In this document: in pieces, positions 1 to 64,000 of the stretch
Layout of the letters: the number at the start of each line of letters is the position of its first letter
Position numbering within the stretch: the first letter of the stretch is position 1
Source: an uncultured Pseudomonadota bacterium
GTDB lineage: Bacteria; Oederibacteriota; Muellerivitia; Muellerivitales; Muellerivitaceae
Assembly (NCBI GenBank): GCA_963770835.1
Contig: CAVYRH010000011.1
Coordinates: 64,001 to 128,000 of the forward strand
DNA: 64,000 nucleotides
Reading direction: 5' to 3'
The notes under the pieces: model-generated
Seen by the model: only the letters and a program-made list of their open reading frames with translations
What the model was told of the DNA's origin: nothing
The model's database searches: none
Position numbers and translations under genes: made by a program

Positions 1-98
1 AAAACATGGTGGGGCATAAGCTGGGTGAGTTCGCCCCGACTCGCACTTTCAAAGCCCACGGGACGGTTAAGACTGAAAAAGCCGTTGCTTTGAAATAA
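1..98 (+). CDS. rpsS: 30S ribosomal protein S19, 3' part
   Basis: Translates [19 protein letters not shown]...; lies upstream of rplV. Confidence 0.95.
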
Positions 99-124
99 GC
101 GATAGGGAACGAAAGGTATTCAAC

Positions 125-475
125 ATGCAAGCACAGGCTATTTCTCGTTATACGCGGGTAACCCCGCGAAAAGCCCGGCAAGTGGTGGAGCTCATCCGCA
201 GGAAACCTGTGGCGGAAGCCTTGAATATCCTGGCTTTCACCAAAAAACGGGCGGCTGGCGAATTGGCGAAAATTTTGAAAGCGGCTGTTTCCAACGCGGG
301 CCAAAATACCCGGGTTGATGTTGACAAGCTGGTCATCAAATCAATCCAGGTGGATGGCGGACCCATGATGCGAAACACCCGCCGGTTCATCCCCCGGGCC
401 ATGGGACGGGCTAGCGCGATTCACAAACGGACGAGTCACATTAAAGTAGTTGTTTCGGACGAAGCTAAAAACTAG
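125..475 (+). CDS. rplV: 50S ribosomal protein L22
   Basis: [27 protein letters not shown] motifs. Confidence 0.97.
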
Positions 476-497
476 AGAAGGATTGGGGAGGCGTTTT

Positions 498-1247
498 TTG
501 GGACAGAAAATAAACCCGATTGGTATAAGGGTCGGAATCACCCGTGATTGGGATTCCCTTTGGTTCAATGCCAAGCAAAAAATCTATACCCAGACGCTTT
601 TAGAGGATATTGAGATCCGGAAGTTCGTCAAATTGCGCTTGCGGCATGCCGGCATCGCCCGCGTTGTCTTGAAGAGGAAGGGCGAAACAGTGGAAGTTGA
701 CATCTTTGCTTCCCGCCCCGGCATTGTCATTGGAAAGAAGGGTTCGGAGGTTGATAAGTTGAAGGAAGAGCTGCAACGACTAACTAAAAAAGAAGTCCGA
801 ATCAATATCAACGAGGAAAAACATCCCGAAACAAATGCCCAATTGATTGCCGAGGGTGTGGCGGGACAGCTGGAAAAGCGGGTCGCCTTCCGCCGGGCCA
901 TGAAAAAGGCCATCCAAGGAGCTTTGGACGGGGGGGCCAAGGGTATCAAGATCATGTGCTCCGGCCGTTTGGCGGGCTCGGAGATCGCCCGTACGGAATG
1001 GTACCGCGAGGGACGGGTTCCCCTTCACACCCTTCGGGCGGACATTGATTTTGGTTTCGCAGAAGCCAGTACTACCTACGGGAAAATTGGCGTCAAGTGT
1101 TGGGTTTTCAAGAGGGAGATTTTCGGGGCCAAGGACAAACAAGAAGAACCGGTGACGACGAAACCGAAGACGGGTCTGCGGGATACGCGGGAAAAAAAGC
1201 CAGTACAGCCCAACGCACCGACGAAGACCACCGTTGCCCAAAGTTAA
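498..1247 (+). CDS. rpsC: 30S ribosomal protein S3
   Basis: TTG start, [25 protein letters not shown]. Confidence 0.97.
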
Positions 1248-1262
1248 GTGAGGACTTAAACC

Positions 1263-1682
1263 ATGTTAATGCCCAAACGCGTGAAATACCGCAAAACCAT
1301 GAAAGGCCGAATGCGAGGCCACACCAAGAACGGTGCCGCTTTCGCTTTCGGGGAATATGCCTTGAAATCACAAGGAGCTGGATATGTTACCGACCGGCAA
1401 ATCGAGGCGGCGCGCGTGGCCATCAACCGCCATATGAAGCGAGTGGGGAAATTATGGGTGAGAATTTTTCCGGACAAACCCATCACCCGCAAGCCCGCAG
1501 AAGTCCGTATGGGCGGTGGAAAGGGAGCGCCAGACCATTGGGCGGCTGTCGTCAAGCCAGGGCGGATTTTATTCGAGTTGAGTGGGTGTCCGGAGTTGGT
1601 GGCCCGAGAAGCCTTTCAACTGGCTTCCCATAAGCTTCCTGTCATGACGAAGACCATCTCGCGCGCTCAGGTAGGGGGATAA
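1263..1682 (+). CDS. rplP: 50S ribosomal protein L16
   Basis: [18 protein letters not shown]. Confidence 0.97.
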
Positions 1683-1684
1683 AA

Positions 1685-1888
1685 ATGAAATCCAAAGAAG
1701 TCCGTGAACTCAGTATTGACCAGTTGAAACAGCAGTTGATCTCCAAAGAAGAAGAACTTTTCAATTTGAAGATTCAACTGGCGACTAAACAGCTTGAAAA
1801 TCCTATGAAAATACGGGAAGCCCGCCGCAATGTGGCGCGCTTGAAAACCATTTTGCGGGAAAAAGAAAAAGGCTTTAAGGCCTCGTGA
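1685..1888 (+). CDS. rpmC: 50S ribosomal protein L29
   Basis: LENPMKIREARRNVARLKT; gene order. Confidence 0.95.
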   Translation: MKSKEVRELSIDQLKQQLISKEEELFNLKIQLATKQLENPMKIREARRNVARLKTILREKEKGFKAS

Positions 1889-1898
1889 GGAGAGATTC

Positions 1899-2198
1899 AT
1901 GACAGAAGAAGGAAAAAAATCCCATGAGCGCCCCCAGGCGCGGGTTAAAACGGCGGTTGTTTTAAGCCGGAAGATGGACAAGACGGCGGTGGTATCCATC
2001 GAGCGTTTGGTCAAGCATCCGCTTTACCAAAAATTAATCCGCAAACGAAGCAAGTTCAAGATTCACGACCCGAAGAACGAGACCAAGAAAGGGGACGTGG
2101 TGCTCGTGGCCGAAACCCGTCCGATCAGCGCCGACAAACATTGGAGACTGGTCAAAATCCTGAAGAAGGCCGTTGAAATCGAGGAGGCTAAGGTATGA
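1899..2198 (+). CDS. rpsQ: 30S ribosomal protein S17
   Basis: [23 protein letters not shown]. Confidence 0.96.
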
Positions 2199-2563
2199 TC
2201 ATGCCTCAAACCATGCTGAATGTGGCGGATAATAGTGGCGCCACCAAGATCATGTGTATCCATGTGCTGGGCGGAACCAGGCGGCGCTACGCGGCCATTG
2301 GCGACGTCATTGTGGCTGCCGTGAAGGAAGCCATCCCTGGCGCTGGAGTCAAAAAAAGCGAAGTGGTGCGGGCGGTCATTGTCCGCCAACGCAGGGTTTT
2401 TACCCGCCCCGACGGTTCGAACATCCGTTTTGATGAGAACGCAGCCGTCATCATCAATGATCAATTGAATCCCCGTGGAACCCGTATTTTTGGGCCCGTA
2501 ACCCGCGAATTAAGGGAAAAGAATTTCATGAAAATCATTTCACTGGCTCCGGAGGTTTTGTAA
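2195..2563 (+). CDS. rplN: 50S ribosomal protein L14
   Basis: [25 protein letters not shown]. Confidence 0.98.
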
Positions 2564-2566
2564 GTC

Positions 2567-2893
2567 ATGCACGTTCATCGCGAAGACACGGTTGTGGTAT
2601 TGACGGGGAAAGACCGGGGCAAGAAGGGACGAGTGATCCGCCTATTTCCCAAGGATGACAAGGCCTTGGTTGAAAAAGTGAACATGGTTAAGCGTCATAT
2701 TCGCCCGAACCAAAATCCACAATTCCCCCAGGGTGGGATCATGGAGAAGGAATCGTTAATCCACACCTCTAATTTACAGGTGGTGTGCCCCAAATGCGGT
2801 AAGGCCACCCGCATTGCGCACAAAGTGTTGGCGAGTGGACAAAAGACCCGGGCGTGCAAAAAGTGCGGTGAAATTTTGGATAAGGAAAAGTAA
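2567..2893 (+). CDS. rplX: 50S ribosomal protein L24
   Basis: KOW motif GKDRGKKG; C-terminal CxxC..CxxC. Confidence 0.96.
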
Positions 2894-2894
2894 G

Positions 2895-3449
2895 ATGACG
2901 ACGAAGACGATTTTAAAAGAGAAATATTCGAAGGAAATTATCCCCGCTTTGATGAAGAAATTTGACATCAAGAATTCTATGCAGGTTCCCAAGGTGGAAA
3001 AGATCGTCATTAATGTTTGTGTTGGTAAGGCGGCCTCGGAAAATAACATCAAGCTGTTAGACATGGCGGTCGATGAACTTTCTATGATCAGCGGCCAAAA
3101 GCCGGCTATCACGAAGTCCAAAAAGGCTATTTCCAATTTCAAACTTAGGGCAAACCAACCCTTGGGAGCTAAGGTGACACTTCGGGGAGACCGTATGTTT
3201 CAGTTCATGGAGCGTCTTTTCATGGTAACTTTCCCCCGCATCCGTGATTTTAGGGGGGTTCCCACCCGTTCCTTTGATGGCCGGGGTAATTACACACTGG
3301 GGTTGAAGGAACAGATTATTTTTCCCGAGATCAATTTTGACAATGTTCAGTCCATTCACGGCATGGACATTACTTTCGCGACCAACGCCAAAAACGACGA
3401 GCAGGCCAAGGAATTGTTGAAGCTGCTTGGCATGCCCTTCCGGAACTAG
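2895..3449 (+). CDS. rplE: 50S ribosomal protein L5
   Basis: [18 protein letters not shown]. Confidence 0.97.
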
Positions 3450-3457
3450 GAGATTTC

Positions 3458-3643
3458 ATGGCCAAGAAATGTTTAGTGAACAAGCAAATGAGAAAGCCGA
3501 AGTTCAAGGTGCGGGCTTACCACCGGTGTAAACTTTGTGGTCGGCCCCGAGGCTTTTTAAGGCGCTTTGGAATGTGTCGCATTTGCTTTAGAAGCCTCGC
3601 CGGGGAGGGAAAAATCCCTGGTGTCGTCAAAGCCAGCTGGTAG
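3458..3643 (+). CDS. rpsN: 30S ribosomal protein S14 (zinc-binding type Z)
   Basis: 61 aa with RCKLCGRPR...CRICFR. Confidence 0.96.
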
Positions 3644-3662
3644 GTTTAAGGAGAACGAATTT

Positions 3663-4064
3663 ATGTCCATGACGGACCCGATCGCAGACATGTTGACCAG
3701 GATTCGCAATGCGAATCATACGTATAAAGAAAAGGTGGATGTCCCCTTTTCCAAACTCAAGTTGGAAATAACACGTATCCTTTCGGAAGAGGGCTTCATT
3801 AAGAATTATAAGGTGGTTGAGGACAAGGGAAAACCCGCCCTTATTCGAATCTCCATGAAGTACGGCGACAAAAGGGAAAGGGTGATTTCCAATATTAGCC
3901 GGATGAGTCGGTCAGGCCGCCGGGTTTATTCGGGTAAGGCGCGGATTCCTAAAGTCATTGGGGGCTTGGGCGTGGCTATTCTTTCAACCTCCAAGGGTAT
4001 TTTGACCGACCAACAGGCTCGCCGGCAGGGCGTGGGTGGGGAAGTTCTTTGTTTGGTGCACTAA
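3663..4064 (+). CDS. rpsH: 30S ribosomal protein S8
   Basis: [25 protein letters not shown]. Confidence 0.97.
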
Positions 4065-4096
4065 TACTAGGATTGAAGATTTAATTAGGAGAAGTC

Positions 4097-4666
4097 ATGG
4101 CACGTATCGCCAAAAAACCAATTGAGATCCCCCAGGGGGTCAAAATCAAGCCGGAAGGAAACCGGGTAACGGTAGAAGGGCCTAAAGGTTCTTTGAGCCA
4201 AGAATTGATGGCTGGAATTAAAGTGGACGTAAAAGAAAAAAACCTTTTGGTTATTCCGGTCGAGGCCGCCAACGTGGAGGCCAAGACCCTCAATGCCAGC
4301 CATGGACTTACCCACGCCCTGGTGAAAAATATGATCCTGGGTGTTACGACAGGTTTCGAAAAGAAGCTCGAGATCCAAGGGGTGGGTTACCGCGCCAATA
4401 TGGAAAAAGGAAAGCTCAATATGTCATTGGGTTTTAGCCATCCGGTGCTTATGGATTTGCCCAAAGGCGTTACCGTCGACATCGAGAAGCAGACGCTTTT
4501 AACCGTCAAAGGAATCGATAAATACTTGGTGGGTGAGACGGCGGCTAAGATCCGCCGTGTCAAACCGCCTGAGGTTTACAAGGGAACGGGTATTCGTTAC
4601 CTGGGCGAGTATGTAAGGAAGAAGGTCGGTAAAACCGGCGCTACCGGCAAAGCCGGAGCAAAATAA
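4097..4666 (+). CDS. rplF: 50S ribosomal protein L6
   Basis: GVGYRA; PEVYKGTGIRY. Confidence 0.97.
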   Translation: MARIAKKPIEIPQGVKIKPEGNRVTVEGPKGSLSQELMAGIKVDVKEKNLLVIPVEAANVEAKTLNASHGLTHALVKNMILGVTTGFEKKLEIQGVGYRANMEKGKLNMSLGFSHPVLMDLPKGVTVDIEKQTLLTVKGIDKYLVGETAAKIRRVKPPEVYKGTGIRYLGEYVRKKVGKTGATGKAGAK

Positions 4667-4682
4667 GACGAGGAGTTGATCC

Positions 4683-5048
4683 ATGCCGTCGCAACACCAA
4701 AACATCAAACGGATCCGACGCCACGATCGGATTCGTAAAAAGGTCGCGGGGGATGTGCAAAGACCCCGATTAGTCGTTCACCGGGGCTCTAAAAATATTA
4801 CCGCCCAGATCATCGACGATTCCCAGGGAATCACCCTGGCGGCAGCTGCCAGTTTCGACCAATCCTTGCGAGGAAAATTGAAATACGGTGGCAATATCGA
4901 AGCGGCGAAGGCCGTCGGAGAACAAATCGCCAAATTGGCAAAGGAAAAATCAATCAGCCGTGTTGTGTTTGACCGCGGGGGTTATATTTTTCACGGTCGA
5001 GTGAGGGCTTTGGCAGAGGCGGCCCGACAAAATGGGCTTCAATTTTAG
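4683..5048 (+). CDS. rplR: 50S ribosomal protein L18
   Basis: [22 protein letters not shown]. Confidence 0.97.
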
Positions 5049-5062
5049 GAATAAGGAAGATT

Positions 5063-5575
5063 ATGGCTCGTATTGACTCATCCAAGCTGGATTTAAAAGA
5101 AAAAGTAGTCCATATCAACCGTGTGGCCAAGGTGGTTAAGGGTGGACGGCGGTTTAGCTTTTCCGTCCTCGTAGTGGTAGGTGACGGTCACGGCCATGTA
5201 GGAATTGGGACCGGGAAAGCCAGTGAAGTTCCGGATGCCATTCGCAAGGCAGTTGAGGACGCTAAAAAGAACTTGATCGTGGTGCCTTTGAAGGGGCTGA
5301 CCCTTTATCACGAGATTGTCGGTGTTTTCAAGGCTTCCCGCGTTATGCTAAAGCCGGCTGCACCTGGAACGGGTATCATCGCGGGCGGAGGAGTGCGTGC
5401 CGTTTGTGAACTAGCCGGTATCCATGATGTCTTAACCAAGTCCATTCGTTCGGACAACACTTTCAACGTGGTTCAAGCAACCCTGAGGGGTTTAAGGGAA
5501 ATCCGGTCACCCGAGGTAGTGGCGGCTTTGCGGGGAAAATCAGTTGAAAGTCTTATAGGAGTTCCAAAGTCATGA
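5063..5575 (+). CDS. rpsE: 30S ribosomal protein S5
   Basis: [16 protein letters not shown]. Confidence 0.97.
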
Positions 5576-5748
5576 GCGAATTAAAGATCCAATTGGTTAA
5601 AAGCCTGAATGGACGTCTGCCACAGCACGTTCGAATTGCCGAGGCGCTTGGTTTGAAGAAGATCCGACAGACAGTGGTAAAGCCTGATACTCCCGTGATA
5701 CGGGGAATGGTCGATAAAATCGGTTATTTGATTGAAATAAAAAAGTAA
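5572..5748 (+). CDS. rpmD: 50S ribosomal protein L30 (58 aa, absent from the ORF track)
   Basis: Manual translation [58 protein letters not shown]; lies between rpsE and rplO. Confidence 0.93.
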
Positions 5749-5764
5749 AAACAAGGTTAGCGCT

Positions 5765-6202
5765 ATGAAAATGTCAGAACTGAAACCGGCGCGTGGCGCC
5801 GTAAAACGCCGCAAAATCATCGGGAAGGGCCCGGGGTCGGGCCATGGAAAAACTTCAACCCGGGGAAATAAGGGTCAAAATTCACGTACCGGTGGCGGGG
5901 TAAGACTCGGGTTTGAAGGTGGACAAACGCCCATTTACCGGAAACTGCCAATCCGTGGGTTTAAAAGTATTGATAAGACCTCCTTTGACGTTGTGAATGT
6001 CGAACAGCTCTCCTCTTTTGAAAATGGAAGCACCGTTACACCTGCGGAACTAGAAAAGAAGGGGTTCGTGGGCGGGGGTGAGCCCGTTAAAATCCTGGGA
6101 AATGGGGATTTGAAAACAAAATTGACGGTGAAAGCTCACGCTTTCAGCGCTTCTGCCATCGAAAAAATTAAAGCTGCAGGCGGAACGGCGGAGGTTCTTT
6201 AA
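5765..6202 (+). CDS. rplO: 50S ribosomal protein L15
   Basis: GFEGGQTPIYRKLP; KILGNG. Confidence 0.97.
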   Translation: MKMSELKPARGAVKRRKIIGKGPGSGHGKTSTRGNKGQNSRTGGGVRLGFEGGQTPIYRKLPIRGFKSIDKTSFDVVNVEQLSSFENGSTVTPAELEKKGFVGGGEPVKILGNGDLKTKLTVKAHAFSASAIEKIKAAGGTAEVL

Positions 6203-7540
6203 GTGTTCTCTGCCTTTCTAAATATTTTCCGGGTTCCGGAATTGAAAAGCCGGGTGCTTTTCGTTTTGGGAATATTGCTGGTTTACCGTATTGGCACCCA
6301 TATACCGGTTCCCGGGGTCAACATTGAAGCCCTGGCGGAGTCCTTTAAGAGTCAAAACAACGGAATTTTGGGTTTTTTGAACCTCTTTTCTGGAAACGCC
6401 TTGAAACAGGCCTCCATTTTCGCTCTTGGAGTCATGCCCTATATCAGTATGTCCATCATCCTCCAGCTTTTAACGGCCGTGATTCCCACGCTCGAAAAAC
6501 TTTCCAAAGAAGGTGAAATGGGCCGCCGTAAGATTACCCAATACACCCGTATAGGAACGGTGGCTTTGTGCCTTATCCAAGGGACTGGTACCACCTATTT
6601 ATTCAAGAATTTTGGTGAAAACGTTGTTTACCATTGGGGACTCGGGTTTCAAATTATGGCAGTTATGGCCCTGACAACTGGTACCGTTTTCATCATGTGG
6701 CTCGGGGAGCAAATCACCGAATACGGGATTGGAAACGGGATGTCTATTATCATTTTTTCCGGGATTGTTGCAGCCCTGCCGGGTCAAATCGCGGCTACTT
6801 TTCGTTTATTGCGGGTTAACCAAATCAGCCTGGTGGCGGTGATTGTATTCGGCGTTTTTACCCTGTTGACGATTGGCTTTATTGTCGTTTTGCAACAAGG
6901 TGCCCGGAAAATCCCGGTTCAATACGCAAACCGCGTGGTGGGGAACCAGGTCTTTAAAGGACAATCCACCCAGTTGCCGCTGAAAGTTGATTATTCAGGA
7001 GTTATTGCCGTTATTTTCGCTTCCTCCATCCTTGTTTTTCCATCAACAATTGCCAAATATGTCCAAAATATTCCTGCGGTTGCTACCGATCAGGGTTGGG
7101 CTTATAACCTCATGGATTTCATTATCCGAAATTTTTCGCCGGGGGCTTTTGTTTATTATGTTTTGTATTCCGCTTTAATCGTCTTTTTTTGCTATTTTTA
7201 CACTGCCATTGCTTTTAACCCGACCGATTTGTCGGAAAACATGAAAAAATATGGGGGATTCATTCCGGGCATCCGTCCTGGTCAACCCACGGCGGAATTT
7301 ATTGACCGAACCTTGACACGGATCACCATCTGGGGAGCTTTGGCGGTTTGTGTTGTCGCGGTGTTGCCCGATTTGTTAGTCCGACAACTTCATATCCCCG
7401 TTTATTTCGGCGGGACCTCCCTTTTGATTATCGTGGGAGTGGCCCTGGACACCATGAAACAAATTGAATCCCATTTGTTGATGCGACATTACGACGGTTT
7501 TATGAAAAAAGGCCGCTTAAAAGGGCGGAGCGCATTTTAA
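6203..7540 (+). CDS. secY: Preprotein translocase SecY
   Basis: SIFALGVMPYI; GFIPGIRPG; GGTSLLIIVGVALDT. Confidence 0.98.
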   Translation: MFSAFLNIFRVPELKSRVLFVLGILLVYRIGTHIPVPGVNIEALAESFKSQNNGILGFLNLFSGNALKQASIFALGVMPYISMSIILQLLTAVIPTLEKLSKEGEMGRRKITQYTRIGTVALCLIQGTGTTYLFKNFGENVVYHWGLGFQIMAVMALTTGTVFIMWLGEQITEYGIGNGMSIIIFSGIVAALPGQIAATFRLLRVNQISLVAVIVFGVFTLLTIGFIVVLQQGARKIPVQYANRVVGNQVFKGQSTQLPLKVDYSGVIAVIFASSILVFPSTIAKYVQNIPAVATDQGWAYNLMDFIIRNFSPGAFVYYVLYSALIVFFCYFYTAIAFNPTDLSENMKKYGGFIPGIRPGQPTAEFIDRTLTRITIWGALAVCVVAVLPDLLVRQLHIPVYFGGTSLLIIVGVALDTMKQIESHLLMRHYDGFMKKGRLKGRSAF

Positions 7541-8196
7541 TGAGAATTATTCTTTTGGGGGAACCGGGAGCAGGCAAGGGAACCTATTCGGCCGAAATGG
7601 TCAAGAAATACGACATTCCCCAAATCTCGACGGGGGACATGCTCCGAGCAGCCGTCAAAGCGGGAACACTCTTGGGTCGGCAAGCCCAGGAATTCATGAA
7701 AAAGGGAGAATTGGTACCCGATGCGGTTGTGATAGGTTTAATCCAAGAACGTATCCAGCAAAGTGACGCCGCGAATGGTTTTATTTTGGATGGCTTCCCG
7801 CGAACGGTGCCTCAGGCTCTCAGCCTTGAAAAAATGCTGGAAAGCATGAACATCAGTCTGTCAACTGTTTTGAAAATAGAAGTAAATAAGACAACCCTCT
7901 TGCGAAGGCTTACTGGTCGCCGAGTGTGCCCAGGTTGTGGCGCCACTTATAACATTGACACCATGAAACCGAAAAAAGAAGGGATTTGCGACAAGTGTGG
8001 CAAAGAATTGATTCAGAGACCTGATGACCGTCCTGAAACCATTGAGAATCGGTTGACTGTTTATCAAAAAGATACGGCTCCTCTCATCGAATTCTATGAA
8101 AAAAAAGGCCTGTTGAAGCGTGTCCCCTGCGAGGGTGAATACCAGGAGGTTTTGGGGCGCCTTTTCAGCGCGCTTGAAAAACCGGCGAAAGTTTAG
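7540..8196 (+). CDS. adk: Adenylate kinase
   Basis: GEPGAGKGT P-loop; LDGFPRT; zinc lid CxxC. Confidence 0.97.
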   Translation: MRIILLGEPGAGKGTYSAEMVKKYDIPQISTGDMLRAAVKAGTLLGRQAQEFMKKGELVPDAVVIGLIQERIQQSDAANGFILDGFPRTVPQALSLEKMLESMNISLSTVLKIEVNKTTLLRRLTGRRVCPGCGATYNIDTMKPKKEGICDKCGKELIQRPDDRPETIENRLTVYQKDTAPLIEFYEKKGLLKRVPCEGEYQEVLGRLFSALEKPAKV

Positions 8197-8942
8197 TGAT
8201 TACTCTTAAGTCGCAATCTGAATTGAAGCTGATGAAAACCAGCGGCAAGATCGTCGGGCAAGTCTTGATCGAGCTGGAAAAAAAGATCAAACCTGGTGTA
8301 ACGACCCAGGAATTGGACAAGTTCGCTTACGAATTTTTTAAGAAGAATGATTGTGTTCCTGCTTTTTTGGGTTATCACGGTTATCCCGCGACCATTTGTA
8401 CTTCGGTGAACGACCAAGTGGTCCATGGGATTCCAGACAAGCGGACTTTAAAAGAAGGCGACATCGTAGGGATTGATGTTGGCGCTTTTTACAAAGGTTA
8501 TTGTGGGGACTCGGCGCGGACTTTTCCCGTCGGCAAAGTTGGGCCGGAGATTCAAAAACTGCTCCAAGTTACCTATGAGAGTCTGGACAAGGGAATCGAA
8601 CAATGCCGCGTGGGTAACAGGATTTCCGACATTGGATGTGCGGTCCAGGAATACATTGAAGCCAAGGGTTATTCAGTCGTGAAGGACTATGTTGGACACG
8701 GCATCGGACAAGCCATGCACGAAGAGCCCCAGGTTCCCAATTACGGGAAGCCCCATCAAGGGCCCAGGCTGGTGGAAGGGATGTGCCTGGCTTTGGAGCC
8801 CATGGTAAATATGGGCGGTGATGAAGTCCGGGTTTTAGAGGATGGCTGGACAGTCGTGACGAAAGATGGTAAATTCTCCGCCCATTTTGAGGACACCATC
8901 GCCATCTTGGTAGAGGGTCCGGAAAACTTGACGAGGATTTAA
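8196..8942 (+). CDS. map: Methionine aminopeptidase type I
   Basis: [18 protein letters not shown]. Confidence 0.97.
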
Positions 8943-8974
8943 ACCGCCCCCTTGAAAGGGGTTTTAAGAGGCTT

Positions 8975-9193
8975 ATGGCAAAGGAAGAAGCGATTTCGGT
9001 GGAGGGAACGGTCATTGAGGCCCTTCCCAACGCCAGTTTTAGGGTGGAATTGGAGAACAAACACGTGGTTTTAGCCCACGTATCGGGAAAAATGAGGATG
9101 AACTTTATCCGGATTCTTCCAGGGGATCGGGTGACGGTTGAACTTTCCCCTTACGATTTGAACCGGGGCCGTATTACTTACCGGTTCAAATAG
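8975..9193 (+). CDS. infA: Translation initiation factor IF-1
   Basis: [15 protein letters not shown]. Confidence 0.98.
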
Positions 9194-9230
9194 CATTCTC
9201 AAAGGATTTATTTTAGGAAGGATTAAAAAC

Positions 9231-9344
9231 ATGAAGGTGCGGTCATCTGTAAAACCGATTTGTGATAAATGCAAGGTCATCCGCCGCCGTGGGGTGGTCC
9301 GGGTTATTTGCACGAACCCGAAGCACAAACAACGGCAAGGATAA
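9231..9344 (+). CDS. rpmJ: 50S ribosomal protein L36 (absent from the ORF track)
   Basis: Manual translation [37 protein letters not shown]. Confidence 0.97.
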
Positions 9345-9357
9345 TCAAGGAGAATTT

Positions 9358-9738
9358 ATGGCTCGAATCGCTGGGATTGATTTACCCAAGGAAAAACGAA
9401 TTGAAATCGCCCTGACTTACATTTATGGAATCGGGTTAGCTCTATCGAAGAAGGTTCTTGTGAAAGCCAGCGTGAATCCTAATGTTCGGGTAAAAAACTT
9501 AAAGGATGACGAAATCGCCCGTATCCAAAACACTATCAACAGCGAAAACTTAAAGGTGGAAGGCGATTTGCGCCGGGAAGTTTCTATGAATATCAAGCGT
9601 TTGATCGATATCGGCACCTACCGGGGAAGCCGTCACCGGAAAGGTCTTCCCGTAAGAGGACAACGGACGAAGACGAATGCGCGGACTCGCAAGGGGCCGC
9701 GGAAGACGGTTGGAAGCGGCCGGAAGAAGGAAGAGTAG
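9358..9738 (+). CDS. rpsM: 30S ribosomal protein S13
   Basis: [28 protein letters not shown]. Confidence 0.98.
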
Positions 9739-9808
9739 TGATTTTCTGAAATTTAGGTGCCCCTCGAATGACGGGCAAGAAGTTAAGGATGGATTAAGGA
9801 GAAAAAGA

Positions 9809-10249
9809 GTGGTTGATAAAGCCGAGTCGAAACCCGAATCAAAAGATGATAAGACAGCGACACCGGCGCCAGCGGTTGCTAGCGCGAAAAAAGGGAAGAA
9901 AGCCCCCCGCAATGGTGTAGTGCATATCCAATGCACCTTCAATAATACTTTGGTGACCGTGACCGATCCCAAAGGAAATGTAGTGGCCTGGTCCTCAGCT
10001 GGGTCGATGAACTTTAAAGGAAGCCGTAAATCTACTCCTTTTGCGGCCCAAGTGGCCGCTGAAACGGCGGGTAAAAAGGCCGTAGATGCTGGGATGAAGT
10101 CTGTGGAAGTTTACGTTAAAGGCCCTGGATCGGGCCGGGAAGCGGCCATTCGGGCCATTCAAACTAGTGGGTTACAGATTTCCATAATTAAGGACGTCAC
10201 CCCTGTCCCCCATAACGGTTGCCGGCCGCCTAAGCGCCGGCGCGTCTAA
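9809..10249 (+). CDS. rpsK: 30S ribosomal protein S11
   Basis: [32 protein letters not shown] start inferred. Confidence 0.96.
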
Positions 10250-10260
10250 AGGAGTCTTTC

Positions 10261-10881
10261 ATGAGCATCCAGTCGGTTTGTCGTATATGCCGCCGTGAAG
10301 GCATGAAGCTTTTTTTAAAAGGCACGCGTTGCGAGACGGAAAAATGTGCGTTTGAACGTCGGGGCTACGCTCCCGGGCAGCATGGGCAAAAGCGCCGGAA
10401 GGACACGGAATACGGGCTCCAATTAAGGGAAAAACAAAAAGTTAAAAGAATTTATGGATTATTGGAACGGCAGTTTCGCCGTTATTTTTCGATCGCCTCG
10501 CGGAAAAAAGGCGTAACGGGTGAAACCTTGCTTCAATTGCTGGAACAGCGGTTGGACAATACCGTCTATCGTATGGGTTTTGCCGAGTCCCGGCGTCAGG
10601 CCCGTCAGGTGGTTCGGCATGGCATGATCTTGGTCAACGGGAAAAAGGTGGACATTCCGTCCTTTACTTTGAAGGCGGGGGATAAGATCGCCATATTGGA
10701 CAGGTTCAAAGAAAATGTCGGACTGAAGCGTTCCTTGGAAACTCTTCAAAAAAGGGGAGTCCCTGAGTGGTTGGAAGTGGACACCGGGATTTTGTCCGGC
10801 ACCTTCAAGAAAGTACCGACCAAGGATGAAATTGCTCTTCCGGTTCAGGAACAGCTTATCGTTGAATTATATTCAAAATAG
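10261..10881 (+). CDS. rpsD: 30S ribosomal protein S4
   Basis: [25 protein letters not shown]. Confidence 0.97.
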
Positions 10882-10940
10882 CATTCGCCGGAGACGTGCA
10901 GACGGGTCCCCTTGGGGGACACTATTCGCAGGAGGCATTC

Positions 10941-11954
10941 ATGCAAATCGGAAATGTACAGATTCCCAAGTTTTTGGATTACGAGAAGGAAACATTAACT
11001 CCTCTCTATGGAAAATTCATTGCCGAGCCCTTTGAGCGGGGATATGGACAATCGGTTGGGAATTCTTTGCGTCGGATCTTACTTTCCTCCATTGCGGGGG
11101 CTGCAGTTACCTCGGTTAAGTTTGAAGGGGTATCTCATGAGTTTTCCTCTATCCCTGGCGTGGTGGAGGACACCACGGAAATCATCTTGAATTTAAAGGA
11201 ACTTAAAATCAAGTTATTCAGCTCGGGACCCAAAACCATGCGGCTGTCCATCAAAGGCGAACGGAATGTTGTGGCGGCGGATATCCAAGCCGACGCAGAT
11301 GTTGAAATTTTGAATCCCCAATTACACTTAGCCTCATTGACGGAAGATGACGCGTCTTTGGATTTGGAAATCGAAGTGGGGGAAGGCCGTGGATATGCTC
11401 CGGCTGAGCGTAACAAAAGGGAAGGCCAACCCATTGGTGTCATTCCAGTTGATTCCATTTTTACGCCGGTTCTTCAAGTCAAATATTCCGTGGAATCGGC
11501 TCGCATCGGTCAGATGACGGATTATGACAAACTGATTATGGAAATTTGGACCGATGGGCGCATCCACCCGGAGGATGCTCTGGCTCACGCTTCCAAAATC
11601 TTACGCGACTCCCTCCAGATTTTTATCAACTTCGAGGAAGAACCCATTCAGCAGGACGACTCGGTAAGCGAAGAGGAAGAGCGTTTGCGTGAACTTTTGA
11701 ATGAAAGTGTCGAGGAGTTGGAACTTTCTGTTCGGTCGGCCAATTGCCTGAAGACGGCCAACATCAAAATGATCGGTGATTTGGTCCGTAAAACCGAGTC
11801 CGACATGCTGAAATACAAGAATTTTGGGCGTAAGTCCCTTAATGAAATCAAGGAAATCCTGGGTGGCATGGGCCTTTCCTTCGGGATGGATGTGGATGCC
11901 ATCCTCGCCAAGGGAAAACCCGTGTCAGTGGTCCGAGTTGAAACCAACGTTTAA
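10941..11954 (+). CDS. rpoA: RNA polymerase alpha subunit
   Basis: [29 protein letters not shown]. Confidence 0.98.
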
Positions 11955-11976
11955 ATTAGTCTGATCAGGAGTTTTT

Positions 11977-12450
11977 ATGCGACATCAAGCACATCATGGA
12001 CGTTTAGGGGTGCAGCCGGCTCACCGCCGGGCCCTTATCCGGAATATGGTGACCTCACTGCTGAAACACGAACGTATCAAAACGACGAAAATCCGTGCCA
12101 AAGAAATTCGCCGATACGCCGAGAAAATGATCACCATTGCCAAAAAAGAAACTTTGGCGTCCAAAAGGCGGATTTTAGGATTCGTCCGGGAAAGGGAAGT
12201 GGTTAATAAGCTTTTTAAAACCCTCATTTACCGATACGCGGAACGAAAGGGTGGGTATACCCGTATTTTAAAACTCGGCTACCGCATGGGGGATGGAGCT
12301 GAAATGGTCTTTTTGGAATTGGTTGACCGTCCAACCGAAGAAAAACCTTCTGAAACAAAGGTAGAAAAGAAGGAAAAAGACGAAGCCGGTTCTTCCGAAC
12401 CCAAAAGTGAGAAGAAGAAAAAACAAACGGAAGCCACCGCAGCCTCTTGA
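11977..12450 (+). CDS. rplQ: 50S ribosomal protein L17
   Basis: MRHQ...HRRALIRN; GGYTRILK; charged C-terminal tail. Confidence 0.96.
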   Translation: MRHQAHHGRLGVQPAHRRALIRNMVTSLLKHERIKTTKIRAKEIRRYAEKMITIAKKETLASKRRILGFVREREVVNKLFKTLIYRYAERKGGYTRILKLGYRMGDGAEMVFLELVDRPTEEKPSETKVEKKEKDEAGSSEPKSEKKKKQTEATAAS

Positions 12451-12535
12451 CTTTCAAACTCCAAATAGAAACGGTTTCATTTGGATTGATTTCTTTTGAC
12501 CTGCTTCGTGCCTTTGCTTAAAATATCCTGACCTT

Positions 12536-13054
12536 ATGAAACGAATGACCCACAAAACCTTTTTTCTCGCAGCAGTTGTTCTTTTGTTTTCAACTTCCCT
12601 CGTTTTGGCCCAAAATGCGGATACCGGTTTATCCGGGAGCCTTGAAACCAATCATCAGGATTATTTTTACAAGGATCCGAATAAGGCTTTTCTTTTAGCC
12701 TTTTTTCCCGGATTGCTCATTCACGGATACGGTCATTTTTACGCGGATGACAACCTTATGGGAGATGTTCTTCTCACGGGGGAAGTCGTCTCGGTCTTAT
12801 CCGTGGGCCTCGGCGCGCTTATAAGATCTGATACAACCACCTTTTCCGGAGGGGTTTTGGGTGACTCCAACAACGCCGGGAATATAGGAACCAACCTCAT
12901 CTGGGGCGGAGTGATCGCTTTCACGGGTCTTTGGATCGTCGATATGGCCCACGCTCCCACGGCCGCCAGTGATTTTGACGACGAACACGGCTTAAAACCG
13001 GTGGCTTATCTTGAACAAGATCGTCCTACCCTGGCTCTTGCCTACCGATTTTAA
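12536..13054 (+). CDS. Hypothetical exported/membrane protein
   Basis: Signal peptide; PGLLIHGYGHFY motif; hydrophobic segments. Confidence 0.6.
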   Translation: MKRMTHKTFFLAAVVLLFSTSLVLAQNADTGLSGSLETNHQDYFYKDPNKAFLLAFFPGLLIHGYGHFYADDNLMGDVLLTGEVVSVLSVGLGALIRSDTTTFSGGVLGDSNNAGNIGTNLIWGGVIAFTGLWIVDMAHAPTAASDFDDEHGLKPVAYLEQDRPTLALAYRF

Positions 13055-13320
13055 AAGACAGATCAAGAATTTTTTGATGAATTGTGTTTGGTTTGGTTCC
13101 TTTTCTGTCCCTCCATTTAACAATCTCGAATCTTGTTCAACAAAACAATACTCGATGAAATCAGTGGTGTTTTTCTAGCCTAGTTAGAGGAATCAATTTC
13201 AAATTTATTCGCTTGTTTTTACTGTCTTTTATTCGTTTTTTGGGGTCTTCCCAACATATTGCCCACGTTACTCCGGAAGCGATAAAATAGCCTAGTCGAT
13301 TTTTTGTGAGGAGGTATGGG

Positions 13321-14856
13321 ATGAAAAGTACAAAGATATTTATCCATGGTTGTTCTTTTGCTGTTTTTTTGGTCGTCGCACCATTAAGTGCCGCAATTTT
13401 CCAATTTGGACCTGCCGATTCATTATCGGCCGGGATGAGTCCGCGTGGCATTGCAGTTGGAAGCTTATTCGAAAACGGAACGCAAAACCTCGTTGTGGCC
13501 AATTTTGGTTCTCCAACTTTTATTGGTCAATCTACTCCCGCTTCTCTTTTAAATTCCTCCAGTTCAAATATTGAGATTTTTTCGCCTTCCCCCACAGGCC
13601 TTCAACTAACCGCCACCATCCCAACCGCTTCGAGCCCGCGGGACATCAGCCTGTTCGACCCTAATGGCCAAAATAGGGAATCGATTTTTATCACCGCTTA
13701 TGATGCGAACTTTTTACAGGTTTTTAGCTATTTGGGGAACCAATGGATAAAAACGGATGAAGCGCCTACTTTGAATATGCCGGTGGGCGTTGCCACAGGT
13801 TTAACAGGTCCTGGGGGAATTCCTTTCGTGGTCGTGTCTGACTACGGATCGAATAATCTTTCAGTATTTTCACTTGCGGGTGGCAAACTAGGCAAGCGGA
13901 TTGATATCCCGGTGGCCGAAGGTCCAACCCAGGTTGCCATTGGAGATCTCAACGGTAGCGGGGTCAACCAAATTGCTGTCGTCTGTTTGCCTGATAGCAA
14001 GATCGATATTTTGTCGCTGGATCCAAATTCAAAAGGAAGAGAGGGCAGCCTTTCCTCCCTTAAATTGACTCAAACGATTTCGATGCCTAAGGGAAGCGCC
14101 CCCGCAGATTTGAGGATAGCCGATTTGAACGGTGATGGAAGATTGGATTTGGCCGTGGCCGATTTCGCAAACAACGCCATTTATACGTACCTACAACAGA
14201 AAGACGGATCCCTCTTGGTCCAGCCGGTTTTGGAAACCAGTGGCAATCATCCGAATGGTTTAACGGTGGCTGACCTAGACGGCAGTGGAAGAAAAGAAAT
14301 CATCGTGGCCAACCGCGACTCGGATTCCATCGATGTATTCCAATCCGAAGGCGGCCAGTATCAACTGACGCAGACCTTGAAAACTTCCGGCGACCTTACT
14401 GGCTCCTTCGGGCCTATTGAGGTGGGCGTTTTGGACACCCGGGGAAATGGGGAAAAGGATTTAGTGGTCAGCCATATGCGTTCGAACACACTTAAAGTCC
14501 TAGTCCAGGCATTGCCCTTGTCCGCGCTTACGCCGGTTTCGGGGTTTTCCGATAATAGAAGGGCGCCCTTCTCCGAAAAAACAACGTTTTGTTATCCCAA
14601 TCCCACCCATGATGGAAACGTTAAGTTTTGCTTTAACCTCGACACGCCGTCTACCGCGCTCATCCAGGTTTTTGACATAAATGGTGAAAAGGTCTGGCGC
14701 CAAACGGTGGAAGCGGGCCAGACCCAAATCGGGCCAAACATCATTACCTGGCCTGGAACCAATCAGGCTGGACAAAACCTGGCGAGCGGGCTTTATGTTT
14801 ATAGCGTCACAGTTGGCGGTCAAACGGTCACAAAAAAAATGGTTATCCTCCATTGA
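13321..14856 (+). CDS. Secreted FG-GAP/VCBS repeat protein with C-terminal FlgD-Ig/sorting-like domain
   Basis: Repeats GDLNGSG, ADLNGDGRLDLAV, ADLDGSGRKEI; C-terminus YPNP...W.G.N..G..LASGLYVY. Confidence 0.8.
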   Translation: MKSTKIFIHGCSFAVFLVVAPLSAAIFQFGPADSLSAGMSPRGIAVGSLFENGTQNLVVANFGSPTFIGQSTPASLLNSSSSNIEIFSPSPTGLQLTATIPTASSPRDISLFDPNGQNRESIFITAYDANFLQVFSYLGNQWIKTDEAPTLNMPVGVATGLTGPGGIPFVVVSDYGSNNLSVFSLAGGKLGKRIDIPVAEGPTQVAIGDLNGSGVNQIAVVCLPDSKIDILSLDPNSKGREGSLSSLKLTQTISMPKGSAPADLRIADLNGDGRLDLAVADFANNAIYTYLQQKDGSLLVQPVLETSGNHPNGLTVADLDGSGRKEIIVANRDSDSIDVFQSEGGQYQLTQTLKTSGDLTGSFGPIEVGVLDTRGNGEKDLVVSHMRSNTLKVLVQALPLSALTPVSGFSDNRRAPFSEKTTFCYPNPTHDGNVKFCFNLDTPSTALIQVFDINGEKVWRQTVEAGQTQIGPNIITWPGTNQAGQNLASGLYVYSVTVGGQTVTKKMVILH

Positions 14857-14892
14857 AGATAGCCACTTTGGATTTAAATCGCTTCCGAAATC

Positions 14893-15375
14893 TTAGTTTT
14901 TGATTTCTGAAGGGGAAGCCACCGATGATTTATCGGCCGTTTCGTTTTGTTCCGAGCGGAATATTTGGTTTGAATTCTTGTGCGAGCCCTTCGTCAGGCG
15001 ATATCCCGCAACTTCCAAGGCCTGTTTCCAACTTCCAAATTCACGCCGGGCCGCCGAATAAAGGGCTAGACGGTCCCGGTAGGTTGATAAGAGATTTTGC
15101 GATTCGGCCTTTCGAATTTCGTCCAGAACCTGTTCTTTGGACCATTTGGTCAGCTTTTTGCGGCGCCTTGTTTTGCCGGCTTCCAATATTTGGTCGTAAT
15201 CAATACCCGCCGCCTTTACGGCGTTTGCCCAGCTGGAAAAATACCGACGGGAACAGGCGGCGGTAAAAAGCGGGATGTGGTTTTTGGAAATATTGCTGGC
15301 AGATATATCCATATTTTTATTCCTCAGCTCTTTAATTGTTTCAACGATTTTTTCTTTGGACCATTTTTGCTTCAT
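14893..15375 (-). CDS. Hypothetical basic protein with two tandem repeats (KWSKE...FxSW..A...AG), possibly DNA-binding
   Basis: Internal duplication visible in the translation. Confidence 0.6.
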   Translation of the reverse strand: MKQKWSKEKIVETIKELRNKNMDISASNISKNHIPLFTAACSRRYFSSWANAVKAAGIDYDQILEAGKTRRRKKLTKWSKEQVLDEIRKAESQNLLSTYRDRLALYSAARREFGSWKQALEVAGYRLTKGSHKNSNQIFRSEQNETADKSSVASPSEIKN

Positions 15376-15788
15376 GGGAGACCCCCTAAAAATTTTCATG
15401 TGTTGACAGGCATGATTTGTTAGATTTGTTTGAACCACAATCTAAGCAATATTATGATATATTACGTTATATTATGAATCAATATGTTTTATTAGCTTTA
15501 AACAGCTCAATTTAGTAGGGAACATGCCAAAATTAATGATTTTTGGGGTTGTTTCCCCAAATGGCTTCAAATCTAAGGTTTCTTCTCATTTCTGATCCAA
15601 TTTAATTCACCTTCGGGCCCGTAACTGAAGGAGCCCAAAATTTCTAAATTTATAGGCCTTTCTTAAATGGCAATTTAAGACCGTATCAGTTGAAATTGGT
15701 AAAAACCAGCTGTGCCCATTCATCAAGATTCCAATAAAGTTAAAAGGTTAAATCGCGTTATTCGATCGCCTGGTAAACTAAGCGGCCA

Positions 15789-16505
15789 ATGAAAAAGATC
15801 AACGAACTCATTGAACTATTGCTCTTTTTTACCTTTACGCTGGTTCTCGGTTTTCTATTTCTCATCAACCTACCGATTTTCGAAGAGCCCCATGGGCTCC
15901 TTATCATGAACGAACTTTCGGATTTTTCCAGCAACCAACTGGCGGCCGCTTCATTATTCGGCTCGATCATCGTTTGCATCGGTCTCGGCGCGCTGATGAT
16001 GAAATGGCTCCCCTTATTCACGCCGGGAATGACGGCGAATTTATGGGCGACAACCTATTTTTTGATGTGGGTGGATAGCATGTTCGCCCTCTCCGTACAG
16101 GCGCAATCATTCCATTACCTGGTTCTTTTAGGTTTAGGCCTTTTATTCCTTTATCTTTTCTTTTTCACTTTGTATTACCTGGATCTTCCAAAAGACACGA
16201 ACCAGGCACCGGAAGAACCATCCTTCAAATACAAACTCATCCATTATTGGCTCGGGAGTTGGATGGGGATTTATTTCATTGTTTCGATCCGGCTTCTCTT
16301 TAATTCCTTTGGATACCCCGAGCTTCAGTGGCCCCTCGCGATGGGCTTTTGCGCCTTGTGTTTTTTAAATTACCTTCTTTTTCTTTTTTTAAGAAAATCC
16401 CGGGGGAAGGGCGTCGACGGATTATCCCGCGTTGGCAGAATTTTCTTTAGCCTTTGGTTTCTAACGCTCTTATGCACGGGGATAAGCCAGCACTATTTCC
16501 GTTGA
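15789..16505 (+). CDS. Hypothetical multi-pass membrane protein
   Basis: Several hydrophobic segments. Confidence 0.6.
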   Translation: MKKINELIELLLFFTFTLVLGFLFLINLPIFEEPHGLLIMNELSDFSSNQLAAASLFGSIIVCIGLGALMMKWLPLFTPGMTANLWATTYFLMWVDSMFALSVQAQSFHYLVLLGLGLLFLYLFFFTLYYLDLPKDTNQAPEEPSFKYKLIHYWLGSWMGIYFIVSIRLLFNSFGYPELQWPLAMGFCALCFLNYLLFLFLRKSRGKGVDGLSRVGRIFFSLWFLTLLCTGISQHYFR

Positions 16506-16577
16506 GGCGCGCAAAAAGTTTCGGCCCCCGGACCGTTTTTCAGTCCGCGCCGGGTTTGGAAGGACTTTAGGAATTTC

Positions 16578-18725
16578 ATGGGGAATGGCGTGAACAAGAT
16601 TAAGCGCTTCATGAATGTCCAAGTGGAGGGCTTGGTCTCCACGAGCCCCTTTTGGACTTGGTTCTTTTTCTTCGTTTTTGTGATATCGAACGGGCTCCTG
16701 GCCTATTCATCGCTTCCTTACCAGATGAAAATATGGGTTTTCATGGCCGGTATCTTATTGACTTTCGCCCTTTATGCCCGCGGGAGAGTCGCCGATAAAA
16801 TTGACGTTAAAAAAAGTTTCACCAACCCCATCCTTCCCATTCCACCTATCGGGATTTGCCTATTCCTGCTTGGCATCGCCCTATTCCTGCGTTTTTTTAA
16901 ACTCACCAGTCTCCGCCTTTGGCCCACCGGTGACGAGGGATTGCAGGGTTTTTTCGCCATTGAACTGGTCAAAAAATGGGATTGGAGGTTTTTCTACACC
17001 TCGGGGCAGCATCCACCGCTTTTAATATGGATTTTAAAATTTTTCTTTCAATCCTTCAGGGACCCTTTCTTCAACCTTTGGTTTCCACCGGCGTTATTTT
17101 CCTCTTTCACGTTGATCATCGGTTATTTCGCTTCCAGATTATTTTTTTCAAAATCGGTAAGCTTTATATTCTTCCTTTTATTGGCGTTTAGCTTTTGGCC
17201 ACTTGATTTCGGAAGATTTTGCGTACAAGGCGCATTAGTGCCTTTGTTTGAAGTACTCTGTTTTTATTTTTTGGGGCGCTTTTTAAACGAGCCGAGGCCG
17301 TTATTCCGAAGGATATGGGCGGGGATTTTAGGGATAAGCCTTGGCCTGGGATGCCTGACCTTTACCTCTTGGGTGATGGTGATCCTATTCGTGGCTTTAC
17401 TGGTTGCCCTACGAACCTTCGCGCGGCGCCCAAACGATCGCGATGACGTTCTTTTTTTTGCGGTATTCTTTTTCATCGGATTTTCCCCGTGGCTCATCGC
17501 CTTCTCCCGGGAGGGTTTCGGGGGATATCTTTTTGGAGTTTCTTTCTTTAGCGGTTTTTTCACATGGAAGCAGCAATTTTTAACTTCTCTTTCAAATTTC
17601 ACTTCTTTGTTTTGGGGACCCTTCCAAATCGAGGCGGGCTATGGCCCGACTTGGGGTGGGGTGCTCAATCCCCTTTTAGGCGGATGTTTTTTCCTGGGGG
17701 CGGCGGAACTTTACCGCATGCGCCAAGAGCCTATTGCCCACGTTTTGTTTCTGGGCTTTTTGCTGTTTTTGCTGCCCGGATTTCTTGCGGCAGACCACGT
17801 TGAGATGTTCCGGATCATCCCGGTTATGCCCGTCCTTTTAATGATGGTGGTATTTGGAATTTGGAGACTTCTTTTAACGCTTTCTTTCGACAAAAGACTC
17901 TTCTTATTGTTTCCCCTCATCGGCTCCTCCTTCCTCATCGATTTTTACCATTTTTTAAGGCCCCGGCTGGCTGGAAGCAATCCCGGGGTTGAGTTTAAAA
18001 AAAATATGGAAGATGAAAGTTTCCAGGCCTTCCAATTGTTGAGGAATATGGGTGACCACCATGGCCCTGGGCTCATTTTCACGGAGTTTTTGCTTCTTTC
18101 CCGGGGCCATAATTTGCGGGTGGCCGTTTATCCCTTTAACGCGGCCGACAATCCCGCGATCAATCCCGATCAAGCGACTTGGGCTTCCGTGATTGTGAAT
18201 GTCCATTATGGGTACTTTCTCGCCAAGCGGTTTCCGAAATCCCAATGGCGCCGGATCACCGTAGGGAGCCAGGAGGATGGCGGCCTCGCGGTGGGGATCA
18301 TCCCCCTTGAAAAAAAGGACAGGGAAGCCATGCTTTGTTGGTTGCGCGCGCAGGACTATGTCCATCAATTGGGCGTCCAGTCGGAAAATATGATGAATAA
18401 CCAGCCCTTTTACCAGTCGATTGTGCAGAAGCTGGCCGACGGCTATCCCCTGATGGAAGGGGATCCGTTTCTGGAGTCCATCTATGGCGAATGGATCGCC
18501 CAATACCGCTATACCCATGGCCTCGAAAGGAATATTTCCGCCCTCCAACGGGCGGTGGAAAAAGGTTATCCGGCCGCCAACCTTTATTACAAACTTGGAA
18601 ATTTTCTCTTCTTAAACCGGCAAATCCCCGAAGCCCAAAAAGCTTATTTGATGGCGGCAGGGTGCAATCCCAATTACACTAATGCCACTGAAGTCCTTTC
18701 GCGTATTTGGGGGAAAAATCCGTAG
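16578..18725 (+). CDS. Membrane glycosyltransferase (GT-C, ArnT/PMT-like) with C-terminal TPR-like helices
   Basis: LRFFKL...DEG..; HPPL motif; many TM helices; LYYKLGN..EAQKAY. Confidence 0.65.
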   Translation: MGNGVNKIKRFMNVQVEGLVSTSPFWTWFFFFVFVISNGLLAYSSLPYQMKIWVFMAGILLTFALYARGRVADKIDVKKSFTNPILPIPPIGICLFLLGIALFLRFFKLTSLRLWPTGDEGLQGFFAIELVKKWDWRFFYTSGQHPPLLIWILKFFFQSFRDPFFNLWFPPALFSSFTLIIGYFASRLFFSKSVSFIFFLLLAFSFWPLDFGRFCVQGALVPLFEVLCFYFLGRFLNEPRPLFRRIWAGILGISLGLGCLTFTSWVMVILFVALLVALRTFARRPNDRDDVLFFAVFFFIGFSPWLIAFSREGFGGYLFGVSFFSGFFTWKQQFLTSLSNFTSLFWGPFQIEAGYGPTWGGVLNPLLGGCFFLGAAELYRMRQEPIAHVLFLGFLLFLLPGFLAADHVEMFRIIPVMPVLLMMVVFGIWRLLLTLSFDKRLFLLFPLIGSSFLIDFYHFLRPRLAGSNPGVEFKKNMEDESFQAFQLLRNMGDHHGPGLIFTEFLLLSRGHNLRVAVYPFNAADNPAINPDQATWASVIVNVHYGYFLAKRFPKSQWRRITVGSQEDGGLAVGIIPLEKKDREAMLCWLRAQDYVHQLGVQSENMMNNQPFYQSIVQKLADGYPLMEGDPFLESIYGEWIAQYRYTHGLERNISALQRAVEKGYPAANLYYKLGNFLFLNRQIPEAQKAYLMAAGCNPNYTNATEVLSRIWGKNP

Positions 18726-18763
18726 CCAGAGCTACGGCCTGAATATTTAAACAGGGGAAGAAT

Positions 18764-19456
18764 ATGGTTGCGACCGTTATTGTGTTGGTGGTTTTAATTT
18801 TTGTCATCTCCAAGGCATGGAGGTTTTTCCTGGAAACCTCCGACGAAATCCGGCATATCCGCCTTTTGGAACCCTGGTACTGGTTTGTTTTTTTAAACCT
18901 CACCCTCACGATGGTTTCCAGCAATTATGACTACCAGTTCCTGATGGTGGGCCTGCTTCTCCAAATCGCGTTGAGCGCCTGGTTTGCCGTGTCGCTCGGT
19001 TGGATCATCCAATCCTGCCCCCATAAGATGGCCCTCTTCAACGAAAGCTGGTTTGTCAGGGGAAAAAGCGTCAAGTTTTGCTACCGCTGTGGGACGCGCC
19101 TCTCCAAGGATTTCCACGCTTCGGAAGTGAAAGACCATTCCTGGCAGGTTTTTCTCTTCCATGTTTCGCCCCCTCTTTTTGAGTACATCGGTTTTTGGGT
19201 CGCCCAATCTCTCATGGTGCTTATCTCCGTGTTTTTGGCCCTGCGGTTTTTGAAACAATCCGACCTCCAACACCAGGCGGTTTTGGTGGCCGTGATCCTG
19301 GTCGTGTTGGTTCCGCCGCTTCTTTACTTCCTCGGCCGGTTCCGGCGTTACCTGTCGGATACGGGCGGCATGATTTGGTGGGACGACCTCAAAAGCTCTT
19401 TTCTCACTTGGGCCGTTGCCCTTGGCATCCTCTGGGGAATTTTGCATTTTTTGTAA
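18764..19456 (+). CDS. Hypothetical membrane protein with a CxxC (FCYRCG) motif
   Basis: Hydrophobic ORF. Confidence 0.55.
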   Translation: MVATVIVLVVLIFVISKAWRFFLETSDEIRHIRLLEPWYWFVFLNLTLTMVSSNYDYQFLMVGLLLQIALSAWFAVSLGWIIQSCPHKMALFNESWFVRGKSVKFCYRCGTRLSKDFHASEVKDHSWQVFLFHVSPPLFEYIGFWVAQSLMVLISVFLALRFLKQSDLQHQAVLVAVILVVLVPPLLYFLGRFRRYLSDTGGMIWWDDLKSSFLTWAVALGILWGILHFL

Positions 19457-19481
19457 ACAAGAGCCGGCCGCCAGCCTTGGC

Positions 19482-19510
19482 TTGACAAAAGGCGGAGAGG
19501 CCGTTATATT
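19482..19510 (+). promoter_or_regulatory. Sigma70-type promoter of the ilv-leu operon
   Basis: TTGACA-17 nt-TATATT. Confidence 0.8.
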
Positions 19511-19544
19511 TCCTAGCGCAGTTCAATTTTTTAGGAGTTTTTCA

Positions 19545-19622
19545 ATGGCCTTCGGAATCGCAATGAACTTAGTGCTTTTGGTACTGGTACTTGTATTGCG
19601 TCCGGAGGCGGTGCGCTCCTAA
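19545..19622 (+). CDS. Branched-chain amino acid attenuator leader peptide
   Basis: AGGAG RBS; MAFGIAMNLVLLVLVLVLRPEAVRS with a 10-residue Leu/Val run directly before a terminator. Confidence 0.8.
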   Translation: MAFGIAMNLVLLVLVLVLRPEAVRS

Positions 19623-19635
19623 CGACGGCTACCAG

Positions 19636-19680
19636 GCCGCGGAGTCCCGCCCAACGGGACTACCGCGGCTTTTTTGTTTT
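19636..19680 (+). terminator. Attenuator terminator
   Basis: GCCGCGG-AGTCCCG...CGGGACT-A-CCGCGGC followed by TTTTTTGTTTT. Confidence 0.85.
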
Positions 19681-19848
19681 AAGGCCCGGTTTTCCCGCCA
19701 AAGCAGACCTCCAAATACTGGTTTAAAAGCTTTTTCCGGTTTTTCAGCGGGCTTTTTACCCTGAATTGCCTCGAAAAAGCCTCAATTTAATGTAAAATCT
19801 GGGTCTTTACGCCCATTCAGGGCGTGGGGAACTTCAAGGGAGAAGACC

Positions 19849-21615
19849 ATGGCTAAGCAAAAAATGAAACTCAAACAAGGCGCGGAGATGGTGGTGGAGG
19901 TTCTCTTGAGCGAGGGGGTCGACATTGCCTGGGGCGTGACGGGCGGGGCCATCCTGCCGGTTTACGACGCCCTTTACCGCAACCGGGACAAGATCCGCCT
20001 CATCGACACCCGCCATGAGCAGGGGGCGGTCCATATGGCCGAAGGCTACGCCAAATCCACCGGCAAAGTGGGTGTTTGCGTGGTCACCTCCGGCCCCGGC
20101 GCCACCAACATCGTCACGGGTTTGGCCGACGCCTATATGGATTCGGTTCCCCTGGTGGCCATCACGGGCCAGGTCCCGACCTCCCTTATCGGCACCGACG
20201 GATTCCAGGAAGCGGATGTGGTGGGAATCACGCGGCCCTGCACCAAGCACAATTACCTGGTGAAGAACATCCAGGAACTTCCCCAGATCATGCGGGACGC
20301 CTTTTTCATCGCCCGTTCCGGGCGGCCGGGGCCGGTTTTGGTGGACATCCCCAAGGATATCGCGGCGGCCTCGGCCGAAGTGGAAATCCCCACCAAGGCT
20401 ACCATTCCCCTGTCCAAGTTCGTGCCCACGCCGGACATGAACGAGATCGATAAGATCGCCGAGTACTTGAAGCACGCCAAGCGCCCCCTGATTTACGCGG
20501 GGGGCGGCGTCATCAACGCCGGGGCGGCCGAGGAACTTTATAAATTCGCTCGCAAGACCAATATCCCGGTCACCCTGACCCTGATGGGCCTGGGCGCCTA
20601 CCCGGCCACGGACCGGCAGTTCATCGACATGCTGGGCATGCACGGCAGCTACCGGGCCAACATGGCCTTGACCAACTGCGACCTTCTGATCGCCATCGGC
20701 AGCCGTTTCGACGACCGGGTGACGGGCAAGTTGAGCGAGTTTTCGCCGAACTCCAAGAAGGTCCATATCGACGTGGACCCAACCTCCATCGGCAAGAACG
20801 TCAAGGTGGACGCCCACGTGCTGGGCGACATGCGTTTCATCCTCAAGGACCTGACCAAGCGGGCCGGGTCCATGGATTACGACGCCTGGTACGACGAACT
20901 GGACGGGTGGCACAAGAGCCATCCCCTGGGCTACAAGCAAGACCCGAAGGGGGAGACATTGCCCCAGTTCGCCATCGATGAAATCTACCGCATCACCAAG
21001 GGCGACGCCTATGTGGCAACCGAAGTGGGCCAGCACCAGATGTGGGCGGCCCAGTATTACAAGTTCAACAAGCCCCGCCGTTGGATCACCTCAGGGGGCC
21101 TGGGCACGATGGGCTTCGGCTTCCCGGCCGCTATCGGCGTGGCCTTCGCCCATCCCAACGCCACGGTCATCGACATCGCCGGCGACGGCAGCTTCCAGAT
21201 GACCCTGCAGGAACTGGCCATCGTCAAGCAATACGACCTGAACGTGAAGACCATCATCATCAACAACAAGTTCATGGGCATGGTCAAGCAATGGCAGGAC
21301 TTGTTCTTCGACAAGCGCTACGCGGCCACCTCCATCCCGGCCCAGCCGGATTTCGTGAAATTGGCGGAGGCCTACGGCATCAAGGGCCTCAAGGCCGAGA
21401 CGTCCAAGGAAACCACCCAGGTGCTGGAGGAGGCCCTGACCACGAAGGGGCCCTACCTGGTGGACGTGGTGGTGGACAAGGAAGAGCACGTCTATCCCAT
21501 GGTTCCGGCGGGCGGGGCGGTGAAGGATATCGTCCTTTCCAAGGCGCACGAAAAGCAAAAGGCGCAGGAAAACCGCGCCAAGGGCCCCCAAAAGCCCACC
21601 CAAGTGCACCTTTAA
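19849..21615 (+). CDS. ilvB: Acetolactate synthase large subunit
   Basis: RHEQGA; TSGPGATN; GDGSFQM TPP motif. Confidence 0.96.
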   Translation: MAKQKMKLKQGAEMVVEVLLSEGVDIAWGVTGGAILPVYDALYRNRDKIRLIDTRHEQGAVHMAEGYAKSTGKVGVCVVTSGPGATNIVTGLADAYMDSVPLVAITGQVPTSLIGTDGFQEADVVGITRPCTKHNYLVKNIQELPQIMRDAFFIARSGRPGPVLVDIPKDIAAASAEVEIPTKATIPLSKFVPTPDMNEIDKIAEYLKHAKRPLIYAGGGVINAGAAEELYKFARKTNIPVTLTLMGLGAYPATDRQFIDMLGMHGSYRANMALTNCDLLIAIGSRFDDRVTGKLSEFSPNSKKVHIDVDPTSIGKNVKVDAHVLGDMRFILKDLTKRAGSMDYDAWYDELDGWHKSHPLGYKQDPKGETLPQFAIDEIYRITKGDAYVATEVGQHQMWAAQYYKFNKPRRWITSGGLGTMGFGFPAAIGVAFAHPNATVIDIAGDGSFQMTLQELAIVKQYDLNVKTIIINNKFMGMVKQWQDLFFDKRYAATSIPAQPDFVKLAEAYGIKGLKAETSKETTQVLEEALTTKGPYLVDVVVDKEEHVYPMVPAGGAVKDIVLSKAHEKQKAQENRAKGPQKPTQVHL

Positions 21616-21677
21616 AAGGCAGCTCACAGCCGGCAGTCGACAGCCAGGCAAAAGAACTTAAAAGAAAGGCAAAAACC

Positions 21678-22220
21678 ATGAGACACACTATTTCGGTCCT
21701 TGTGAACAACCGCGCGGGGGTTTTGTCCCGCGTTTCCAACCTGTTTTCGGCCCGGGGCTACAACATCGACAGCCTGGTGGTCGGCATCACGGAGGACCCC
21801 AAGGTGTCCCGGATGACCATCGTGGTGCGGGGCGACGAGCGGGTCATCGACCAGGTGGAAAAACAGCTCAACAAGCTCATCGACGTGATCAAGGTTTCGG
21901 ACCTCACCAACGAGGACTTCATCGCCCGGGACCTGGCCTTGATCAAGGTGAAGGCCGAGCCCAACACCCGCAGCCATGTCATCGAGATCGTCCAGTGTTT
22001 CGACGCCAAGATCGTGGACGTGGCCTTGAAGAGCTTCACCATCGAGGTCACCGGCAAGGAAAGCAAGATCAACGCCATGGTCGATCTTTTGAGGCATTAC
22101 GGCCTGTTGGAGATGGTGCGCACCGGCGAGGTGGCCATTTTCCGGGGCAAGAAGGTCCAAGAGGAAGAGGAAAAGAAGGTCAAGATGAAGGCGGGAAAAG
22201 CCGGACAGTCCAATCTTTGA
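21678..22220 (+). CDS. ilvN: Acetolactate synthase small subunit
   Basis: MRHTISVLVNNRAGVLSRV..RGYNIDSL; KQLNKLIDV. Confidence 0.95.
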   Translation: MRHTISVLVNNRAGVLSRVSNLFSARGYNIDSLVVGITEDPKVSRMTIVVRGDERVIDQVEKQLNKLIDVIKVSDLTNEDFIARDLALIKVKAEPNTRSHVIEIVQCFDAKIVDVALKSFTIEVTGKESKINAMVDLLRHYGLLEMVRTGEVAIFRGKKVQEEEEKKVKMKAGKAGQSNL

Positions 22221-22395
22221 AAGGCAGTCGGCAGTTCGCAGTTGTCCAGTTTCACAATTGATAAACCAGGCTTCGCCTGGGCAATGAAAACTGGACTACC
22301 CTGATCTCTTTATGCGGGCTTCGGCCCGAAGGCAATACGAAGATCAGGGTGGCAGGTAAACCTAAATAAAAAGGCGAAAACCTAAGGAGACAAAG

Positions 22396-23385
22396 ATGGC
22401 GAAGATTTACTACGAGCAGGATGCGGATCTCAATGCGTTGAAGGGGAAGACCCTGGCCGTCTTGGGCTATGGGAACCAGGGCCGCAACCAGGCCCTTAAC
22501 CTCAAGGACTCGGGCATCAAGGTGATCATCGGGACGCGCTCCGAGAAAACCAAGGCCCAGGCCAAGGCGGACGGCTTTGAGGCTTTGGATTCCAAGGAAG
22601 CGGCGGCCAAGGCCGACATCATCCAGATCCTCATCCAGGACGACCTGCAAGGCGCCCTTTACCGCAACGACGTGCTGCCGTCCTTGAAGGCGGGCAAGGC
22701 CCTCATGTTCTCACACGGTTTCAACATCCATTTCGGCCAGATCGTGCCGCCCCCGGACGTGGACGTGTTCATGATCGCGCCCAAGGGGCCGGGCCACCTG
22801 GTGCGCACCACCTATGTGGAAGGAAAGGGCGTTCCGGCGCTCGTCGCCATCCACCAAAACGCCACGGGCAACGCCTTGAAGCTGGCCCTGGCCTACGGCA
22901 AGGCCATCGGCGCCACCCGCGCCGGGGTTTTGGAAACCACCTTTAAAGAAGAGACCGAAACCGACTTGTTCGGCGAGCAAGTGGTCCTTTGCGGCGGCTT
23001 GTCGGAATTGATCCGCTCGGGGTTTGAAACCCTGGTCACGGCCGGTTACCAGCCCGAAGTGGCTTATTTCGAGTGCCTGCACGAAGTGAAGCTCATCGTG
23101 GATTTGATCTACGAGAAGGGCATCACCGGCATGCGGGACGCCATTTCCACCACCGCCAAGTACGGGGATATCACCCGGGGACGGCGCATCATCAACGAAA
23201 ACACGCGCCACGAGATGCAGCGCATCCTGGCCGAGATCCAGTCCGGCTCCTTCGCGCGCGAGTTCGTGTTGGAAAACCAGGCCAACCGGCCCGTTTACAA
23301 CTCCATCCTGCGCAACGACGCCAACCACATGATCGAGAAGGTGGGAACGCAGGTGCGCAGCATGTTCAGCTGGATGAAAAAATAG
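22396..23385 (+). CDS. ilvC: Ketol-acid reductoisomerase
   Basis: [26 protein letters not shown]. Confidence 0.97.
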
Positions 23386-23574
23386 AAGATTGAACCACAG
23401 AGGTCACGGAGGACACAGAGTGAGGCAAAAAGGAATCTAAAAAAGATTTTCTCTGTGAACTCTGTCCCACATAACCTATTTGAAATGTAAAAATGGAAAT
23501 GTGGGACTATACCACCCTCTTTAAAGTTTTATGAATGGGTGGCATGTGTACTCTGTGGTGAAAGAGGTGTTTTT

Positions 23575-24255
23575 TTGAAACTGCCGTTTATGCCGGAAAC
23601 CTGGGGCATGTTCCTGCCCACGCTGGCGGTGGGGTGGGGACTGCTCCTGGCCGGGAGCCATTGGGGAAACGGAATCCTGATCGTCCTTGGCGCGGCGGTG
23701 CTGGTCGTTTCGGCGCTGATCCTCAACTTTTTCCGGGATTTTGAGAGGCGGCCCGAAAGGGAACTGAAGCCAAAGGAAATCCTGGCTCCTGCGGACGGCA
23801 AGGTGGTGGTGTTGAAGAAGGCGGTGGAAAAGTTTTACCTCAAGAAGCCATCGGTCCACATCGCCATCTTCATGAACCCGCTGAACAACCACGTCCAACG
23901 GGCGCCTTACGACGGCAAGGTGGTCAAGAAGGTTTACCATCCCGGAAAGTTCCTGGCGGCCTATGACGACAAGGCCGACCTGGTGAACGAGCAGGCCCAC
24001 TTGGTGGTGGACCTGAGGACGCCCGGCAAAAAAGGGAAAAACGCCGGACGCATTGTTTTAAAACAAATTGCCGGCTTGTTATGCCGGAGGGTAAGGACGA
24101 CCCCGGACCAAGGGGATGTTATCGTCCGTGGCAAAAGAATCGGGCGCATCCTCCTGGGTTCGCGGGTGGATGTCTTCCTGCCGAAGGGCTTCAAACCGGC
24201 CGTGAAAATGGGCGACCAAGTCCGGGCAGGTGTAACGGTGCTGGGGGAACTTTAA
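23575..24255 (+). CDS. psd: Phosphatidylserine decarboxylase family protein
   Basis: FFRD; APADGKV; GSRVD autocleavage motif; start uncertain. Confidence 0.88.
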   Translation: MKLPFMPETWGMFLPTLAVGWGLLLAGSHWGNGILIVLGAAVLVVSALILNFFRDFERRPERELKPKEILAPADGKVVVLKKAVEKFYLKKPSVHIAIFMNPLNNHVQRAPYDGKVVKKVYHPGKFLAAYDDKADLVNEQAHLVVDLRTPGKKGKNAGRIVLKQIAGLLCRRVRTTPDQGDVIVRGKRIGRILLGSRVDVFLPKGFKPAVKMGDQVRAGVTVLGEL

Positions 24256-24367
24256 AGGCAGTTTTGAGTGTTGAGTTTTAAGTTTTGAGTTAAGGAAAGT
24301 TATTTGAACCGTCGGTTCAAATAACTTTTAGCGGCTTATGATTTCTATGTGAACAACGGAGAAGGCG

Positions 24368-25246
24368 ATGGCGGCGATAAGACCCAAAATGAAACCGATG
24401 GGGGCGGAGAAGCCTTTCAATTCCCGCCTGCGCAAATCCATCTTCCTGCTGCCCAACCTGCTCACCGCCTCCAACATGGTGCTGGGCCTGCTGGCCATCG
24501 TCTTCGCCATCAACGACTCGCTGGCGCTCAAGCTGGCGGGCGAAAACGTCATTCCCTTCGTGCTGCCGGCCAAGCTCATCATCATCGCGGCCTTCCTGGA
24601 CTTTACCGACGGCTTCGTGGCCAGGGCCACGGGCACGACCAGCAAGTTCGGCATGGAATTCGACAGCCTTTCCGACCTCATCAGCTTCGGCGTGGCGCCG
24701 GGGCTTCTGATCTACCTGTCGGTGCTGCGCAACATCCCCATCCTGGGAGCGGGGCTTTCCATCACGCTGTTTTACATCGTCTGCACGGCCATCCGGCTGG
24801 CCCGGTTCAACGTCCAGGCCCAAGTGGAGGAAAAGAGCCATTTCACGGGCCTGCCCAGCCCCGCCGCCGCGGGCCTCCTGGCCAGCTACGTGCTCTTCGC
24901 CCATTACGAGGGGTGGTATGAGAAGGCCATCATCGTAAATCCCGTCATGCACTGGTACGAGGAGAACGTCAACTGGTGGGAGCTGTACCTGATTCCCATC
25001 ATGACCGCGCTTATCGCAATCGTCATGGTTTCCACCATCAGCTACCCCAGCCTGAAGAAGCTGAGTTGGGAGACGGTCAAGCCCTGGACCTTCGCCTTCA
25101 TCATCCTGGGGGTGTTCTTCCTGATCTACTGCATGGAATTCTCCTCCTTCGCCTTGCTGACCTTTTACCTCTTGTGGGGCATCCTCCATGCCCTGACCAA
25201 AAAAAGTTTTGAAAAAATGAGACCTAAAAAAGCACCAGCAGCCTAA
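24368..25246 (+). CDS. pssA: CDP-diacylglycerol--serine O-phosphatidyltransferase
   Basis: LPNLLT; DGFVAR...FG.EFDSLSDLISFGVAP; RLARFN. Confidence 0.92.
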   Translation: MAAIRPKMKPMGAEKPFNSRLRKSIFLLPNLLTASNMVLGLLAIVFAINDSLALKLAGENVIPFVLPAKLIIIAAFLDFTDGFVARATGTTSKFGMEFDSLSDLISFGVAPGLLIYLSVLRNIPILGAGLSITLFYIVCTAIRLARFNVQAQVEEKSHFTGLPSPAAAGLLASYVLFAHYEGWYEKAIIVNPVMHWYEENVNWWELYLIPIMTALIAIVMVSTISYPSLKKLSWETVKPWTFAFIILGVFFLIYCMEFSSFALLTFYLLWGILHALTKKSFEKMRPKKAPAA

Positions 25247-25274
25247 CCCGGAGGTAATGTTGCGGTTTGCTTAG

Positions 25275-25430
25275 ATCACCCTCACCCCGTCCCATCTCCC
25301 TGACGGCGCTCATAGGGAAGCCCCCCTATGTACCCTCAAAACCGAGGCGTCAAGGGAGAGGGAGAAATCCTAGAAATGGACCGCATCCAATACCCTCGCC
25401 CCTTGCGGGAGAGGGTGGGGTGAGGGGTGA
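25275..25430. repeat. REP-like palindromic element (CCCTCACCCC.TCCC..TCTCCC...GGGAGAGGG)
   Basis: Outer inverted repeat TCACCC(C)TCACCCC / GGGGTGAGGGGTGA with inner hairpins. Confidence 0.65.
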
Positions 25431-25511
25431 CTTTGGGAAACTTTAAGATCAAATTACAATACAAACAAACTGAACCGCCCTTGACTGGGCACAAACATAA
25501 GGAGTCCAACC

Positions 25512-27098
25512 ATGAAAACCAAAAGCACCACTGACGATAAAAATGAACGGGTTTATATATTCGACACCACCCTGCGGGACGGGGAACAGGCCCCGGGAGC
25601 CAGCCTGAACACCGAGGAAAAGATGAAGGTGGCCGCCCAACTGGAAAAACTGGGCGTGGATATCATCGAGGCGGGCTTTCCCGCCGCCTCGCCCGGCGAC
25701 GCCGAGGCCGTGGAGAAGATCGCCAAGGCGCTCAAGAAAACCATCGTGGCCGCATTGTCCCGGGCCATCCGCAAGGATATCGACGCCTGCGCCAAGGCCC
25801 TGAAACCGGCCAAGCGCCCGCGCATCCATACCTTCATCTCCTCCTCGGACATCCACCTGAAGCACCTTTTCCGCAAGAGCCGCGAGGAGGCCCTGGCGGC
25901 GGTGGTGGACGCGGTCAAGTACGCCCGGCGCTTTTCCGACGACGTGGAGTTTTCCGCGCAGGATGCCTCCCGGTCGGATTTGGACTTCCTGTGCCGCATG
26001 GTCGAGGCGGCCATCAAGAGCGGCGCCAAGACGGTCAACGTGCCCGACACAGTGGGTTACGCCATCCCCACCGAATACGGCCATATGGTGGCCACCCTGA
26101 AGAACCGGGTGCCCAACATCAGCAAGGCCGTCATCTCCGTGCATTGCCACAACGACCTGGGGCTGGCGGTGGCCAACTCCCTCTCGGCGATCCGAAGCGG
26201 GGCGCGGCAGGTGGAATGCACCATCAACGGCATCGGGGAGCGGGCGGGCAACGCCAGCCTGGAGGAAATCGTCATGGTGCTCAAGACCCGGCACGACCTC
26301 TATCCCTACCAGACCGGCGTCGACACGACGGAAATCTACAAGACCAGCCGCCTGGTCTCGACCCTGACGGGCTTCATGATCCAGCCCAACAAGGCCATGG
26401 TGGGCAACAACGCTTTCGCCCATGAGAGCGGCATCCACCAGGACGGCATGCTCAAGTACCGCCAGAACTACGAGATCATGACGCCCCAGGAGATCGGGGT
26501 GCCGGAAAGCCGCCTGGTGCTGGGAAAGCACTCAGGCCGCCACGCCTTCAAGAAAAGGCTGGAAGACTTGGGATACAACCTCGCGCCGGAGGCCATTGAC
26601 GGGCTCTTCGCCAAGTTAAAGGACCTTGCGGACAAGAAAAAAAGCGTGTACGACGAGGACATCGAGGCCTTGATCGAGGAAAAGATCGCGGCTTCCAGCG
26701 AAATCTACCACTTGACCTACCTGCACACCTCGGCGGGCACCACCACCTTGCCCACGGCCACCCTGAGGCTTAAGAAAGGCGAGGCCGAGAGCGAGGAGGC
26801 CGCCACGGGTGACGGGCCGGTGGACGCGGTTTTCAACGCCATCGACCGGGCCACGGGCTTCAAGGGCAAGCTGGAGAACTATTCCTTGAAGGCCCTCACC
26901 CAGGGCAAGGACGCCCAGGGCGAAGTGACGGTGACCGTCGCCGTCAACGGCGACGAGGCCCACGGCCGGGGCGTTTCCACCGACGTCATCGAGGCCTCGG
27001 CGAAGGCCTACGTCAACGCCGTCAACAAGCTCATGTTGAAGCACAAGGCCAAGAGCGCCAAGGCGGCGTTTGATATACAGAAGGGCTTGAAGCTCTAA
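25512..27098 (+). CDS. leuA: 2-isopropylmalate synthase
   Basis: DTTLRDGEQ; HCHNDLG; HESGIHQDG. Confidence 0.97.
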   Translation: MKTKSTTDDKNERVYIFDTTLRDGEQAPGASLNTEEKMKVAAQLEKLGVDIIEAGFPAASPGDAEAVEKIAKALKKTIVAALSRAIRKDIDACAKALKPAKRPRIHTFISSSDIHLKHLFRKSREEALAAVVDAVKYARRFSDDVEFSAQDASRSDLDFLCRMVEAAIKSGAKTVNVPDTVGYAIPTEYGHMVATLKNRVPNISKAVISVHCHNDLGLAVANSLSAIRSGARQVECTINGIGERAGNASLEEIVMVLKTRHDLYPYQTGVDTTEIYKTSRLVSTLTGFMIQPNKAMVGNNAFAHESGIHQDGMLKYRQNYEIMTPQEIGVPESRLVLGKHSGRHAFKKRLEDLGYNLAPEAIDGLFAKLKDLADKKKSVYDEDIEALIEEKIAASSEIYHLTYLHTSAGTTTLPTATLRLKKGEAESEEAATGDGPVDAVFNAIDRATGFKGKLENYSLKALTQGKDAQGEVTVTVAVNGDEAHGRGVSTDVIEASAKAYVNAVNKLMLKHKAKSAKAAFDIQKGLKL

Positions 27099-27221
27099 AA
27101 ACGGTCATCCGGTCTCAGGTGCCAGTCAAAGCTGTCACCTGAGATTTTAGACCTAACCTTTCAATTAACCCCCCCAGGAAGAAAAATCTATAAGGTCACA
27201 AATTGTGACCTTAAAAAATGA

Positions 27222-27270
27222 AAAGAGCGCCAAGGCGGCGTTTGATATCCAGGTGGATTTGAAGCTTTAA
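27222..27270 (+). repeat. Short duplicate of the leuA 3' end
   Basis: AAGAGCGCCAAGGCGGCGTTTGATAT...TTGAAGCT-TAA matches 27051-27098. Confidence 0.9.
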
Positions 27271-27348
27271 GCGTATCTTTTAGTGTCACATGCGTGTCAA
27301 ACTCAGTTATGGCTCCTTTGCCAATGTAGGGGTTATAATTTACCCACT

Positions 27349-27654
27349 ATGAGCCCGATGATCACTTTGGACGAATTGGCCTTGGCCGACTTTTGCAAGA
27401 AACGCCATGTCCGAAAGCTTTCGCTTTTCGGGTCAGCGGTGCGTGCCGATTTCAAACCCGGTAGCGACCTCGACCTCTTGGTGGAGTTCGACCCGGGCCA
27501 CACTCCCGGTCTTGCCTTCTTCTCCCTGGCCGAAGAGCTTTCAGCCTTCTTTGGCCGCAAGGTGGATTTAAATACTTCCCGTTCCTTAAGCCCCTACTTC
27601 CGGGACCAGGCTCTTGCCGAGTCCGAAATCCTCTATGACTCGGCACGACCCTAA
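27349..27654 (+). CDS. Minimal nucleotidyltransferase (MNT) antitoxin
   Basis: LFGSAVRADFKPGSDLDLLVEF; GRKVDL. Confidence 0.9.
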   Translation: MSPMITLDELALADFCKKRHVRKLSLFGSAVRADFKPGSDLDLLVEFDPGHTPGLAFFSLAEELSAFFGRKVDLNTSRSLSPYFRDQALAESEILYDSARP

Positions 27655-27985
27655 AGTTTCATTCCTGCAAATGCGGGACACAGTCCAAGAAGTCGTTACC
27701 CTCACCCAGAAGAAAACCCACGACGATCTTCTCAAGGACCGTGTTTTGAACCTTGCCTTAACCCGCCTTTTGGAAGTCCTGGGCGAAGCCGCCACACGCG
27801 TTCCCGAAGAATTCCGCAAGAAATACCCCGGGCTTCCTTGGCAGCAGGTCATCGGGCTAAGAAACAGGCTTATCCACGCCTACGACCAGGTAGACCTCGA
27901 AATCCTTTGGGAAATTGTCTCGGAAGACCTACCACCTTTATCCAAGAATTTGGACCAAATTATTCAAAATTGGGGCGCGGAGTGA
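27635..27985 (+). CDS. HEPN (DUF86) toxin
   Basis: GEAA; PWQQVIGLRNRLIHAY (RX4H motif). Confidence 0.9.
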   Translation: MTRHDPKVSFLQMRDTVQEVVTLTQKKTHDDLLKDRVLNLALTRLLEVLGEAATRVPEEFRKKYPGLPWQQVIGLRNRLIHAYDQVDLEILWEIVSEDLPPLSKNLDQIIQNWGAE

Positions 27986-28148
27986 TAACCATCGCCAACC
28001 GCGACGAGGCCCACGGCCGGGGCGTTTCTACCGACGTCATCGAGGCCTCGGCGAAAGCTTACGTCAACGCGGTCAACAAGCTCATGTTGAAGCACAAGGC
28101 CAAGAGCGCCAAGGCGGCCTTTGATATCCAGAAGGGCTTAAGCTTTAG
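27982..28148 (+). repeat. Long duplicate of the leuA 3' end (~165 bp)
   Basis: Encodes DEAHGRGVSTDVIEASAKAYVNAVNKLMLKHKAKSAKAAFDIQKGL, as at 26951-27092. Confidence 0.95.
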
Positions 28149-28161
28149 TTTTAATTATGAG

Positions 28162-28196
28162 GCCAGGTGAAAAAATATTTTCACCTGGCTTTTTTA
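28162..28196 (+). terminator. Intrinsic terminator
   Basis: GCCAGGTGAAAA/TTTTCACCTGGC followed by a T tract. Confidence 0.8.
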
Positions 28197-28240
28197 CTTC
28201 TCGAAAATCTTTCCAAGCACATAATTGAATAGAGGAATGA

Positions 28241-29359
28241 ATGTTATTAGATCAAATCAAAAAAAATTTATGGTCCATATTAGGTGTTTTCCTCACAATT
28301 TTATTTGGCCTTAGTGGAATTTATTATTACTACAGAGATAAAAAACCTGAAATAACCCTTGAGATTCTGAATGATTCGAATGTTTTGGATGTTCATGAAT
28401 CGTTGAAAGACCTCACTGTTCTTTTTCAAGGGCAGAATATTCAAAAGAATAATTTAAATTTAAAAATGTTGCATGTGAGGATTATTAATTCTGGCGAGAC
28501 AACGATCTTGCAGGATGATTTCGATTCGAATATGGAATGGGGATTAAATATCAATGAAGGAAAGATTATTGAAGCGAGATTTTTGGATGATGAAAGTAAC
28601 TCGACTTATATAAAGGAAAATCTGAAACCCGTATTAATTAGAAGCAATTTTCTTAAATTTCAAAAGGTTATTTTGGAAAAGAAAAAGTATTTTTCTTTTA
28701 ATCTCTTAATACTGCATGAAAAAAATATCAAGGTAACGCCATTTCTATCTGGAAAAATCGCGGGAATAGAAAATTTTATAACATTAAATTCGTACAACAA
28801 TCAGCCTAATCATGAAAATATTATTTTAAAAATTGTTGGTGGGAATTTGTTTGTTCAATTAGCCCGTGTCTTTATTTATTTCTTTTTGGCATTTTTTCTT
28901 ATGATTGGAATTGCATTGGTGCTGGTTCTGTTTGATGAAAAAAAAGAAAAGAAACAAAAAGAAAAAAGAAAAGTTTTAATAGAAAAGTTGTTTCCGGTTG
29001 GCACTAGAGAAGATTTTAATTATTTTATGGACGCATATGTTGAGGATGGTTTTGGAGGACTCTCTGCTGTAAATAAAAACTTCTCTGAACCCAACAAACT
29101 ATATGAAGATTTTTCTGTTTATCTTTTAGACGTTCCCACGGAGAAGTACATAAAAAGAAAAATTCATAGTATGGTCGGAGGTCGGCCTGATAGTGAGCGA
29201 ATTGTCGATTATTATTTCTTGACCGGTAAAATTTTGAGTGAATTGAAGAAACTTAATGAAGCGAAAATGGAAAATGAAACTATAGTTATTGATCAAAAGC
29301 AAAAATCATTTCTTTTGGAAATGATTGAGGCCATTAAAAATAGTGGAGAAAATTGCTGA
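28241..29359 (+). CDS. Hypothetical AT-rich membrane-anchored protein
   Basis: 372-aa ORF, two TM regions, GAGGA RBS. Confidence 0.7.
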   Translation: MLLDQIKKNLWSILGVFLTILFGLSGIYYYYRDKKPEITLEILNDSNVLDVHESLKDLTVLFQGQNIQKNNLNLKMLHVRIINSGETTILQDDFDSNMEWGLNINEGKIIEARFLDDESNSTYIKENLKPVLIRSNFLKFQKVILEKKKYFSFNLLILHEKNIKVTPFLSGKIAGIENFITLNSYNNQPNHENIILKIVGGNLFVQLARVFIYFFLAFFLMIGIALVLVLFDEKKEKKQKEKRKVLIEKLFPVGTREDFNYFMDAYVEDGFGGLSAVNKNFSEPNKLYEDFSVYLLDVPTEKYIKRKIHSMVGGRPDSERIVDYYFLTGKILSELKKLNEAKMENETIVIDQKQKSFLLEMIEAIKNSGENC

Positions 29360-29371
29360 AAAGTTAAATGA

Positions 29372-29860
29372 AGCTCTCGTAAAGTTTTTCATTTAGATGG
29401 TTACAATTCCGGACCACAAGTCATCGAAGATAATGGGAAAGAAGAGATTGTCGATTTTAGAAATTCTTTTATTGATGCTTGTGAAGGTTGCCAGACGTGT
29501 TATGAAATCGCTTATCAATGGGACGGCAAAACGTTCATTCCTTCCAAGAGTTCTTTCGACGAATGTGTTGTTGAATATGATAAAAGTTACGACGACGAGA
29601 AGCACAAGGATGACCACATCAAAAAAGCTTTCGAACTGTTTAAGGAATATTTAAAAAACAATCCCAACAGTTTCGCTGCCGCTTATAACCTTTATGGATT
29701 AAGCCGGGATTTGGGTTTGAAAGATGAAGAAAAAAAGTATAAAGAATTGTCTTTGAAAATCGGTTTACAAAATCCGGAAGGGCCGCATTGGAATAGTCCT
29801 GATATGTCTTGGCAAAAGCAAAACCAATCAAGCCTTATCCAACAGTTATCGGAAGAATAA
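29372..29860 (+). pseudogene. 5'-truncated AT-rich gene remnant with a TPR-like helix
   Basis: 163-codon open frame lacking a start near its 5' end (…FELFKEYLKNNPNSFAAAYNLYG…QLSEE*). Confidence 0.55.
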
Positions 29861-29884
29861 AGTTTTGAAAAGGGTAAAAGCCTT

Positions 29885-29910
29885 GTCCACGACGGGGACC
29901 CATCGTGGAC
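29885..29910 (+). repeat. Palindromic array site 1 (intron-occupied)
   Basis: GTCCACGACGGGGACCCATCGTGGAC. Confidence 0.9.
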
Positions 29911-30463
29911 ATCGTGCCAGAGGAGGGTTTGCAGAGCCAGCAGGTGAGGGAGTAGGCCGATGAGGGTCAACCCAAGTCCTGACCAGGTAATCACCAGAGA
30001 GCCTGGAAGTCAGCCCCCGGCGTAGGATCGAGAGGTCCTGCCCGAAACGGGGTCATAAACCTCATTTAGTGAGGGAACAATCCAGCAGTCCGCAACATCA
30101 AGTGAATCCTGCCGCTTCGTGAATGGGACACCGAAAGGTGCAAGGGGATGCCGAGCCGCGTGTCTACTGGCGAAGGCCACGATCCCGCTGAAGAATCTGG
30201 TAGCAAGCGGGGCAAGTCCTCCGGAGTATGGGGAACGGAATGTTGGAAAGGCTATGCAAGCAAGCTGGGAGATCCTACCCGCCAAAAGACTTGCCGCTAT
30301 AAGGCTAAAACCGAAAAGAGGCAAGGGTGGGAGGAAGTCGGAGGGGGTCACAGTACCGATGAAGGGGTGGACAACAAAACCACCCTGAGGGAAGGACCCC
30401 TGCTTCAACCATGTGTCTCAAAGAAGGTAGGCGCTGGAGCATGCCCCAAAAGGGCCAACAACT

Positions 30464-31986
30464 GATATGAATGAGCCAGTCAAGCCCGCTGGTTTTTCCT
30501 TTGGTTTTATCCTACTCTTTTCCACCTCAAGGCCCTGCGAAAAGCCCTGATCTCGAAAGCCCGGCTTGTTTCGACGATGAATCAAACTGATATTCGCGTG
30601 TTAGACCCATTGCTGGTTCCAGGGACGCAAGATTTTCATTCGTCGGGAGCTGCCTCGATCTCTGATCGTGGGTCGTCGCAGGCTTAGGCCTTTGCGCCAC
30701 AGAGTTGTACCGAGGGTTCTCCAAATCGTTGCCAAGCTTCCGGAAACAGGGTTCTTCCTTCATGACCTTGTTAAACCATTCCTGTTGTTTCCTGGGCGAT
30801 GGCCCACACAAATCCAGCCAACTCCCGGGCTACGGCCACCACTACTTTTTGGATGGGCTTGTTACGTTGGGTCATTTTTAGAAACTTTTTGTACAGACGA
30901 TCCTGTGCTCTGCGGGCGATCTTTAAAATCTCCACCGGACAACCCTCCCGCCTTTTTTCTAAAACCACGCCGACCGACTTCCCATGGCGGTAACTCCAAG
31001 CCGATTCCACAAGAATCCGTCTCAAATGGGCGTTCCCGGTCTTGGTGATTCCTCCCCGACGGATTTTTCCACCTGAACTGCTTTCACATATCCCCAAACC
31101 CGCGTAACCCATGAAATTACGAGCGCTCTCAAATCGCCTCAAATCTTGGCCTTCCACCGCCAAGGTCATGGCGCTCAAGGTATCAACCCCTTTCAGGCAC
31201 CTCAAATGCTTGACCAGTTTCCTGTAGGGTTCTTGGCTGGCCATCTCCTCCACTCGGCTCGTCAAACTCCTCAACCGCTCATCTGCCTCTTGCTTCCCGC
31301 GGACATATGCCTCGAAAGTCTCATGCAGTTCCAGAGGTTCGAACTTTTGGGTTTTCAGCCATGCCTCATGGGCTGATCTCCAATTCTTAGCTTCTCGAAA
31401 GATACGACCTTGCCGAAGAAAGAAATTCGACAACCGGTGCCGGGCCTTTTGCCGGTCTTCTAGGGCATCCTCACGAACTCGAACCAGATCCCGACAGGCT
31501 TCCTCTTGGATGGTCGGAACCCGCACTTCCGTCAGCTCTCCCGCCCTCCAAAGACGGGCCAACTTTTCCGCATCTCGGCGGTCTGTCTTCACCCGATCCC
31601 CGGCTTTCACTGGAATTTTCCCAGGGGCGATTACGACGCACTTCAACCCCTTTTGGGTTAATTGCCGGTGGATGTCATATCCACAAGGGCCCGCCTCGTA
31701 CACAAACGTTATTGACCCTCGTCCTTCGTACTTACCCAGCATTTTCCCCAATGCTTTTGGGGTGTTCTCGATTGTAAAAATATCCTTCACATTTTCGGCC
31801 CTAGCCGGCAGGACCGCACCTACCACCGTATCCTTATGGACATCCAACCCGACCACCGTGATATTATTTTCCATGAGCCAGCCCTCCGTATGCGGATAGG
31901 CTCCCTCAAGGAGCAACCCGCGAATTAGGGCCCTTCAACAAGGCCCGTTTTATTTTACGCAGGCCGCTGGCTCATTCATGTTATCT
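30464..31986 (-). mobile_element. IS110-family element, IS1111-type
   Basis: 13-bp subterminal inverted repeats ATGAATGAGCCAG / CTGGCTCATTCAT; CT core at both ends; ends defined by comparison with the uninterrupted intron copies. Confidence 0.9.
30771..31874 (-). CDS. IS110 transposase (DEDD RuvC-like)
   Basis: VGLDVHK; YEAGPCG; KTDRRDA; SSGG...GITKTGN..LR. Confidence 0.93.
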   Translation of the reverse strand: MENNITVVGLDVHKDTVVGAVLPARAENVKDIFTIENTPKALGKMLGKYEGRGSITFVYEAGPCGYDIHRQLTQKGLKCVVIAPGKIPVKAGDRVKTDRRDAEKLARLWRAGELTEVRVPTIQEEACRDLVRVREDALEDRQKARHRLSNFFLRQGRIFREAKNWRSAHEAWLKTQKFEPLELHETFEAYVRGKQEADERLRSLTSRVEEMASQEPYRKLVKHLRCLKGVDTLSAMTLAVEGQDLRRFESARNFMGYAGLGICESSSGGKIRRGGITKTGNAHLRRILVESAWSYRHGKSVGVVLEKRREGCPVEILKIARRAQDRLYKKFLKMTQRNKPIQKVVVAVARELAGFVWAIAQETTGMV

Positions 31987-32271
31987 CTGTAGTACCAAAG
32001 CGCGAGGCCTTTGACAACAGGCACTATGCCGAGCGGCCAAGGGGGAAGTCGAACCTGTAAAGCCGCCGGAGGAGAGGTTGTCGGAAAGCCGTATGATCGA
32101 AAAGGTCACGTACGGTTTGACGAGGGGGCGCTGGAAACGAAGTGATGAGGGAACCTCGTTGGGGCACGGAACCGGAAACGGGGAAACAGATCAAGGAACC
32201 CTCTGCACACCATCGCGCCAGTGCTCTACTCTGCAAGGAAAATTGAAAACGGTTAAGCGCAAAGGAAGGGC

Positions 32272-32859
32272 ATGACAGCAAAACGTAAAAATAGGAATCC
32301 TGCCCCCCAAGTGGGTGGAAGCCCTCTTCGCGGTGGTAACCCAAAATCTGTGCACCTTGACCGAAAGGCCATCTGTTCGATCGACCACGAATGCACGGGT
32401 TGCCCCACTGCCGCGAAAAGCTGCTGCGCCATGTTCGATGTCTGCGTGAGTGAAGCGGAATTAAACCGGATCATCCCGCTTTTGCCTGAAGCGGCCAAGC
32501 TCTGTCCGCATCTCAAAACCGAAAATGGATACGCCAATGTCTTTGAGGAGGCGGAGAAGGGCCAATTTTCCCTCGATACGCATGAAAACGGCCTCTGCGT
32601 CTTCGCGTTCAAGGCCAATGGATTGATCCGTTGTTCCTTGCACGCGGTCGAGGAGAACCTGGGACTGCCCAGGGGGACCGCAAAACCGGCGGTATGCATC
32701 CTTTGGCCGCTGACATTTTCCGAGAAAGGCGATCTCTTGACCCTCCATGATAAGGCGCTGTCCTGTGAGTGCAGTTCCGTCAGAAAGAAACCGTCGGACC
32801 GGATTTCCCCGGACTTACTGGAGACCATCCGGCATTTTGGTGTAGAGGCCTCAACCTAA
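32272..32859 (+). CDS. Cys-rich YkgJ/DUF3109-like protein
   Basis: CTGC...CC; CVF; CSLH; KPAVCILWP. Confidence 0.7.
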   Translation: MTAKRKNRNPAPQVGGSPLRGGNPKSVHLDRKAICSIDHECTGCPTAAKSCCAMFDVCVSEAELNRIIPLLPEAAKLCPHLKTENGYANVFEEAEKGQFSLDTHENGLCVFAFKANGLIRCSLHAVEENLGLPRGTAKPAVCILWPLTFSEKGDLLTLHDKALSCECSSVRKKPSDRISPDLLETIRHFGVEAST

Positions 32860-32869
32860 CTAAGAGGTT

Positions 32870-33002
32870 GTACACGAAGGGGAGTCCCAAGCCCCTGGCT
32901 TGGCGCAGTGGCTTTGGACAGGTTGAAATCCCATCTATATCGGACAGGGCCGTCTTTGGGGTTTCAACACCTGGAAATCCGCCCCTCAACCATTGATTGA
33001 AA
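32870..33002 (+). repeat. Palindromic array site 2 (expanded variant) plus conserved tail
   Basis: GTACACGAAGGGGA-CCAAGCCCCTGGCTTGG-TGGACAGGTTGAAATCCC...ATTGATTGA; tail matches 48944-49022. Confidence 0.8.
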
Positions 33003-33265
33003 ATGCGGCAGGAACTTTTAAAGGGTCCCCATGCCCCGCCCGCGCCCATAACCACCACATCGAAAATTTTCACGGGCCGCCTATTACCGGATTTACGAAA
33101 AACGTTTGCTTATTTCTTTGACCCGAAAAAAGCGTTAAAGCTCGAAACGCATATCGCGCGCCAATGGGCTCCACAGGAAAACGTGCCTACCTAATTTAAC
33201 TTTCCAAAGCTTCCAAAGCCGGCTGGCCCTTCCTTAAATGGAATCGAAGGACAAAGGAGGCGTCT

Positions 33266-33766
33266 ATGCTGACTCAAACCAAAAGCTGGTTGGTTTTGTT
33301 GTTGGTCTTAGGAGTGTTGTTGGTCCCGGTTTTTTCAAAAGCCGAACCGGTCTACAAGCCCACCTCCGACGGGGGAAACTTCGGGCTTGGCCTGGAACTG
33401 GGGGAACCCGGTTCCTGGGGCATTGACGGGAAGGTGTGGATCGACCGCGAGAACGCCTTTCAAGGCGCGGTCAAACTGCCGTCCGGTGCGGCTGTTTTGC
33501 AGCTGGATTATCTTTGGCACGACTTCAACCTCATCCACATGAAAAACACCGAGGGTGAATGGCCCTTTTATGTGGGTGTGGGCGGCGACTTGTCCCTTGA
33601 CAGCCCGGCGGCCCTGGGGGCCCGGGTGCCGGTGGGGATGTCGTACATCTTCGACAAGAGGAACGTGCCGGTGGATATCTACCTTCAACTGGTGCCGACC
33701 TTGTGGTTGACCGGTGACACAAGCTTCGACGTTTACGCGGAATTCGGCGCCCATTACTACTTTTAA
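33266..33766 (+). CDS. Hypothetical outer-membrane beta-barrel-like protein
   Basis: Signal peptide; C-terminal YYF. Confidence 0.65.
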   Translation: MLTQTKSWLVLLLVLGVLLVPVFSKAEPVYKPTSDGGNFGLGLELGEPGSWGIDGKVWIDRENAFQGAVKLPSGAAVLQLDYLWHDFNLIHMKNTEGEWPFYVGVGGDLSLDSPAALGARVPVGMSYIFDKRNVPVDIYLQLVPTLWLTGDTSFDVYAEFGAHYYF

Positions 33767-33789
33767 CAAGAAACGACAAGGAGGACGAA

Positions 33790-34074
33790 ATGAACGGGCA
33801 TGAATTGGTCTGGTACCTGATCGTCGGCCTTTTAACCGGCTGGATCTCCAGCCTCCTGGTCCAAGGGCGGGGCATGGGCATGGTCCGGGACACGGCCGTG
33901 GGCATTCTGGGGGCCCTTTTTGGGGGCTGGATGGCGAGGGAACTCGGCATTCCCATCGGCGGGTTTTTCAGCGCCTTGGCCATGGCCATCGTGGGATCGG
34001 TGCTTTTCCTGGTCGTCCTGAGGGCTTGGTTCTTTTCCCGGGGCCGGAAAGTCTGGGTGATCAAAACCAAGTAA
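33790..34074 (+). CDS. GlsB/YeaQ/YmgE family membrane protein
   Basis: LIVGLLTGW...GILGALFGG...AIVGSVLFL. Confidence 0.85.
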   Translation: MNGHELVWYLIVGLLTGWISSLLVQGRGMGMVRDTAVGILGALFGGWMARELGIPIGGFFSALAMAIVGSVLFLVVLRAWFFSRGRKVWVIKTK

Positions 34075-34120
34075 CAAAATCCATCTAGCCCCTTGAAAAG
34101 GGGTCGGGAAGGGGGTTGTT

Positions 34121-34662
34121 ATGATAATAAGACTTTTGATTCTTGGTTTGGTGTGGCTGGGGCTGGCGGCCCAGCCCGGTTTCGGCCAAAGCCTCGGCCT
34201 GGAGGCAGGGGCTAATTTCGCGAACCTGAACGGCAAGGACGTCAACAACGTCGTAGCCTCCCGTTTGGGTATCGTCGGGGGCGGATTCCTCTATTTGCCC
34301 TTAAGCCCAAGCTTGGCTTTCCAGCCGGAGGTCCTTTACGCCCAAAAGGGCGCGAAAACGGCCGACGGAACCACAACCTACCAGTTGGATTACGTGGAGA
34401 TCCCCGTGCTTTTGGAGATTTCCCTGGGCTTGCCGGTAGTCGCCCTGGAATCCTGTTGGGGCCGTCCTTTGACGCCAATGTGGCGTCCAGCGGCCTCTCC
34501 AACGTGGCCCCCGCGGATGTGGGGGTCATCGGGGGCGTTCAAGTCCATTTCGACCCCGTTCTTTTGAGCGGGCGCTACGAGCTGGGTTTGACCAACGTGA
34601 CATCGGACCGGAATTTACAAAACGGAACATTCACCTTCCTGGTGGGGCTGATGTTCCTTTAA
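34121..34662 (+). pseudogene. Porin-family beta-barrel gene with a frameshift near 34445
   Basis: FQPEVLYAQKG...LDYVEIPVL continues in another frame as GPSF...RYELGLTNV...GLMFL; could be a sequencing error. Confidence 0.65.
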
Positions 34663-34734
34663 AAACGACGAAGGGAACCGCCAAGGGCCTTTGTCCTTGG
34701 CGGTTCAAAAGGTTTATGGCTTTGGGGAGGGAAT

Positions 34735-35433
34735 ATGGAAACAACCTCCGGTACGGTTGCAACCGAGCCTTTTCGTTTCTACGAATGCATCCTCATGGTG
34801 AGGCCCTTGGGGATAAGGGCGTTGAACCTGCGCGAATTCCTCTTCGCCTTGAAAAGCGTGGATACGGAATGCATCCATCACCACTTCCACCAGGCCTCGC
34901 TGAAACACCAGTTCGACATCGCCGACTACCCCAGCGATTTCGCCCAATGGGCCGCCCTGCTGCTGGAGGACGCCGCGCTGGGTGAAAAACTCGGCAACCT
35001 GAATCCCTACCACTTCGAAAGCCTGGACTTGCTGAAGGAAAACCTGCTGGAAATCGTGGAGGACCACCTTTTCGATTCACCTTTCGTGCCCTCGGCCAAA
35101 CCGGGAATGGAATTCCACTTTTGCTCCGACACGACCCTGGTGGTGGACACGGGCCGGGAAGTGCGGACCTTGAGCCAGTTCCGGCAGTCTCTGGAACACG
35201 TGGACAACAGCTCCCTTTACTACCATTTCTACGAATCCCGGTTCCGGCTGCCGGGCACCCACTCGGACGATTTTTCGAATTTTTTCGAGAAGTCCCTGGG
35301 CTTGGCCGGCCTGGCCCAGGCCGTGAGGTCCATGGAGATTTATTTCACCCGGCTTAAGGAAGTGCGGGCCGGCCTGATGAACCTGGTGGACCAGGAGCTG
35401 GGACGCAGTCAATCGAAGGAGGGGATGCCATGA
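34735..35433 (+). CDS. DUF5752-like protein associated with TreT
   Basis: EPFRFY; SDFAQW; SSLYYHFYESR. Confidence 0.7.
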   Translation: METTSGTVATEPFRFYECILMVRPLGIRALNLREFLFALKSVDTECIHHHFHQASLKHQFDIADYPSDFAQWAALLLEDAALGEKLGNLNPYHFESLDLLKENLLEIVEDHLFDSPFVPSAKPGMEFHFCSDTTLVVDTGREVRTLSQFRQSLEHVDNSSLYYHFYESRFRLPGTHSDDFSNFFEKSLGLAGLAQAVRSMEIYFTRLKEVRAGLMNLVDQELGRSQSKEGMP

Positions 35434-36680
35434 CCACCGCCACGGCCGTGAGAACTCCGGCTCCCAGCCTGGCCGAATACGAAAGGGTCATCGGAAAGCA
35501 GCGCATCGACCTCCTGCAACGCCTGGCCGGCCGCTTGAAAGGCAAGACCCTGACCCACGTGAATTCCACCAAGGAAGGGGGAGGGGTGGCGGAAATCCTC
35601 AACCGGGCCGTGCCGCTCTTGAACGACTTGGGAATCGCCACCGACTGGCAGGTGATCGAGGGAAACCCGGATTTCTTCAAGGCCACCAAGGCCTTCCACA
35701 ACGGCCTCCAGGGCAACGAGGTGGCCTTGAGCCCCCGGATGCGGGAGGCCTACCTGGCGGTGAACGAAGAAAACGTGAAAAGGCTCCGGCTGGAAGCGGA
35801 CGTGGTTTTTATCCACGACCCCCAGCCGGCGGCCCTGATTCAACATGCCCGTAACCGGGGCAAATGGCTGTGGCGCTGCCATATCGACGCCAGCCGCCCC
35901 AACCGCGGCGTTTGGAAGTTCCTGCGGCAGTTCGTCGTCCGGTACGACGCCTCAGTGTTTTCCATGCCGGCCTTCGCCCAAAGCCTGCCGCACCCGCAGT
36001 ACATCGTCCATCCTTCCATCGACCCCTTGAGCGATAAAAACCGGGATTTAACGGAAGTGGAAATCCAGGTGGTCCTGGACCGGCTGGAGATTCCCCGGGA
36101 TAAGCCGATCATCCTGCAGGTCTCGCGGTTCGACCGGTTCAAGGACCCCCTGGGGGTGGTGAAGGCCTTCCAGATGGTGCGCCAAAGCCGCCCCTGCCGG
36201 CTGGTCCTGGCCGGCGGCGGCGCCAGCGACGACCCGGAGGGATTGGAGGTGCTGGCCGAGGTGAAAAGCGCGGCCGGCAACGACCCCGATATCCACATCC
36301 TGCTGCTTCCCTCGGACAGCCACCTGGAAATCAACGCCCTGCAAAGGGCGGCCAACGTGGTGGTGCAAAAGTCGCTCAAGGAGGGTTTTGGGCTGACCGT
36401 GACGGAAGCCCTGTGGAAAGGAAAGCCCGTGGTAGGGGGCGCCACGGGGGGAATCACCCTGCAGGTGCACAACTACCACACGGGCTTCCTGGTGCATTCA
36501 GCCGAGGGCGCGGCCTACCGCATCCGCTACCTGCTGAGCCGCCCGGAGGACGGGCTTCGGATGGGGAAAACGGCCCGCGAGTTCGTGCGGGACCACTTCC
36601 TGATCACCCGGCAGGTGCAGGATTACATGGCCTTAATGCTGATCCTGCTGTCGGGCGAAACGCGGGAGATTTTCATTTGA
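35430..36680 (+). CDS. treT: Trehalose synthase-like GT4 glycosyltransferase
   Basis: NSTKEGGGVAEIL; HDPQP; WRCHID; SRFDRFKDP; EGFGLTVTEALWK. Confidence 0.85.
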   Translation: MTTATAVRTPAPSLAEYERVIGKQRIDLLQRLAGRLKGKTLTHVNSTKEGGGVAEILNRAVPLLNDLGIATDWQVIEGNPDFFKATKAFHNGLQGNEVALSPRMREAYLAVNEENVKRLRLEADVVFIHDPQPAALIQHARNRGKWLWRCHIDASRPNRGVWKFLRQFVVRYDASVFSMPAFAQSLPHPQYIVHPSIDPLSDKNRDLTEVEIQVVLDRLEIPRDKPIILQVSRFDRFKDPLGVVKAFQMVRQSRPCRLVLAGGGASDDPEGLEVLAEVKSAAGNDPDIHILLLPSDSHLEINALQRAANVVVQKSLKEGFGLTVTEALWKGKPVVGGATGGITLQVHNYHTGFLVHSAEGAAYRIRYLLSRPEDGLRMGKTAREFVRDHFLITRQVQDYMALMLILLSGETREIFI

Positions 36681-38134
36681 AAACTCCGGTGCTGTCCAGG
36701 CCGGGGCTGGAGTTCCAGCCCCCCTCCATCGAAACCCGCCGACTCATCGTCGTCAGCAACCGGGAACCCTATGTCCTCAAGAAAACCGGCCGGACCTGGG
36801 CCTACCAAAGGACCATCGGCGGCTTGGTCTCGGCCCTGGACCTGGTGCTTCGCGTCACGAAGGGAACCTGGGTTTCCTGGGGCGGCGCCCAGGGCTATTC
36901 CTTTTCCGGCGGCGGGGAAGACCAGCGCGAGGCCGCGGGCAAACCGCCCTACCGGCTGGCCTCGGTCAACCTGTCGGAAAAACAGGTCGAGCATTTTTAC
37001 GAGGGCTTCTCCAACGGCCAGCTCTGGCCCCTGTTCCATTCCTTCCTGGAGCGCTGCCGTTTCAACGGGGAGGATTGGCCTTATTACAAGCTGGTCAACC
37101 AAAAGTTCGCCGTGGCGGCGGAAAAACTGGCCCGGGCAGGGGACCTTCTTTGGATCCAGGACTATCACTTGTGCCTGGCGCCAGGGATGATCCGCGCCAA
37201 AAGGCCCCGGCAGAAGATCGGCTTTTTCTGCCACATCCCCTTTCCTCCCCCGGAGGTTTTCCGGGCCCTGCCCCGGCGCAAGGAACTGCTCCAGGGGCTG
37301 CTGGGTTCCACCCTGATCGGCTTCCAGGGCCTCCGGGCCCGGAACAACTTCCTGGAGTGCGTGGCCGAAATCCTCCCGGAGGAGGCCCAGGTGCGTAACA
37401 ACACGGTTTTCCTGGGGGACCATGACTGCCGCGTGATAGCCTGCCCCATCGGCATTGACTTCGTTTTCTACAAGTCCCTGGCCGAATCCCGCGCCGCGGA
37501 GGAGAAGGCCCTGGCCTTGAAGAAAGAGGTCAACTGCCGCTTCATCGGCCTGGGCGTGGACCGGCAGGATTACACCAAGGGCATCCTGCAGAGGCTCCTG
37601 GCCATCGAGCGGCTTTTGGAGGACCATCCGGCCTACCGGAAAGAGCTGGTCTTCCTCCAAGTGATGGTTCCCAGCCGGGCCCATTTGCCCGAGTACAAGG
37701 CCCTGAAGGCGGAAATCGAGCTGGCCGTGGGCCGCATCAACGGCAAGTTCCAGGACCGGACCTGGAGCCCGATCCTTTATTACTACAAGGGATTCACGCC
37801 CAACGAGCTGGCGGCTTTTTACCGCCTGGCGGATTTCGCGCTCGTCACCCCCTTGAGGGACGGCATGAACCTGGTTTCCAAGGAATACGCGGCCTGCAGC
37901 GTGAAAAACGCGGGATCGCTCATCCTTTCCGAGTTCACCGGCGCCGCCGAACAACTGAAGGAGGCCTGGCTGGTCAATCCCTACGACATTGGGCAGGTGG
38001 CGGATACGATCCACCAAGTCCTGAACCTGCCCCGGGACGAAGTGGAGCGCCGCATGTCGAGCCTGCGCTACCGCATCCACCAGCAGGACATCCATTGGTG
38101 GGTGGAAACTTTCTTGAGGGAATTATTGGCCTAA
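36677..38134 (+). CDS. otsA: Trehalose-6-phosphate synthase
   Basis: VVSNREP; GGLVSAL; WIQDYHL; HIPFP; LRDGMNLVSKEY. Confidence 0.92.
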   Translation: MKTPVLSRPGLEFQPPSIETRRLIVVSNREPYVLKKTGRTWAYQRTIGGLVSALDLVLRVTKGTWVSWGGAQGYSFSGGGEDQREAAGKPPYRLASVNLSEKQVEHFYEGFSNGQLWPLFHSFLERCRFNGEDWPYYKLVNQKFAVAAEKLARAGDLLWIQDYHLCLAPGMIRAKRPRQKIGFFCHIPFPPPEVFRALPRRKELLQGLLGSTLIGFQGLRARNNFLECVAEILPEEAQVRNNTVFLGDHDCRVIACPIGIDFVFYKSLAESRAAEEKALALKKEVNCRFIGLGVDRQDYTKGILQRLLAIERLLEDHPAYRKELVFLQVMVPSRAHLPEYKALKAEIELAVGRINGKFQDRTWSPILYYYKGFTPNELAAFYRLADFALVTPLRDGMNLVSKEYAACSVKNAGSLILSEFTGAAEQLKEAWLVNPYDIGQVADTIHQVLNLPRDEVERRMSSLRYRIHQQDIHWWVETFLRELLA

Positions 38135-38370
38135 ACCGCGGGCGGAAAGCCGGGCCGCCGCCAATTTTGACTGGACGGAAAATTGAAAGGGTGAACATCC
38201 CCTTGAGGGTTTTTTATTTCGCCAATTTCTTCGAACCTCCCCTTGTACCACCCCCAACGACCCGCCTATTGTTGATCTTAAGGGAAGAAAAAATAACGTT
38301 GTCCGGGTGACCCCGGTTCCTTTGGGGAGGGAAGGGGACCGCGGCTCGCCGGGAGAGGAAGGGAAAAGCC

Positions 38371-39147
38371 ATGGATAACTCAGTGGAAGTCAAACTCCTT
38401 TTGGTCGATGACACGCCCGCCAACCTCGTCACCCTGGAAGCGGTGTTGGACCCGCTTCAGTATGGCATCGTGAAAGCCCGCTCGGGATTGGAAGCAATCG
38501 AAATCCTTAGAACCACCGACATCAGCCTGGTCCTTCTCGACGTCCAAATGCCCCAGTTGGACGGGTTTGAGACCGCCAGGCTTATCAAGGAAAGAATACC
38601 GGAGAAAAACGTCCCCATCATTTTCATGACAGCCATTTACAAGGAAGATCCCTACATCCACAAAGGCTATGAGGTGGGCGGCGTGGATTATTTTGGAAAG
38701 CCCTTCGACCCCCAGGTTTTAAAAGCCAAGGTCCGCCTTCACGCCGAGATGTACCGCCAGTCCAAGCTCCTCCAGCAAATGGAGAAAAAACTGGCGGAGG
38801 CGGACCGCAGGTACAAACTGCTGCTCGACAGCGTCTTGGACATCCTTTGCGTGACATCCCCGGATGGAACCCTGGTTTATTTAAACGGGGCTTTTGAGGA
38901 CCAATCGGGCCAAAAAACGGAGGAATGGGTTGGTAAGAACCTCTCCTCCCTGGTCCGTCCCAAAGACCTGAAGGAAGTCATGAGGTGCATTACGGAAACG
39001 GTGAATGAGCAAAAACGCCGTGTGATTAAAACGGCCATCTTGGAAGGGTCGGGCCGGTACCTTCCCGTTAAGCTCTATACCCGGCCCTTTGTCCCGGATG
39101 GGGAAATCGAGGGAGCCATTTGCGTGGCCCGCCGCGTTCCCGCGTGA
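38371..39147 (+). CDS. Response regulator with a PAS domain
   Basis: LLVDD; LLDVQMP; KPF; C-terminal PAS. Confidence 0.85.
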   Translation: MDNSVEVKLLLVDDTPANLVTLEAVLDPLQYGIVKARSGLEAIEILRTTDISLVLLDVQMPQLDGFETARLIKERIPEKNVPIIFMTAIYKEDPYIHKGYEVGGVDYFGKPFDPQVLKAKVRLHAEMYRQSKLLQQMEKKLAEADRRYKLLLDSVLDILCVTSPDGTLVYLNGAFEDQSGQKTEEWVGKNLSSLVRPKDLKEVMRCITETVNEQKRRVIKTAILEGSGRYLPVKLYTRPFVPDGEIEGAICVARRVPA

Positions 39148-39152
39148 AGGGT

Positions 39153-39314
39153 ATGGAACAGGGCGAATCCTGCCAATGCCACGAATGCGGTCTTCACTAC
39201 CAAGACCCGGAAACCGCGAAAAAATGCGAAGAGTGGTGCAAAGCCAACCATAGCTGCAACCTGGAGATTACCAAGTTGTCGATTGAGCGGACCCTCAAGC
39301 GGAAACCGTCTTAA
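39153..39314 (+). CDS. Small Cys/His-rich protein
   Basis: CHECGLHY...AKKCEEWC...SCNLEI. Confidence 0.6.
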   Translation: MEQGESCQCHECGLHYQDPETAKKCEEWCKANHSCNLEITKLSIERTLKRKPS

Positions 39315-39318
39315 GGGT

Positions 39319-39543
39319 GTCCGCGGCGGGGAGCACCAAGCCCCCGGCTTGGTGCGGTGGCATTGGACAAGTTGAAATCCCATTCCCGCGCCGGCAATGA
39401 TGGTGTCCAAGCCTTTCAAGGGCAAATCTTAGCTATCCCCAATCGCCCTCCTTGGTTATAAAATACCGCAAGTTTTCGGGGTTCCCTGTGAGCTGTTGAC
39501 CGTCAACTGTGAACCGGTGTTAAAGGCTCCGCGCCTTCCCGGT
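39319..39543 (+). repeat. Palindromic array site 3 (expanded variant) plus duplicate of the recN upstream region
   Basis: GTCCGCGGCGGGGA...TTGGACAAGTTGAAATCCC; GGCAAATCTTAGCTATCCC...CCGGTGTTAAAGGCTCCGC matches 51838-51949. Confidence 0.85.
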
Positions 39544-39664
39544 TTATGGAACGGTTTCTTTTCTCCATTTATTCCGGCAACAGCGATGGTGCGGTGCATA
39601 CATAAATAATAGGGTTACCGCGATTTTACGGATTCTTTTGTGTGATTCAAGAAAGGGAGGGGTC

Positions 39665-40924
39665 ATGGAAGAGCAAGGCGTAAAGTTGTACCCGTACCGA
39701 TGGGTGATGCTCGCGATCTTCATGCTGATCAACGTCATGGTGCAAGTGCTGTGGATCGGTTACGCGCCCATCGCGACGCTGGCGGCTAACGCTTACGGGG
39801 TGAAACGCGAGGACATCGACCTCCTGGCGAACATGTTCATGCTCATCTACATCGTCGTCGCGTTCCCGGCGGCATGGGCCATCGATACCTACGGTTTCAA
39901 GAAAGCCGTCGGGTTCGGCGCCCTGCTGATGGGGGCTTTCGGGCTGCTCCGCGCCTTGTTTCCCACGAATTACACGATGGCGGTCGTGGGATCGATCGGA
40001 ATATCGATCGGACAGCCCTTCCTTTTAAACGCCTTCACCAAATTGGCCGCGCTTTGGTTCCCGCAAAAACACAGGGCCACCATCACGGGCGTCATTTTCC
40101 TCGCCTTGTTTTTGGGCATCGGGCTCGGTGAAGTGCTGGGGCCGGGATTGGTTTCCGCCTGCGGTTTCGCCGGACTGCAGCTCATCTATGGCATCGCCTC
40201 GGCCGTGTCGGCCCTGTTGTTCGTCGCGCTGGCCCGGTCCGGGCCGCCGACGCCGGCGAGCCCCCCGGGGGAGGAGGTCCGCGCGCTGGTGCTGGACAGC
40301 CTAAGGCAGATCCTGAGAAACAAGAGCGTCTACATCCTCTCCCTCGCGCTGTTCCTCGCCAGCGGCATCGTGAACGGCGTGTTCACGCTCATCGACGGGC
40401 TCGACCCGGAGCTTTCGCTCACGGTCGACCAGGGCGTGCTGTTGACGGCCTTGTTGCTCCTCGGCGGGATCGTCGGCAGCATCGTGATCCCCGCGGTTTC
40501 GGACGCCTTAGGACGCCGGAAGCTGGTACTGGTCATCGCGGTTTTCCTGGCGGTGCCCTCCACGTTGGGCTTGGTGCTCGGGAGGGGCTTCGTCCTCGAG
40601 GTCATTTGCTTCTTTGTCATGGGCTTCGCGGTCACGGGCGTCACGCCGGTGGCCTATCAATACGGCGCCGAAATCACCTTTCCGGCCCCCGAGGGAACGA
40701 GCAACGGGGTTTTCGCCCTGGTCGTACAGGCGTCCGGCCTCCTGATCGTCCTGATGGACGCGTTACGGGGAACCTTCCATAACTCTTACATCCCATCCTT
40801 TGTCGGCCTCGCGGTGTTACTGGGGGGATCGGCTTTCCTCATGCTATCGCTCTCCGAGTCCCCGAAGATGGCCCGTCCATCGACAGCCACCGGGCCGGAA
40901 CCGGTATCGGACACAACACTGTAA
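39665..40924 (+). CDS. MFS transporter
   Basis: About 12 TM helices; AALWFP..HRA; SDALGRRK; EITFPAPEG. Confidence 0.85.
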   Translation: MEEQGVKLYPYRWVMLAIFMLINVMVQVLWIGYAPIATLAANAYGVKREDIDLLANMFMLIYIVVAFPAAWAIDTYGFKKAVGFGALLMGAFGLLRALFPTNYTMAVVGSIGISIGQPFLLNAFTKLAALWFPQKHRATITGVIFLALFLGIGLGEVLGPGLVSACGFAGLQLIYGIASAVSALLFVALARSGPPTPASPPGEEVRALVLDSLRQILRNKSVYILSLALFLASGIVNGVFTLIDGLDPELSLTVDQGVLLTALLLLGGIVGSIVIPAVSDALGRRKLVLVIAVFLAVPSTLGLVLGRGFVLEVICFFVMGFAVTGVTPVAYQYGAEITFPAPEGTSNGVFALVVQASGLLIVLMDALRGTFHNSYIPSFVGLAVLLGGSAFLMLSLSESPKMARPSTATGPEPVSDTTL

Positions 40925-41049
40925 CGAAACCCCATGGCGCGCCGGTGATGGCCACGTCGAAGTATTTCGGTACGCTTTGCTTAATCAAGGCAAGCCCGGA
41001 TTGGGCGAAGAAACAGTAAATATTCGGCTGTCAAATGAGGGAGGCGCGA

Positions 41050-41370
41050 ATGTTTGAAAATCTGGATAAGTTTTTAAATAAGTTGTCGGATACGGATTGG
41101 GTATGGTGGCCGGTTTTGCGTTGGCGCCCCGCCCCCAAAAGTAATTTCACCACTTTGTTGGTTCTCAAAATACTGGCCAGCGCCGTGCCGGTGGGAGCCG
41201 TTGGATTGGCTTTGTTGGTCCTAATGGTGGAAAAACAACCGGAATGGTTGTCTTATTGGCTTGGCCTATCGGTGGCTTCTTTGTCCTTTTTTTTGGTTCT
41301 CGAATTTATGTTTGCTCCGGCATGGAACCGGCGAGCCGAAAAACTTCGTAAAGAAAAACGCCGGAAATGA
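41050..41370 (+). CDS. Small membrane protein, paralog of 58439
   Basis: DTDWVWWPVLRWRPA...WNRRA. Confidence 0.65.
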   Translation: MFENLDKFLNKLSDTDWVWWPVLRWRPAPKSNFTTLLVLKILASAVPVGAVGLALLVLMVEKQPEWLSYWLGLSVASLSFFLVLEFMFAPAWNRRAEKLRKEKRRK

Positions 41371-41383
41371 CTTGGGGAGCTTT

Positions 41384-41473
41384 GTCCACGACCTGTCTCC
41401 AGACCTATCCCCCGGAACTTTAGTGTAGGGGGAAGCTCGATGAGCGTAGGGAGTACGGGGACCCAGAGTGGAC
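41384..41473 (+). repeat. Palindromic array site 4 containing a REP-like insert
   Basis: GTCCACGAC-[insert]-ACGGGGACCCAGAGTGGAC. Confidence 0.75.
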
Positions 41474-41548
41474 GATAATTATTTGAACGTAGATATAAGA
41501 ATGGGATCGGGATTGGATCAGGGAAACCAATTAGAAATCGGGAACCGA

Positions 41549-41773
41549 ATGGATATAAGACTGGTGCTCGCAGGACTTGCAATAATACTAATGATACTTA
41601 TTCATTTATTCTTTATTGGCTTCGTACGAGGAGCAAACGCATTAGAATTTCCTCTTTTTACCAAAAAAGATAATCCAAATATGTTTTGGTTCTTTGTTTG
41701 TCTGATTTTTATTTTGCTTTCGGTTTTGATTATTTTATGTTGGAAGTCTATTTCCGTCATTCCGGCTCATTGA
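41549..41773 (+). CDS. Small two-TM hypothetical protein
   Basis: KKDNPNMFW between hydrophobic segments. Confidence 0.55.
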   Translation: MDIRLVLAGLAIILMILIHLFFIGFVRGANALEFPLFTKKDNPNMFWFFVCLIFILLSVLIILCWKSISVIPAH

Positions 41774-41786
41774 TAATTTTCCGGTT

Positions 41787-41812
41787 GTCCGCGAAGGGGA
41801 CCCGGATTGGAC
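41787..41812 (+). repeat. Palindromic array site 5 (empty, degenerate)
   Basis: GTCCGCGAAGGGGACCCGGATTGGAC. Confidence 0.75.
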
Positions 41813-41858
41813 AGGAAACACAACGCGGTTTTGAGATGTATTCAAGAAAAGGAAAATT

Positions 41859-42527
41859 ATGAGTGCCCTGGAAAGGGATGACCCGAGCCTGGGCCGCATC
41901 AGTGCCTTCAGTGACGGGGTGTTCGCCTTTGCCATCACTTTATTGGTCCTGGCGATCCGCATCCCGCATCCAACCGATGCCGACGCCGCCCAGGGACTGC
42001 TGGCTCTTTTGGCCCAACAGTGGAGGACTTACATCGTCTACGCCATGAGCTTCATGAACATCGGAATCAACTGGACGAACCACCGGATGATGTTCTCGAC
42101 CTTCAAACGCGCCGACCATACCCTCGTTTGGCTCAACCTCCTGTACCTGATGGTAGGGGTCGCCTTCATGCCCGTCCCGACGGCGGTCCTAGGCGCGTGG
42201 CTGGGGGACCCCCACAACCAGGTCGTTGCCACCGTGTTCTACGGAGCTTCCGCTACCCTCGGAGGGGTTGTCTATAATCTGGTTTGGTGGTACGGGGCCT
42301 ACGTCGCCAAGCTAACCTCCCCGGCTCTTACCGCGAGCAAACGGCACGCCCATACTGCGGCTTGGGCTCCGGCCCCGCTTTTCGCCGCCACGCTTTCGGC
42401 TGTTGCCTTCGCGAATCCCGGCCTGGCGGTGGCTGGCTATGTGATCGTCATTTTCGCTTACGTATTGCCACTTCCGGGGTTGTTGGCGATGGTGCGGCGG
42501 CGTAGCTCTCGAGGGAGAAAAGGATAA
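41859..42527 (+). CDS. TMEM175 family potassium channel
   Basis: RISAFSDGVFAFAITLLVL signature; W.NH. Confidence 0.9.
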   Translation: MSALERDDPSLGRISAFSDGVFAFAITLLVLAIRIPHPTDADAAQGLLALLAQQWRTYIVYAMSFMNIGINWTNHRMMFSTFKRADHTLVWLNLLYLMVGVAFMPVPTAVLGAWLGDPHNQVVATVFYGASATLGGVVYNLVWWYGAYVAKLTSPALTASKRHAHTAAWAPAPLFAATLSAVAFANPGLAVAGYVIVIFAYVLPLPGLLAMVRRRSSRGRKG

Positions 42528-42556
42528 AAAAATAGGTTCAATCATCACAGAACTTT

Positions 42557-42582
42557 GTCCATGAAGGGGACCCATCGTGGAC
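42557..42582 (+). repeat. Palindromic array site 6 (empty)
   Basis: GTCCATGAAGGGGACCCATCGTGGAC. Confidence 0.85.
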
Positions 42583-42644
42583 AGGTATGGGTCATCAGAA
42601 AATGAAACATTGATGTCTAACAAATAGGAGCAAGTGTTAACTAA

Positions 42645-43382
42645 ATGAGAATCTCATTGGAATTGGTTCCCCGAAGCAAAGAATCTATTTTGGAAGAAGT
42701 GGATAAGATTTCCAATAATCTTAAAAAGGTCAATACGATAAACATTCCGGATTTATTGAGATTTGATTTAAGAAGCTGGGTGGCATGCGGATATGTGAAA
42801 CCCTATTTTCAAAACGCGATACCTCATTTTAGGTCGGTTGATATTAACCTGGACGAACCCTTGCCAATGGCCGTTTTTCTAAAAGAGAACCATTTTAAAG
42901 AAATCATTGTGATCAGCGGCGACATTCCCCAGGACATGTCCCGGAAAATGTACCCATCCGATGTGCTGGAAGTCATTAAAAAATTCAAACGGGAAATTCC
43001 TGGAATTAAGATTTACGCCGCCTTTGATCCTTACCGGCAAGGGATTCACAAAGAGCTCGAATATGCCCACGCCAAACGCGATGCCGGCGCCGATGGTTTT
43101 TTCACGCAACCTTTTTTCGATATTCGTCTCTTTGACATTTATTCTGAATTACTTAAATCTTATGAAGTCTTTTGGGGAGTTTCTCCAGTTTTAAGCATAA
43201 GCTCAAAAAATTATTGGGAGACTAGAAACAAAGTTGTATTTCCCGGGAATTTTAGCCCAACACTAGAGTGGAACCGGGAATTAGCTGAGACTGTTTTAAG
43301 CCGGATCACTTCCGTAAATGGAAACGCGTACTTCATGCCCATTAAAGCCTCGATCTTGGATTGTTATAGTGGGATTCTTTAA
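42645..43382 (+). CDS. Methylenetetrahydrofolate reductase-like flavoprotein
   Basis: ISLELVP; INIPD; SGD.P; K.DAGADGFFTQPFFD. Confidence 0.75.
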   Translation: MRISLELVPRSKESILEEVDKISNNLKKVNTINIPDLLRFDLRSWVACGYVKPYFQNAIPHFRSVDINLDEPLPMAVFLKENHFKEIIVISGDIPQDMSRKMYPSDVLEVIKKFKREIPGIKIYAAFDPYRQGIHKELEYAHAKRDAGADGFFTQPFFDIRLFDIYSELLKSYEVFWGVSPVLSISSKNYWETRNKVVFPGNFSPTLEWNRELAETVLSRITSVNGNAYFMPIKASILDCYSGIL

Positions 43383-43397
43383 AAAAATGATTCACCT

Positions 43398-43423
43398 GTC
43401 CACGGCGGGGACCCGTCGTGGAC
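43398..43423 (+). repeat. Palindromic array site 7 (intron-occupied)
   Basis: GTCCACGGCGGGGACCCGTCGTGGAC. Confidence 0.9.
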
Positions 43424-45405
43424 ATCGTGCCAGGAACAAGGGTGTAGAAGCCAGCAGGTGAGGCTTGATATAAGCCGAGTCCTGACGGGGTAACCGCCTG
43501 AGGGCCCCGAAGTCAGCCTCCGTGGCAAGGTCGAGAGGCCTTGCCCGAAACGAGGTCATAAACCTTCGATTAGGAAGGGAACAATCTTACAGTCCGCAAC
43601 ATCAAGTGAATCCTGCCGCGTCGTGAAGAGTCCGCCGAAAGGCGTAAGAGGAGGCCGAGCCTCGTGTCCACGGGCGAAGGCAACAATCTCACCCTCAATA
43701 CAGGATGGGGTGGGGCGAATCCTCCGGCGTATAGGGAACGGAATGTGGGAAAGGCTGCTACATCAACCTGGGAGATCCTACCCGCCAAAAGACTTGCCGC
43801 TATAAGGCTAAAACCGAAAAGTGGTAAGGGTGGGAGGAAGTCGGAGGGGGCAGTAGTACCGATGAAGGGAAGACAACAAAACTTCCCGGAGGGAAGGGCC
43901 CCTGCTTCAACCAAGCAACCAAAAGAAGTGGAGCATGGAGAATGCCTGAAAAGGCTAACAACTCAGAAGACCAAGTGCGCCAATTCCAGAGGGAGCTATA
44001 TCGAGCGGCCAAGAGGAGCCCGAACCGACGCTTTCATGCGTTATACGACAAGCTCACCCGGTGGGACGTGCTTGTGGAGTCATGGAATCAGGTAAGGGCA
44101 AACCAAGGGCATGGTGGGGTGGATGGAAAGAGTTTGGAGGATATAGAGAAAGAGGGTGTAGGACTCTTTCTCCGGCAAATCCGGGAAGAACTCAGAGCGG
44201 GGACGTATCGGCCACAACCGGTCAAGCGGGTAGAAATACCGAAACCGGATGGCGGAAAGCGGCCACTTGGAATACCGGTTATTCGGGATCGTGTGGTACA
44301 AGCCGCCTGTCGTAAGATGGTCGAACCTATTTTTGAGGCAGATTTCCTGGAAGGTTCCTATGGCTTTCGGCCCAAGCGTTCAGCACATCAAGCTCACGAG
44401 GAAATCCTGAAATGGATAGATCGTGGGTGCAGATTTGTGGTGGATGGAGATATTCGAAAATATTTCGACTCCATTGACCATGCCAAGCTGATGGTGCTGA
44501 TGTGTCAAAGGATCAGTGACAAGAAGATTTTGGAACTCATCCAAAGGTGGCTCGAAGCGGGGGTATTGGCGGAAGGTAGGCTTATGCCCACCTCCGAAGG
44601 TACTCCTCAAGGTGGGGTGATTTCCCCATTACTTTCCAATATTTTCCTTCACCTGTTAGACAAGGTCTGGAACAAAAGATACAAGCAACTTGGAAAACTG
44701 GTGCGTTACGCTGACGATTTTGTGGTGTTATGTCCAACACAACAAAAGGCGGAAGAAAGTCTGAAGGTGCTCAAGAGATTACTTGGGCGGTTGGGGTTGG
44801 AAATGCACCCAGAAAAGACGAGGCTGGTGGAAATGGGACCAGGAAAGGATGGTTTTGATTTCCTTGGTTTCCATTACAGGATATGCCGACCCAATAAGAA
44901 GAGGGGAAAAGCATACATCAAAAGCTGGCCCAAGCGTAAATCCATGGAGAAGATCACTGAGAGGATAAAAGCGGTGACTTCGGAGAAATGGCGGCTGTCG
45001 CTTTCAATGGAAGAATTGGTAAAAACTCTGAATCCGATTTTGAGGGGTTGGGCCAATTATTTCAAAGTGGGGACAAGCTGGAAACAGTTTGATAAGGTGG
45101 ATTTATTTACATACCGAAGGCTATTGTTATTCCGAAGGCGAAAGCATCGTCAGAGGATAATGAATTGGTCGGGGGTCGAAGATGAATTCAAAAGGTTAGG
45201 CCTGTATCGGCTATCTAGACGTGCCATTGTTGCTTGAATGCCGCCGAAATAAAGGTTGTCGGAAAGCCGTATGATCGAAAAGGTCACGTACGGTTTGATG
45301 AGGGGGCACTGGAAACGTGGTTATGAGAGCCGGACTGAGGCCCAATTCGAAAGGGTTGGATTAGCCACCGTACTCTAATGCATACGCGCCAGTGCTCTAC
45401 TCTGC
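43424..45405 (+). mobile_element. RT-encoding group II intron
   Basis: Ribozyme domains around an RT ORF; domain V at ~45263-45296; domain VI ends CTCTACTCTGC. Confidence 0.93.
43942..45237 (+). CDS. ltrA: Group II intron reverse transcriptase/maturase without an endonuclease domain
   Basis: RPLGIP..RDRVVQ; GTPQGGVISPLLSN; YADD; FDFLGF; LRGWANYF; no HNH domain. Confidence 0.95.
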   Translation: MPEKANNSEDQVRQFQRELYRAAKRSPNRRFHALYDKLTRWDVLVESWNQVRANQGHGGVDGKSLEDIEKEGVGLFLRQIREELRAGTYRPQPVKRVEIPKPDGGKRPLGIPVIRDRVVQAACRKMVEPIFEADFLEGSYGFRPKRSAHQAHEEILKWIDRGCRFVVDGDIRKYFDSIDHAKLMVLMCQRISDKKILELIQRWLEAGVLAEGRLMPTSEGTPQGGVISPLLSNIFLHLLDKVWNKRYKQLGKLVRYADDFVVLCPTQQKAEESLKVLKRLLGRLGLEMHPEKTRLVEMGPGKDGFDFLGFHYRICRPNKKRGKAYIKSWPKRKSMEKITERIKAVTSEKWRLSLSMEELVKTLNPILRGWANYFKVGTSWKQFDKVDLFTYRRLLLFRRRKHRQRIMNWSGVEDEFKRLGLYRLSRRAIVA

Positions 45406-45462
45406 AAAGAAATAGGTAAAAGACGCACCACCCTTGAAGTGTTTAATTAAAGGCAACTCAAT

Positions 45463-45852
45463 ATGATCCTAAAATTCCGAACACCTCTTTTGATCACTTT
45501 TGCAATTATCACTGGTTACTTCTGGACCGTTCCAAATATTTTTTTCATGATTTTTAGCAATTTGCTACCGGTCCTGATTATTGCCTTTGGGGTAGTTCTT
45601 CTTTTTCGCGATATGTCCTGGAACCGACAAGCATTGCTCGTGGTTTTCTTTCTCGTCCTGGCTGAGTTCGCCAGAGATACCTTCGTTTGCCTTTTTACCA
45701 ATGGGTGGGCTCAAATGATAGCTAATGGGAATTGGAAGACTTATATCAGAATGTTTGGGGTTCAGGTTGTTGTTGGCCTTGTCGCATGGGGAACAGTGAA
45801 ATTGTTCTTAAAAGTCATTGAACACAAACGGTTTAAACCTAGTAGGCGATAA
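45463..45852 (+). CDS. Hypothetical membrane protein
   Basis: Four hydrophobic segments. Confidence 0.6.
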   Translation: MILKFRTPLLITFAIITGYFWTVPNIFFMIFSNLLPVLIIAFGVVLLFRDMSWNRQALLVVFFLVLAEFARDTFVCLFTNGWAQMIANGNWKTYIRMFGVQVVVGLVAWGTVKLFLKVIEHKRFKPSRR

Positions 45853-45897
45853 AACGGCTTTGATTTTTTCAAAGATTTAATCCGGTCGAAAAACCTT

Positions 45898-45923
45898 GTC
45901 CACGATGGGGACCCGTCGTGGAC
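45898..45923 (+). repeat. Palindromic array site 8 (intron-occupied)
   Basis: GTCCACGATGGGGACCCGTCGTGGAC. Confidence 0.9.
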
Positions 45924-46724
45924 ATCGTGCCAGAGGAGGGTTTGCAGAGCCAGCAGGTGAGGGAGTAGGCCGATGAGGGTCAACCCAAGTCCTGACCAGG
46001 TAATCACCAGAGAGCCTGGAAGTCAGCCCCCGGCGTAGGATCGAGAGGTCCTGCCCGAAACGGGGTCATAAACCTCATTTAGTGAGGGAACAATCCAGCA
46101 GTCCGCAACATCAAGTGAATCCTGCCGCTTCGTGAATGGGACACCGAAAGGTGCAAGGGGATGCCGAGCCGCGTGTCTACTGGCGAAGGCCACGATCCCG
46201 CTGAAGAATCTGGTAGCAAGCGGGGCAAGTCCTCCGGAGTATGGGGAACGGAATGTTGGAAAGGCTATGCAAGCAAGCTGGGAGATCCTACCCGCCAAAA
46301 GACTTGCCGCTATAAGGCTAAAACCGAAAAGAGGCAAGGGTGGGAGGAAGTCGGAGGGGGTCACAGTACCGATGAAGGGGTGGACAACAAAACCACCCTG
46401 AGGGAAGGACCCCTGCTTCAACCATGTGTCTCAAAGAAGGTAGGCGCTGGAGCATGCCCCAAAAGGGCCAACAACTCTGTAGTACCAAAGCGCGAGGCCT
46501 TTGACAACAGGCACTATGCCGAGCGGCCAAGGGGGAAGTCGAACCTGTAAAGCCGCCGGAGGAGAGGTTGTCGGAAAGCCGTATGATCGAAAAGGTCACG
46601 TACGGTTTGACGAGGGGGCGCTGGAAACGAAGTGATGAGGGAACCTCGTTGGGGCACGGAACCGGAAACGGGGAAACAGATCAAGGAACCCTCTGCACAC
46701 CATCGCGCCAGTGCTCTACTCTGC
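45924..46724 (+). mobile_element. ORF-less group II intron, copy 2 (801 nt)
   Basis: Ribozyme domains retained, RT ORF deleted. Confidence 0.92.
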
Positions 46725-46728
46725 ATAA

Positions 46729-46755
46729 ATATGTACGGAATATTACCGTACATAT
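46729..46755. promoter_or_regulatory. Putative operator of the DUF1778-GNAT TA pair
   Basis: Inverted repeat ATATGTACGG-7 nt-CCGTACATAT upstream of the antitoxin. Confidence 0.65.
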
Positions 46756-46782
46756 GATATATTTAATGCGGAGGTAATAGCC

Positions 46783-47064
46783 ATGACGAAAGCTCTAAAA
46801 ACTAAGGAAGAACGCATCGAACTGAGGGTAAGGCCCCAGGATAAGCGGTTATTGGAAAAAGCCGCCCAGGCCCAGGGTTTGAGCCTGAGTTCCTATCTCG
46901 TGACGCGGTCCCTCCATGCGGCCCAGGAAGACGCGATCCCGGTTAAAACCTATGTTCCGCCTAAACGGGACCTGGACTTATTCCTAAGGCTTCTGGAAAA
47001 CCCTCCCGAGCCTAACGAAAAGCTTAAAGCGGCGGCACGGCGTTACCAAAAAGAGATATCCTAA
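46783..47064 (+). CDS. DUF1778 ribbon-helix-helix antitoxin
   Basis: ERIELRV...LEKAA...SLSSY; LENPPEPNEKL. Confidence 0.88.
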   Translation: MTKALKTKEERIELRVRPQDKRLLEKAAQAQGLSLSSYLVTRSLHAAQEDAIPVKTYVPPKRDLDLFLRLLENPPEPNEKLKAAARRYQKEIS

Positions 47065-47073
47065 TCTGCCGTT

Positions 47074-47589
47074 ATGACAGGCCAAAAATGGAAGTTTGTC
47101 CCTATCACGGAAAAACCGAATCTCGAAGCTTTTGACTGTGGCATTTCTGAACTCAATGATTATCTGAAAAAATACGCAGGCCAGAACCACCGCAAGGGGT
47201 TAGGAAGCACTTATGTCCTCATTCCCGTCGAAGGAGAACCCATCGCGGCTGGTTATCACACCTTGAGCATGGCTCAGGTGGAATTGCGTTCGTTGCCAGA
47301 ACCCCAACGTAAAAACCTCCCGAAGTATCCAATTCCCGCCGTTCGATTGGGACGCCTTGCCGTTGACTGCCAATGGCAAGGAACCGGATTGGGGGAGATG
47401 TTGCTGATGGATGCTATTCACCGGTCTGTTGCCGCCGTCCAATCGGTGGCCGCGAAGTATATGATCGTCGATGCCAAAAACAAAAAAGCTGAGGAATTTT
47501 ATTTACGTTACGGGTTTCAACCCTTTGAGGGCGGTTCACACTCATTAGTAGCGGCCATCGATACGTTAAAGGGACTTTTCACGAAATGA
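47074..47589 (+). CDS. GNAT acetyltransferase toxin (AtaT/TacT-like)
   Basis: FDCGI.ELNDYL; PIPAVRLGRLAVD...QGTGLG; VDAKN..A..FY..YGF. Confidence 0.9.
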   Translation: MTGQKWKFVPITEKPNLEAFDCGISELNDYLKKYAGQNHRKGLGSTYVLIPVEGEPIAAGYHTLSMAQVELRSLPEPQRKNLPKYPIPAVRLGRLAVDCQWQGTGLGEMLLMDAIHRSVAAVQSVAAKYMIVDAKNKKAEEFYLRYGFQPFEGGSHSLVAAIDTLKGLFTK

Positions 47590-47606
47590 AACGAGTGGTT
47601 AAGGCT

Positions 47607-47632
47607 GTCCACGACGGGGACCCGTCGTGGAC
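47607..47632 (+). repeat. Palindromic array site 9 (intron-occupied)
   Basis: GTCCACGACGGGGACCCGTCGTGGAC (perfect stem). Confidence 0.9.
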
Positions 47633-48433
47633 ATCGTGCCAGAGGAGGGTTTGCAGAGCCAGCAGGTGAGGGAGTAGGCCGATGAGGGTCAACCCAAGTC
47701 CTGACCAGGTAATCACCAGAGAGCCTGGAAGTCAGCCCCCGGCGTAGGATCGAGAGGTCCTGCCCGAAACGGGGTCATAAACCTCATTTAGTGAGGGAAC
47801 AATCCAGCAGTCCGCAACATCAAGTGAATCCTGCCGCTTCGTGAATGGGACACCGAAAGGTGCAAGGGGATGCCGAGCCGCGTGTCTACTGGCGAAGGCC
47901 ACGATCCCGCTGAAGAATCTGGTAGCAAGCGGGGCAAGTCCTCCGGAGTATGGGGAACGGAATGTTGGAAAGGCTATGCAAGCAAGCTGGGAGATCCTAC
48001 CCGCCAAAAGACTTGCCGCTATAAGGCTAAAACCGAAAAGAGGCAAGGGTGGGAGGAAGTCGGAGGGGGTCACAGTACCGATGAAGGGGTGGACAACAAA
48101 ACCACCCTGAGGGAAGGACCCCTGCTTCAACCATGTGTCTCAAAGAAGGTAGGCGCTGGAGCATGCCCCAAAAGGGCCAACAACTCTGTAGTACCAAAGC
48201 GCGAGGCCTTTGACAACAGGCACTATGCCGAGCGGCCAAGGGGGAAGTCGAACCTGTAAAGCCGCCGGAGGAGAGGTTGTCGGAAAGCCGTATGATCGAA
48301 AAGGTCACGTACGGTTTGACGAGGGGGCGCTGGAAACGAAGTGATGAGGGAACCTCGTTGGGGCACGGAACCGGAAACGGGGAAACAGATCAAGGAACCC
48401 TCTGCACACCATCGCGCCAGTGCTCTACTCTGC
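47633..48433 (+). mobile_element. ORF-less group II intron, copy 3 (801 nt)
   Basis: Appears identical to copy 2. Confidence 0.92.
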
Positions 48434-48466
48434 AAATTCTAATAATAATTCTGTAAGGAGTTGCAA

Positions 48467-48895
48467 GTGAGTTCAACATGGTTCTTTGTCTTATTAACCA
48501 CGCTCTCTTTTGGATTCTTTAATATTTTCATTCGGGCCGCGGGTCCGAAAATTGGCGGGGTTTTGGGGCCGCTGGTTGTTGAGGGATTTGCGATGGCCGT
48601 TCTCTTACTTTTTTTCATTTGGCGAAAGTTTAATGGGTCGGTAGAGTCAGCAACGGCCATGGGGTTGACATTTTCAATGGCCGCCGGATTTTGCGCCGCC
48701 GCCGGTTCGATTGGGTTTTTTATCGTCTTTTCAAGGGGAGGCCAGCTTTCGGTGGCAGGCTCCTTTGTTTTAATCGGGAGCACCATGCTAACGATATTGG
48801 GTGGGTTTATCCTTTTTAAGGAACCGATCAACGCTCATCGTATAGTTGGGATCATTTTGGGACTTATCAGCCTTTACCTTTTGCGGGTGGAATAA
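48467..48895 (+). CDS. EamA/DMT family transporter
   Basis: AAGGAG RBS with GTG start; ILFKEPINAHRIVGIILG. Confidence 0.8.
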   Translation: MSSTWFFVLLTTLSFGFFNIFIRAAGPKIGGVLGPLVVEGFAMAVLLLFFIWRKFNGSVESATAMGLTFSMAAGFCAAAGSIGFFIVFSRGGQLSVAGSFVLIGSTMLTILGGFILFKEPINAHRIVGIILGLISLYLLRVE

Positions 48896-48917
48896 GCAAA
48901 TCGACGGATTTGATATT

Positions 48918-49120
48918 GTCCACGACGGGGAACCATTGTGGATAGGTTGAAATCCCTTTAATACCTGGCAGGGCCGTCCTTTGGGTTCCAACACCGCCAA
49001 ATTCTCCCAATCTATTGATTGAATAGACGCTCTTAGCCCGGCAAATCTTAGCTATCCCCAATCGCCCGGCTTGGCTATAAAATACCGCAAGTTTTCGGGT
49101 TTTCCTGTCAGCTGTTAACT
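48918..49120 (+). repeat. Palindromic array site 10 plus full tail and duplicate of the recN upstream region
   Basis: GTCCACGACGGGGAACCATTGTGGAT-AGGTTGAAATCCC...ATTGATTGAATA...GGCAAATCTTAGCTATCCC...TATAAAATACCGCAAGTTTTCGGGT. Confidence 0.88.
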
Positions 49121-49141
49121 TCCAACTTCGGAGTAAAAACT

Positions 49142-50431
49142 ATGGCGGTATTTTTTCTGGTCTTGGGTGTCATCGTCGCGGCCGTTGCCCTTCGCTTTTT
49201 CGTCGGGGCCGGGTCGAAAAACAAGAAAGGCAGTCTCCTTGTCTTTTCCTGGGGCGACATCGAGGAAAACCAGGTCCTGAGCGATCTCATCAATGACTTC
49301 ATGAAATTAAATCCGTCCGTGTCGGTCTCGTTGCAGCGCACCCCTTATGTCAATTACTCGGAAACCGTAGTGAGATCCCTTGAGGGACGGGGCCCGGACG
49401 TCCTATTTGTGGAGGTCAATAATTTCGCCGATTTTTTGTACCAAAAAGTCCTGGAACCCTTGGATTCTTACGTCAAAACCGACCGCCTGGATATGACGGA
49501 TTTTTACCCGGCCGTATTGGACCGCTTCACCTCGGAGAAACGAACTTACGTCATTCCCCGCGACACGGCCCCCTGGTGCCTTGTTTATTACAATAAGTCC
49601 GCCTTTGACGAAGCCAATGTGCCTTATCCAAAGGATGATTGGAATTGGGACCAATTCGCCGAAGCGGCGATGAAGGTCCAAAAAATAGGCGCTTCGGGCG
49701 GGGTCATGCGCTGGGGGTTCATTGACGACAAGACCCTTCCGAGCGCGTGGATTTTTAGCGCGGGCGGGACCTTCGCGGACGACGTTCACCAACCCACCCG
49801 ATGGACCTTCACGGACGACCCGGCCACCCTCAAGGGGATCCGGTTCCGTTACGACTTGATCCATAAGTACAAGGTCTCCCTGGCGCCCTCCAAAATAGCC
49901 GGTTTTACCGTGAGCGAAGGCTCGGACATGTTCCGCTTCGGCACGGCCGCCATGTACCTTTCGGGTTTGAAATGGCCCCCCCACTTTCGCGAGATCAAAA
50001 ATTTTAAATGGGATGTGGCCATGCTTCCCAAGGGACCCGGCGGGGAACGGGCCTTTTCCACCGGGGGCTCGGGTTACGGTATTTCGAGGCGATCCGGGAA
50101 CAAACCAACAGCTTGGGAATTGGTGAAATTCCTGACCGGCGCGGAAGCCGAACGAAAAAGGCTGGCCACTGGATTGGCCCAGCCCGCCTTAAGGAAGATG
50201 GCTTATTCCGACCTTTTCCTGGACCGGAATGACCCCTTGAACAAGAAAATTTTGATCGATGCGGTGGAGCACGTTAAATATTTTCCCCTGTGCGGCAATT
50301 GGCAGGAGGTGGAGACCCTGATCACGGCCGGTTTGGAAAACGTGTGGGAGGGGAAGGAAACCCCCGAGGCGGCCATGGATAAATTGCGGCCCCTCCTCCT
50401 GAAGCATCCGCCCCTCACCGTTCCAAAGTGA
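49142..50431 (+). CDS. Sugar ABC transporter substrate-binding protein, no permeases adjacent
   Basis: PDV; YYNKSAFDEANVPYP..DWNW; AWELVKFL. Confidence 0.85.
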   Translation: MAVFFLVLGVIVAAVALRFFVGAGSKNKKGSLLVFSWGDIEENQVLSDLINDFMKLNPSVSVSLQRTPYVNYSETVVRSLEGRGPDVLFVEVNNFADFLYQKVLEPLDSYVKTDRLDMTDFYPAVLDRFTSEKRTYVIPRDTAPWCLVYYNKSAFDEANVPYPKDDWNWDQFAEAAMKVQKIGASGGVMRWGFIDDKTLPSAWIFSAGGTFADDVHQPTRWTFTDDPATLKGIRFRYDLIHKYKVSLAPSKIAGFTVSEGSDMFRFGTAAMYLSGLKWPPHFREIKNFKWDVAMLPKGPGGERAFSTGGSGYGISRRSGNKPTAWELVKFLTGAEAERKRLATGLAQPALRKMAYSDLFLDRNDPLNKKILIDAVEHVKYFPLCGNWQEVETLITAGLENVWEGKETPEAAMDKLRPLLLKHPPLTVPK

Positions 50432-50460
50432 AATTTGAGGTTGGAGGGCCAATGGAACGC

Positions 50461-50512
50461 TTGCTTTCCGTTTGGAAGGGATTTAATATATTGTTACTCA
50501 ATTAAGTAACAA
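50461..50512 (+). promoter_or_regulatory. Putative TA promoter and operator
   Basis: TTGCTT-17-TAATAT followed by the palindrome TTGTTACT-6-AGTAACAA. Confidence 0.55.
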
Positions 50513-50522
50513 AGGAGTTCCC

Positions 50523-50777
50523 TTGAAATTCGTGAATATGCGCGACTTGCGCTTGAAAACCCCCTCGGTGATGAAGGGCGTGGAAAAAGGGGAAAAATAC
50601 ATCATTACGAACCATGGAAAGCCCCAGGCCGTCCTGCTGCACCTGACTGAGGACGAAATCGAGGATTTGGTTTATAAGCAACCCGAGTTCATGGACCAAA
50701 TAGAGGAGTCGAGGAAGGAATACGGAAAGAAAGGCGGGGTTCCGCTTTCGGAAGCCCGCAAGCGGCTGGGACTCTGA
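50523..50777 (+). CDS. Phd/YefM antitoxin
   Basis: VNMRDLR...IITNHGKPQAVL. Confidence 0.88.
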   Translation: MKFVNMRDLRLKTPSVMKGVEKGEKYIITNHGKPQAVLLHLTEDEIEDLVYKQPEFMDQIEESRKEYGKKGGVPLSEARKRLGL

Positions 50778-50778
50778 C

Positions 50779-51051
50779 TTGTCCCTCCTCGTTGAGCTTT
50801 CACCCCGTGCCTTGAGGGATTTGAAGGCCTTTGAAAAAGCCGCGGCAGGGGAAATCCTGGACGGCCTGAAAATCCTCCAAACCCGCCCTTGGCCCGGCCC
50901 TCCCCGAGTAAAAAAACTAGAAGGTTATAAGAATCTTTATCGTTTGAGAATCGGGAATTACAGGTGCCTTTTCGAACCCACTGAAAAGGGAGTGGTTGTT
51001 TTGCGTGTCCTGGACCGAAAAGAACTGGAAAGAATCCTGAGGAATCTTTAA
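50779..51051 (+). CDS. RelE/ParE family toxin
   Basis: ALRDL; VKKLEG..LYRLRIGNYR. Confidence 0.88.
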   Translation: MSLLVELSPRALRDLKAFEKAAAGEILDGLKILQTRPWPGPPRVKKLEGYKNLYRLRIGNYRCLFEPTEKGVVVLRVLDRKELERILRNL

Positions 51052-51068
51052 AGGACGTGAAATGGTTT

Positions 51069-51190
51069 GTCCACGACCTGTCTCCCAACCCGCCTACCTT
51101 AGCCGCCTGTCTCCAGAAGCTTTAGCGAAGGGAGACGGCGACGGTAGGAGTTTTAGTGCAGGGGGAAGCTCGATGAAAGTGGGGCGTACA
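51069..51190 (+). repeat. Palindromic array site 11, left arm with nested REP-like inserts
   Basis: GTCCACGACCTGTCTCC..., similar to site 4; right arm degraded. Confidence 0.65.
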
Positions 51191-51364
51191 AAGTTGATTT
51201 AACTTGGTAACGGCTCGAGCCCCAAGTTACAATGCCGATAGAGTTTTTTCCCTCCGACGACTGCCCTCGTTCAGGCGAAATTAAATCCTAATCAATACAC
51301 TTGTTCCTTGGATATTGCCAAAAAGAAATAAGGCATTATTTTGACCGAAAGGAGGTAAACGGTT

Positions 51365-51820
51365 TTGAGTTTAGAACCTGGCCAACCCTACATGCTTGTC
51401 GGGGAAAATGACCCCGAGGCCCAAATGTCTCTGAAAAAAACGATGCAGCGGGCCGACGCACAGGACGAAATGGTTTTTGTGCGGAACGGAAAGGAAATCA
51501 TCGAGTTCCTCGACAAAGCCCTGTCCACACCCAAGACCCGCCACCGCCTGCCCTATTGCATCATCCTCAACTTGAATATGCCGCTTTTGAACGGGAAACA
51601 AACGCTCCAAATCCTGAAGGACCATCCCGAATTCAACGGTATCCAAGTCATCATTTTATCGGTCACAAAACCAAAATTTGACGTGGTTGCCTGTTACAAG
51701 CTGGGTGCCTATGCCTTTTTACAGAACCCTTCCGATCTCGGAAATTTGGTGCACATTGTTACAACCCTCCGCGAAGCGGTGCTCCCTAAACCAATTAACC
51801 GGCCCCCATCCATTGATTGA
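51365..51820 (+). CDS. Degenerate single-domain response regulator
   Basis: Rcp1-like fold, but ILNLNMP has Asn at the phosphoacceptor position and the conserved KP reads NP. Confidence 0.7.
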   Translation: MSLEPGQPYMLVGENDPEAQMSLKKTMQRADAQDEMVFVRNGKEIIEFLDKALSTPKTRHRLPYCIILNLNMPLLNGKQTLQILKDHPEFNGIQVIILSVTKPKFDVVACYKLGAYAFLQNPSDLGNLVHIVTTLREAVLPKPINRPPSID

Positions 51821-51940
51821 ATAGGCGCCCCTGGCCGGGCAAATCTTAGCTATCCCAATCCGCCCGCCTTGGCTATAAAATACCGCAAGTTTTCGGGTTT
51901 CCCTGTCAGCCGTCAAGCGCCAACTGTGGACCGGTGTCAA

Positions 51941-53656
51941 ATGCTCCGCCAGCTATCCGTCAAAAATTTCGCCATCGTCGAGTCCATCTCCATGGAATTT
52001 GGGCCGGGCTTCAACGTCCTCACCGGCGAAACGGGGGCGGGGAAGTCCCTCATCGTGGACGCCCTCTATTTCCTTTTGGGCGACCGCATCAACGCCGACA
52101 TGCTGCGCGCCGGGGAAGACCGGGCCCAGGTGGAGGCCCTTTTCCAGGTTCCCTCCAAGGGTTTGGCGGTCCTCAAACTTGCCGAATGGGGCATCGACGC
52201 TCCCGGCGATGAAGTCCTGGTGAAACGGGAGTTCACCCGCTCCTCGGGCAAGACCCGCAGCTTCATCAACGGCCAAATGGCCACCGCCGCCATGGTCACC
52301 GAATTGGGCGACTGGCTCATCGACATCCACGGCCAGCACGAGCACCAGGCCATCTTCAACACCGGCCGGCACCGCCAATTGATCGACGCCTTCGGCCATT
52401 TGGACAAGCTCCTGGGCCAAACCTCCGACGCTTATACCCAATTGTCGGGCTTGTTGGATGAGCAGTCCCGATTGGGGGGCGACTCCCGCGAGATCGCCCG
52501 GCGCACCGACCTGCTGCAGTTTCAACTGCAGGAAATCGAGGCTTCGGGCCTGGAAACGCTCAACGAGGAGGACCTCCTCAAGAAATACCAGATGATGAAA
52601 TACGCCGGGAAAATAACCAAATACCTCACCGAAGCGCAACAACTGCTGGATGAGGAGGGCGGGGGCGGCGCCACCGGCCTTTTCGGCACCGCCGTGGCCC
52701 GGCTTTTGGACGCGGCCAAGCTGGACCCGGGGCTGGAAGGCATGGTGGGGGAAGCCAAGGCCATCCAGGAGGGCTTGAACCAGTTTTCCTTCGATATCTC
52801 CCAGAAACTGGAGGGTTATTTCTTCAGCGAGTTCGAGTTCCAGGAGCTTTCCGACCGCCTCGACGGCCTGAACACCCTGAAGAAAAAATACGGCGATACG
52901 GTGGCGGAGATCCTGAAATACCTGGGCCAGATTAGGGAGGAACTCAAGAACCTCACGGGCCGGGAAGACCGGCTTAAAACCCTGGGGGAGGAAATCGAAA
53001 AGGCCGCGGAACAATACCGGCAGGCCGCCTCCCAGCTGGGCGCCGAAAGGGCCCAAGTGGGGGCGGATTTGGCCCAGCAGGTCCAGCAAGCCCTGGGGGA
53101 GCTCGGCCTGGCCCAGGCCAAGATGGGCATCCAAGTGACGCCCCTTGAGGAAGAAAAAAGCCCCGTGGTGGAAAAAGGGAAGCGGCTTCATTTGTCCCCC
53201 CTGGGCTGGGACAAGGTGGAGTTCCTTTTTTCCGCCAACCCCGGCGAACCCTTGAGGCCCCTGGCCAAGGTGGCCTCGGGCGGGGAAGCCTCGCGCGTCA
53301 TGCTGGCCTTGAAGACGGTCCTGGCGGGCAGCGACGAAGTCCCCACCCTCATTTTTGACGAAATCGACACGGGTGTGGGCGCGCGCACCGCGCCCGCCGT
53401 GGCCCAGCTGCTCTCGCGGCTTTCCCAATCCAAGCAGGTCCTGTGCATCTCCCACCTGGCCCCCATCGCGGGCCTGGGCGAAAATCATTTCCACGTTTCC
53501 AAAACCTTCGAGGCCGGTAAAACCTCGGTCCATGTCGGACATTTAAAGGAAAACGAACGCATCCAGGAACTGGCCAAGATGCTGGGCGGCGAGCCCGTTT
53601 CCGAAACTTCGCTGGAGCACGCGAAGGAACTCTATGCTAAAATGCGCGGCAAGTAG
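51941..53656 (+). CDS. recN: DNA repair protein RecN
   Basis: LTGETGAGKS; IHGQHEHQ; ASGGEASR; FDEIDTGVG. Confidence 0.97.
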   Translation: MLRQLSVKNFAIVESISMEFGPGFNVLTGETGAGKSLIVDALYFLLGDRINADMLRAGEDRAQVEALFQVPSKGLAVLKLAEWGIDAPGDEVLVKREFTRSSGKTRSFINGQMATAAMVTELGDWLIDIHGQHEHQAIFNTGRHRQLIDAFGHLDKLLGQTSDAYTQLSGLLDEQSRLGGDSREIARRTDLLQFQLQEIEASGLETLNEEDLLKKYQMMKYAGKITKYLTEAQQLLDEEGGGGATGLFGTAVARLLDAAKLDPGLEGMVGEAKAIQEGLNQFSFDISQKLEGYFFSEFEFQELSDRLDGLNTLKKKYGDTVAEILKYLGQIREELKNLTGREDRLKTLGEEIEKAAEQYRQAASQLGAERAQVGADLAQQVQQALGELGLAQAKMGIQVTPLEEEKSPVVEKGKRLHLSPLGWDKVEFLFSANPGEPLRPLAKVASGGEASRVMLALKTVLAGSDEVPTLIFDEIDTGVGARTAPAVAQLLSRLSQSKQVLCISHLAPIAGLGENHFHVSKTFEAGKTSVHVGHLKENERIQELAKMLGGEPVSETSLEHAKELYAKMRGK

Positions 53657-53708
53657 GGCCCGCCCCTGGGTGGCGGGGGGTCGTGATAAAAAATTTCCGG
53701 AGGAACAA

Positions 53709-54626
53709 ATGAAGCTTATCAGCCGAGTTTTGATTGCCTGTCTAGCTTTGGCGGTTGCTTTGTGCGTGGTGGTGTCGCCCGCCAGCGCGGCGGCGAAAAA
53801 GAAGAAGGAAGTCATGGTGGTCAAGCACCATCATAATGAGGGCGAGAAACCACACCCCATCAACGGCCTGAATATCTATGGCAAACCGGGATACTTTTTC
53901 AGTGACACGGCGGAGACCTTTCAAAAAAGCCAGATCGCGGGTGCGGCCCACCTGACTTTTGATACCAATGGCAATGTGCTGAACATCCCGGTAGGTGGCA
54001 GCTATGGCATCACCGACAAAATATTGGTCAACGTCAATACGAACTTTTATTCTTTCGGTGGCTATTCACAAACCATCAATGGAATAACAGTGAATGGCGG
54101 GGGTGGGAGCGGCTTGGGTTACCTCAGTTTCGGAGGAAAATATGGCTTTGGCAATGTCCTGAAAGACAGTGACAGCAACCTCAAGATCGCGGCCGGACTC
54201 GATCTATCGATAGGCCCTCTTTCCAACAACGGCGGCACGGTTGAATTCGGCTTTGATCCCTACGGTGTGGCGACTTGGACCTTGCCCGATGGGCTCCAGT
54301 TCAACGGCAGGCTGGGCGTTTTCATTACAAGCTTCAACGCAACCACCTACGACCCCATTACGGGCCAGAACGTATCCACTTCAGTCGGCTACTCCTACTG
54401 GCAGTTGGATCTGGGTGCCGCCTATCCCTTCGATCCGAACCTGACGGGTATCGCCGAATTGGCCACCAACGGTGTTTACGGCCTTGGTACCACAAGTGGC
54501 GGAACGCCCTTGCTGGTTGGTATCCGTACCGGCCACGAAGTCCAGTTGCAAGCGATGGCTGGCCTGGATCTAGGGGGCCAAGTCGGATTGTATATCGGCG
54601 GAGGCGTCGCTCTCTTTTCTATGTAA
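53709..54626 (+). CDS. Hypothetical exported beta-barrel-like protein
   Basis: Signal peptide; Gly/aromatic-rich strands. Confidence 0.6.
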   Translation: MKLISRVLIACLALAVALCVVVSPASAAAKKKKEVMVVKHHHNEGEKPHPINGLNIYGKPGYFFSDTAETFQKSQIAGAAHLTFDTNGNVLNIPVGGSYGITDKILVNVNTNFYSFGGYSQTINGITVNGGGGSGLGYLSFGGKYGFGNVLKDSDSNLKIAAGLDLSIGPLSNNGGTVEFGFDPYGVATWTLPDGLQFNGRLGVFITSFNATTYDPITGQNVSTSVGYSYWQLDLGAAYPFDPNLTGIAELATNGVYGLGTTSGGTPLLVGIRTGHEVQLQAMAGLDLGGQVGLYIGGGVALFSM

Positions 54627-54640
54627 TAGTACTTAAACAA

Positions 54641-54678
54641 AAGCCGGTTTCCCTTAATTGGGGGACCGGCTTTTTTTT
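54641..54678 (+). terminator. Intrinsic terminator
   Basis: AAGCCGGTTTCCC/GGGGACCGGCTT followed by a T tract. Confidence 0.8.
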
Positions 54679-54689
54679 GATTAAAATTT

Positions 54690-54915
54690 GAGACTGGGCC
54701 ATCTTAAATAGGTTGTTAACCACGACGGCAACCCATTTGAAGGCTTCCATGATGGGTTGTTCGCCTTTGGCGGGAACACGAAAGACAGGGTTGCGGTTGG
54801 AAGGAGCGATGTTGTACTTCGCATCCAATTCAAACAAGGTATTGTCAGGGAATTTCACCTTGAATTTCTTGGCTAACTTCTTCGAGTTGGCTTTCCAGGC
54901 GAATCGGCCGCACAT
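54690..54915 (-). pseudogene. Truncated SOS response-associated peptidase (SRAP)
   Basis: MCGRF N-terminus and YNIAPS; similarity ends after about 60 aa. Confidence 0.7.
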
Positions 54916-55094
54916 GAATCTATTTTTATGAATTGTGCCTCAAACTGCAATATGGGCAAAGTGGTCAGGTTACATTTTCACTTTAGAATTTCGGCCACAA
55001 CCCACACCCCCGCTTCCATGCCGCCTTGTCTCAATCCCCCAATTTCCCTATAATCGGCGCTCCGAATTTGGAATAACCATAAAAAGAGCGCTCC

Positions 55095-55568
55095 TTGAAC
55101 CCACTCGTCTACCGGAGGGCCAGGCCGTCCGACACCCGTTCCGTCCTTGCCCTCATCAACCACTACTCGGCCAAGGGCCTGATGCTGCCGCGGTCCTTCG
55201 CGCAGGTGGTGGAAAAAATCAGGGATTTCAACGTGGCCGTGGACGGCGGGGAATTGGCGCAGGTGAAAGGCGCCGTGGCCCTGCATGTTGTGGGGGAGGA
55301 CCTGGCGGAAGTGCGCAGCCTGGCCGTGGCGGAGGAGCTGCAGGGCAAGGGCGTGGGGCGCCAATTGATGGAAATGTGCCTGGGGGACGCCCAGGAAATG
55401 CGCCTGCCGAGGGTTTTCACGCTGACCTACCAGACCGAGTTTTTCGACAAGCTGGGCTTCGCCAAGGTGGAAAAGCTGACCCTGCCCCAGAAGATCTGGG
55501 GGGACTGCGTGCATTGCGCCAAGTTCTCGGATTGCGACGAGATCGCGATGACTAAAAACATCATTTGA
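55095..55568 (+). CDS. GNAT N-acetyltransferase, short ArgA-like
   Basis: MLPRS; LAEVRSLAV; LPQKIWGDCVHC..F..CDE. Confidence 0.85.
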   Translation: MNPLVYRRARPSDTRSVLALINHYSAKGLMLPRSFAQVVEKIRDFNVAVDGGELAQVKGAVALHVVGEDLAEVRSLAVAEELQGKGVGRQLMEMCLGDAQEMRLPRVFTLTYQTEFFDKLGFAKVEKLTLPQKIWGDCVHCAKFSDCDEIAMTKNII

Positions 55569-55706
55569 ACCACCACCCATTGGCCTGCGGCCAAGGGCAG
55601 TAAAAACCACGAGGCCACCAAAGCACCAAGAAAGGCCAAACATGATTCACATTTCGACCTTATCCTTAACTGCGGACTGCGAACTGCCGGCCGCGGACTG
55701 CCTTTC

Positions 55707-56438
55707 ATGACAGCGTCAACCACCACCACGGCCAGCCCTCAAACGGGCAAAAAGACCACCCGGCCCACCTTGGCGCGGATCTTCGCCGCTTATTACGTGG
55801 ACCTGCTGATTTGCGGGTTCCTGGCCTGGATCGTCTGTTTCACCTTCGCGTGGCAATCCTATTGGGCCACCATGGGCTTGTTTTTATTCTTCGGACAAGC
55901 CTTCTGGTGCCGGGACCGGCTGAACCCCACGGCGGGGGAATTTTGCGTGGGCATCCGCTACCTGACATCCTCTTCCAGCCAGGTCGTGGCGGATATCAAG
56001 GTGATCCCCAACAAGCTGAAATTGAACGGGTTCCTGCTTTTCGTTGGCATCGTGGAGCTGACCCTGGCCATTCTCCTCTTCTCCGGCTGGACCTTCCTGG
56101 GGAAGGCGGTTTTTATCAGCTTTAGCTTCGGCCCGCCCCTCTCGGTGGCCTATTGGGCCCTGGCCGGGTTCGCTTTTTTCATCTGCAGCGGGTATTTCCT
56201 GAGCGCCTCCAAGGTGGCCCTTTGGGTGGTGCCCGTGGTGCATGGCCTCTTCCTGGCGGACATGCTCTTGAGCCAAGGGGCCTGGAAGACCCTGCTTCAA
56301 GCCGAGCCGTTGGCCGCCGCCGGGCTTCTCCGCTGGTTAGTGGCCGAGCCCTTTCCCCTGCAGAATTTGTTCGTTTTTTGGAGTTTGTTCGTCTTCGGCA
56401 CCTTGGCTTTTTCCAGAAAACTCCTCGTCAACAAATGA
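55707..56438 (+). CDS. Hypothetical membrane protein with an RDD-like N-terminus
   Basis: RIFAAYYVD; TAGE...GIR. Confidence 0.55.
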   Translation: MTASTTTTASPQTGKKTTRPTLARIFAAYYVDLLICGFLAWIVCFTFAWQSYWATMGLFLFFGQAFWCRDRLNPTAGEFCVGIRYLTSSSSQVVADIKVIPNKLKLNGFLLFVGIVELTLAILLFSGWTFLGKAVFISFSFGPPLSVAYWALAGFAFFICSGYFLSASKVALWVVPVVHGLFLADMLLSQGAWKTLLQAEPLAAAGLLRWLVAEPFPLQNLFVFWSLFVFGTLAFSRKLLVNK

Positions 56439-57246
56439 AACCCTAAAAAAAACCAAGATTGAACCACAGAGTACACGCGCCCTGAAGCTATAAAACAGCT
56501 TTGAGGCACGGAGGACACAGGGTAAGACATTGGGCGTCTGGCGAAACCTCGAAAGAAAACCAATTTTCACCACCAAAGCACCAAGAAAGATTGGACAGGG
56601 AGGGGATTGTTGGTAAATATCGTGAAGATAATTTTTGGTTTAGTTCTACACTTTTTTTAAGATCTTATTCCAGGGCGTTAAAATACTCGGACTCCAATAA
56701 AAAAATAACCTTATGCACCCGTTGTGGTAATGAGGTTTTGCCTTCCGCGCATTTTTGCGGTGAATGCGGCGAACAGGTTAAATCCGCCGCCTGAAGGGGA
56801 ATGTTGGAATTTATAGTCTAATAAACCCAACATAATGGTTCGCCATTTGTTTATTACCGTGGTTTTTTACCGCAAATCCATCGTCCTATAACCAAAATGA
56901 AATTATGCATTTAAAATGATGAATCCCGGTGGGAAACGATATAATAAGCGCCAACTTACCCGGCAATCCTGACGTACGGCGTTCTCCGGGTAGTTCCAAC
57001 CTCAACTGAGGAAGTTCCCGGTACGGGCTTCAAAATAAAAACGGTATCGGGCAACTCCTTACCTATCAATTGTCGGTCGTGGATCAAATTTCCGTTCCCG
57101 AATGAACTCCGGGGATCAAAACCAAAACAAAATAAATGGGGATGAACCACCGGTCATTCCCCAGGCGCTTGAAAAGAGCCAAGACGTTCAAAACCGGGTT
57201 TTTAGGGTTGGAAGGGCTGTATTTTTATCAAACTCCGGGAGGGTTT

Positions 57247-58182
57247 ATGAGGCGATCGGGATGGTTTTGGGGCGTTTTCATGTTTTTGTCGTGCTTGGGG
57301 ATTTGCGCTTTGGCCCAGGCTGCGGATGTTGTTTATTTAAAGGACGGGTCGGTCATCCATGGAATGATCACCGAGGAAGTCCCGGGCGTATCCATCAAGA
57401 TTCAAACGGCCGACGGGAATATTTTCGTTTATAAGGTGAAGGCGATCGCGAAGATCACCCATAGCGCGGATAACGCCGGGGACGCGACTAACTCCGTAGT
57501 CCAACCCGGCCCTAAAGCCACGCCGGCCCCGGTAGTGGACCCCAACGCCAGGTTCAGCAAGTTCGGCTTTTTCGTCAGCGGCGGCTTTTGGGGCACGGGG
57601 GGAACACAGCAGTTCAATGCGGACCTGGAAAGCGGCACCGGGAGCACGGACTACGACTTCCTGCCCGGCTGGTTCAAATTAGGCCTGGGCTTGGGCTGGT
57701 ACACCAATAATATCGCCCTGAAGTGGGACTTCCAGGGAACCATCCAGCCTAACGACTACACCACCGACTATTATTACGGCGGCTTTTACTCCGGCAGCAC
57801 GACGGAAGACACCTACCTCATGTTCGGCGGGACGGAACTGGAGCTAGACCTGGGCCTGGATTCCATCACCAACAAGGACAATGTGATGACGTTTTACATC
57901 CCCTTGATCGTCGGGGCTTGGGAAGAGGAATATTCTTTCACCACCGACGCAGGCAGCGATACCTTCGATGGCACCTGCACGGATTTCGGAAGCGGCATCG
58001 GCATCCGGGCATTTGATAGCAGCAATTTCCTGTGGGACTGCCAGTTGGTTTACCGTGGTTCGAGCGGATCCTACCTCAAAGACGCTAACGGGAATGAAAT
58101 TCCCTATGTGAAGGGAAAATTCGTTTATGCCGATGTGTCGGGCCTGGATTTGAATTTCCAGCTGGGTTTTTTGTTCCAATAG
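57247..58182 (+). CDS. Hypothetical outer-membrane protein
   Basis: Signal peptide; DVVYLKDGSVIHG domain; C-terminal QLGFLFQ. Confidence 0.65.
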   Translation: MRRSGWFWGVFMFLSCLGICALAQAADVVYLKDGSVIHGMITEEVPGVSIKIQTADGNIFVYKVKAIAKITHSADNAGDATNSVVQPGPKATPAPVVDPNARFSKFGFFVSGGFWGTGGTQQFNADLESGTGSTDYDFLPGWFKLGLGLGWYTNNIALKWDFQGTIQPNDYTTDYYYGGFYSGSTTEDTYLMFGGTELELDLGLDSITNKDNVMTFYIPLIVGAWEEEYSFTTDAGSDTFDGTCTDFGSGIGIRAFDSSNFLWDCQLVYRGSSGSYLKDANGNEIPYVKGKFVYADVSGLDLNFQLGFLFQ

Positions 58183-58220
58183 ACTTTTCAAAGACGAGCT
58201 GAAAAGATTAAAGTGAGTAG

Positions 58221-58250
58221 GGGGGTAGCTCCAAAGGCTACCCCTTTTTT
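58221..58250 (+). terminator. Intrinsic terminator
   Basis: GGGGTAGC/GCTACCCC followed by T6. Confidence 0.75.
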
Positions 58251-58438
58251 ATTGAAGGCCGCATATTCTCCTTTGCTAAAATTAGGAGGACCGGCCGTAC
58301 GGAATGGGAAAGGCTTAACTTCAATTTTGAATTCGAAATTTTGAATTATGAATTAAAAGCGAAACGGCGGATCGATATCCAACCCGGGGGCCAGGATTGG
58401 ACAAAATTTTAGGATGCTCTTTTAAAAGCGAGGTGACC

Positions 58439-58766
58439 ATGCTCGGAAAAATAGAAAGATTTTCTAATTGGCTATGTGATATGGATTGGGGTTGGTGGCC
58501 ACTCCTTTCTTGGCGCCCTGCCAAGAACCGTTTGATGACCCATCTCCTTGTGGTTAAATTAACTGCTACTTTCGGATCAGTTGCCGGCGTCCTTTCTTTT
58601 TTATTCATTTTTTGCATGCATTATTTGTTTTCGTGGCCCCTTTCTTGGCAAATCCTCTTAGTCGGTTCCATGGTTTACGGTTGGATTTCTTTTTTCCTTT
58701 TGTTTGAATCCTCCATTTTTTTTCTGGAACCGCAGGGCCCGACGGCTTCAAAAGATAGAAAAGTAA
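58439..58766 (+). pseudogene. Paralog of 41050 with a frameshift at a T8 run
   Basis: DMDWGWWPLLSWRPA; the WNRRARRL tail is in another frame. Confidence 0.65.
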
Positions 58767-58940
58767 AGCTCTAAACCGAGACTTCACAGATAAAAGCTAT
58801 CTAATGCTGAGAACAATTTCATCGGTTTATAAGGAATTTAATGGTTCGCAAATCTACCTGCGCTAAAGCTTCGGTAGACAGGTCGTAAAGCCCGGGGAGG
58901 GTTCAACGCCGAAAAAGGAAGCGCTGAATCCTTGATGATT

Positions 58941-60101
58941 TTAGGGGCAGACCCAATTGGCATAGATCGCCAGGTCGTAATTCTGGGCGGCGGCTAAGGG
59001 AAAGGGGCTGGGCAAAGGGAGTGTGGCGGAAGTGGTAAGGTTGATGATCGATGTGTCGTAAGTCGCCCCCAAATTGGGCCAGGTGCCGCCCGGGCAAAAA
59101 CCCTCCTCGGCCAGCCAATAATTTTCAGCGGGCAGGGCGATGCCGTTCCCGGGATAGGTCAAGGTGGTGTTAAAAGCGGCGCAGGTGGTATTACTCACGA
59201 CCGCGGTCACGGCTTGGCCGATGAGGGTGTTGGGCGCGCCCCCGGAATCGCTGTAAACGGCGCCCACCATCGTACAAGGGCTCCCTCCGCTGGTACATTC
59301 GCTCAGGACAAGGCTGGTAACCCGGCCGTTGGAGCTTAACGTGAAGGGGGTTATCCATAATGGATTGCCCGTGGAATAAAGCGCGCTGCCGGGAGTGGTA
59401 TTCCCAAAAGTACCGCTGGCTCCCGAACAGACGAAAGTGGGCGTTGAGGTAGGTGTGGAAGTAGGAACAGGGGTAAAAGTGGAGGTAGGCGGGGTGGCGG
59501 TGGCCAGCGTCATCGGGCAGTAATTGGCGTAGAGGTCCCAACCGGAGTAGTTATAACCGGCCCCCGCTACGGGAAAAGCCGTGGGGAAACCGCTGCCGCT
59601 GTAGGTCTCATAAACCCCGTTTCCGGAAACGCCCGGATTTTCGTAAAGCGCCACCGTATCCGAACTGGACGTGAGGAAAACCAGCCAATAGTTTCCGGGG
59701 AAGAGGTAAGTGGCCGGAACGGGAACCGTGTTCCAGCCCGAGTTGTCCTGTTGGGCCGTCGACTCGACGACCAGGTTCCCGGGCTGCCCCCCGTTGTCGG
59801 CGTAAATGGCGAGGCTGAACTTGGTTAGGCCTAGCTGCAGGTAGATGGAAAGGCTGTAAACCATCCCCGACTGGGTGAGCTGGAATTTAGTCCCCGCCAG
59901 GTATCCTTCCAACTGGGATGAATAGGCGCCGACCACGTTGTTTCCGAGGATGGAAAAAGTGGAGCAGACGGGGGTGGCTGTCAGGGTGGGTGCCGAGGTG
60001 GAAAGGGTCGATAGAGGCGAAACGGTATAATTTTTTTGGCAGGACAGAATGCCCGCCAACACCATACCGCACAGGGTAAATAGTTGAAGCTGCCTCTTCA
60101 T
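58941..60101 (-). CDS. Lipoprotein with two related beta-rich domains and Pro/Thr linkers
   Basis: Lipobox ILSC; repeated A(I/V)Y(A/S)DxGGxP..L...NYWL...DL.ANxCP. Confidence 0.7.
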   Translation of the reverse strand: MKRQLQLFTLCGMVLAGILSCQKNYTVSPLSTLSTSAPTLTATPVCSTFSILGNNVVGAYSSQLEGYLAGTKFQLTQSGMVYSLSIYLQLGLTKFSLAIYADNGGQPGNLVVESTAQQDNSGWNTVPVPATYLFPGNYWLVFLTSSSDTVALYENPGVSGNGVYETYSGSGFPTAFPVAGAGYNYSGWDLYANYCPMTLATATPPTSTFTPVPTSTPTSTPTFVCSGASGTFGNTTPGSALYSTGNPLWITPFTLSSNGRVTSLVLSECTSGGSPCTMVGAVYSDSGGAPNTLIGQAVTAVVSNTTCAAFNTTLTYPGNGIALPAENYWLAEEGFCPGGTWPNLGATYDTSIINLTTSATLPLPSPFPLAAAQNYDLAIYANWVCP

Positions 60102-60237
60102 ACGCGAAACCCGCCAAAAAGGATAAATTTGAATAAAATTAGGATACCCCGGAAACAACCCCTGGACAACCTCCTTCGCTAAAGCTCCTACCGTTGCCAA
60201 GGCTATAGTAAGCAGGCCGGGGGACCATGGTGGGAAT

Positions 60238-61203
60238 TTGATAAAACCTTTGATTTTGGCTATCTGTGTTCTGTTGGTGATTGGGGATTTGCGCGCGCAG
60301 GCGAATGTTTGGCAGCCGTCGCCGGGCCATCAGCAAATACCGATTTGGCCCGGGGCCGCGCCCAATGCGCAGCCTATCCCAGGGCCGGAATCTTGCACGG
60401 TCAGAAACGACTCCTTGGCCGCGGGCAAACCTTGGGTCGCGGTTTGCGACGTTTCACGGCCTACCATGACGGTTTATCCGCCCAAGGGTAAAAATAGAAA
60501 TGTGGCGGTCGTTGTGTTTCCCGGAGGAGGCTACAACGTCCTGGCCATTGACCTTGAAGGCACGGAAGTTTGCGATTGGCTGGCGTCCCGGGGCTTCACT
60601 GCGGTGTTGTTGAAATACCGCGTGCCGGGTTCGGGGCCGCATTATGACCCGCAACTGGACCGTCTCGTTGTTCCGAAAATTTTGACGGCGCTGGAAGACG
60701 CGCAAAGAACGGTGGGTTTGGTGCGTTCTCACGCCGCCGAATGGCATATTGACCCGCACAAGGTAGGAGTGCTTGGGTTTTCGGCCGGTGGGCACCTGGC
60801 GGCGGTCATCAGCACGCATTTTAAAAAGCGTTTGTATTCGGCCGTGGATGCGGCTGACGAAGAAAGCTGCCGCCCGGATTTTGCGGTGGTCCTCTATCCA
60901 GGGCATCTGTGGGTTCCTGGTAAAAAGCTTGGGTTGAACCTTGATATTCAAGCCAACATCACGCCCCAGACGTCGCCGACGTTTTTGTTGCAGGCGGAGG
61001 ATGACCCGGTGGACGATGTCAACAATTCCAAGGTTTACGGTATGGCGCTAAAGATGGCCGGGGTTCCCGTGGAGATGCATTTATATGCGCAGGGTGGGCA
61101 TGCGTTTGGACTACGGCGCACAAAGTTTCCCATTACGGGATGGCCTCAGTTGGTGGACGCGTGGCTGGGAACCATCGGGATAGTTTCGGAACAGGCGCCA
61201 TGA
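60238..61203 (+). CDS. Alpha/beta hydrolase (esterase)
   Basis: PGGGY; GFSAGG; GGHAFG. Confidence 0.88.
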   Translation: MIKPLILAICVLLVIGDLRAQANVWQPSPGHQQIPIWPGAAPNAQPIPGPESCTVRNDSLAAGKPWVAVCDVSRPTMTVYPPKGKNRNVAVVVFPGGGYNVLAIDLEGTEVCDWLASRGFTAVLLKYRVPGSGPHYDPQLDRLVVPKILTALEDAQRTVGLVRSHAAEWHIDPHKVGVLGFSAGGHLAAVISTHFKKRLYSAVDAADEESCRPDFAVVLYPGHLWVPGKKLGLNLDIQANITPQTSPTFLLQAEDDPVDDVNNSKVYGMALKMAGVPVEMHLYAQGGHAFGLRRTKFPITGWPQLVDAWLGTIGIVSEQAP

Positions 61204-61221
61204 GCAGCAAACCGCGATACC

Positions 61222-61503
61222 TTATTGCCCATAGCGTCTTTTATGCCCGCATTCCCCACAAAATTTGAGGCCGGGATGGATTTCGTGCCCACACTTGTCG
61301 CACTTGACGATTTTCAAGGGGGTCTTAAAAAGCTTTCGGTAAACCAGCACTAAAATGACCGCGATCGCAATCCCCAAAAGCCTTGCCGCTTTATATCCTC
61401 CGGTGTATCCAAGCCCAATCGCCGAAAGACACAAAACCAATGCAACCATTCCTGCCAATACAATAAAGATTAATGTTTTTGGAAATGAAGGTTTAGATCC
61501 CAC
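61222..61503 (-). CDS. Small membrane protein with a zinc ribbon
   Basis: CDKCG...FCGECG. Confidence 0.6.
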   Translation of the reverse strand: MGSKPSFPKTLIFIVLAGMVALVLCLSAIGLGYTGGYKAARLLGIAIAVILVLVYRKLFKTPLKIVKCDKCGHEIHPGLKFCGECGHKRRYGQ

Positions 61504-61571
61504 TCCATCAAATTCCTTTTAAGGGTTTGAACTTTATGAAAAGGGCAGCATTCCGTGTGATTTGTGAACCA

Positions 61572-61859
61572 TTAAAGTTGAGGCTTTTTTAACTTTTGAA
61601 TTATCAAAAATAATTTCTTTCTCGCCGAGTTAGCTGTAAGAACCAAAATACCCCAACTTCCGAACATTGCCGCAAGCCAAAAATGATCACGGCTTTTTAA
61701 CGGATCGATATCTTTAAAATCGAACGCGACAAAAAGATCGAGAATAATCACAAGAGGAAATCCAATCCCAATTAGTAAATAAAATATCCACTCATATTTT
61801 TCATAAAAAATCTTTAACCCGGATAATGCTTTTTCCTCTTTTTTATTCAATTTGCTCAT
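61572..61859 (-). CDS. Small hypothetical membrane protein
   Basis: GGAGG RBS; two TM segments. Confidence 0.55.
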   Translation of the reverse strand: MSKLNKKEEKALSGLKIFYEKYEWIFYLLIGIGFPLVIILDLFVAFDFKDIDPLKSRDHFWLAAMFGSWGILVLTANSARKKLFLIIQKLKKPQL

Positions 61860-62310
61860 TTTGTACCTCCCGGGGTTGGTCTCCAATCAGTCCACCATAA
61901 CCTTTGAATTACCTTTATACCTTGATCGGGTGAAGCCCGATAATCAACAATGAAAACCCCCGACCCCGTGTTTTCAGCTTACGATTTGACTCAGGGAGCA
62001 TCAAAGGCGTTAAAATAAAGACAATTCAAAGAGGCGGGGAGAACGGCAATTTTGAATTCTGAATGTTGAATTTTGAATTAAAGGTTAAGCGGCGGATTGA
62101 CGCCCAACCCGGGAAGGTATTGAAATGAGTAAGAAATATATTTTTCTTATTTTATGTTTTTCATTTAGTTGTTTTTTTATCCAGGGCGTAGTTGCCCAAA
62201 CAAATGAAAACAGTATTACTTCTATCATTACAACCCTGCCAGACTTCAAAGGCACCATTGTTAATAAAATCGGAGGAAAATTATTTTTTGCCCAACTTAG
62301 TCCTCCCCTC

Positions 62311-63668
62311 CCCCCGCGTCAAGAATTTGGGTGTAACTTTCCACGGGCGCCTGGATCAAGCGGCTTGAGCCTCTGCCTCCTTTCTTGAGGTGTGGACTTT
62401 AAGCCTATCCCATCTTTCTTGCTGTGCTTGGGCTACTGCCCACACCAATTTAGTCAGTTCCAATTCATTCTGCATCATCCCCGCCGGCCTCAGCCTTCTC
62501 CTGAGCTCCAGGTTGAACCTTTCTATGAGGTTACTGGATCGGGTAATCATCCAGAACTTTGAATCTTCCCGGAAAAATCGGGTGTAGCAGTCAAATTTTT
62601 CCGCCGTCATCTCCACGGCTTTGGGGTACGTCTTGGACCACTTGGCTTTGAGGCTTCCCAAGGCCACCAAGGCTTCTTCCCGGTTCTTGGCCCAGTACAC
62701 TGCCTTGAAATCCGCCATGAAAGACTTTTGGTCCTTCCAGGCCACCCGGAAACGGACGTTCTTCATCTTGTGTACGACGCAAAGCTGGTGGGTGATCCCT
62801 AAACGCTTTTCCACCGCCGCGATAATCCCAGCATGTGCGTCGGACACCACCATCCTCAAACTTTTCCTGTCCAAGCCTCGGTTCAACAGGTCTTCCAGCA
62901 TGGCTTCCCAAGAAGCCTCACTCTCCCGGTCTCCCACTAAGTACCCCAGAAAATGCCTCTTCAGGTTCCCGTCAACCCCGATAGCCACCAGTAAGGCTTG
63001 TTTTTCCCCCGTCTCCTGACGCCTGACTGTCAGGTAAATGGCGTCCAGGTACAGGTATCGGATCCCTTCGGGTAAGGGCCGTTTCTCCCATTCCCGCAAC
63101 GTGGGTTCCAAGGCGTTGGTCATCTGACTGATGTGGCTGGCCGTCCATTTCGTTCCAAAGGCCTCGTTCATCCCTGCTGCTACCGACCGGGTGGAAGCCC
63201 CTTTCAGCCAGAAATTCATTCCCAGATAACCCATCAGGGCTTGGCTACCTTCCCTCAAAGCTTTCAAAGTCTCGGAAACGAACCCTTTGCCCTTCCTCAA
63301 GACCGGCTTTCTCAATTCCAACCGGCCTAGAAATCCCGGCACAAAAACTTGTTTGAAACCATTCCGGTAACGGGGTTTTTCCTGTCTCTCGTAGGGTTGG
63401 CTACCCAAGAACTCGTCCCGTTCTTTCTCCAATTGGGCATTGAAAGCCTCGGAAAGCTGCTGATTGAGAGCCTCCCCGACCCATTGGCCTATCTGTCGGC
63501 TTCCGACCGCCGACTTGACCATGGCTTGAGTTTTCTCCCTTGCCAAGGCCTGCAAGGCTAGGTGTATATTCTTCATGGGCGTAACGTCCTTTCACAAAAA
63601 GGATATGGTGTCGTGAACAAACACCATGTTACGCCCGCTTCTTTTTACACCCTCAAATTTTACGCGGC
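62311..63668 (-). mobile_element. IS256-family element
   Basis: Imperfect terminal inverted repeats CCGCGT..AATTT..GGTGTAA; 8-9 bp direct repeat (C)CTCCCCTC. Confidence 0.88.
62356..63576 (-). CDS. IS256 transposase
   Basis: YRNG; YLYLDA; VVSDAHAG; QLCVVH; SSNLIERFN. Confidence 0.92.
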   Translation of the reverse strand: MKNIHLALQALAREKTQAMVKSAVGSRQIGQWVGEALNQQLSEAFNAQLEKERDEFLGSQPYERQEKPRYRNGFKQVFVPGFLGRLELRKPVLRKGKGFVSETLKALREGSQALMGYLGMNFWLKGASTRSVAAGMNEAFGTKWTASHISQMTNALEPTLREWEKRPLPEGIRYLYLDAIYLTVRRQETGEKQALLVAIGVDGNLKRHFLGYLVGDRESEASWEAMLEDLLNRGLDRKSLRMVVSDAHAGIIAAVEKRLGITHQLCVVHKMKNVRFRVAWKDQKSFMADFKAVYWAKNREEALVALGSLKAKWSKTYPKAVEMTAEKFDCYTRFFREDSKFWMITRSSNLIERFNLELRRRLRPAGMMQNELELTKLVWAVAQAQQERWDRLKVHTSRKEAEAQAA

Positions 63669-64000
63669 CCTCCCCTCAATGGCCGTAAATTGGAATTCCA
63701 AACGATTTATTTCACCGACGGGAAAAATATAATTTATAAGAAATTCAATATTGATGTGAATTCATCATCGTTTATCCAAGCCTCAGGAGAAATATTCGCC
63801 CAATCCGAAAAATTTATTTTGGCGGTTATGGTAGGTTTGGATCAAACAACGAAACAATATGTTAGTAAAGGGTATGTGTTTAACTATTTTGGAAACATTG
63901 TATTGAAACTCACTGAAAAAGAACTGCAAAGAAAATCAACTTTTCTGAATGATGAGCAAAATCAAGTCTTGTTGGTTGATCCGGATGATGGGGAATTAAA

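Follow-up and report, generated by a model that had tools for sequence, protein, structure and literature searches.

Between positions 27099 and 51940 of the DNA stretch analysed here (64,000 nucleotides, hereafter the window), taken from the genome of an uncultured soil bacterium of candidate division FCPU426, a row of genes is punctuated by copies of one short palindrome. Integrons, the textbook gene-capture platform, depend on the IntI integrase and a folded attC site, and the locus raises the question of what the palindrome is and what moves genes between its copies. The original prediction described a gene-shuffling platform built on a non-attC site and acted on in trans or by the resident intron reverse transcriptase (RT), with no integrase in the window; we likewise found no tyrosine or serine recombinase there.

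The site is a 28-bp palindrome in which two 13-bp arms flank a central GA (13-GA-13). Matches with three or fewer mismatches occur at six places in the window, against none in 100 shuffles, and a weight matrix recovers seven intact 28-mers. Eleven copies had been predicted, and a copy or remnant lies at every one of the 11 places, each starting one base lower than originally given (29884, 32869, 39318, 41383, 41786, 42556, 43397, 45897, 47606, 48917 and 51068); however, seven of these are intact 28-mers, three are interrupted by insertions and the last retains only its left half. Ten sites lie 3–44 bp past the stop of a same-strand ORF, rather than all at 4–45 bp past a stop as first proposed, and the remaining one (29884) lies 23 bp past a 159-codon open frame without a clear start.

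Along the + strand, the 5′ part of the island (27099–29860) carries no site and comprises duplicated leuA 3′ ends, an MNT-HEPN pair, an AT-rich 372-aa gene and the 159-codon open frame. The first intact site (29884–29911) is followed at its right edge by an ORF-less group II intron (29912–32234) broken by an IS110 element (approximately 30464–31984), the transposase of which (30771–31916) lies on the − strand; the claim that all cargo is on the + strand holds for the cargo but not for this transposase. Next come a cargo gene with a weak, sub-cut-off match to DUF3109 (32272–32859) and two sites (32869–32920 and 39318–39369, 52 bp in total each) split by 24-bp palindromic insertions, which enclose a block (33266–39316) encoding membrane proteins, a DUF5752 protein, TreT-type and GT20 trehalose enzymes, a receiver-PAS protein and a small ORF. 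An MFS transporter gene and a 111-aa ORF (39638–41370) precede the third split site (41383–41474), in which a 64-bp insertion, of the kind also present in two sites of contig C5, follows base 10. There follow, each as a one-gene cassette before an intact site, a 101-aa ORF of no known family (41468–41773; site 41786–41813), a TMEM175 channel gene (41859–42527; site 42556–42583) and an MTHFR-like gene (42645–43382; site 43397–43424). The last of these sites adjoins a group II intron (43425–45405) with an RT/maturase ORF (43942–45237), after which come a membrane ORF of 129 aa that belongs to no known family (45463–45852) and an intact site (45897–45924). ORF-less group II introns stand directly after this site (45925–46724) and after the next intact one (site 47606–47633; intron 47634–48433), the former followed by a TacA-TacT (GNAT) toxin–antitoxin cassette (46783–47589) and the latter by a one-gene cassette for a 144-aa membrane protein (48461–48895). 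Beyond an intact but diverged site (48917–48944), genes for a solute-binding protein and a Phd-ParE toxin–antitoxin pair (49142–51051) precede the final remnant (51068–51190), which consists of the left 10 site bases and an insertion related to that at 41383, the right half being missing. A receiver-domain gene (51365–51820) lies before recN.

Some of these units are single genes with a palindrome, as originally described, but the intervals 32921–39317, 39370–41382 and 48945–51067 hold several genes without an internal site. Cargo base composition does differ, with a G+C content of 0.30 to 0.62. PADLOC returned one match among 28 cargo proteins (MNT of the MNT-HEPN pair), so the cargo shows no sign of being mainly defence, and a promoter scan of 27000–46000 was uninformative (16 found, 11.6 ± 3.1 in shuffles).

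The palindrome had been reported as absent elsewhere in the window, which is correct; however, a weight-matrix search of the whole genome found 88 copies in 24 clusters. Adjacent sites are co-oriented in 62 of 64 pairs, and a same-strand stop lies within 80 bp of 74/88 sites, compared with 241/1760 controls. Short intron-free intervals between sites contain one ORF in 33 of 44 cases and forward ORFs only in 41. Twenty-one of 24 family genomes carry the site, while viral contigs gave no exact match to an 18-base pattern. A generic REP scattered genome-wide had been named as the finding that would count against a recombination platform; this pattern is not seen, the sites being clustered, co-oriented and located at breakpoints of gene order.

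Those breakpoints are seen where identical cassettes recur with switched neighbours, the change falling at the site. An 863-bp cassette is present in four copies, 100% identical from site to site, of which the three known upstream and two downstream neighbours differ, and a 766+963-bp block on contigs C15 and C17 has unlike neighbours at both ends; some within-genome duplicates may be assembly strain variants (contamination 3.65%). Similar sequences are found in other settings: a homologue of the TMEM175 gene, 75% identical and likewise bounded by sites, lies in a metagenome contig (L219/L220), and the 3′ part of the 144-aa membrane protein gene recurs (92%) before a site on C15. In the 349 site contexts, 26 pairs alike in the downstream flank alone showed 25 left-arm and five right-arm differences (about 26 and 81 for random pairs), and 10 pairs alike in the upstream flank alone showed two and 23 (about 10 and 31), the pairs not being independent of one another. 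Variants of the left arm stay with the DNA upstream of the site and those of the right arm with the DNA downstream; therefore, exchange occurs near the centre of the palindrome. Read from these comparisons, cassette exchange at the site is shown, as is the make-up of a cassette: the right arm of one site, one or more genes and the left arm of the next.

Other records bear on exchange less directly. Contigs from four DNA runs of two studies, covering at least 99% of 32240–43425, held no circular or skipped-cassette joints at sites, which is neutral because contigs drop rare forms, and no RNA dataset was listed as containing the stretch. leuA and recN are not neighbours in relatives that have both on long contigs, so the leuA–recN interval cannot be compared as a unit. 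In 20 stretches flanking leuA or recN in relatives, sites occurred only downstream of leuA in genome G002 and 11–39 kb upstream of recN in G004.

Which enzyme could be responsible? The original prediction offered the intron RT, which would build or move cassettes by reverse transcription. Four window sites directly precede group II introns, of which three are ORF-less (one of these being interrupted by IS110) and the fourth encodes an intact RT. Group IIC-attC introns are described as inserting into the attC sites of integron arrays (PMC3001079), a comparable homing of group II introns to a cassette recombination site. Here, however, the introns insert into the top strand, abutting the right edge of a pre-existing, non-attC site: in the commonest intron family, the 5′ end adjoins an intact or damaged site in 14/14 copies, yet the intron's first two bases follow the site in only 13/349 contexts. 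Exact duplicate cassettes have a site without an intron at every end but one, the TacA-TacT homologue in G018 (78%) stands after an intron-free site, and arm exchange at the site centre is not explained by retrotransposition. The introns, the only matches returned by an Rfam search, are parasites of the site, and we regard the RT as a very improbable driver; this part of the prediction fell, while action in trans on a non-attC site was supported in that neighbours change exactly at the site, no IntI passes the cut-off and the best candidate enzyme lies on another contig.

Even less probable, to the point of being barely credible, is that a solo Cas1-Cas2 inserts gene-sized spacers and thereby duplicates the 28-mer as a CRISPR-type repeat. 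A cas1-cas2-like pair begins directly after a site at three places in the genome and also in G004 and G014, but it has its own 37-bp repeat (27 copies), and a near-identical Cas1 is found in only two of 24 family genomes besides the host genome. The two sites flanking one cassette differ, and their arms segregate independently of each other, a pattern that copying of a repeat would not give. Cas1 was rejected as the driver, and the pair behaves as a cassette.

An integron in the strict sense is not supported either. The best IntI match in the genome scored 44.6 bits with TIGR02249 against a cut-off of 265, none of 12 matches passing, and a pair of RYYYAAC...GTTRRRY boxes within 90 bp accompanies 3/88 sites (15/1760 random places), consistent with the prediction that the site lacks attC boxes. 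PMC8946536 describes attC as conserved in the form of a single-strand hairpin, with little sequence conservation. By contrast, our site is strongly conserved in sequence, and compensatory arm changes across the 349 contexts are not above chance: for 108–170 right-arm variants at pairs 7/22 to 10/19, just one, four, five and six were compensated. The site is not attC, having no IntI, no core boxes and no compensatory pairing.

The consensus does fold as a 12-bp hairpin (−14.4 kcal/mol), which raises the possibility of a passive REP-like repeat or hairpin serving as the single-stranded substrate of some IntI-like or HUH enzyme. The genome encodes HUH proteins, two of them Y1+HTH and nine IS200-type; the short serine recombinase considered below, which would then be a passenger, is absent from most site-rich genomes. 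However, some copies scarcely fold (site 41786, −3.1 kcal/mol), compensation is at chance level, no IntI rises above cut-off and each arm segregates with its own flank. REP sequences cluster around their RAYT transposase gene, but no site lies within the 16 kb around one Y1+HTH gene; for the other, the closest listed site is about 69 kb away. A U-tract past the hairpin, the feature of an intrinsic terminator, is present at 3/88 sites, in line with the prediction that the site lacks one. We consider a hairpin substrate a distinctly unlikely explanation.

Flank exchange brackets the crossover to positions 11–18, and the same position-16 variants are found beside different left arms, suggesting that the crossover probably falls to the left of position 16. 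Across site contexts, the central GA is kept in 342/349, and positions 12–15 vary in only 3–6 of 364 sites, compared with 38 at position 16 and 116–182 at positions 19–22; the right arm is conserved close to the crossover and 8–13 bp away, the stretch 4–7 bp away being variable. The position-16 pattern appears to fit a 2-bp core better than a 6-bp core, although the bracket also contains a tyrosine-type 6-bp core, a point against a serine enzyme.

This bears on a reading of the site as an 11-6-11 dif-like element whose cassettes the only Xer-like tyrosine recombinase of the host would move, as in the pdif modules of Acinetobacter, where 28-bp sites bound accessory modules, often toxin–antitoxin pairs, and XerC/XerD act in trans (PMC6449649). 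Length and bracket are both compatible with it, and the Xer-like gene (C11:156053–157114), with catalytic motifs visible in its sequence, has nearly the distribution of the site (23/24 family genomes, 1/1 in the order and 0/15 beyond at E ≤ 1e-40); however, any order-wide core gene would match that distribution, and no site or left half lies near the gene at 29/29 loci. In dif sites the inner arms are conserved and the centre variable (PMC6449649), the reverse of the invariant centre and variable inner right arm seen here. Modules with pdif are flanked by inversely oriented sites, according to the title of a reference cited in PMC6449649, whereas 62/64 neighbours here are direct repeats. The 12 PF00589 matches in the genome comprise six paralogous phage-type recombinases, a tandem trio, the Xer-like protein and two others; no XerC plus XerD pair was found among them, and only one of the 12 lies within 2 kb of a site. 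We therefore consider Xer-driven movement unlikely.

A serine recombinase remains as the better candidate. The sole PF00239 gene of the genome (C17:12078–12905), on another contig than the window array, encodes 275 aa with PF00239 and PF07508 only, both over cut-off, and without the zinc-ribbon and coiled-coil; its stop lies 15 bp from a site. It belongs to a short clade of 19 clusters (275–283 aa), all ending before the zinc ribbon of their full-length relatives, which forms one branch in a quick tree (SH-aLRT 99), apart from 41 other matches, many of them longer. Where dS was finite, dN/dS was 0.02–0.07 in the catalytic domain and 0.08–0.29 in the recombinase domain, values that place the clade under purifying selection. 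Of the short-form loci with a visible 3′ end, 9/9 (four being fragments or remnants) have a site after the stop, compared with 0/20 other PF00239 loci, the gene being convergent and 9–39 bp from the last site of the array. The predicted fold matches the serine integrases of SPbeta, Bxb1 and phiC31, in a mediocre model (pLDDT 65.5, pTM 0.43) used for family assignment only. A search against 50% representatives mostly returned full-length relatives, with no second short clade recognisable by length alone.

From this association we infer that the short recombinase acts on the site, with several points standing against it. It is intact in only 5/31 family genomes, and site-rich G002, G012, G018 and G023 (17–39 site matches, 89–99% complete) have no PF00239 match; therefore, most arrays would be orphans. 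A site beside the gene could also mark a long-lived passenger. For the Listeria LI integrase, PMC3783163 reports that the recombinase domain spans 13 bp of each half-site and contacts bases at 9–11, and that a coiled-coil deletion excises any site pair but abolishes intermolecular integration; deletion of the zinc domain weakens binding approximately 25-fold. With integration abolished and binding weakened in these deletions, the insertion step has no explanation in the serine model.

With these reservations, we consider it probable that the window holds an integrase-less satellite array whose 28-bp palindromic sites have undergone exchange close to the centre; the enzyme responsible is likely a large serine recombinase, naturally shortened and encoded on a different contig. 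A recombinase dimer would bind both 13-bp arms through its recombinase domains and cut around GA. Loss of the zinc-ribbon and coiled-coil, which impose attP × attB directionality, would let any site recombine with any other, such that cassettes could be excised as circles between direct repeats and inserted elsewhere, with orientation kept by the asymmetric GA. The enzyme may be carried by conjugative or integrative elements (it has ArdC/RadC neighbours) and would seed or reshuffle chromosomal rows in trans, including that in the window. For group II introns, IS110 and small repeats, the site is a harmless place to insert.

If the serine recombinase is the enzyme, the system would be an integron look-alike assembled from unrelated parts. 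As in integrons (IntI, attI and attC), including sedentary chromosomal ones, and in CALIN, the term for integrase-less attC clusters (PMC7923331), cassettes are co-oriented, change neighbours at the site, mostly hold one gene with little promoter room and are each followed by a palindromic site; further shared features are toxin–antitoxin cargo, the presence of a recombinase gene at the end of certain rows while others are orphans, and parasitism of sites by group II introns and IS110 (PMC8946536). Unlike in integrons, the site is short and of fixed length, conserved in sequence rather than structure and without core boxes, the crossover is central rather than at an edge, and in place of IntI the candidate is a serine recombinase gene, convergent at the downstream end. 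With somewhat less confidence, we favour the broader view of a second, independently evolved integron, in which a phage-type serine integrase, having lost its directionality domains, came to shuffle cassettes at a single symmetrical 28-bp site; conjugative elements would carry it, and it would seed dozens of chromosomal rows and move cassettes, a whole Cas1-Cas2 module among them, from genus to genus within the family. Tools built on IntI and attC would miss such a system because the integron parts are absent, and among the matches listed in searches of openly accessible papers, including 15 of 134 for FCPU426, we found no description of it. If this is confirmed, cassette capture has a second evolutionary origin, its starting parts being a serine integrase and a simple double-stranded site; approximately 90 sites per genome would supply much of the lineage's accessory genes. 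It would also provide a natural test of the model that ascribes the one-way action of serine integrases to the zinc ribbon and coiled-coil, as well as a candidate recombinase of very small size for genome engineering (275 aa, cofactor-free and reversible, with a 28-bp target).

The candidate shares with the large serine integrases (Listeria LI/A118 Int, Bxb1, phiC31 and SPbeta) the catalytic and recombinase domains and the YxRxS motif (PMC3783163, PMC5499577), and the 13-GA-13 layout of its putative site resembles their 13-bp half-sites around a central dinucleotide (PMC3783163). It departs from them in that every clade member ends with the recombinase domain, at 275–283 aa and lacking zinc ribbon and coiled-coil, and in having dozens of copies of one symmetrical site type instead of an attP/attB pair. 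Its nearest full-length relatives (45–55% identity) end at what we take to be tRNA-gene fragments.

Six places in the window match the palindromic motif with three or fewer mismatches, against none in 100 shuffled sequences, and a genome-derived weight matrix identified seven intact 28-bp sites (29884, 41786, 42556, 43397, 45897, 47606 and 48917), each composed of a 13-bp left arm, a central GA and a 13-bp right arm. The original prediction of 11 copies was correct as to the motif, but the other four are damaged: a palindromic insert of 24 bp interrupts those at 32869 and 39318, that at 41383 has a 64-bp insert after base 10 and only the left 10 bases remain at 51068. Ten copies lie 3–44 bp behind a same-strand stop codon, as had been described for all of them; the exception is the first, 23 bp behind an open frame lacking a start. 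The cargo families are indeed unrelated and differ in G+C content (0.30 to 0.62), comprising TMEM175, MTHFR-like, MFS and solute-binding proteins, trehalose enzymes, three toxin–antitoxin pairs and several unknowns. Group II introns lie directly 3′ of four window sites, and three window intervals hold several genes with no intervening site.

The site recurs throughout the genome and across the family. The genome holding the window (G000; its contigs are denoted C), 96 % complete, contains 88 sites in 24 clusters, with 62 of 64 adjacent pairs co-oriented and a same-strand stop within 80 bp of 74 sites (control positions: 241 of 1760). One ORF occupies 33, and two ORFs eight, of the 44 intron-free intervals of up to 2.2 kb, and 41 of these intervals hold forward ORFs only; the median distances from stop to site (27 bp) and from site to start (55 bp) thus leave scant room for promoters. 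The 18-base left part of the site was detected in 21/24 family genomes, the single genome from the same order (1/1), 0/15 other members of the phylum and at least 153 metagenome stretches, with no match among the viral contigs searched.

Units move, breaking at the site. An 863-bp unit occurs in four copies of 100 % identity, each running precisely from site to site; three distinct neighbours are known on its upstream side and two on its downstream side, and one of the copies is at a contig edge. A 766+963-bp block on C15 and C17 has different neighbours at both ends. Strain variation in the assembly could account for some of the units duplicated within one genome; the change of neighbours at the site also holds between genomes. 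The sites preceding a cas1–cas2 unit in G000 and two other family genomes (G004 and G014) all have the same right arm, but their left arms and flanks differ, and homologues of the window TMEM175, TacAT and MTHFR-like cassettes elsewhere lie behind or between sites.

We pooled 349 distinct site contexts, leaving sites with the same intron 3′ out of the shared-downstream pairs. The 26 pairs with only the downstream flank in common showed 25 left-arm and 5 right-arm differences (random: approximately 26 and 81), and the 10 pairs with only the upstream flank in common showed 2 and 23 (random: approximately 10 and 31); the pairs are not independent, and one per set is due to IS110 insertion. This distribution of differences by shared flank places the crossover within positions 11–18. 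Of the 349 contexts, 342 retain the central GA. Position 16 is variable in 38 of 364 contexts, linked mostly to 17, 18 and 24 and more weakly to 13, and the same variants are seen with different left arms, which points to a probable crossover left of position 16. The arms are interchangeable: among 47 divergent left arms, 10 correspond to the reverse complement of a right arm that was observed. Whole-site duplication of the Cas1 or transposase type was rejected, since the sites at the two ends of a cassette show reproducible differences. A cassette platform with a central crossover is, in our judgement, very likely.

No IntI scored over the cut-off in the genome. The absence of attC boxes and of a U-tract, both noted previously, was confirmed genome-wide, with an attC core-box pair around 3/88 sites (15/1760 random places) and a U-tract after only 3/88. 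For attC sites, conservation resides in the folded single strand and not in the sequence (PMC8946536); in the 28-bp site, the inner stem is disrupted in between a third and a half of the copies, and compensation is no greater than chance. The dif pattern of conserved inner arms and variable centre (PMC6449649) is the reverse of that found here. Identities as attC, dif or terminator were rejected. Our first-guess enzyme, a lone Xer-like tyrosine recombinase nearly co-distributed with the site, is unlikely, with a site nearby in 0/29 loci. This gene (C11:156053–157114, locus L011), seemingly the only Xer-like recombinase of the family, has its closest named relatives in candidate division FCPU426; a short palindrome upstream of it and a stretch downstream are both conserved. 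G000 also has six paralogous phage-type tyrosine integrases, 55–80 % identical (C5:233293, C5:241386, C10:70275, C1:7319, C2:210370 and C26:882152).

The genome's single PF00239 gene (C17) encodes a 275-aa protein with a catalytic and a recombinase domain only, and points towards an array whose last site is 15 bp from its stop. Its 19 closest sequence clusters are all 275–283 aa (68–100 % identity; next relatives ≤59 %) and form one branch in a quick tree (SH-aLRT 99); full-length relatives run on into a zinc ribbon and coiled-coil. Among five intact short genes, dN/dS was 0.02–0.07 for the catalytic and 0.08–0.29 for the recombinase domain where dS was finite (dS ≥0.7), low values indicating maintenance of the short form, as opposed to the decay of a fragment. 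Wherever the 3′ end of a short-form locus is visible (9/9), a site lies 9–39 bp behind the stop, in constant orientation; five of these loci are intact genes (the site of the one in family genome G020 is interrupted by an intron), three are gene fragments and the last is a remnant of 26 residues. Across the 25 family PF00239 loci, a site occurs within 1.5 kb of five short-form genes and 0/20 others, two of the latter being N-terminal pieces cut by contig ends. Several loci have the enzyme-proximal arm in common and differ in the DNA on the opposite side, a pattern that an active insertion point would be expected to give. ArdC adjoins the short recombinase in three of the five intact loci and RadC in two; arrays on C12 adjoin a conjugative coupling protein.

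In the LI integrase structure (PMC3783163), the recombinase domain covers 13 bp per half-site, reading bases 9–11 from the crossover, and the zinc domain reads 16–24; without the coiled-coil the enzyme excises between any site pair and performs no intermolecular integration, and without the zinc domain it binds 25-fold more weakly. By analogy, a protein with the catalytic and recombinase domains only would need exactly 13+2+13 bp, without directionality. The site measures 13+2+13 bp, its right arm conserved 8–13 bp from the centre and variable at 4–7. Circles of right arm, gene and left arm would be excised between direct repeats and re-inserted at any site, GA setting the orientation, and the window row, which has no enzyme gene, would be served in trans. 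Against this model stand the loss of integration and the weaker binding described in that paper, the rarity of the intact gene (5/31 family genomes) and the enzyme-less site-rich genomes (no serine recombinase match in four). Four sets of contigs contained no circular form, but such data cannot demonstrate absence. We consider the whole model, enzyme included, reasonably likely.

The system works as an integron does, but the features that define integrons were not those found here, nor were those of pdif modules or canonical serine integrases. No published description was found in the literature searched, which excluded subscription journals. We conclude that the cassette system is real and of a kind not yet described, the short recombinase being its putative enzyme.

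The predicted gene-shuffling platform with a non-attC site thus stands in that units break at the site and change neighbours, but its proposed driver, the intron reverse transcriptase (RT), does not: the introns are passengers, the commonest family lying directly behind an intact or damaged site in 14/14 copies. Deleting the 45925–46724 copy in silico gives a junction found in family genome G018. The interior of the site is the target of a second RT-bearing element and of a 64-bp repeat, and its edge that of an IS110, which may point either way. Group II introns usually end in AY; the window introns (29912–32234, 43425–45405, 45925–46724 and 47634–48433) apparently have two extra bases ahead of GTGCC and a TGC end. 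The ORF-less copies of 800 bp have multiplied while remaining 100 % identical. The site-associated introns parallel the group IIC-attC introns of integrons (PMC3001079). The second element (455-aa RT) lies in the site centre on the opposite strand (C3:3661–3680, C11:1951–1970, C20 ~2075–2093, C24 ~24237–24256; G020, locus L337), so sites are hit by two different introns. A small hairpin-rich repeat is inserted after site base 10 in four places (window 41393–41456 and 51078–51190; C5:308128 and 317909).

leuA (25512–27098) and recN (51953–53656), which flank the window array, are separated in relatives, either on different contigs or ~700 kb apart; the array therefore sits on a rearrangement junction. 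Same-genus G002 has four co-oriented sites downstream of leuA and no cargo in common with the window array. The leuA 3′ end is present twice more downstream, around an MNT–HEPN pair (26942–27098, 27223–27270 and 27993–28149), and G002 likewise has two extra copies, around other genes. DNA from upstream of recN is repeated ahead of cargo genes behind sites (window 39387–39513, 49006–49132 and 51804–51945; C15 ~23730–23937). The C15 copy lies between a site and a sequence that reads as a recN start, suggesting a duplicated promoter module or an original insertion target.

The cas1 and cas2-like pair moves as one of the cassettes of the 28-bp system (C15:15755–17230, minus strand; C16:36000–37475; C3:47195–48670 and 60721–61875; loci L013 and L021–L027) and has near 100 % identical counterparts in two other genera. 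Our search found no ordinary CRISPR array. The pair comes with a 37-bp CRISPR-like repeat of its own, which occurs in 7/31 family genomes; its 27 mostly co-oriented copies in G000 are spaced by 0.1–12 kb pieces with both boundaries inside genes, a part of cas1 among them.

Follow-up and report, generated by a model that had tools for sequence, protein, structure and literature searches.

Evidence for an endonuclease-less group II intron lineage specialised on the palindromic site of cassette arrays

The window, i.e. the whole 64,000-nt stretch of contig CAVYRH010000011.1 that was analysed, holds four group II introns in one orientation (four matches each to Rfam RF02003 and RF00029), each directly behind a palindrome that marks cassette junctions in the bacterial family. 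This raises the question of how introns come to be settled on such a site, and whether they merely occupy the array or help to build it. The favoured answer, given a probability of roughly 0.85, is that endonuclease-less IIB-type introns retrohome by EBS pairing to the right-arm outer edge of a 28-bp recombination site, the cassettes themselves being moved by a short serine recombinase.

Intron copies, boundaries and termini

The introns, their parts and one adjoining cassette are located as follows.

29912 to 32234, + strand: intron copy 1, an 800-nt ORF-less intron of subfamily A2 with an IS110-family element in domain IV; outside the insert its sequence is that of the minis (Rfam)
30464 to 31986, − strand: IS110-family element within copy 1, transposase ORF 30771-31916, CT core repeated
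43425 to 45405, + strand: RT intron, subfamily A1, 1981 nt, start UCGUG, end CUCUGC (Rfam)
43628 to 43633, + strand: EBS2 of the RT intron (GAGUCC), pairing at 5 of 6 bases with target positions -11 to -16 and spanning the asymmetric centre
43665 to 43671, + strand: EBS1 of the RT intron (UGUCCAC) in an Id3-type hairpin, pairing at 7 of 7 bases with GTGGACA
43732, + strand: predicted EBS3 (U) of the RT intron, partner the first 3' exon base (A), on the basis of the C3:39444 copy, where a C accompanies exon G
43942 to 45237, + strand: intact RT/maturase, 431 aa, YADD, without endonuclease domain
45264 to 45296, + strand: domain V of the RT intron, AGC triad (45265-45267), GAAAA pentaloop
45300 to 45405, + strand: domain VI of the RT intron, bulged branch A at 45399 (-7)
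45925 to 46724, + strand: mini copy 3, subfamily A2, 800 nt, ORF-less; EBS2 46136-46140, EBS1 46174-46180, EBS3 46242
46783 to 47589, + strand: cassette downstream of copy 3, a TacA-like antitoxin and GNAT toxin pair (Pfam PF08681, PF13673)
47634 to 48433, + strand: mini copy 4, 800 nt, ORF-less, identical to 45925-46724

The hallmarks of group II introns are present (domain V catalytic triad, domain VI bulged A and domain I elements), and the RT/maturase scores 428 bits against TIGR04416, for which the cut-off is 300. The IS110 insert in copy 1 measures 1523 nt, and all six copies of this element in the genome occupy the same single intron position. In domain I the ORF-less copies of the window are 92% identical to RT introns at other loci of the genome, compared with 79% to the window RT intron; judged from these sequences, their origin is a sister subfamily and not the window RT intron.

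A sequence-only reading had placed all four introns, in the same orientation, immediately after GTGGAC. The orientation held, but the insertion point is one base further on, after GTGGACA, with introns running TCGTG...CTCTGC. The earlier boundary, which would imply a 3-nt 5' extension, was ruled out by an intron-less DNA allele that fuses 45924 to 46725 and lacks exactly 800 nt (TC..GC), its short side being only 28 letters in a single run at 90% likeness; by an interrupted GH43 gene, in which the GH43 and GH43_C2 frames join under the GTGGACA cut only; by the EBS1 register, which agrees with the new boundary in 26 relatives; and by L032, where the target ends in GTGGACG and TCGTG follows.

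These termini do not match the group II consensus GUGYG...AY. Among the 18 complete copies in the genome, 14 read UCGUG...GC and four sisters read GCGUG...AC, with T accompanied by GC in 14 of 14 and G by AC in 4 of 4. This comparison shows that the change from G...A to U...G affected the first and the penultimate intron base jointly. The same rule is kept in L064 (T/GT) and L080 (C/GC), and is not universal, as four distant relatives starting with T share the 3' end of their G-starting kin. The interaction between first and penultimate bases is described as non-Watson-Crick in the sections of PMC4238363 drawn upon here, and the U1/G(-2) pair offers a natural test of it.

Recognition of the palindrome

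Across 26 distinct hairpins, EBS1 and IBS1 form 5.12 of 6 pairs, whereas shifted registers give 1.04-3.08 and none of 5000 shuffles exceeds 4.23; in the covariation analysis pairing amounts to 99.5%, with six two-sided changes (0 of 500 shuffles). Where the target varies, in L027, L031 and the C19 sister, EBS2 varies with it. EBS3 is U with exon A in 17 copies and C with exon G in one (C3:39444), the single compensatory case, and exon recognition is of the IIB type, the 3' exon base being read by EBS3-IBS3 and not by delta pairing. The intron RNA is thereby shown, by comparison, to pair with its target: EBS1 with the seven bases GTGGACA, EBS2 with the inner arm and the centre, and EBS3 with the base that follows the cut. 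The segments singled out beforehand, TGTCCAC in the RT intron and TGTCTAC in the mini, are both at the EBS1 positions given above, and covariation with the target backs reading GTCCAC as part of EBS1, whereas the isolated hairpin folds no better than shuffles (z -0.69, -0.38) and a thermodynamic fold of the whole mini was uninformative. The EBS1 assignment therefore rests on comparison.

The palindrome is the location of 16 of the 20 intron copies in this genome, whereas of the 1208 T[GA]GACA|A words that the genome contains no more than 36 lie at its right arm, so that this placement is not due to chance. Flanks of homologous introns collected from other genomes agree, with 19 of 22 copies at the palindrome (19 of the 20 scored). 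Of the four exceptions in this genome, two are copies at look-alikes that lack the left arm and two are sisters inserted in another target; the palindrome is likewise not the site of two distant G004 copies. Identical minis occur behind differing site variants, and it follows from these and from the two look-alike copies that the hairpin is not carried by the intron, a point on which the sequence-only reading had made its inference depend. A search of the genome itself for empty alleles of filled sites yielded none, a contig scan using a single RT as query found one locus only, and contigs from two RNA runs cover the RT intron with no splice joint present. Identical copies at many sites imply recent mobility.

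The copies at left-arm-less look-alikes, together with four that stand behind sites whose arms are 1.9 kb apart, perhaps already so at the time of insertion (a family B intron lying between), argue against recognition of a folded DNA hairpin in the manner of IIC and IIC-attC introns, with EBS pairing secondary. The palindrome does fold strongly (z -4.25) and an intact palindrome is found directly 5' of most copies, as hairpin recognition would have it, but the entire IBS1 would lie within the stem, EBS2 is present and covarying, and the RT is not class C, making this a most improbable alternative.

A quick RT tree places the lineage apart from class C, which has two introns inserted in integrons among its members, in its own starred clade within the endonuclease-less F-like/unclassified radiation. 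The nearest labelled RTs are the unclassified Rh.sp.I1 (44%) and the g3 intron Ni.ha.I1 (40%), and in this tree, in which g2 and g3 stand for class F sensu lato, the RT lies at an open fork outside the g2+g3 clade. As previously noticed, the domain V triad is AGC, compared with CGC in three references whose class C labels derive from context and triad; in place of the other class C traits, i.e. no EBS2 and a 3-4 bp EBS1, there are a covarying EBS2 and a 7-bp EBS1. Traits of class F sensu lato are present (5-nt domain V loop, RT-X without En), the loop being a class F feature common also to class E in the portions of PMC3753933 used. Together, the tree and the covariation of EBS1-3 with the target support the proposal of an independent lineage of endonuclease-less, IIB-type, non-class-C introns that would be specialised on the palindrome via EBS1.

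All 16 palindrome insertions in this genome are in cassette sense, as are 17 of the 19 found in relatives (33 of 35 together), a strong tendency and not a law. The bottom strand presents IBS1+IBS3 at 46 of the 85 genome sites, and 15 of 20 genome copies are on the G-rich strand; the strand bias is explained in part only. Endonuclease-minus introns reverse splice into single-stranded DNA at the replication fork, and the same may apply here. An RT-bearing copy would provide protein in trans to 14 near-identical ORF-less copies; IS110 breaks the three RT copies most similar to these, and the window RT and two sister copies are intact.

The cassette site and its candidate recombinase

The palindrome is a single site type of 28 bp (13-GA-13), and occurs in the window as follows.

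29884 to 29911, + strand: palindrome filled by intron copy 1, 28 bp, 13-GA-13
32869 to 32920, + strand: empty variant with long centre, right arm TTGGACA
39318 to 39369, + strand: empty variant with long centre, right arm TTGGACA
41383 to 41474, + strand: empty palindrome with a ~60-bp insert past position 10, right arm GTGGACG
41786 to 41813, + strand: empty 28-bp palindrome, TTGGACA, then G
42556 to 42583, + strand: empty 28-bp palindrome, GTGGACA, then G (IBS3 disfavoured)
43397 to 43424, + strand: 28-bp palindrome filled by the RT intron
45897 to 45924, + strand: 28-bp palindrome filled by mini copy 3
47606 to 47633, + strand: 28-bp palindrome filled by mini copy 4
48917 to 48944, + strand: empty 28-bp palindrome, right arm GTGGATA
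51068 to 51077, + strand: left arm of a further site, then a short insert of the kind seen at 41383

Most empty sites had been said to differ at the hexamer. This is true of the window, where four of the six with a right arm differ (those at 41383 and 42556 keep GTGGAC), but not genome-wide, where the 75 empty strict sites include 44 with GTGGACA.

Since insertion is after position 28, the recombination site remains whole. The palindromes may offer safe, intergenic landing pads in large number, where an inserted intron would join the downstream cassette and could ride along with it. The sequence-only reading had gone further, suggesting that the introns help to build or rearrange the array. 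For IIC-attC introns a route has been proposed in which recombination between intron copies is followed by splicing and reverse transcription to yield cassettes. The 14 near-identical minis could be substrates for homologous recombination, a second intron family inserts at 11|12, within the cassette crossover interval, and many array-bearing assemblies lack the short recombinase. However, shared cassettes have their crossover in the palindrome centre and not at the intron insertion point, and right-arm variants move with the downstream gene, so that cassette junctions are not at 28|29. Further, the palindrome is found in 26 of 30 family genomes and the window intron lineage in only seven; G023, G041 and G018 have 15-34 sites with neither intron family found; and 75 of the 85 sites in this genome are empty. 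Intron-driven construction was accordingly not upheld and is judged improbable.

A more plausible agent adjoins the site itself. A 275-aa serine recombinase gene lies next to the palindrome in every one of the 10 copies that have a 3' end, compared with 0 of 6 full-length recombinases, and is convergent with the cassettes at the array tail. The short recombinases (19 clusters, 275-283 aa) consist of catalytic and recombinase domains with an invariant catalytic motif and are without PF13408 (zinc ribbon); the zinc ribbon/coiled coil and distinct attP/attB of large serine recombinases are absent. The recombinase domain of the latter contacts 13 bp in the parts of PMC3783163 consulted. Of the 31 family genomes only seven yielded this gene, and several in which it was not found have 10-37 sites. 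On its adjacency to the site, this enzyme, and not the intron, most likely moves the cassettes; the palindrome resembles a target for an unusually short serine recombinase and not a product of the intron.

That distribution, with palindromes in far more genomes than the recombinase, would also be expected if the palindrome were dif/pdif-like and acted on by a host tyrosine recombinase, with the serine recombinase another cassette and intron targeting as described; the 28 bp can be read as 11-6-11, and a Xer-like gene is present. However, the symmetry reaches 13 bp around a 2-bp asymmetric centre, the convergent orientation of the recombinase relative to the cassettes is not that of a cassette gene, and its adjacency to the site is consistent. 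The palindromes also stand in direct repeat, whereas pdif sites alternate in orientation. This alternative is regarded as unlikely, though with some residual weight. A tyrosine integrase beside the arrays was sought in 31 regions without a consistent neighbour and is retained only within this rival. A classical integron was rejected, as IntI (TIGR02249) was above cut-off in 0 of 31 genomes, and the palindrome had no matches in viral contigs.

The second intron family (family B, outside the window) belongs to g2, and not to class E, by its FADD motif and its clade with B.th.I3 in the tree. The palindrome is targeted by a g2 lineage and an IS110-family element as well. With the short serine recombinase as mover, it is somewhat probable that this is an undescribed integron-like system with a naturally truncated serine recombinase, on whose old, abundant site at least two unrelated intron lineages and an IS110-family element have specialised, each on its own account. 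It would be a counterpart, made of other components, to attC and the IIC-attC introns, the window lineage leaving the site intact, riding cassettes and having re-paired U1/G(-2) ends.

Comparison with known systems

A literature search, with most subscription journals outside its reach, found no paper on such introns or on such arrays and recombinase. The lineage provides a further, independent example of group II introns settled on cassette recombination sites, the second after the IIC-attC introns. Here the means is ordinary RNA-DNA pairing, and natural compensatory changes are seen at each of EBS1, EBS2 and EBS3 as well as at the two intron ends. The 800-nt ORF-less copy, apparently still spreading, is a candidate compact trans-mobilised unit. 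The introns also point to a larger object, i.e. family-wide cassette arrays without IntI and with a minimal serine recombinase, which, if active, would be a small recombinase of a 28-bp site and a new route of cassette shuffling.

Like group IIC-attC introns (S.ma.I2 type), the window lineage lives at the recombination sites of cassette arrays and has no endonuclease domain. It differs in an RT outside class C, the AGC triad and pentaloop, a 7-bp EBS1 with EBS2 in place of a 3-4 bp EBS1 with a DNA hairpin, and a target that is not attC, with no IntI. According to the relevant parts of PMC7923331, IIC-attC introns insert in the sense opposite to cassettes, unlike the mostly cassette-sense insertion seen here. 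The likeness is ecological, i.e. the same kind of niche, and not mechanistic.

In the sections used of Toro and Martinez-Abarca 2013 (PMC3552965) and Nagy 2013 (PMC3753933), class F, g1-g4 and unclassified En-less introns share with the window lineage an RT-X-only protein (431 aa), a length of ~1980 nt, a 5-nt domain V loop and EBS1+EBS2; the window lineage is set apart by its own clade, U1/G(-2) ends and fixation on one repeat. The IIB introns of integrons and CALINs (Sonbol and Siam 2021, PMC7923331) are likewise non-C and beside cassette sites, one in cassette sense, but those treated in the parts drawn on are isolated or fragmentary CL1/E copies with no EBS covariation shown, whereas here copies are multiple, occur in multiple genomes and covary at EBS1-3. 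Thermosynechococcus elongatus introns mobilised in trans, as far as covered in excerpts of PMC8643678, also combine many ORF-less copies with few RT donors; in the window lineage, unlike there, copies aim at one recombination site and the closest RT copies are IS110-interrupted. Integrons (IntI, attI, attC) and Acinetobacter dif modules resemble the present arrays in having single-gene cassettes, toxin-antitoxin cassettes among them, that lie between repeated sites and recur across arrays and genomes. They differ in that here IntI is lacking, the site is a fixed 28-bp 13-GA-13 palindrome and a truncated large serine recombinase encoded at the array tail is the enzyme proposed.

Placement of the introns at the cassette palindrome

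The window (C11:64001-128000 of the source genome) carries four group II introns, all on the forward strand. Rfam detects each of them twice, through domain I and through domains V-VI, and each is directly preceded by the 28-bp cassette-junction palindrome.

Group II introns of the window
29912-32234, + strand, intron copy 1: 800-nt ORF-less element plus a 1523-nt IS110
43425-45405, + strand, intron copy 2: RT intron, its 431-aa RT/maturase intact and lacking an endonuclease
45925-46724, + strand, intron copy 3: 800 nt, ORF-less, identical to copy 4
47634-48433, + strand, intron copy 4: 800 nt, ORF-less, identical to copy 3

Across the source genome, 16 of 20 intron copies were located at the right arm of the palindrome, including four whose site is interrupted by another intron; two further copies sit at look-alikes that have no left arm, and two sister introns at another repeat. 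Only 36 of the 1208 T[GA]GACA words followed by A in this genome lie at a palindrome right arm. The intron family was found in 7 of 30 other genomes of the bacterial family. Flanks of homologous introns were collected from 30 loci taken from 52 matches, 24 of these from relatives, and 19 of the relatives' 20 scored distinct 5' ends (locus L009 included) lay at the palindrome; 17 of these share the orientation of the cassettes and two are on the opposite strand. Two more distant copies were inserted elsewhere. The palindrome is not part of the element, as identical ORF-less copies ('minis') stand behind differing site variants. The observation in the sequence-only reading that most empty sites differ at the target hexamer does not hold genome-wide, where 44 of 75 empty strict sites retain GTGGACA; 36 of the 75 appear fully permissive, indicating an unsaturated target. 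Three other genomes carry ORF-less introns of 773-783 nt (L013, L014, L018) derived independently from subfamily A1, that of the window RT intron.

Intron boundaries and target pairing

The cut had been placed after GTGGAC, one base too early; an intron-less allele, the frame of a GH43 gene and locus L032 all position it after GTGGACA. The allele, which belongs to the cassette following copy 3, was recovered from a DNA run (a single contig, short side 28 letters, 90% likeness) and joins 45924 to 46725, skipping TC..GC. A GH43 glycoside hydrolase gene is interrupted by one mini (L005, source genome C4:389639), which sits at a 13-base right-arm look-alike and must splice out for that gene to work; GH43 and GH43_C2 share a frame only if the A is kept in the exon, and the alternative frame gave no family match. 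The L032 target ends GTGGACG, yet TCGTG still comes next. A cut after GTGGACA gives an intron start of UCGUG or GCGUG, i.e. the normal GUGYG register. Among the 18 genome copies with both ends, a T start was paired with a GC end (14/14) and a G start with an AC end (4/4), and the relatives' introns show the same pairing. As the first and penultimate intron bases are thought to interact (passages of PMC4238363), these coupled changes can be read as a re-paired junction, which occurs in both subfamilies. The coupled change recurs in the distant relatives L064 and L080 but is missing from four others with a T start.

Six bases at a fixed hairpin position (EBS1) paired with the last six exon bases (IBS1) at a mean of 5.12/6 over 26 distinct hairpins, against 1.04-3.08 in shifted registers and at most 4.23 in 5000 shuffles; these hairpins comprise the family itself and metagenome relatives at about 45-53% RT identity, kin among them not being independent, with 18 candidates of ambiguous 5' end left out and one retained row probably no intron. 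An alignment of 13 rows gave 99.5% pairing over the EBS1-IBS1 helix and its stem, with six two-sided changes (0/500 shuffles); the hairpin folded alone was no more stable than shuffles. The coordinates proposed for EBS1, 43665-43671 in the RT intron and 46174-46180 in an ORF-less copy, are correct. EBS2 likewise tracks the target, with ACACC facing GGTGT in L027, AAGGG facing CCCTT in L031 and GUGUC facing GACAC in a retargeted sister. In 17 copies EBS3 is U and faces exon A, and one copy has C facing exon G; A adjoins 17/18 filled sites versus 45/75 empty ones (Fisher p 0.005). Sequence comparison shows the boundaries, the EBS1-3 pairing, the site preference and an insertion that leaves the site intact.

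Other targets were observed within the same radiation. Two sister RT introns with 80% protein identity (L001 and L006; C19:427462 and C2:234144) are retargeted to a repeat ending ATATGACA, with EBS1 and EBS2 altered to match, and more distant copies in genome G004 (L017, L024) occupy a third target, L017 with a tyrosine integrase match about 1 kb away. A distant clade (L041-L095, e.g. L047, L053, L054, L065, L070, L074) is inserted directly 3' of ATG/GTG, its 3' region ending ...CTACCAATG ahead of what looks like a reading frame, as though the start codon were restored by the intron.

Intron class, mobility and co-resident elements

A quick maximum-likelihood tree was built from 52 RTs, with reference labels from Table S2 of PMC3552965 and Table 3 of PMC8919778. 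The window RT and its sisters formed a starred clade there, placed inside the En-less g1-g3/unclassified radiation and separate from class C, D, E and B/ML references, the class C set including two introns from integron-type cassette contexts and carrying labels inferred by the author. This agrees with the proposed independence from class C, as does the domain V triad, confirmed as AGC where three class C references have CGC; the pentaloop of domain V fits classes E/F as described in part of PMC3753933.

The minis fall in subfamily A2, with 92% identity to three RT introns (C2, C3, C26) versus 79% to the window A1 intron. The IS110 type found at 30464-31986 inserts near codon 7 of the A2 RT and breaks all three A2 RT genes, leaving the window RT and its two sisters as intact donors, and the minis are probably mobilised in trans by the RT of other copies. 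All six copies of this IS110 sit at a single position in intron domain IV, and the arrangement is also present in sequencing runs X1 and X2. Under the proposed mechanism, the intron would reverse-splice into single-stranded DNA, with priming at the fork, the En-minus pathway outlined in passages of PMC4424553, with RT supplied in trans to ORF-less copies; it would then be carried along with the downstream cassette, and a serine enzyme would move the cassettes.

An unrelated second intron family (g2, 1941 nt, FADD RT) is inserted between positions 11 and 12 of the palindrome, splitting it, in 10 of its 12 copies in the genome and at five loci of relatives; its loop CGUCGUG matches CACGACG, and four sites hold both families. 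Five copies of a second IS110-family element have the end in question, and four of them begin directly 3' of the palindrome's GGACA, on either strand.

Other elements at the palindrome and the serine recombinase (source genome)
C2:195392, C3:2516, C3:106850, C4:580639, C4:778189, C11:806, C16:41292, C20:3237, C23:5645, C24:23091: g2 introns (including L004, L185)
L158:397-1473, C3:45300, C3:81893, C3:103118, C8:165071: second IS110-family element
L163:1471-2298 = C17:12078-12905: 275-aa serine recombinase, with an ArdC gene upstream on the opposite strand

Inserts of about 60 bp after palindrome position 10 (window 41393-41456 and from 51078; six related genome matches) are possibly a MITE on the same palindrome.

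The cassette system and its relation to the introns

Matches to the palindrome, of structure 13-GA-13, came from 26 of 30 genomes in the family and, once, from a sister family; 67 other genomes from the phylum, and the viral contigs searched, gave none. Sites occur in same-strand runs flanking one or a few genes, and cassettes are common to several arrays and genomes in the 18 relative regions surveyed, which were selected because they contain sites. Comparison of 156 distinct sites gave three pairs in which the left-arm variant stays with the DNA upstream, while the right-arm variant stays with the DNA downstream in most pairs; the exceptions are cross-genome pairs and one IS-flanked pair. 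This places the crossover between positions 11 and 19, and before 16 in one pair. Cargo in the window includes trehalose synthesis genes (TreT-like, GT20) and TacA-GNAT and ParE-type toxin-antitoxin pairs (33266-38134, 46783-47589, 50524-51051). Where the array region begins, the leuA 3' end occurs three times (27051-27098, 27223-27270, 28102-28149) with a nucleotidyltransferase ORF between, which looks like repeated integration. Sequence 5' of a RecN-like gene occurs three times in the window (39387-39513, 49006-49132, 51804-51930), partly behind long-centre palindromes, and twice in C15.

The sole PF00239 gene of the genome encodes the 275-aa serine recombinase, its 3' end about 15 nt from a palindrome. 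Its clade (19 clusters, 275-283 aa) is without the zinc ribbon, and short recombinases adjoin a site in the same orientation in 10/10 copies with a 3' end (7 genomes), as against 0/6 full-length relatives; judged by eye, six of these sites have a degenerate right arm and one is split by the second intron. In LI integrase, passages of PMC3783163 describe a recombinase domain contacting 13 bp and impaired binding on zinc ribbon deletion. The short recombinase was not found in several assemblies holding 10-37 sites. No IntI passed the cut-off in 31 genomes, and six paralogous ~370-aa tyrosine integrases (C5:233290, C5:241383, C10:70275, C1:7319, C2:210367, C26:882152) showed no constant relation to arrays.

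The suggestion that the intron helps to build the array is unlikely, given that cassette junctions lie elsewhere than the insertion point and that genomes G023, G041 and G018, which have 15-34 sites, yielded no member of either intron family in assemblies 89-90% complete. Listings of openly accessible literature contained no paper about introns at serine recombinase sites or about serine-recombinase cassette arrays, and the greatest potential value may lie in the cassette system that the introns mark. The window lineage is a real and well-supported case of a site-specialised group II intron. As far as passages of PMC7923331 describe them, IIB introns in integrons are among the closest known cases, but scattered, and IIC-attC introns have a niche in common with the window lineage but differ from it in class and mechanism.

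Follow-up and report, generated by a model that had tools for sequence, protein, structure and literature searches.

The window analysed here, a stretch of 64,000 nt, contains an insertion sequence (IS) lodged in a group II intron, which itself begins 2 nt after a 28-bp palindromic site. The original prediction had read the locus as three nested layers (site, intron, IS), and all three are real. The features of the locus are as follows.

29884..29911, plus strand: 28-bp palindromic site with an 11-6-11 layout, one of 88 copies in the genome
29914..30461, plus strand: 5′ part of an ORF-less group II intron (domains I-III and the start of IV), with Rfam RF02003 at 29968-30100 and ends set by copy comparison
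30436..30461, plus strand: ribosome-binding site of the RT and its start codon (ATG 30441-30443), both retained and predicted to lie in a hairpin where domain IV begins
30462..30463, plus strand: CT core of the target, from filled versus empty copies
30464..31986, minus strand: IS1111-type element, complete, 1523 bp, with 6 identical copies in the genome
30467..30479, minus strand: right subterminal inverted repeat, 13 bp, perfect, with a 3-bp extension outside it
30478..30483, minus strand: predicted -35 box, which comes to lie at 17-bp spacing from a -10 box (31978-31983) only when the element is circular
30771..31874, minus strand: DEDD transposase of the IS110 family, 367 aa, intact (PF01548 and PF02371, NF033542)
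31967..31979, minus strand: left subterminal inverted repeat, with a 7-bp extension outside it
31987..32234, plus strand: remainder of the intron on its 3′ side, comprising the domain IV remnant and domains V-VI, with Rfam RF00029 at 32084-32234

The transposase scores above the curated cut-offs of PF01548, PF02371 and NF033542 (237.6 bits for the last, against a cut-off of 140), which places it in the IS110 family, and its sequence carries D11, E60, D98 and D101 together with an SG motif. Its similarity to IS621 (E 1.7e-4) and to ISCro4 (E 7e-7) is weak. Published descriptions of the IS1111 group list subterminal inverted repeats (STIRs), 7+3 extensions and a circle-junction promoter among its features (PMC11187229; PMC11208160). 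The element studied here has 13-bp repeats, within the 7-17 bp range for IS1111 ends, the 7-bp left and 3-bp right extensions, and the IS1111 layout of non-coding ends, with 307 bp on the right, downstream of the transposase, versus 112 bp on the left. An exact TTGAC -35 box at the 17-bp junction spacing is found in 11 of 15 homologs. No circle joint is listed in the contigs of four DNA runs, which is not evidence of its absence; the IS end has no Rfam match at the gathering threshold, and six RNA runs contained 0.05-0.11 of the words. Judged by the sequence features tested, the element is a member of the IS1111 group of bridge/seekRNA elements.

The matches to RF02003 and RF00029, and the TIGR04416 RT/maturase of full-length relatives, mark the host as a group II intron, 798 nt long without the IS. 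The element is flanked by AACAA-CT on one side and CT-CTGTAG on the other. Comparison with empty copies gives a 2-bp CT core, the second CT (31985-31986) being part of the element's left end, and 10 empty copies of the intron read AACAA-CT-CTGTAG, exactly the insertion site that had been proposed from this locus. The empty joint (30461-31985) is also present in contigs of three of four public DNA runs, the best of which may be the source sample. Folds of five intron variants and an alignment of mini with full-length introns predict the hairpin at the start of domain IV, presumably DIVa; in four of the five folded variants the IS site is predicted to lie within the hairpin's 3′ strand, pairing with the RT ribosome-binding site. 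Internal deletion accounts for the short intron, in which about the first 60 nt downstream of the IS site are still present. An origin of the ORF-less intron through deletion by the IS was rejected, the deletion beginning ~60 nt beyond the IS site.

The genome holds 14 ORF-less introns (10 empty, 3 filled and 1 that a contig end cuts exactly where the IS inserts) together with 6 relatives that encode an RT. All six copies of the IS occupy one intron position, three in ORF-less and three in RT-encoding copies, and this agreement across three intron variants supports the earlier proposal that the element is aimed at a multicopy intron; the outcome that would have spoken against it, other copies at unrelated targets, did not occur. 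At least three independent insertions are needed, because three flank variants carry their own bases beside the junction. In the RT-encoding copies the core straddles codons 7 and 8, and the gene is broken there in three of them. Contig C24 of this genome (G000) stops exactly at the intron's IS insertion point, which suggests a seventh, unassembled IS copy. The window itself contains further members of the intron family.

43427..45405, plus strand: related RT-encoding intron, intact and unoccupied (RT ORF 43942-45237; TIGR04416, 428 bits)
45927..46724, plus strand: empty ORF-less intron copy, with a second empty copy at 47636-48433

The RT-encoding intron at 43427..45405 is a possible helper in trans and a possible further target.

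The non-coding right end of the element holds the predicted guide RNA.

30572..30722, minus strand: predicted bridge/seek RNA core, with a target-binding loop followed by a donor-binding loop
30702..30708, minus strand: first target guide, 4 nt + core + 1 nt, pairing with the element-sense top strand
30660..30665, minus strand: second target guide, 4 nt + core, with the predicted handshake dinucleotide next to it (30658-30659)
30630..30633, minus strand: candidate first donor guide, 4 nt including the core, placed by position only
30585..30593, minus strand: second donor guide (30587-30593) and donor-loop handshake dinucleotide (30585-30586)

The guide had first been taken to be ACAGAGTTGT at 30699-30708. 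Its location was right, and the 7 nt at 30702-30708 do behave as a guide in the comparisons below, but the other 3 nt belong to the scaffold and the length was overstated. CTGATAT, likewise picked out at 30587-30593, is present and corresponds to the second donor guide. On the transposase strand (minus, 30771-31874) the target match precedes the donor match, as the original prediction had it. The second arms that it could not find are accounted for: a target arm exists at 30660-30665, and a candidate donor arm at 30630-30633 is short and placed by position. Within the target loop, the complement of the top strand lies 5′ of the match to the bottom strand on the transposase strand, the same order as in IS1111 seekRNAs, where the top-strand complement comes first (PMC11187229).

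Guide-target correspondence was assessed in a collection of 38 homologous loci. L012-L015 were dropped for want of a parsable right end, and the remaining 34 reduced to 17 distinct guide sets; plasmid homologs (367 records, all below 60% identity) were left out of this test. Guide 1 agreed with the right flank of its own element at 4.64 of 5 positions, compared with 1.93 in shuffled pairings (n=17; two registers were permitted, for real and shuffled pairings equally), and guide 2 matched its own left flank at 2.82 of 4, compared with 1.07 (n=16). The predicted handshake base, which follows the invariant donor guide, was identical to the target base adjoining the core in 15 of 17 sets (0.88; shuffled 0.33). 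None of 10,000 shuffles reached the real score for guide 1, guide 2 or the handshake, although these p-values overstate independence because the homologs are related. The base after the core also covaries (0.62 vs 0.28, p 0.004), whereas the scaffold bases 30699-30701 do not covary with targets (p 0.74, 0.33 and 0.80); a 10-nt guide was rejected, its positions +2 to +4 being without covariation, and the three RT-encoding target introns match these scaffold bases incompletely. An exact 10-mer would occur by chance in 307 nt with a probability of ~6e-4 and a 7-mer with ~0.04, and it is therefore the covariation, not the match itself, that constitutes real evidence. The second donor guide (7 nt) is unchanged in 17/17 sets, the donors being too conserved for covariation. 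In six homologs (L006, L007, L011, L022, L035 and L038) the core of guide 1 lies one position further along the loop than it does here.

Folding the 17 sequences yields two loops, each bounded by a stem, which contain the guide segments. Across 23 named pairs, 98% of cells pair, versus at most 47% in slid controls, but both sides change in just 3 of the 23, and because most are invariant the stem pairs say little on structure; RNAalifold draws some of the second donor guide into a small hairpin. Taken together, the covariation of three separate RNA positions and the conserved two-loop fold support RNA guidance at the level of sequence comparison, and the initial assignment of an RNA-guided IS1111-type element is borne out by the tracking of the homologs' own targets and by this fold. 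The possibility that the matches are coincidental and the protein alone selects the target draws on the shortness of the matches (4-7 nt) and on the fact that 3 of the 10 nt in the ACAGAGTTGT match were indeed coincidental. It would have to accommodate three separate RNA positions that track the target over 17 guide sets, and a nearest other homolog, with an 83% identical transposase, that has other guides and another target, each matching the other; we regard it as highly improbable.

Junctions from outside this genome also fall in introns. Three further ones come from other samples (L002, L003 and run X11), all in this intron family. In L002 and L003, whose transposases are 98% identical to the one described here, one side of the IS is formed by two further intron variants; on the other, towards the 3′ end of the same RT gene, lies a second site that matches the guide. 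RT codon 7 is thus joined to a site near the RT 3′ end, which means that most of the gene has been replaced by the IS or that the assembly is a chimera; the left flank of L002 matches the guide at 2 of 4 positions. An IS630-like element follows the RT stop codon in these two loci (L002:1-600 and L003). Among the loose ends listed for run X11, a variant of the IS is joined to a further intron type. Of the other family genomes, 7 of 30 carry the intron itself; among 13 examined of 14 returned loci, four of them copies from one genome, the guide matched 3 at 8/8, 7 at 7/8 and 3 at 6/8. Of 98 other genomes of the phylum, only 2 yielded close homologs of the IS, whose guides and targets differ. Other-guide homologs L022-L033 (all in G052), L004 and L011 lie in seemingly REP-type repeats, and G052 has nine copies of one element with a common GGGTCAG-type flank.

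The guides specify 4 nt + CT + 4 nt, or 8 guide bases. A perfect 8/8 target occurs once in the 4.58-Mb genome, outside introns, and the occupied targets match at 7/8 each, none at 8/8. Sites matching at 7/8 or better number 84, of which 17 are in introns (11 empty, 6 filled) and 67 elsewhere. Since these 67 match equally well, the guide alone does not wholly account for the intron-only hits, although the idea that the element is aimed at the intron is upheld by where the copies lie. An element that is RNA-guided without being aimed, recognising a short motif while introns dominate as numerous and harmless sites and gene insertions are purged, has two counts in its favour: 50 of the 67 other sites lie in ORFs (crudely called), and half of the non-coding good sites (17/34) lie in introns. 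The probability that three independent hits all fall in introns is ~0.008, rising to ~0.125 if insertions persist at non-coding sites only. Against such an element, the guide is identical to the intact site of relatives' introns, the assessable junctions elsewhere are all in this intron family, even if one has a weak left match, and none of the 17 non-coding sites outside introns is used by the IS in this genome. We consider this explanation unlikely.

The distribution of copies could instead stem from one or two insertions that were spread by intron retrohoming, with the IS as cargo and RT supplied in trans, or by gene conversion. The IS copies do not differ from one another, intact RT genes are present, and two of the filled RT introns are 99.8% identical to each other and lack an empty counterpart; moreover, 3/3 introns of that RT type are filled, versus 3/13 assessable minis (hypergeometric ~0.03). 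Variant-specific bases, however, are found at a distance of 1-2 nt from the junction, a pattern that conversion is unable to create, so at least three insertions are needed and gene conversion as the sole cause was rejected; the IS would also split the predicted RT-start hairpin. Spread of this kind could account for some copies but not for the target choice, and as an overall explanation it seems very unlikely. RNA guidance to the intron thus stands as our preferred reading, in which hairpin, flanking bases or selection against gene insertions probably sharpens the choice beyond the 8 guide bases. The guide is best seen as tuned to a site held constant by both protein coding and RNA structure, with help from context or selection.

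The element has defined ends and an intact transposase, all copies stand at the site, and guides covary with targets. We think it probable that its predicted two-loop bridge RNA directs the transposase to a conserved 10-bp RT-start site of the intron family. By analogy with IS621 and ISEc11, the element would leave as a circle whose joined ends would form a promoter for transposase and RNA; the target loop would pair with both strands about the CT core, the donor loop would pair with the circle junction, and the handshake bases would favour insertion. Insertion would break the RT gene at codons 7-8 in RT-encoding copies and split the predicted RT-start hairpin in all copies, so that filled introns are probably immobile, while the IS would gain a landing pad that is multicopy, self-renewing and nearly harmless.

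Much of this has precedent. ISEc11, ISKpn4, ISPst6 and ISPa11 share with the present element a DEDD transposase, a long non-coding downstream end and 13-bp STIRs (PMC11187229; PMC11208160). IS1111 seekRNA elements likewise have 7+3 extensions, a junction promoter (predicted here) and two short target matches, and among them, too, close relatives are naturally reprogrammed and targets are multicopy (PMC11187229). Their known targets, which span repeats and other mobile DNA, include attC, REP and Tn21 ends (PMC11187229; PMC11208160), whereas here the element goes to the RT start within a group II intron and the RNA is predicted. IS621 resembles this element in its CT core, two loops, four guide segments (the first donor guide being a candidate here) and a donor-loop handshake base that follows the target (PMC11208160; PMC11208158; PMC13626964); handshake pairing with non-cognate DNA has been described for it (PMC11208158). 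It differs in that its RNA lies in the left end and its STIRs are very short, as opposed to the right end and 13-bp STIRs here, and the orientation of target and donor relative to the transposase is opposite. We found no group II intron target of IS1111 or bridge elements in the literature searched, an absence that is weak in that subscription bridge-recombinase papers lay outside its scope. The word 'intron' has no match in the main texts of PMC11208160 and PMC11187229, the part of the PMC11208160 supplements available held only software text and no intron target, and none is mentioned in the accessible portions of bioRxiv 10.64898/2026.10.21.760802, PMC11376236 and PMC13626964. The mechanism is already known, and the intron target alone appears new.

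The outermost layer has an organisation of its own. Further 28-bp sites stand at 41786, 42556, 43397, 45897, 47606 and 48917 of the window, and across the genome neighbouring sites within 5 kb share their orientation in 56 of 58 cases. The longest ORF runs in the site's direction in all 37 short inter-site segments and fills a median of 89% of the segment, and these segments average 44% GC versus 54% for the genome. The sites thus separate single-gene cassettes of like orientation and low GC, which form dispersed arrays. Identical cassette ends recur beside different neighbours, with the switch inside the site, a pattern that may include strain mixing in the assembly. The site is present in 27 of 30 other family genomes and in the one sister-family genome, and in 0 of 67 others in the phylum. 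The bases immediately outside the palindrome show no co-pairing, and 73 of the 88 sites follow the local GC skew, consistent with a leading-strand orientation. Upstream, a small gene pair at 27283-28140, which we take to be nucleotidyltransferase/HEPN-like from its motifs, is followed by a duplicated leuA 3′ end and AT-rich genes up to the 28-bp site; this region looks like an integration scar.

Group IIC-attC introns occur in integron cassette arrays. The 11-6-11 palindrome here presumably lacks the attC core layout, and none of 12 matches to the integron integrase IntI rose above the TIGR02249 cut-off in this 96% complete genome. Among 21 flanking proteins scanned in two relatives, no recombinase gene stood consistently beside the arrays, and one phage-type integrase lay 2 kb from a weak 28-bp site. 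A single-copy Xer-like tyrosine recombinase, below the XerC/XerD cut-offs, is encoded at G000:C11:156053-157114 (L045:4054-5115) and found in 29 of 30 family genomes. As the only conserved single-copy gene of this kind it is a candidate enzyme for the 28-bp site; its co-distribution with the site was not counted as evidence, because any core gene of that order shows the same. We found no clear match for such site arrays in the literature searched, and they are possibly an undescribed integron-like or dif-module-like system. Other mobile elements meet the site as well. A second, distant IS110-family element (~30% identity) abuts it in 4 of 5 copies (G000:C3:45330, C3:81923, C3:103115, C8:165074 and C26:219209), as IS1111-attC elements do, and another group II intron type ends inside it at four places (G000:C3:3682, C11:1972, C20:2071 and C24:24258), immediately 5′ of the ORF-less intron, so that the two introns stand in tandem. 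IS1111-attC elements land at a repeated palindromic site between cassettes, and the site itself is their target (PMC11187229); here it is the second IS110-family element and the intron that land there, whereas the IS targets the intron instead.

A more ambitious reading, which we put forward tentatively and as less likely than its opposite, is that the IS is an RNA-guided hyperparasite on the RT-start hairpin, recognised partly by structure, that brakes intron spread, and that the intron in turn resides in an undescribed, integron-like system of single-gene cassettes found across the family, set apart by 28-bp 11-6-11 sites and shuffled without IntI, possibly by the Xer-like recombinase.

With these results, group II introns would join the natural targets of RNA-guided IS1111 elements, and the locus would provide a clean example from nature in which one mobile element disables another, with 3 of this genome's 6 RT-encoding introns of the family broken. 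The homologs together amount to a compact natural series of reprogrammed elements in which guide positions and a handshake base have been mapped, and which is useful for mining bridge recombinases. The cassette arrays around the element may prove the larger discovery.

Follow-up and report, generated by a model that had tools for sequence, protein, structure and literature searches.

A bacterial group II intron family whose first and penultimate nucleotides appear to have changed together

In a 64,000-nucleotide stretch of bacterial DNA, hereafter the window, an intron reads UCGUG at its 5' extremity and GC at its 3' extremity, where the group II consensus is GUGYG...AY. Are these its true ends and, if so, how could such an intron splice? 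The contact that nucleotide 1 makes with the penultimate nucleotide of group II introns, and its role in the second splicing step, are established (PMC4238363, PMC3669008; for group II context see also PMC6224600, PMC4748821, PMC4028801, PMC4424553, PMC3552965). We consider it highly probable that the element is a group II intron, intact and encoding an RT, in which U1 and G(n-1) likely form an alternative non-Watson-Crick end-to-end pair needed for exon ligation. Directly visible in the DNA are the boundaries, the complementarities of EBS1, EBS2 and EBS3, a gamma G opposite the last C, an intact RT, and ends that are never mixed.

The intron covers positions 43425-45405 on the forward strand (1981 nt, 5'-UCGUG...CUCUGC-3'). 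An earlier sequence-only reading had quoted these end sequences at 43418-45410, where they are found as given, and had placed the 5' splice site after either GGAC or GGACA. Both boundaries were fixed with an ORF-less copy in G000 (C4:389639), the genome to which the window belongs, that splits a coding gene having an intron-less paralog. Four registers were tried, and only the excision of exactly TCGTG...CTCTGC gives a single 710-aa frame; the same excision yields one alignment across paralog residues 19-723. These boundaries are unique because there is no terminal redundancy. Alignment to empty alleles had been proposed as a check and could be carried out at this site. Intron-less homologs of the gene were matched in 21 of 30 relatives, and all 14 homologous loci compared are in frame at the insertion spot (two further rows were chance opposite-strand matches). 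One of them, L161, has matching Gly-Lys-Asp-His-His codons with two A's within the Lys codon. Reading frame and homologs thus decide for GGACA and against GGAC. As judged from these frames, the splice site is after GGACA, the A before UCGUG is the last exon base (A43424), and the pair is U1 with G(n-1). The interrupted 710-aa gene is otherwise intact and presumably encodes a protein resembling a glycoside hydrolase. Since the copy splits an intact gene, expression of that gene would require the host to splice out a U...G intron precisely.

Two other explanations of the ends were set aside. A start at GUGCC, with ATC kept in the exon, breaks the reading frame, and the bases concerned form a domain I helix. 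An assembly error is ruled out, as the same ends occur in genomes G048, G064 and G070; a metagenome contig also spans 43397-45406 with one differing letter.

A further possibility is that the intron starts with an extra A (AUCGUG), so that the contact would be A...G, as had been suggested, or so that a 5'-extended intron would splice upstream of GUGYG. 5'-extended introns do exist (PMC4424553). Moreover, A directly follows GGAC in 69 of the 74 empty copies of the palindromic target described below, and A also follows the intron in 17 of 18 G000 copies, which resembles a GGAC|A target; positions 4-9 of the EBS1 loop can pair with GTGGAC. However, removing this A with the intron shifts the frame of the host gene at C4:389639 and conflicts with the intron-less orthologs. 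The base also varies with the target: one G048 copy (L118/L147), otherwise equal, has G in its place. Canonical relatives show the same A before G1, and in genome G067 an intron with the same EBS1 and entirely canonical ends, GUGUG...AC (L178), sits after the same GGACA. The earlier observation that ATC is found only with introns consequently stands for TC and fails for A. We regard an extra 5' A as scarcely credible. Because the boundaries 43425-45405 are fixed and the core elements are intact, the change is from G1.A(n-1) to U1.G(n-1) and not an A...G swap.

Pairing with the exons agrees with this placement. EBS1 pairs best at the mapped register in all 37 insertions of the family described below (mean 5.5 of 6 pairs, versus 1.5 one base upstream), a result that is not independent evidence since the hexamer was defined by our own choice as loop positions 3-8, after canonical relatives. 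EBS1 alone does not settle the register, as loop positions 4-9 would suit the GGAC register. On the 3' side, EBS3 was taken as the base that closes a GUAN bulge of domain I. It covaries with the base that opens the 3' exon (U/A in 34 insertions, C/G in one, G/C in one; the remaining insertion is without 3' exon), and this covariation maps the 3' end to GC rather than to an AY. The sole G000 copy with a 3' exon G is the one with EBS3 C. A comes next in 17 of 17 copies with EBS3 U, while empty sites have it in 38 of 69 cases (Fisher p 1.9e-4). That the intron is almost always followed by A, which had lent itself to the GGAC|A reading, is therefore explained by EBS3 being U.

With the boundaries placed after A43424 and C45405, the parts of a group II ribozyme can be located, all on the + strand. 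IBS1 (TGGACA, 43419-43424), the last six nucleotides of the 5' exon, is complementary to EBS1 (UGUCCA, 43665-43670), which is preceded by the delta nucleotide G43664. A 4-nt EBS2 (43628-43631) is deduced from covariation with exon positions -13 to -10 or -14 to -11; the likely IBS2 of the window copy (-14 to -11, 43411-43414) forms three of four pairs with it and covaries with EBS2 across types. EBS3 (U43732) pairs with IBS3 (A45406), the first 3' exon base. In the 5' end UCGUG (43425-43429), U1 and C2 replace G1 and U2, while G3, Y4 and G5 are canonical, and a strand of the domain I basal helix follows directly (43430-43434). The alpha loop of domain IB (43494-43500), read by eye from the alignment, likely pairs with alpha' (43701-43708), which, as in IIE/IIF introns, is in the loop of the next stem beyond that of EBS1. 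In J2/3 (GGA, 43843-43845), G43843 is gamma and has C45405, the final base of the intron, as its predicted partner. Wherever readable, copies combine a gamma G with a final C, and distant relatives with gamma C end in G. Domain V (45262-45296), with an AGC triad and a 5-nt loop, is recognized by Rfam RF00029 and by its fold. Domain VI (45300-45402) has a 10-bp stem in the fold, whereas its 3-bp basal helix and its bulge were drawn by eye, the bulge being absent from the minimum free energy structure. The predicted bulged branch A45399 lies, as had been noted, 7 nt from an end in TGC, within the usual 7-8 nt. In this 3' end UGC (45403-45405), G45404 is the penultimate base replacing the usual A. 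Rfam matches for domain I and domain V-VI occur at four places of the window, and the window intron scores 44.6 bits with RF00029 and 58.1 bits with RF02003. The domain IV ORF (43942-45237) encodes an RT/maturase of 431 aa with YADD at 256 (TIGR04416, 428 bits); in a Pfam search it matches RVT_1 and GIIM only, with no match to an endonuclease domain. By this annotation the three EBS elements, gamma-gamma', the predicted branch A and the protein are intact.

If the ends are as mapped, do U1 and G(n-1) depend on each other? Relatives were collected with search patterns left free at the first two and the last two nucleotides; one duplicate row was dropped, and copies with only one end on a contig were left out. 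Among the resulting 37 full-length insertions in 8 genomes, 29 have U...G and 8 have G...A ends, and none is mixed. The joint change of first and penultimate nucleotides that had been proposed is thereby supported. Given with their neighbours, the ends are UC...GC (29), GC...AC (6) and GU...AC (2). C2 is a separate lineage trait since it occurs with both end states; counting back three bases from the branch A in domain VI, by eye, it is always accompanied there by U, and U2 by C or U. The 37 insertions are kin and reduce to 15 types, and close pairs across the two states are found. The window intron itself (U...G) is closest in RT to a G...A type, type C (80% RT identity), and a U...G copy on contig C3 has 93% RT identity, and about 94% identity in domain I, with G...A copies on C2 and C26. 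Covariation thus makes the interdependence of U1 and G(n-1) likely.

Trees of the 15 types were built without nucleotides 1-5 and the last two bases. Both end states occur in both RT subclades, the one with the window intron and type C and the one with the C3 and C2/C26 copies. Neither state is set apart from the other on the trees for domain I, for domain V-VI or for the RT; they are interleaved on all three. The domain I tree calls for 3 changes of end state (3-4 in bootstrap trees) and the domain V-VI tree for 5 (3-6). None of 200 bootstrap trees allows a single change, and well-supported branches force only 2. The domain trees disagree with each other, so that domains are mosaic among types; because of this, repeated origin is indistinguishable from one origin followed by recombination. 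The G...A state is probably ancestral, since the outgroup G004 and nearly all other end-readable relatives in a tree of 100 proteins are without G(n-1). In that tree of 100 RTs, a set without named class E, F and g2-g6 references, the window RT lineage forms its own clade with support 99.

The match between the two ends might also be historical: U1 and G(n-1) would have arisen once, each tolerated alone because the contact is relaxed or rescued by the maturase, and would have spread by recombination or conversion among co-resident copies. The mosaic copies revealed by the disagreeing trees, the mere two forced changes, relatives that end in AUG and tolerate G or U at nucleotide 1, and the activity of RmInt1 with a penultimate C (PMC4238363) all speak for it. 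Yet 0.8-3.5 kb separate the two ends, and what lies in between is reassorted, without one mixed insertion among the 37. Single changes are also harmful in known introns: penultimate G alone impairs the second step in RmInt1 (PMC4238363), and TeI4h with the change T1G is less mobile, at 0.5% instead of 3.4% and at 8.4% instead of 39% (PMC2882425). We therefore hold a purely historical match to be improbable, and an interdependent U1.G(n-1) pair to be the better reading.

Several more distant relatives have ends of their own. A large sister group (46-54% RT identity; loci L007, L032, L046, L049, L050, L052 and L056 among others) is inserted behind ATG and has C at gamma; its introns start with GUGCG, UUGCG or UCGCG and end in AUG. 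As these AUG-ending introns start with G or U, nucleotide 1 can vary without G(n-1) elsewhere in the broad group. L047:1648-1740, whose RT is 46% identical and lies outside the 100-protein tree, seems to have UGC as its 3' end too, the 5' end being off the contig. By EBS1 pairing, L098, L099 and L109 appear to start with GYUGCG (6 nt, one longer than usual) and keep ends in AC. L053:105-2020, which follows a terminator-like hairpin and has C at gamma, starts with GCGUG and has AG as its apparent end.

Are these ends a sign of decay? The window holds three more insertions, all on the + strand and without ORF: an 800-nt relative (45925-46724), a second 800-nt copy (47634-48433) and a copy carrying an IS110 element (29912-32234), whose transposase is on the - strand (30771-31916). 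All four window copies read TCGTG...CTCTGC and directly follow a 28-bp palindrome. At the intron studied here this palindrome (43397-43424, +) is left whole, the intron lying right after its last base A43424. Genome G000 carries 18 full-length copies of several types and two cut by contig ends; four copies with G1...AC ends had been missed by the sequence-only reading. Among the ORF-less copies of G000, ten share at least 99.9% identity, and among the RT-coding copies of G048, ten share at least 99.3%; within each set every copy has a site of its own. Near-identical introns with other flanks are present in soil and peat metagenomes. At many sites insertion is precise, and the target is not duplicated. 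The near-identity of U...G copies across so many sites therefore indicates recent mobility and argues against decay, as had been supposed from the shared ends; from this spread of copies the ribozyme is presumably active.

The target is itself a repeated element. G000 has 84 copies of the palindrome in one orientation, 10 of them occupied by the U...G/G...A intron family. Because several insertions (C4:389639, C26:878013 and one behind another intron) are without the left palindrome arm, the full hairpin is not needed. The palindromic site is not attC-like, and the intron is inserted in the gene-sense strand. Between 29885 and 48943 of the window, palindrome sites are found at 29885, 41787, 42557, about 43398, 45898, 47607 and 48918. 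The palindrome separates small genes, and is also present in G048, G054 and G070. As in a cassette array, one and the same downstream sequence can be found again with other neighbours upstream. Two more group II intron families use it at other positions. The first has 11 copies in G000 (for example C3:2255-3487 and C11:545-1777), an RT 40% identical, and inserts in mid-palindrome; the second inserts just before the right arm. Loci of other families on the same palindrome include L024, L031, L187 and L195. Three intron lineages thus share one palindrome, and some sites hold two introns in tandem.

Other elements in turn enter these introns. Several copies, ORF-less and RT-coding, carry an IS110 element of about 1.5 kb where domain IV starts (the window copy mentioned above and G000 copies on C2, C3, C20 and C26), and introns of this family appear to be a recurrent IS110 target. 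In the twintron L010 (G070 C42:349-3020), another RT-coding group II intron lies inside an ORF-less U...G intron, near domains II-III, and L096 shows similar nesting. Some G...A relatives have been retargeted, with EBS1 and EBS2 changed jointly with the target sites (G000 C2:234143 and C19:427461 on the - strand, G054 C2, G004 C10); the C2/C19 type follows another repeated motif, also present on C5 and C10.

How, then, would the intron work? Its RNA would fold as an IIE/IIF-like ribozyme, in which A45399 would attack the bond before U43425 and thus branch onto U1. U1 would then pair with G45404, as G1 does with A(n-1) elsewhere, and help to place the 3' splice site, so that exons would be ligated with EBS3 and gamma fixing that site. 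The ribonucleoprotein is expected to reverse-splice into DNA just after the TGGACA of the palindrome when the next base is A and, being without endonuclease, would probably use priming at the replication fork, as is the general rule (PMC4424553). ORF-less copies would presumably have moved in trans. Mixed ends (U...A, G...G) would presumably have been purged through poor splicing or movement, and the joint switch would have arisen, or been passed on by recombination, at least 2-3 times in the family.

Branching onto U1 has a competitor: the U...G form might splice mainly by hydrolysis as a linear intron, U1 remaining unbranched and the end pair serving in another context or only in reverse splicing. 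In vitro, hydrolysis is the only route by which IIE introns self-splice (PMC3753933), and a IIC structure shows G1 and U2, both replaced here, contacting domain VI before branching (PMC10733145). Against this, the bulged A and its neighbours are alike in U...G and G...A copies. Spread to many sites, as seen in this family, is also more usual for lariat introns. Finally, TeI4h uses U1 in both splicing and reverse splicing (PMC2882425). Hydrolytic splicing is in our opinion rather unlikely, and branching onto U1, followed by U1.G(n-1) pairing, is retained.

Public data were searched for products of splicing and for further copies. Contigs of four RNA runs cover the intron with almost no flanks, DNA being possibly present, and contain no spliced exon junction, lariat or circle. 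One relative's RNA contig starts at 43423, two bases before the intron, which carries no weight since contigs cannot show RNA ends. An empty allele of the window locus is absent from 31 family genomes and, as a joint, from four DNA runs; likewise, the 3' flanks of the 18 G000 copies have no second, empty copy within G000. Viral contigs gave no match to two patterns, and a GTDB-wide scan with a single protein gave one locus. A metagenome scan gave at least 80 relatives at 38-55% identity, the close clade being absent among the matches listed. On plasmids the best RT is 52% identical, and no RNA match exceeds 35% of the query. A literature search covering few subscription papers found no description of the window intron lineage.

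Could the U.G state be favoured by the target itself? The U.G copies seen all share one site motif, and its arm contains the same five letters as the new 5' end. In the window, the first five intron bases (43425-43429) equal target bases -9 to -5 (43416-43420), and at most sites they are complementary to the left palindrome arm. This repeat could be chance, the source of a recurrent G1-to-U change, or a competing RNA pairing; the match is not required, since G1 copies use the same site. A stronger version of the story is that the family flips repeatedly between G1.A(n-1) and U1.G(n-1) among co-resident introns sharing a target, the U.G state being adaptive and U1 perhaps templated from, or tuned to, the site. 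We put this forward tentatively, as a doubtful possibility. If true, nature would here have run, with replicates, a compensation experiment on an end-to-end contact shared with the spliceosome.

The contact between first and penultimate nucleotides connects the two steps of splicing, and its parallel in spliceosomal introns is the first-last pair. In the literature covered, prior support for U-G consisted of mutants of one yeast intron and isolated natural cases. The present family adds natural pairs of close relatives, such as the C3 copy and its C2 and C26 counterparts, that differ exactly in the end pair; with such matched relatives, a four-way end swap can be tested on native backgrounds. 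In practice, boundary finders fixed on GUGYG...AY will mis-call introns of this kind.

Several known systems share features with the window intron. The nearest in its ends is TeI4h of Thermosynechococcus elongatus, although the window RT shows similarity only at E 1e-53 to the 562-aa maturase of PDB 6me0, which we take to be that of TeI4h. Like the window intron, TeI4h is a mobile bacterial group II intron with U1 and a natural U-G first/penultimate pair (PMC2882425, PMC8283771 Table 1A). U1 is favoured over G1 in its mobility assays, where more than 600 products had T as their first letter (PMC2882425). TeI4h, a IIB intron with an endonuclease domain in its protein, is the single deviant listed among its relatives. 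In contrast, the window family has no endonuclease domain, a IIE/IIF-type RNA, C2, a U...G majority and several switches with G...A. In ai5gamma, U-G is one of the two compensatory combinations listed for G1/A(n-1) (Chanfreau and Jacquier 1993, in PMC8283771 Table 1A; PMC4238363); there, however, lab mutants of a yeast mitochondrial IIB intron are concerned, whereas the double change of the window family is natural and recurrent. Two more introns also place U1 with G(n-1): SPAM3 of Ceratocystis mitochondria (UUGCG...GC; PMC8208691) and UHB.I2 (UUGCG...GU), which sits just after the cassette-array site attC (PMC7923331). Unlike the window intron, both are IIB with U at nucleotide 2, and in the parts of these sources covered they are described as single oddities, with no discussion of compensation. 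UUGCG is also a rare start of plant introns (PMC6867995).

In its RNA, the window intron resembles IIE/IIF introns (bacterial classes E, F and g-varieties). The alpha' in the DId3 stem loop, the 5-nt domain V loop, an apparent EBS2 and a protein without endonuclease are shared (PMC3753933, PMC3552965), and these features, alpha' among them by inspection, suggest an IIE/IIF-like lineage. The differences are the non-canonical ends and the RT clade of its own, supported in a set of 100 without named references. Insertion beside inverted repeats recalls IIC introns, of which IIC-attC introns occur in cassette arrays (PMC4424553, PMC7923331). However, membership in IIC or IIC-attC, with a short domain V, a reduced EBS1, no EBS2 and a needed upstream stem-loop, is rejected: the window intron has an AGC triad, a full-length domain V, a 6-nt EBS1 and an EBS2, does not require a hairpin, and uses a site that is not attC-like. 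Nor does it belong to the 5'-extended introns (fungal rRNA IIB1, C.te.I1), as it has no extra 5' base and retains EBS2 and the branch A. Measured against these systems, the U-G pair itself, already in print for TeI4h and for a compensatory mutant, is not a new mechanism; although the class E/F consensus of PMC4028801 may list U or C starts, what is likely new is the IIE/IIF-like lineage, the UC start, and the repeated joint switching among co-resident relatives.
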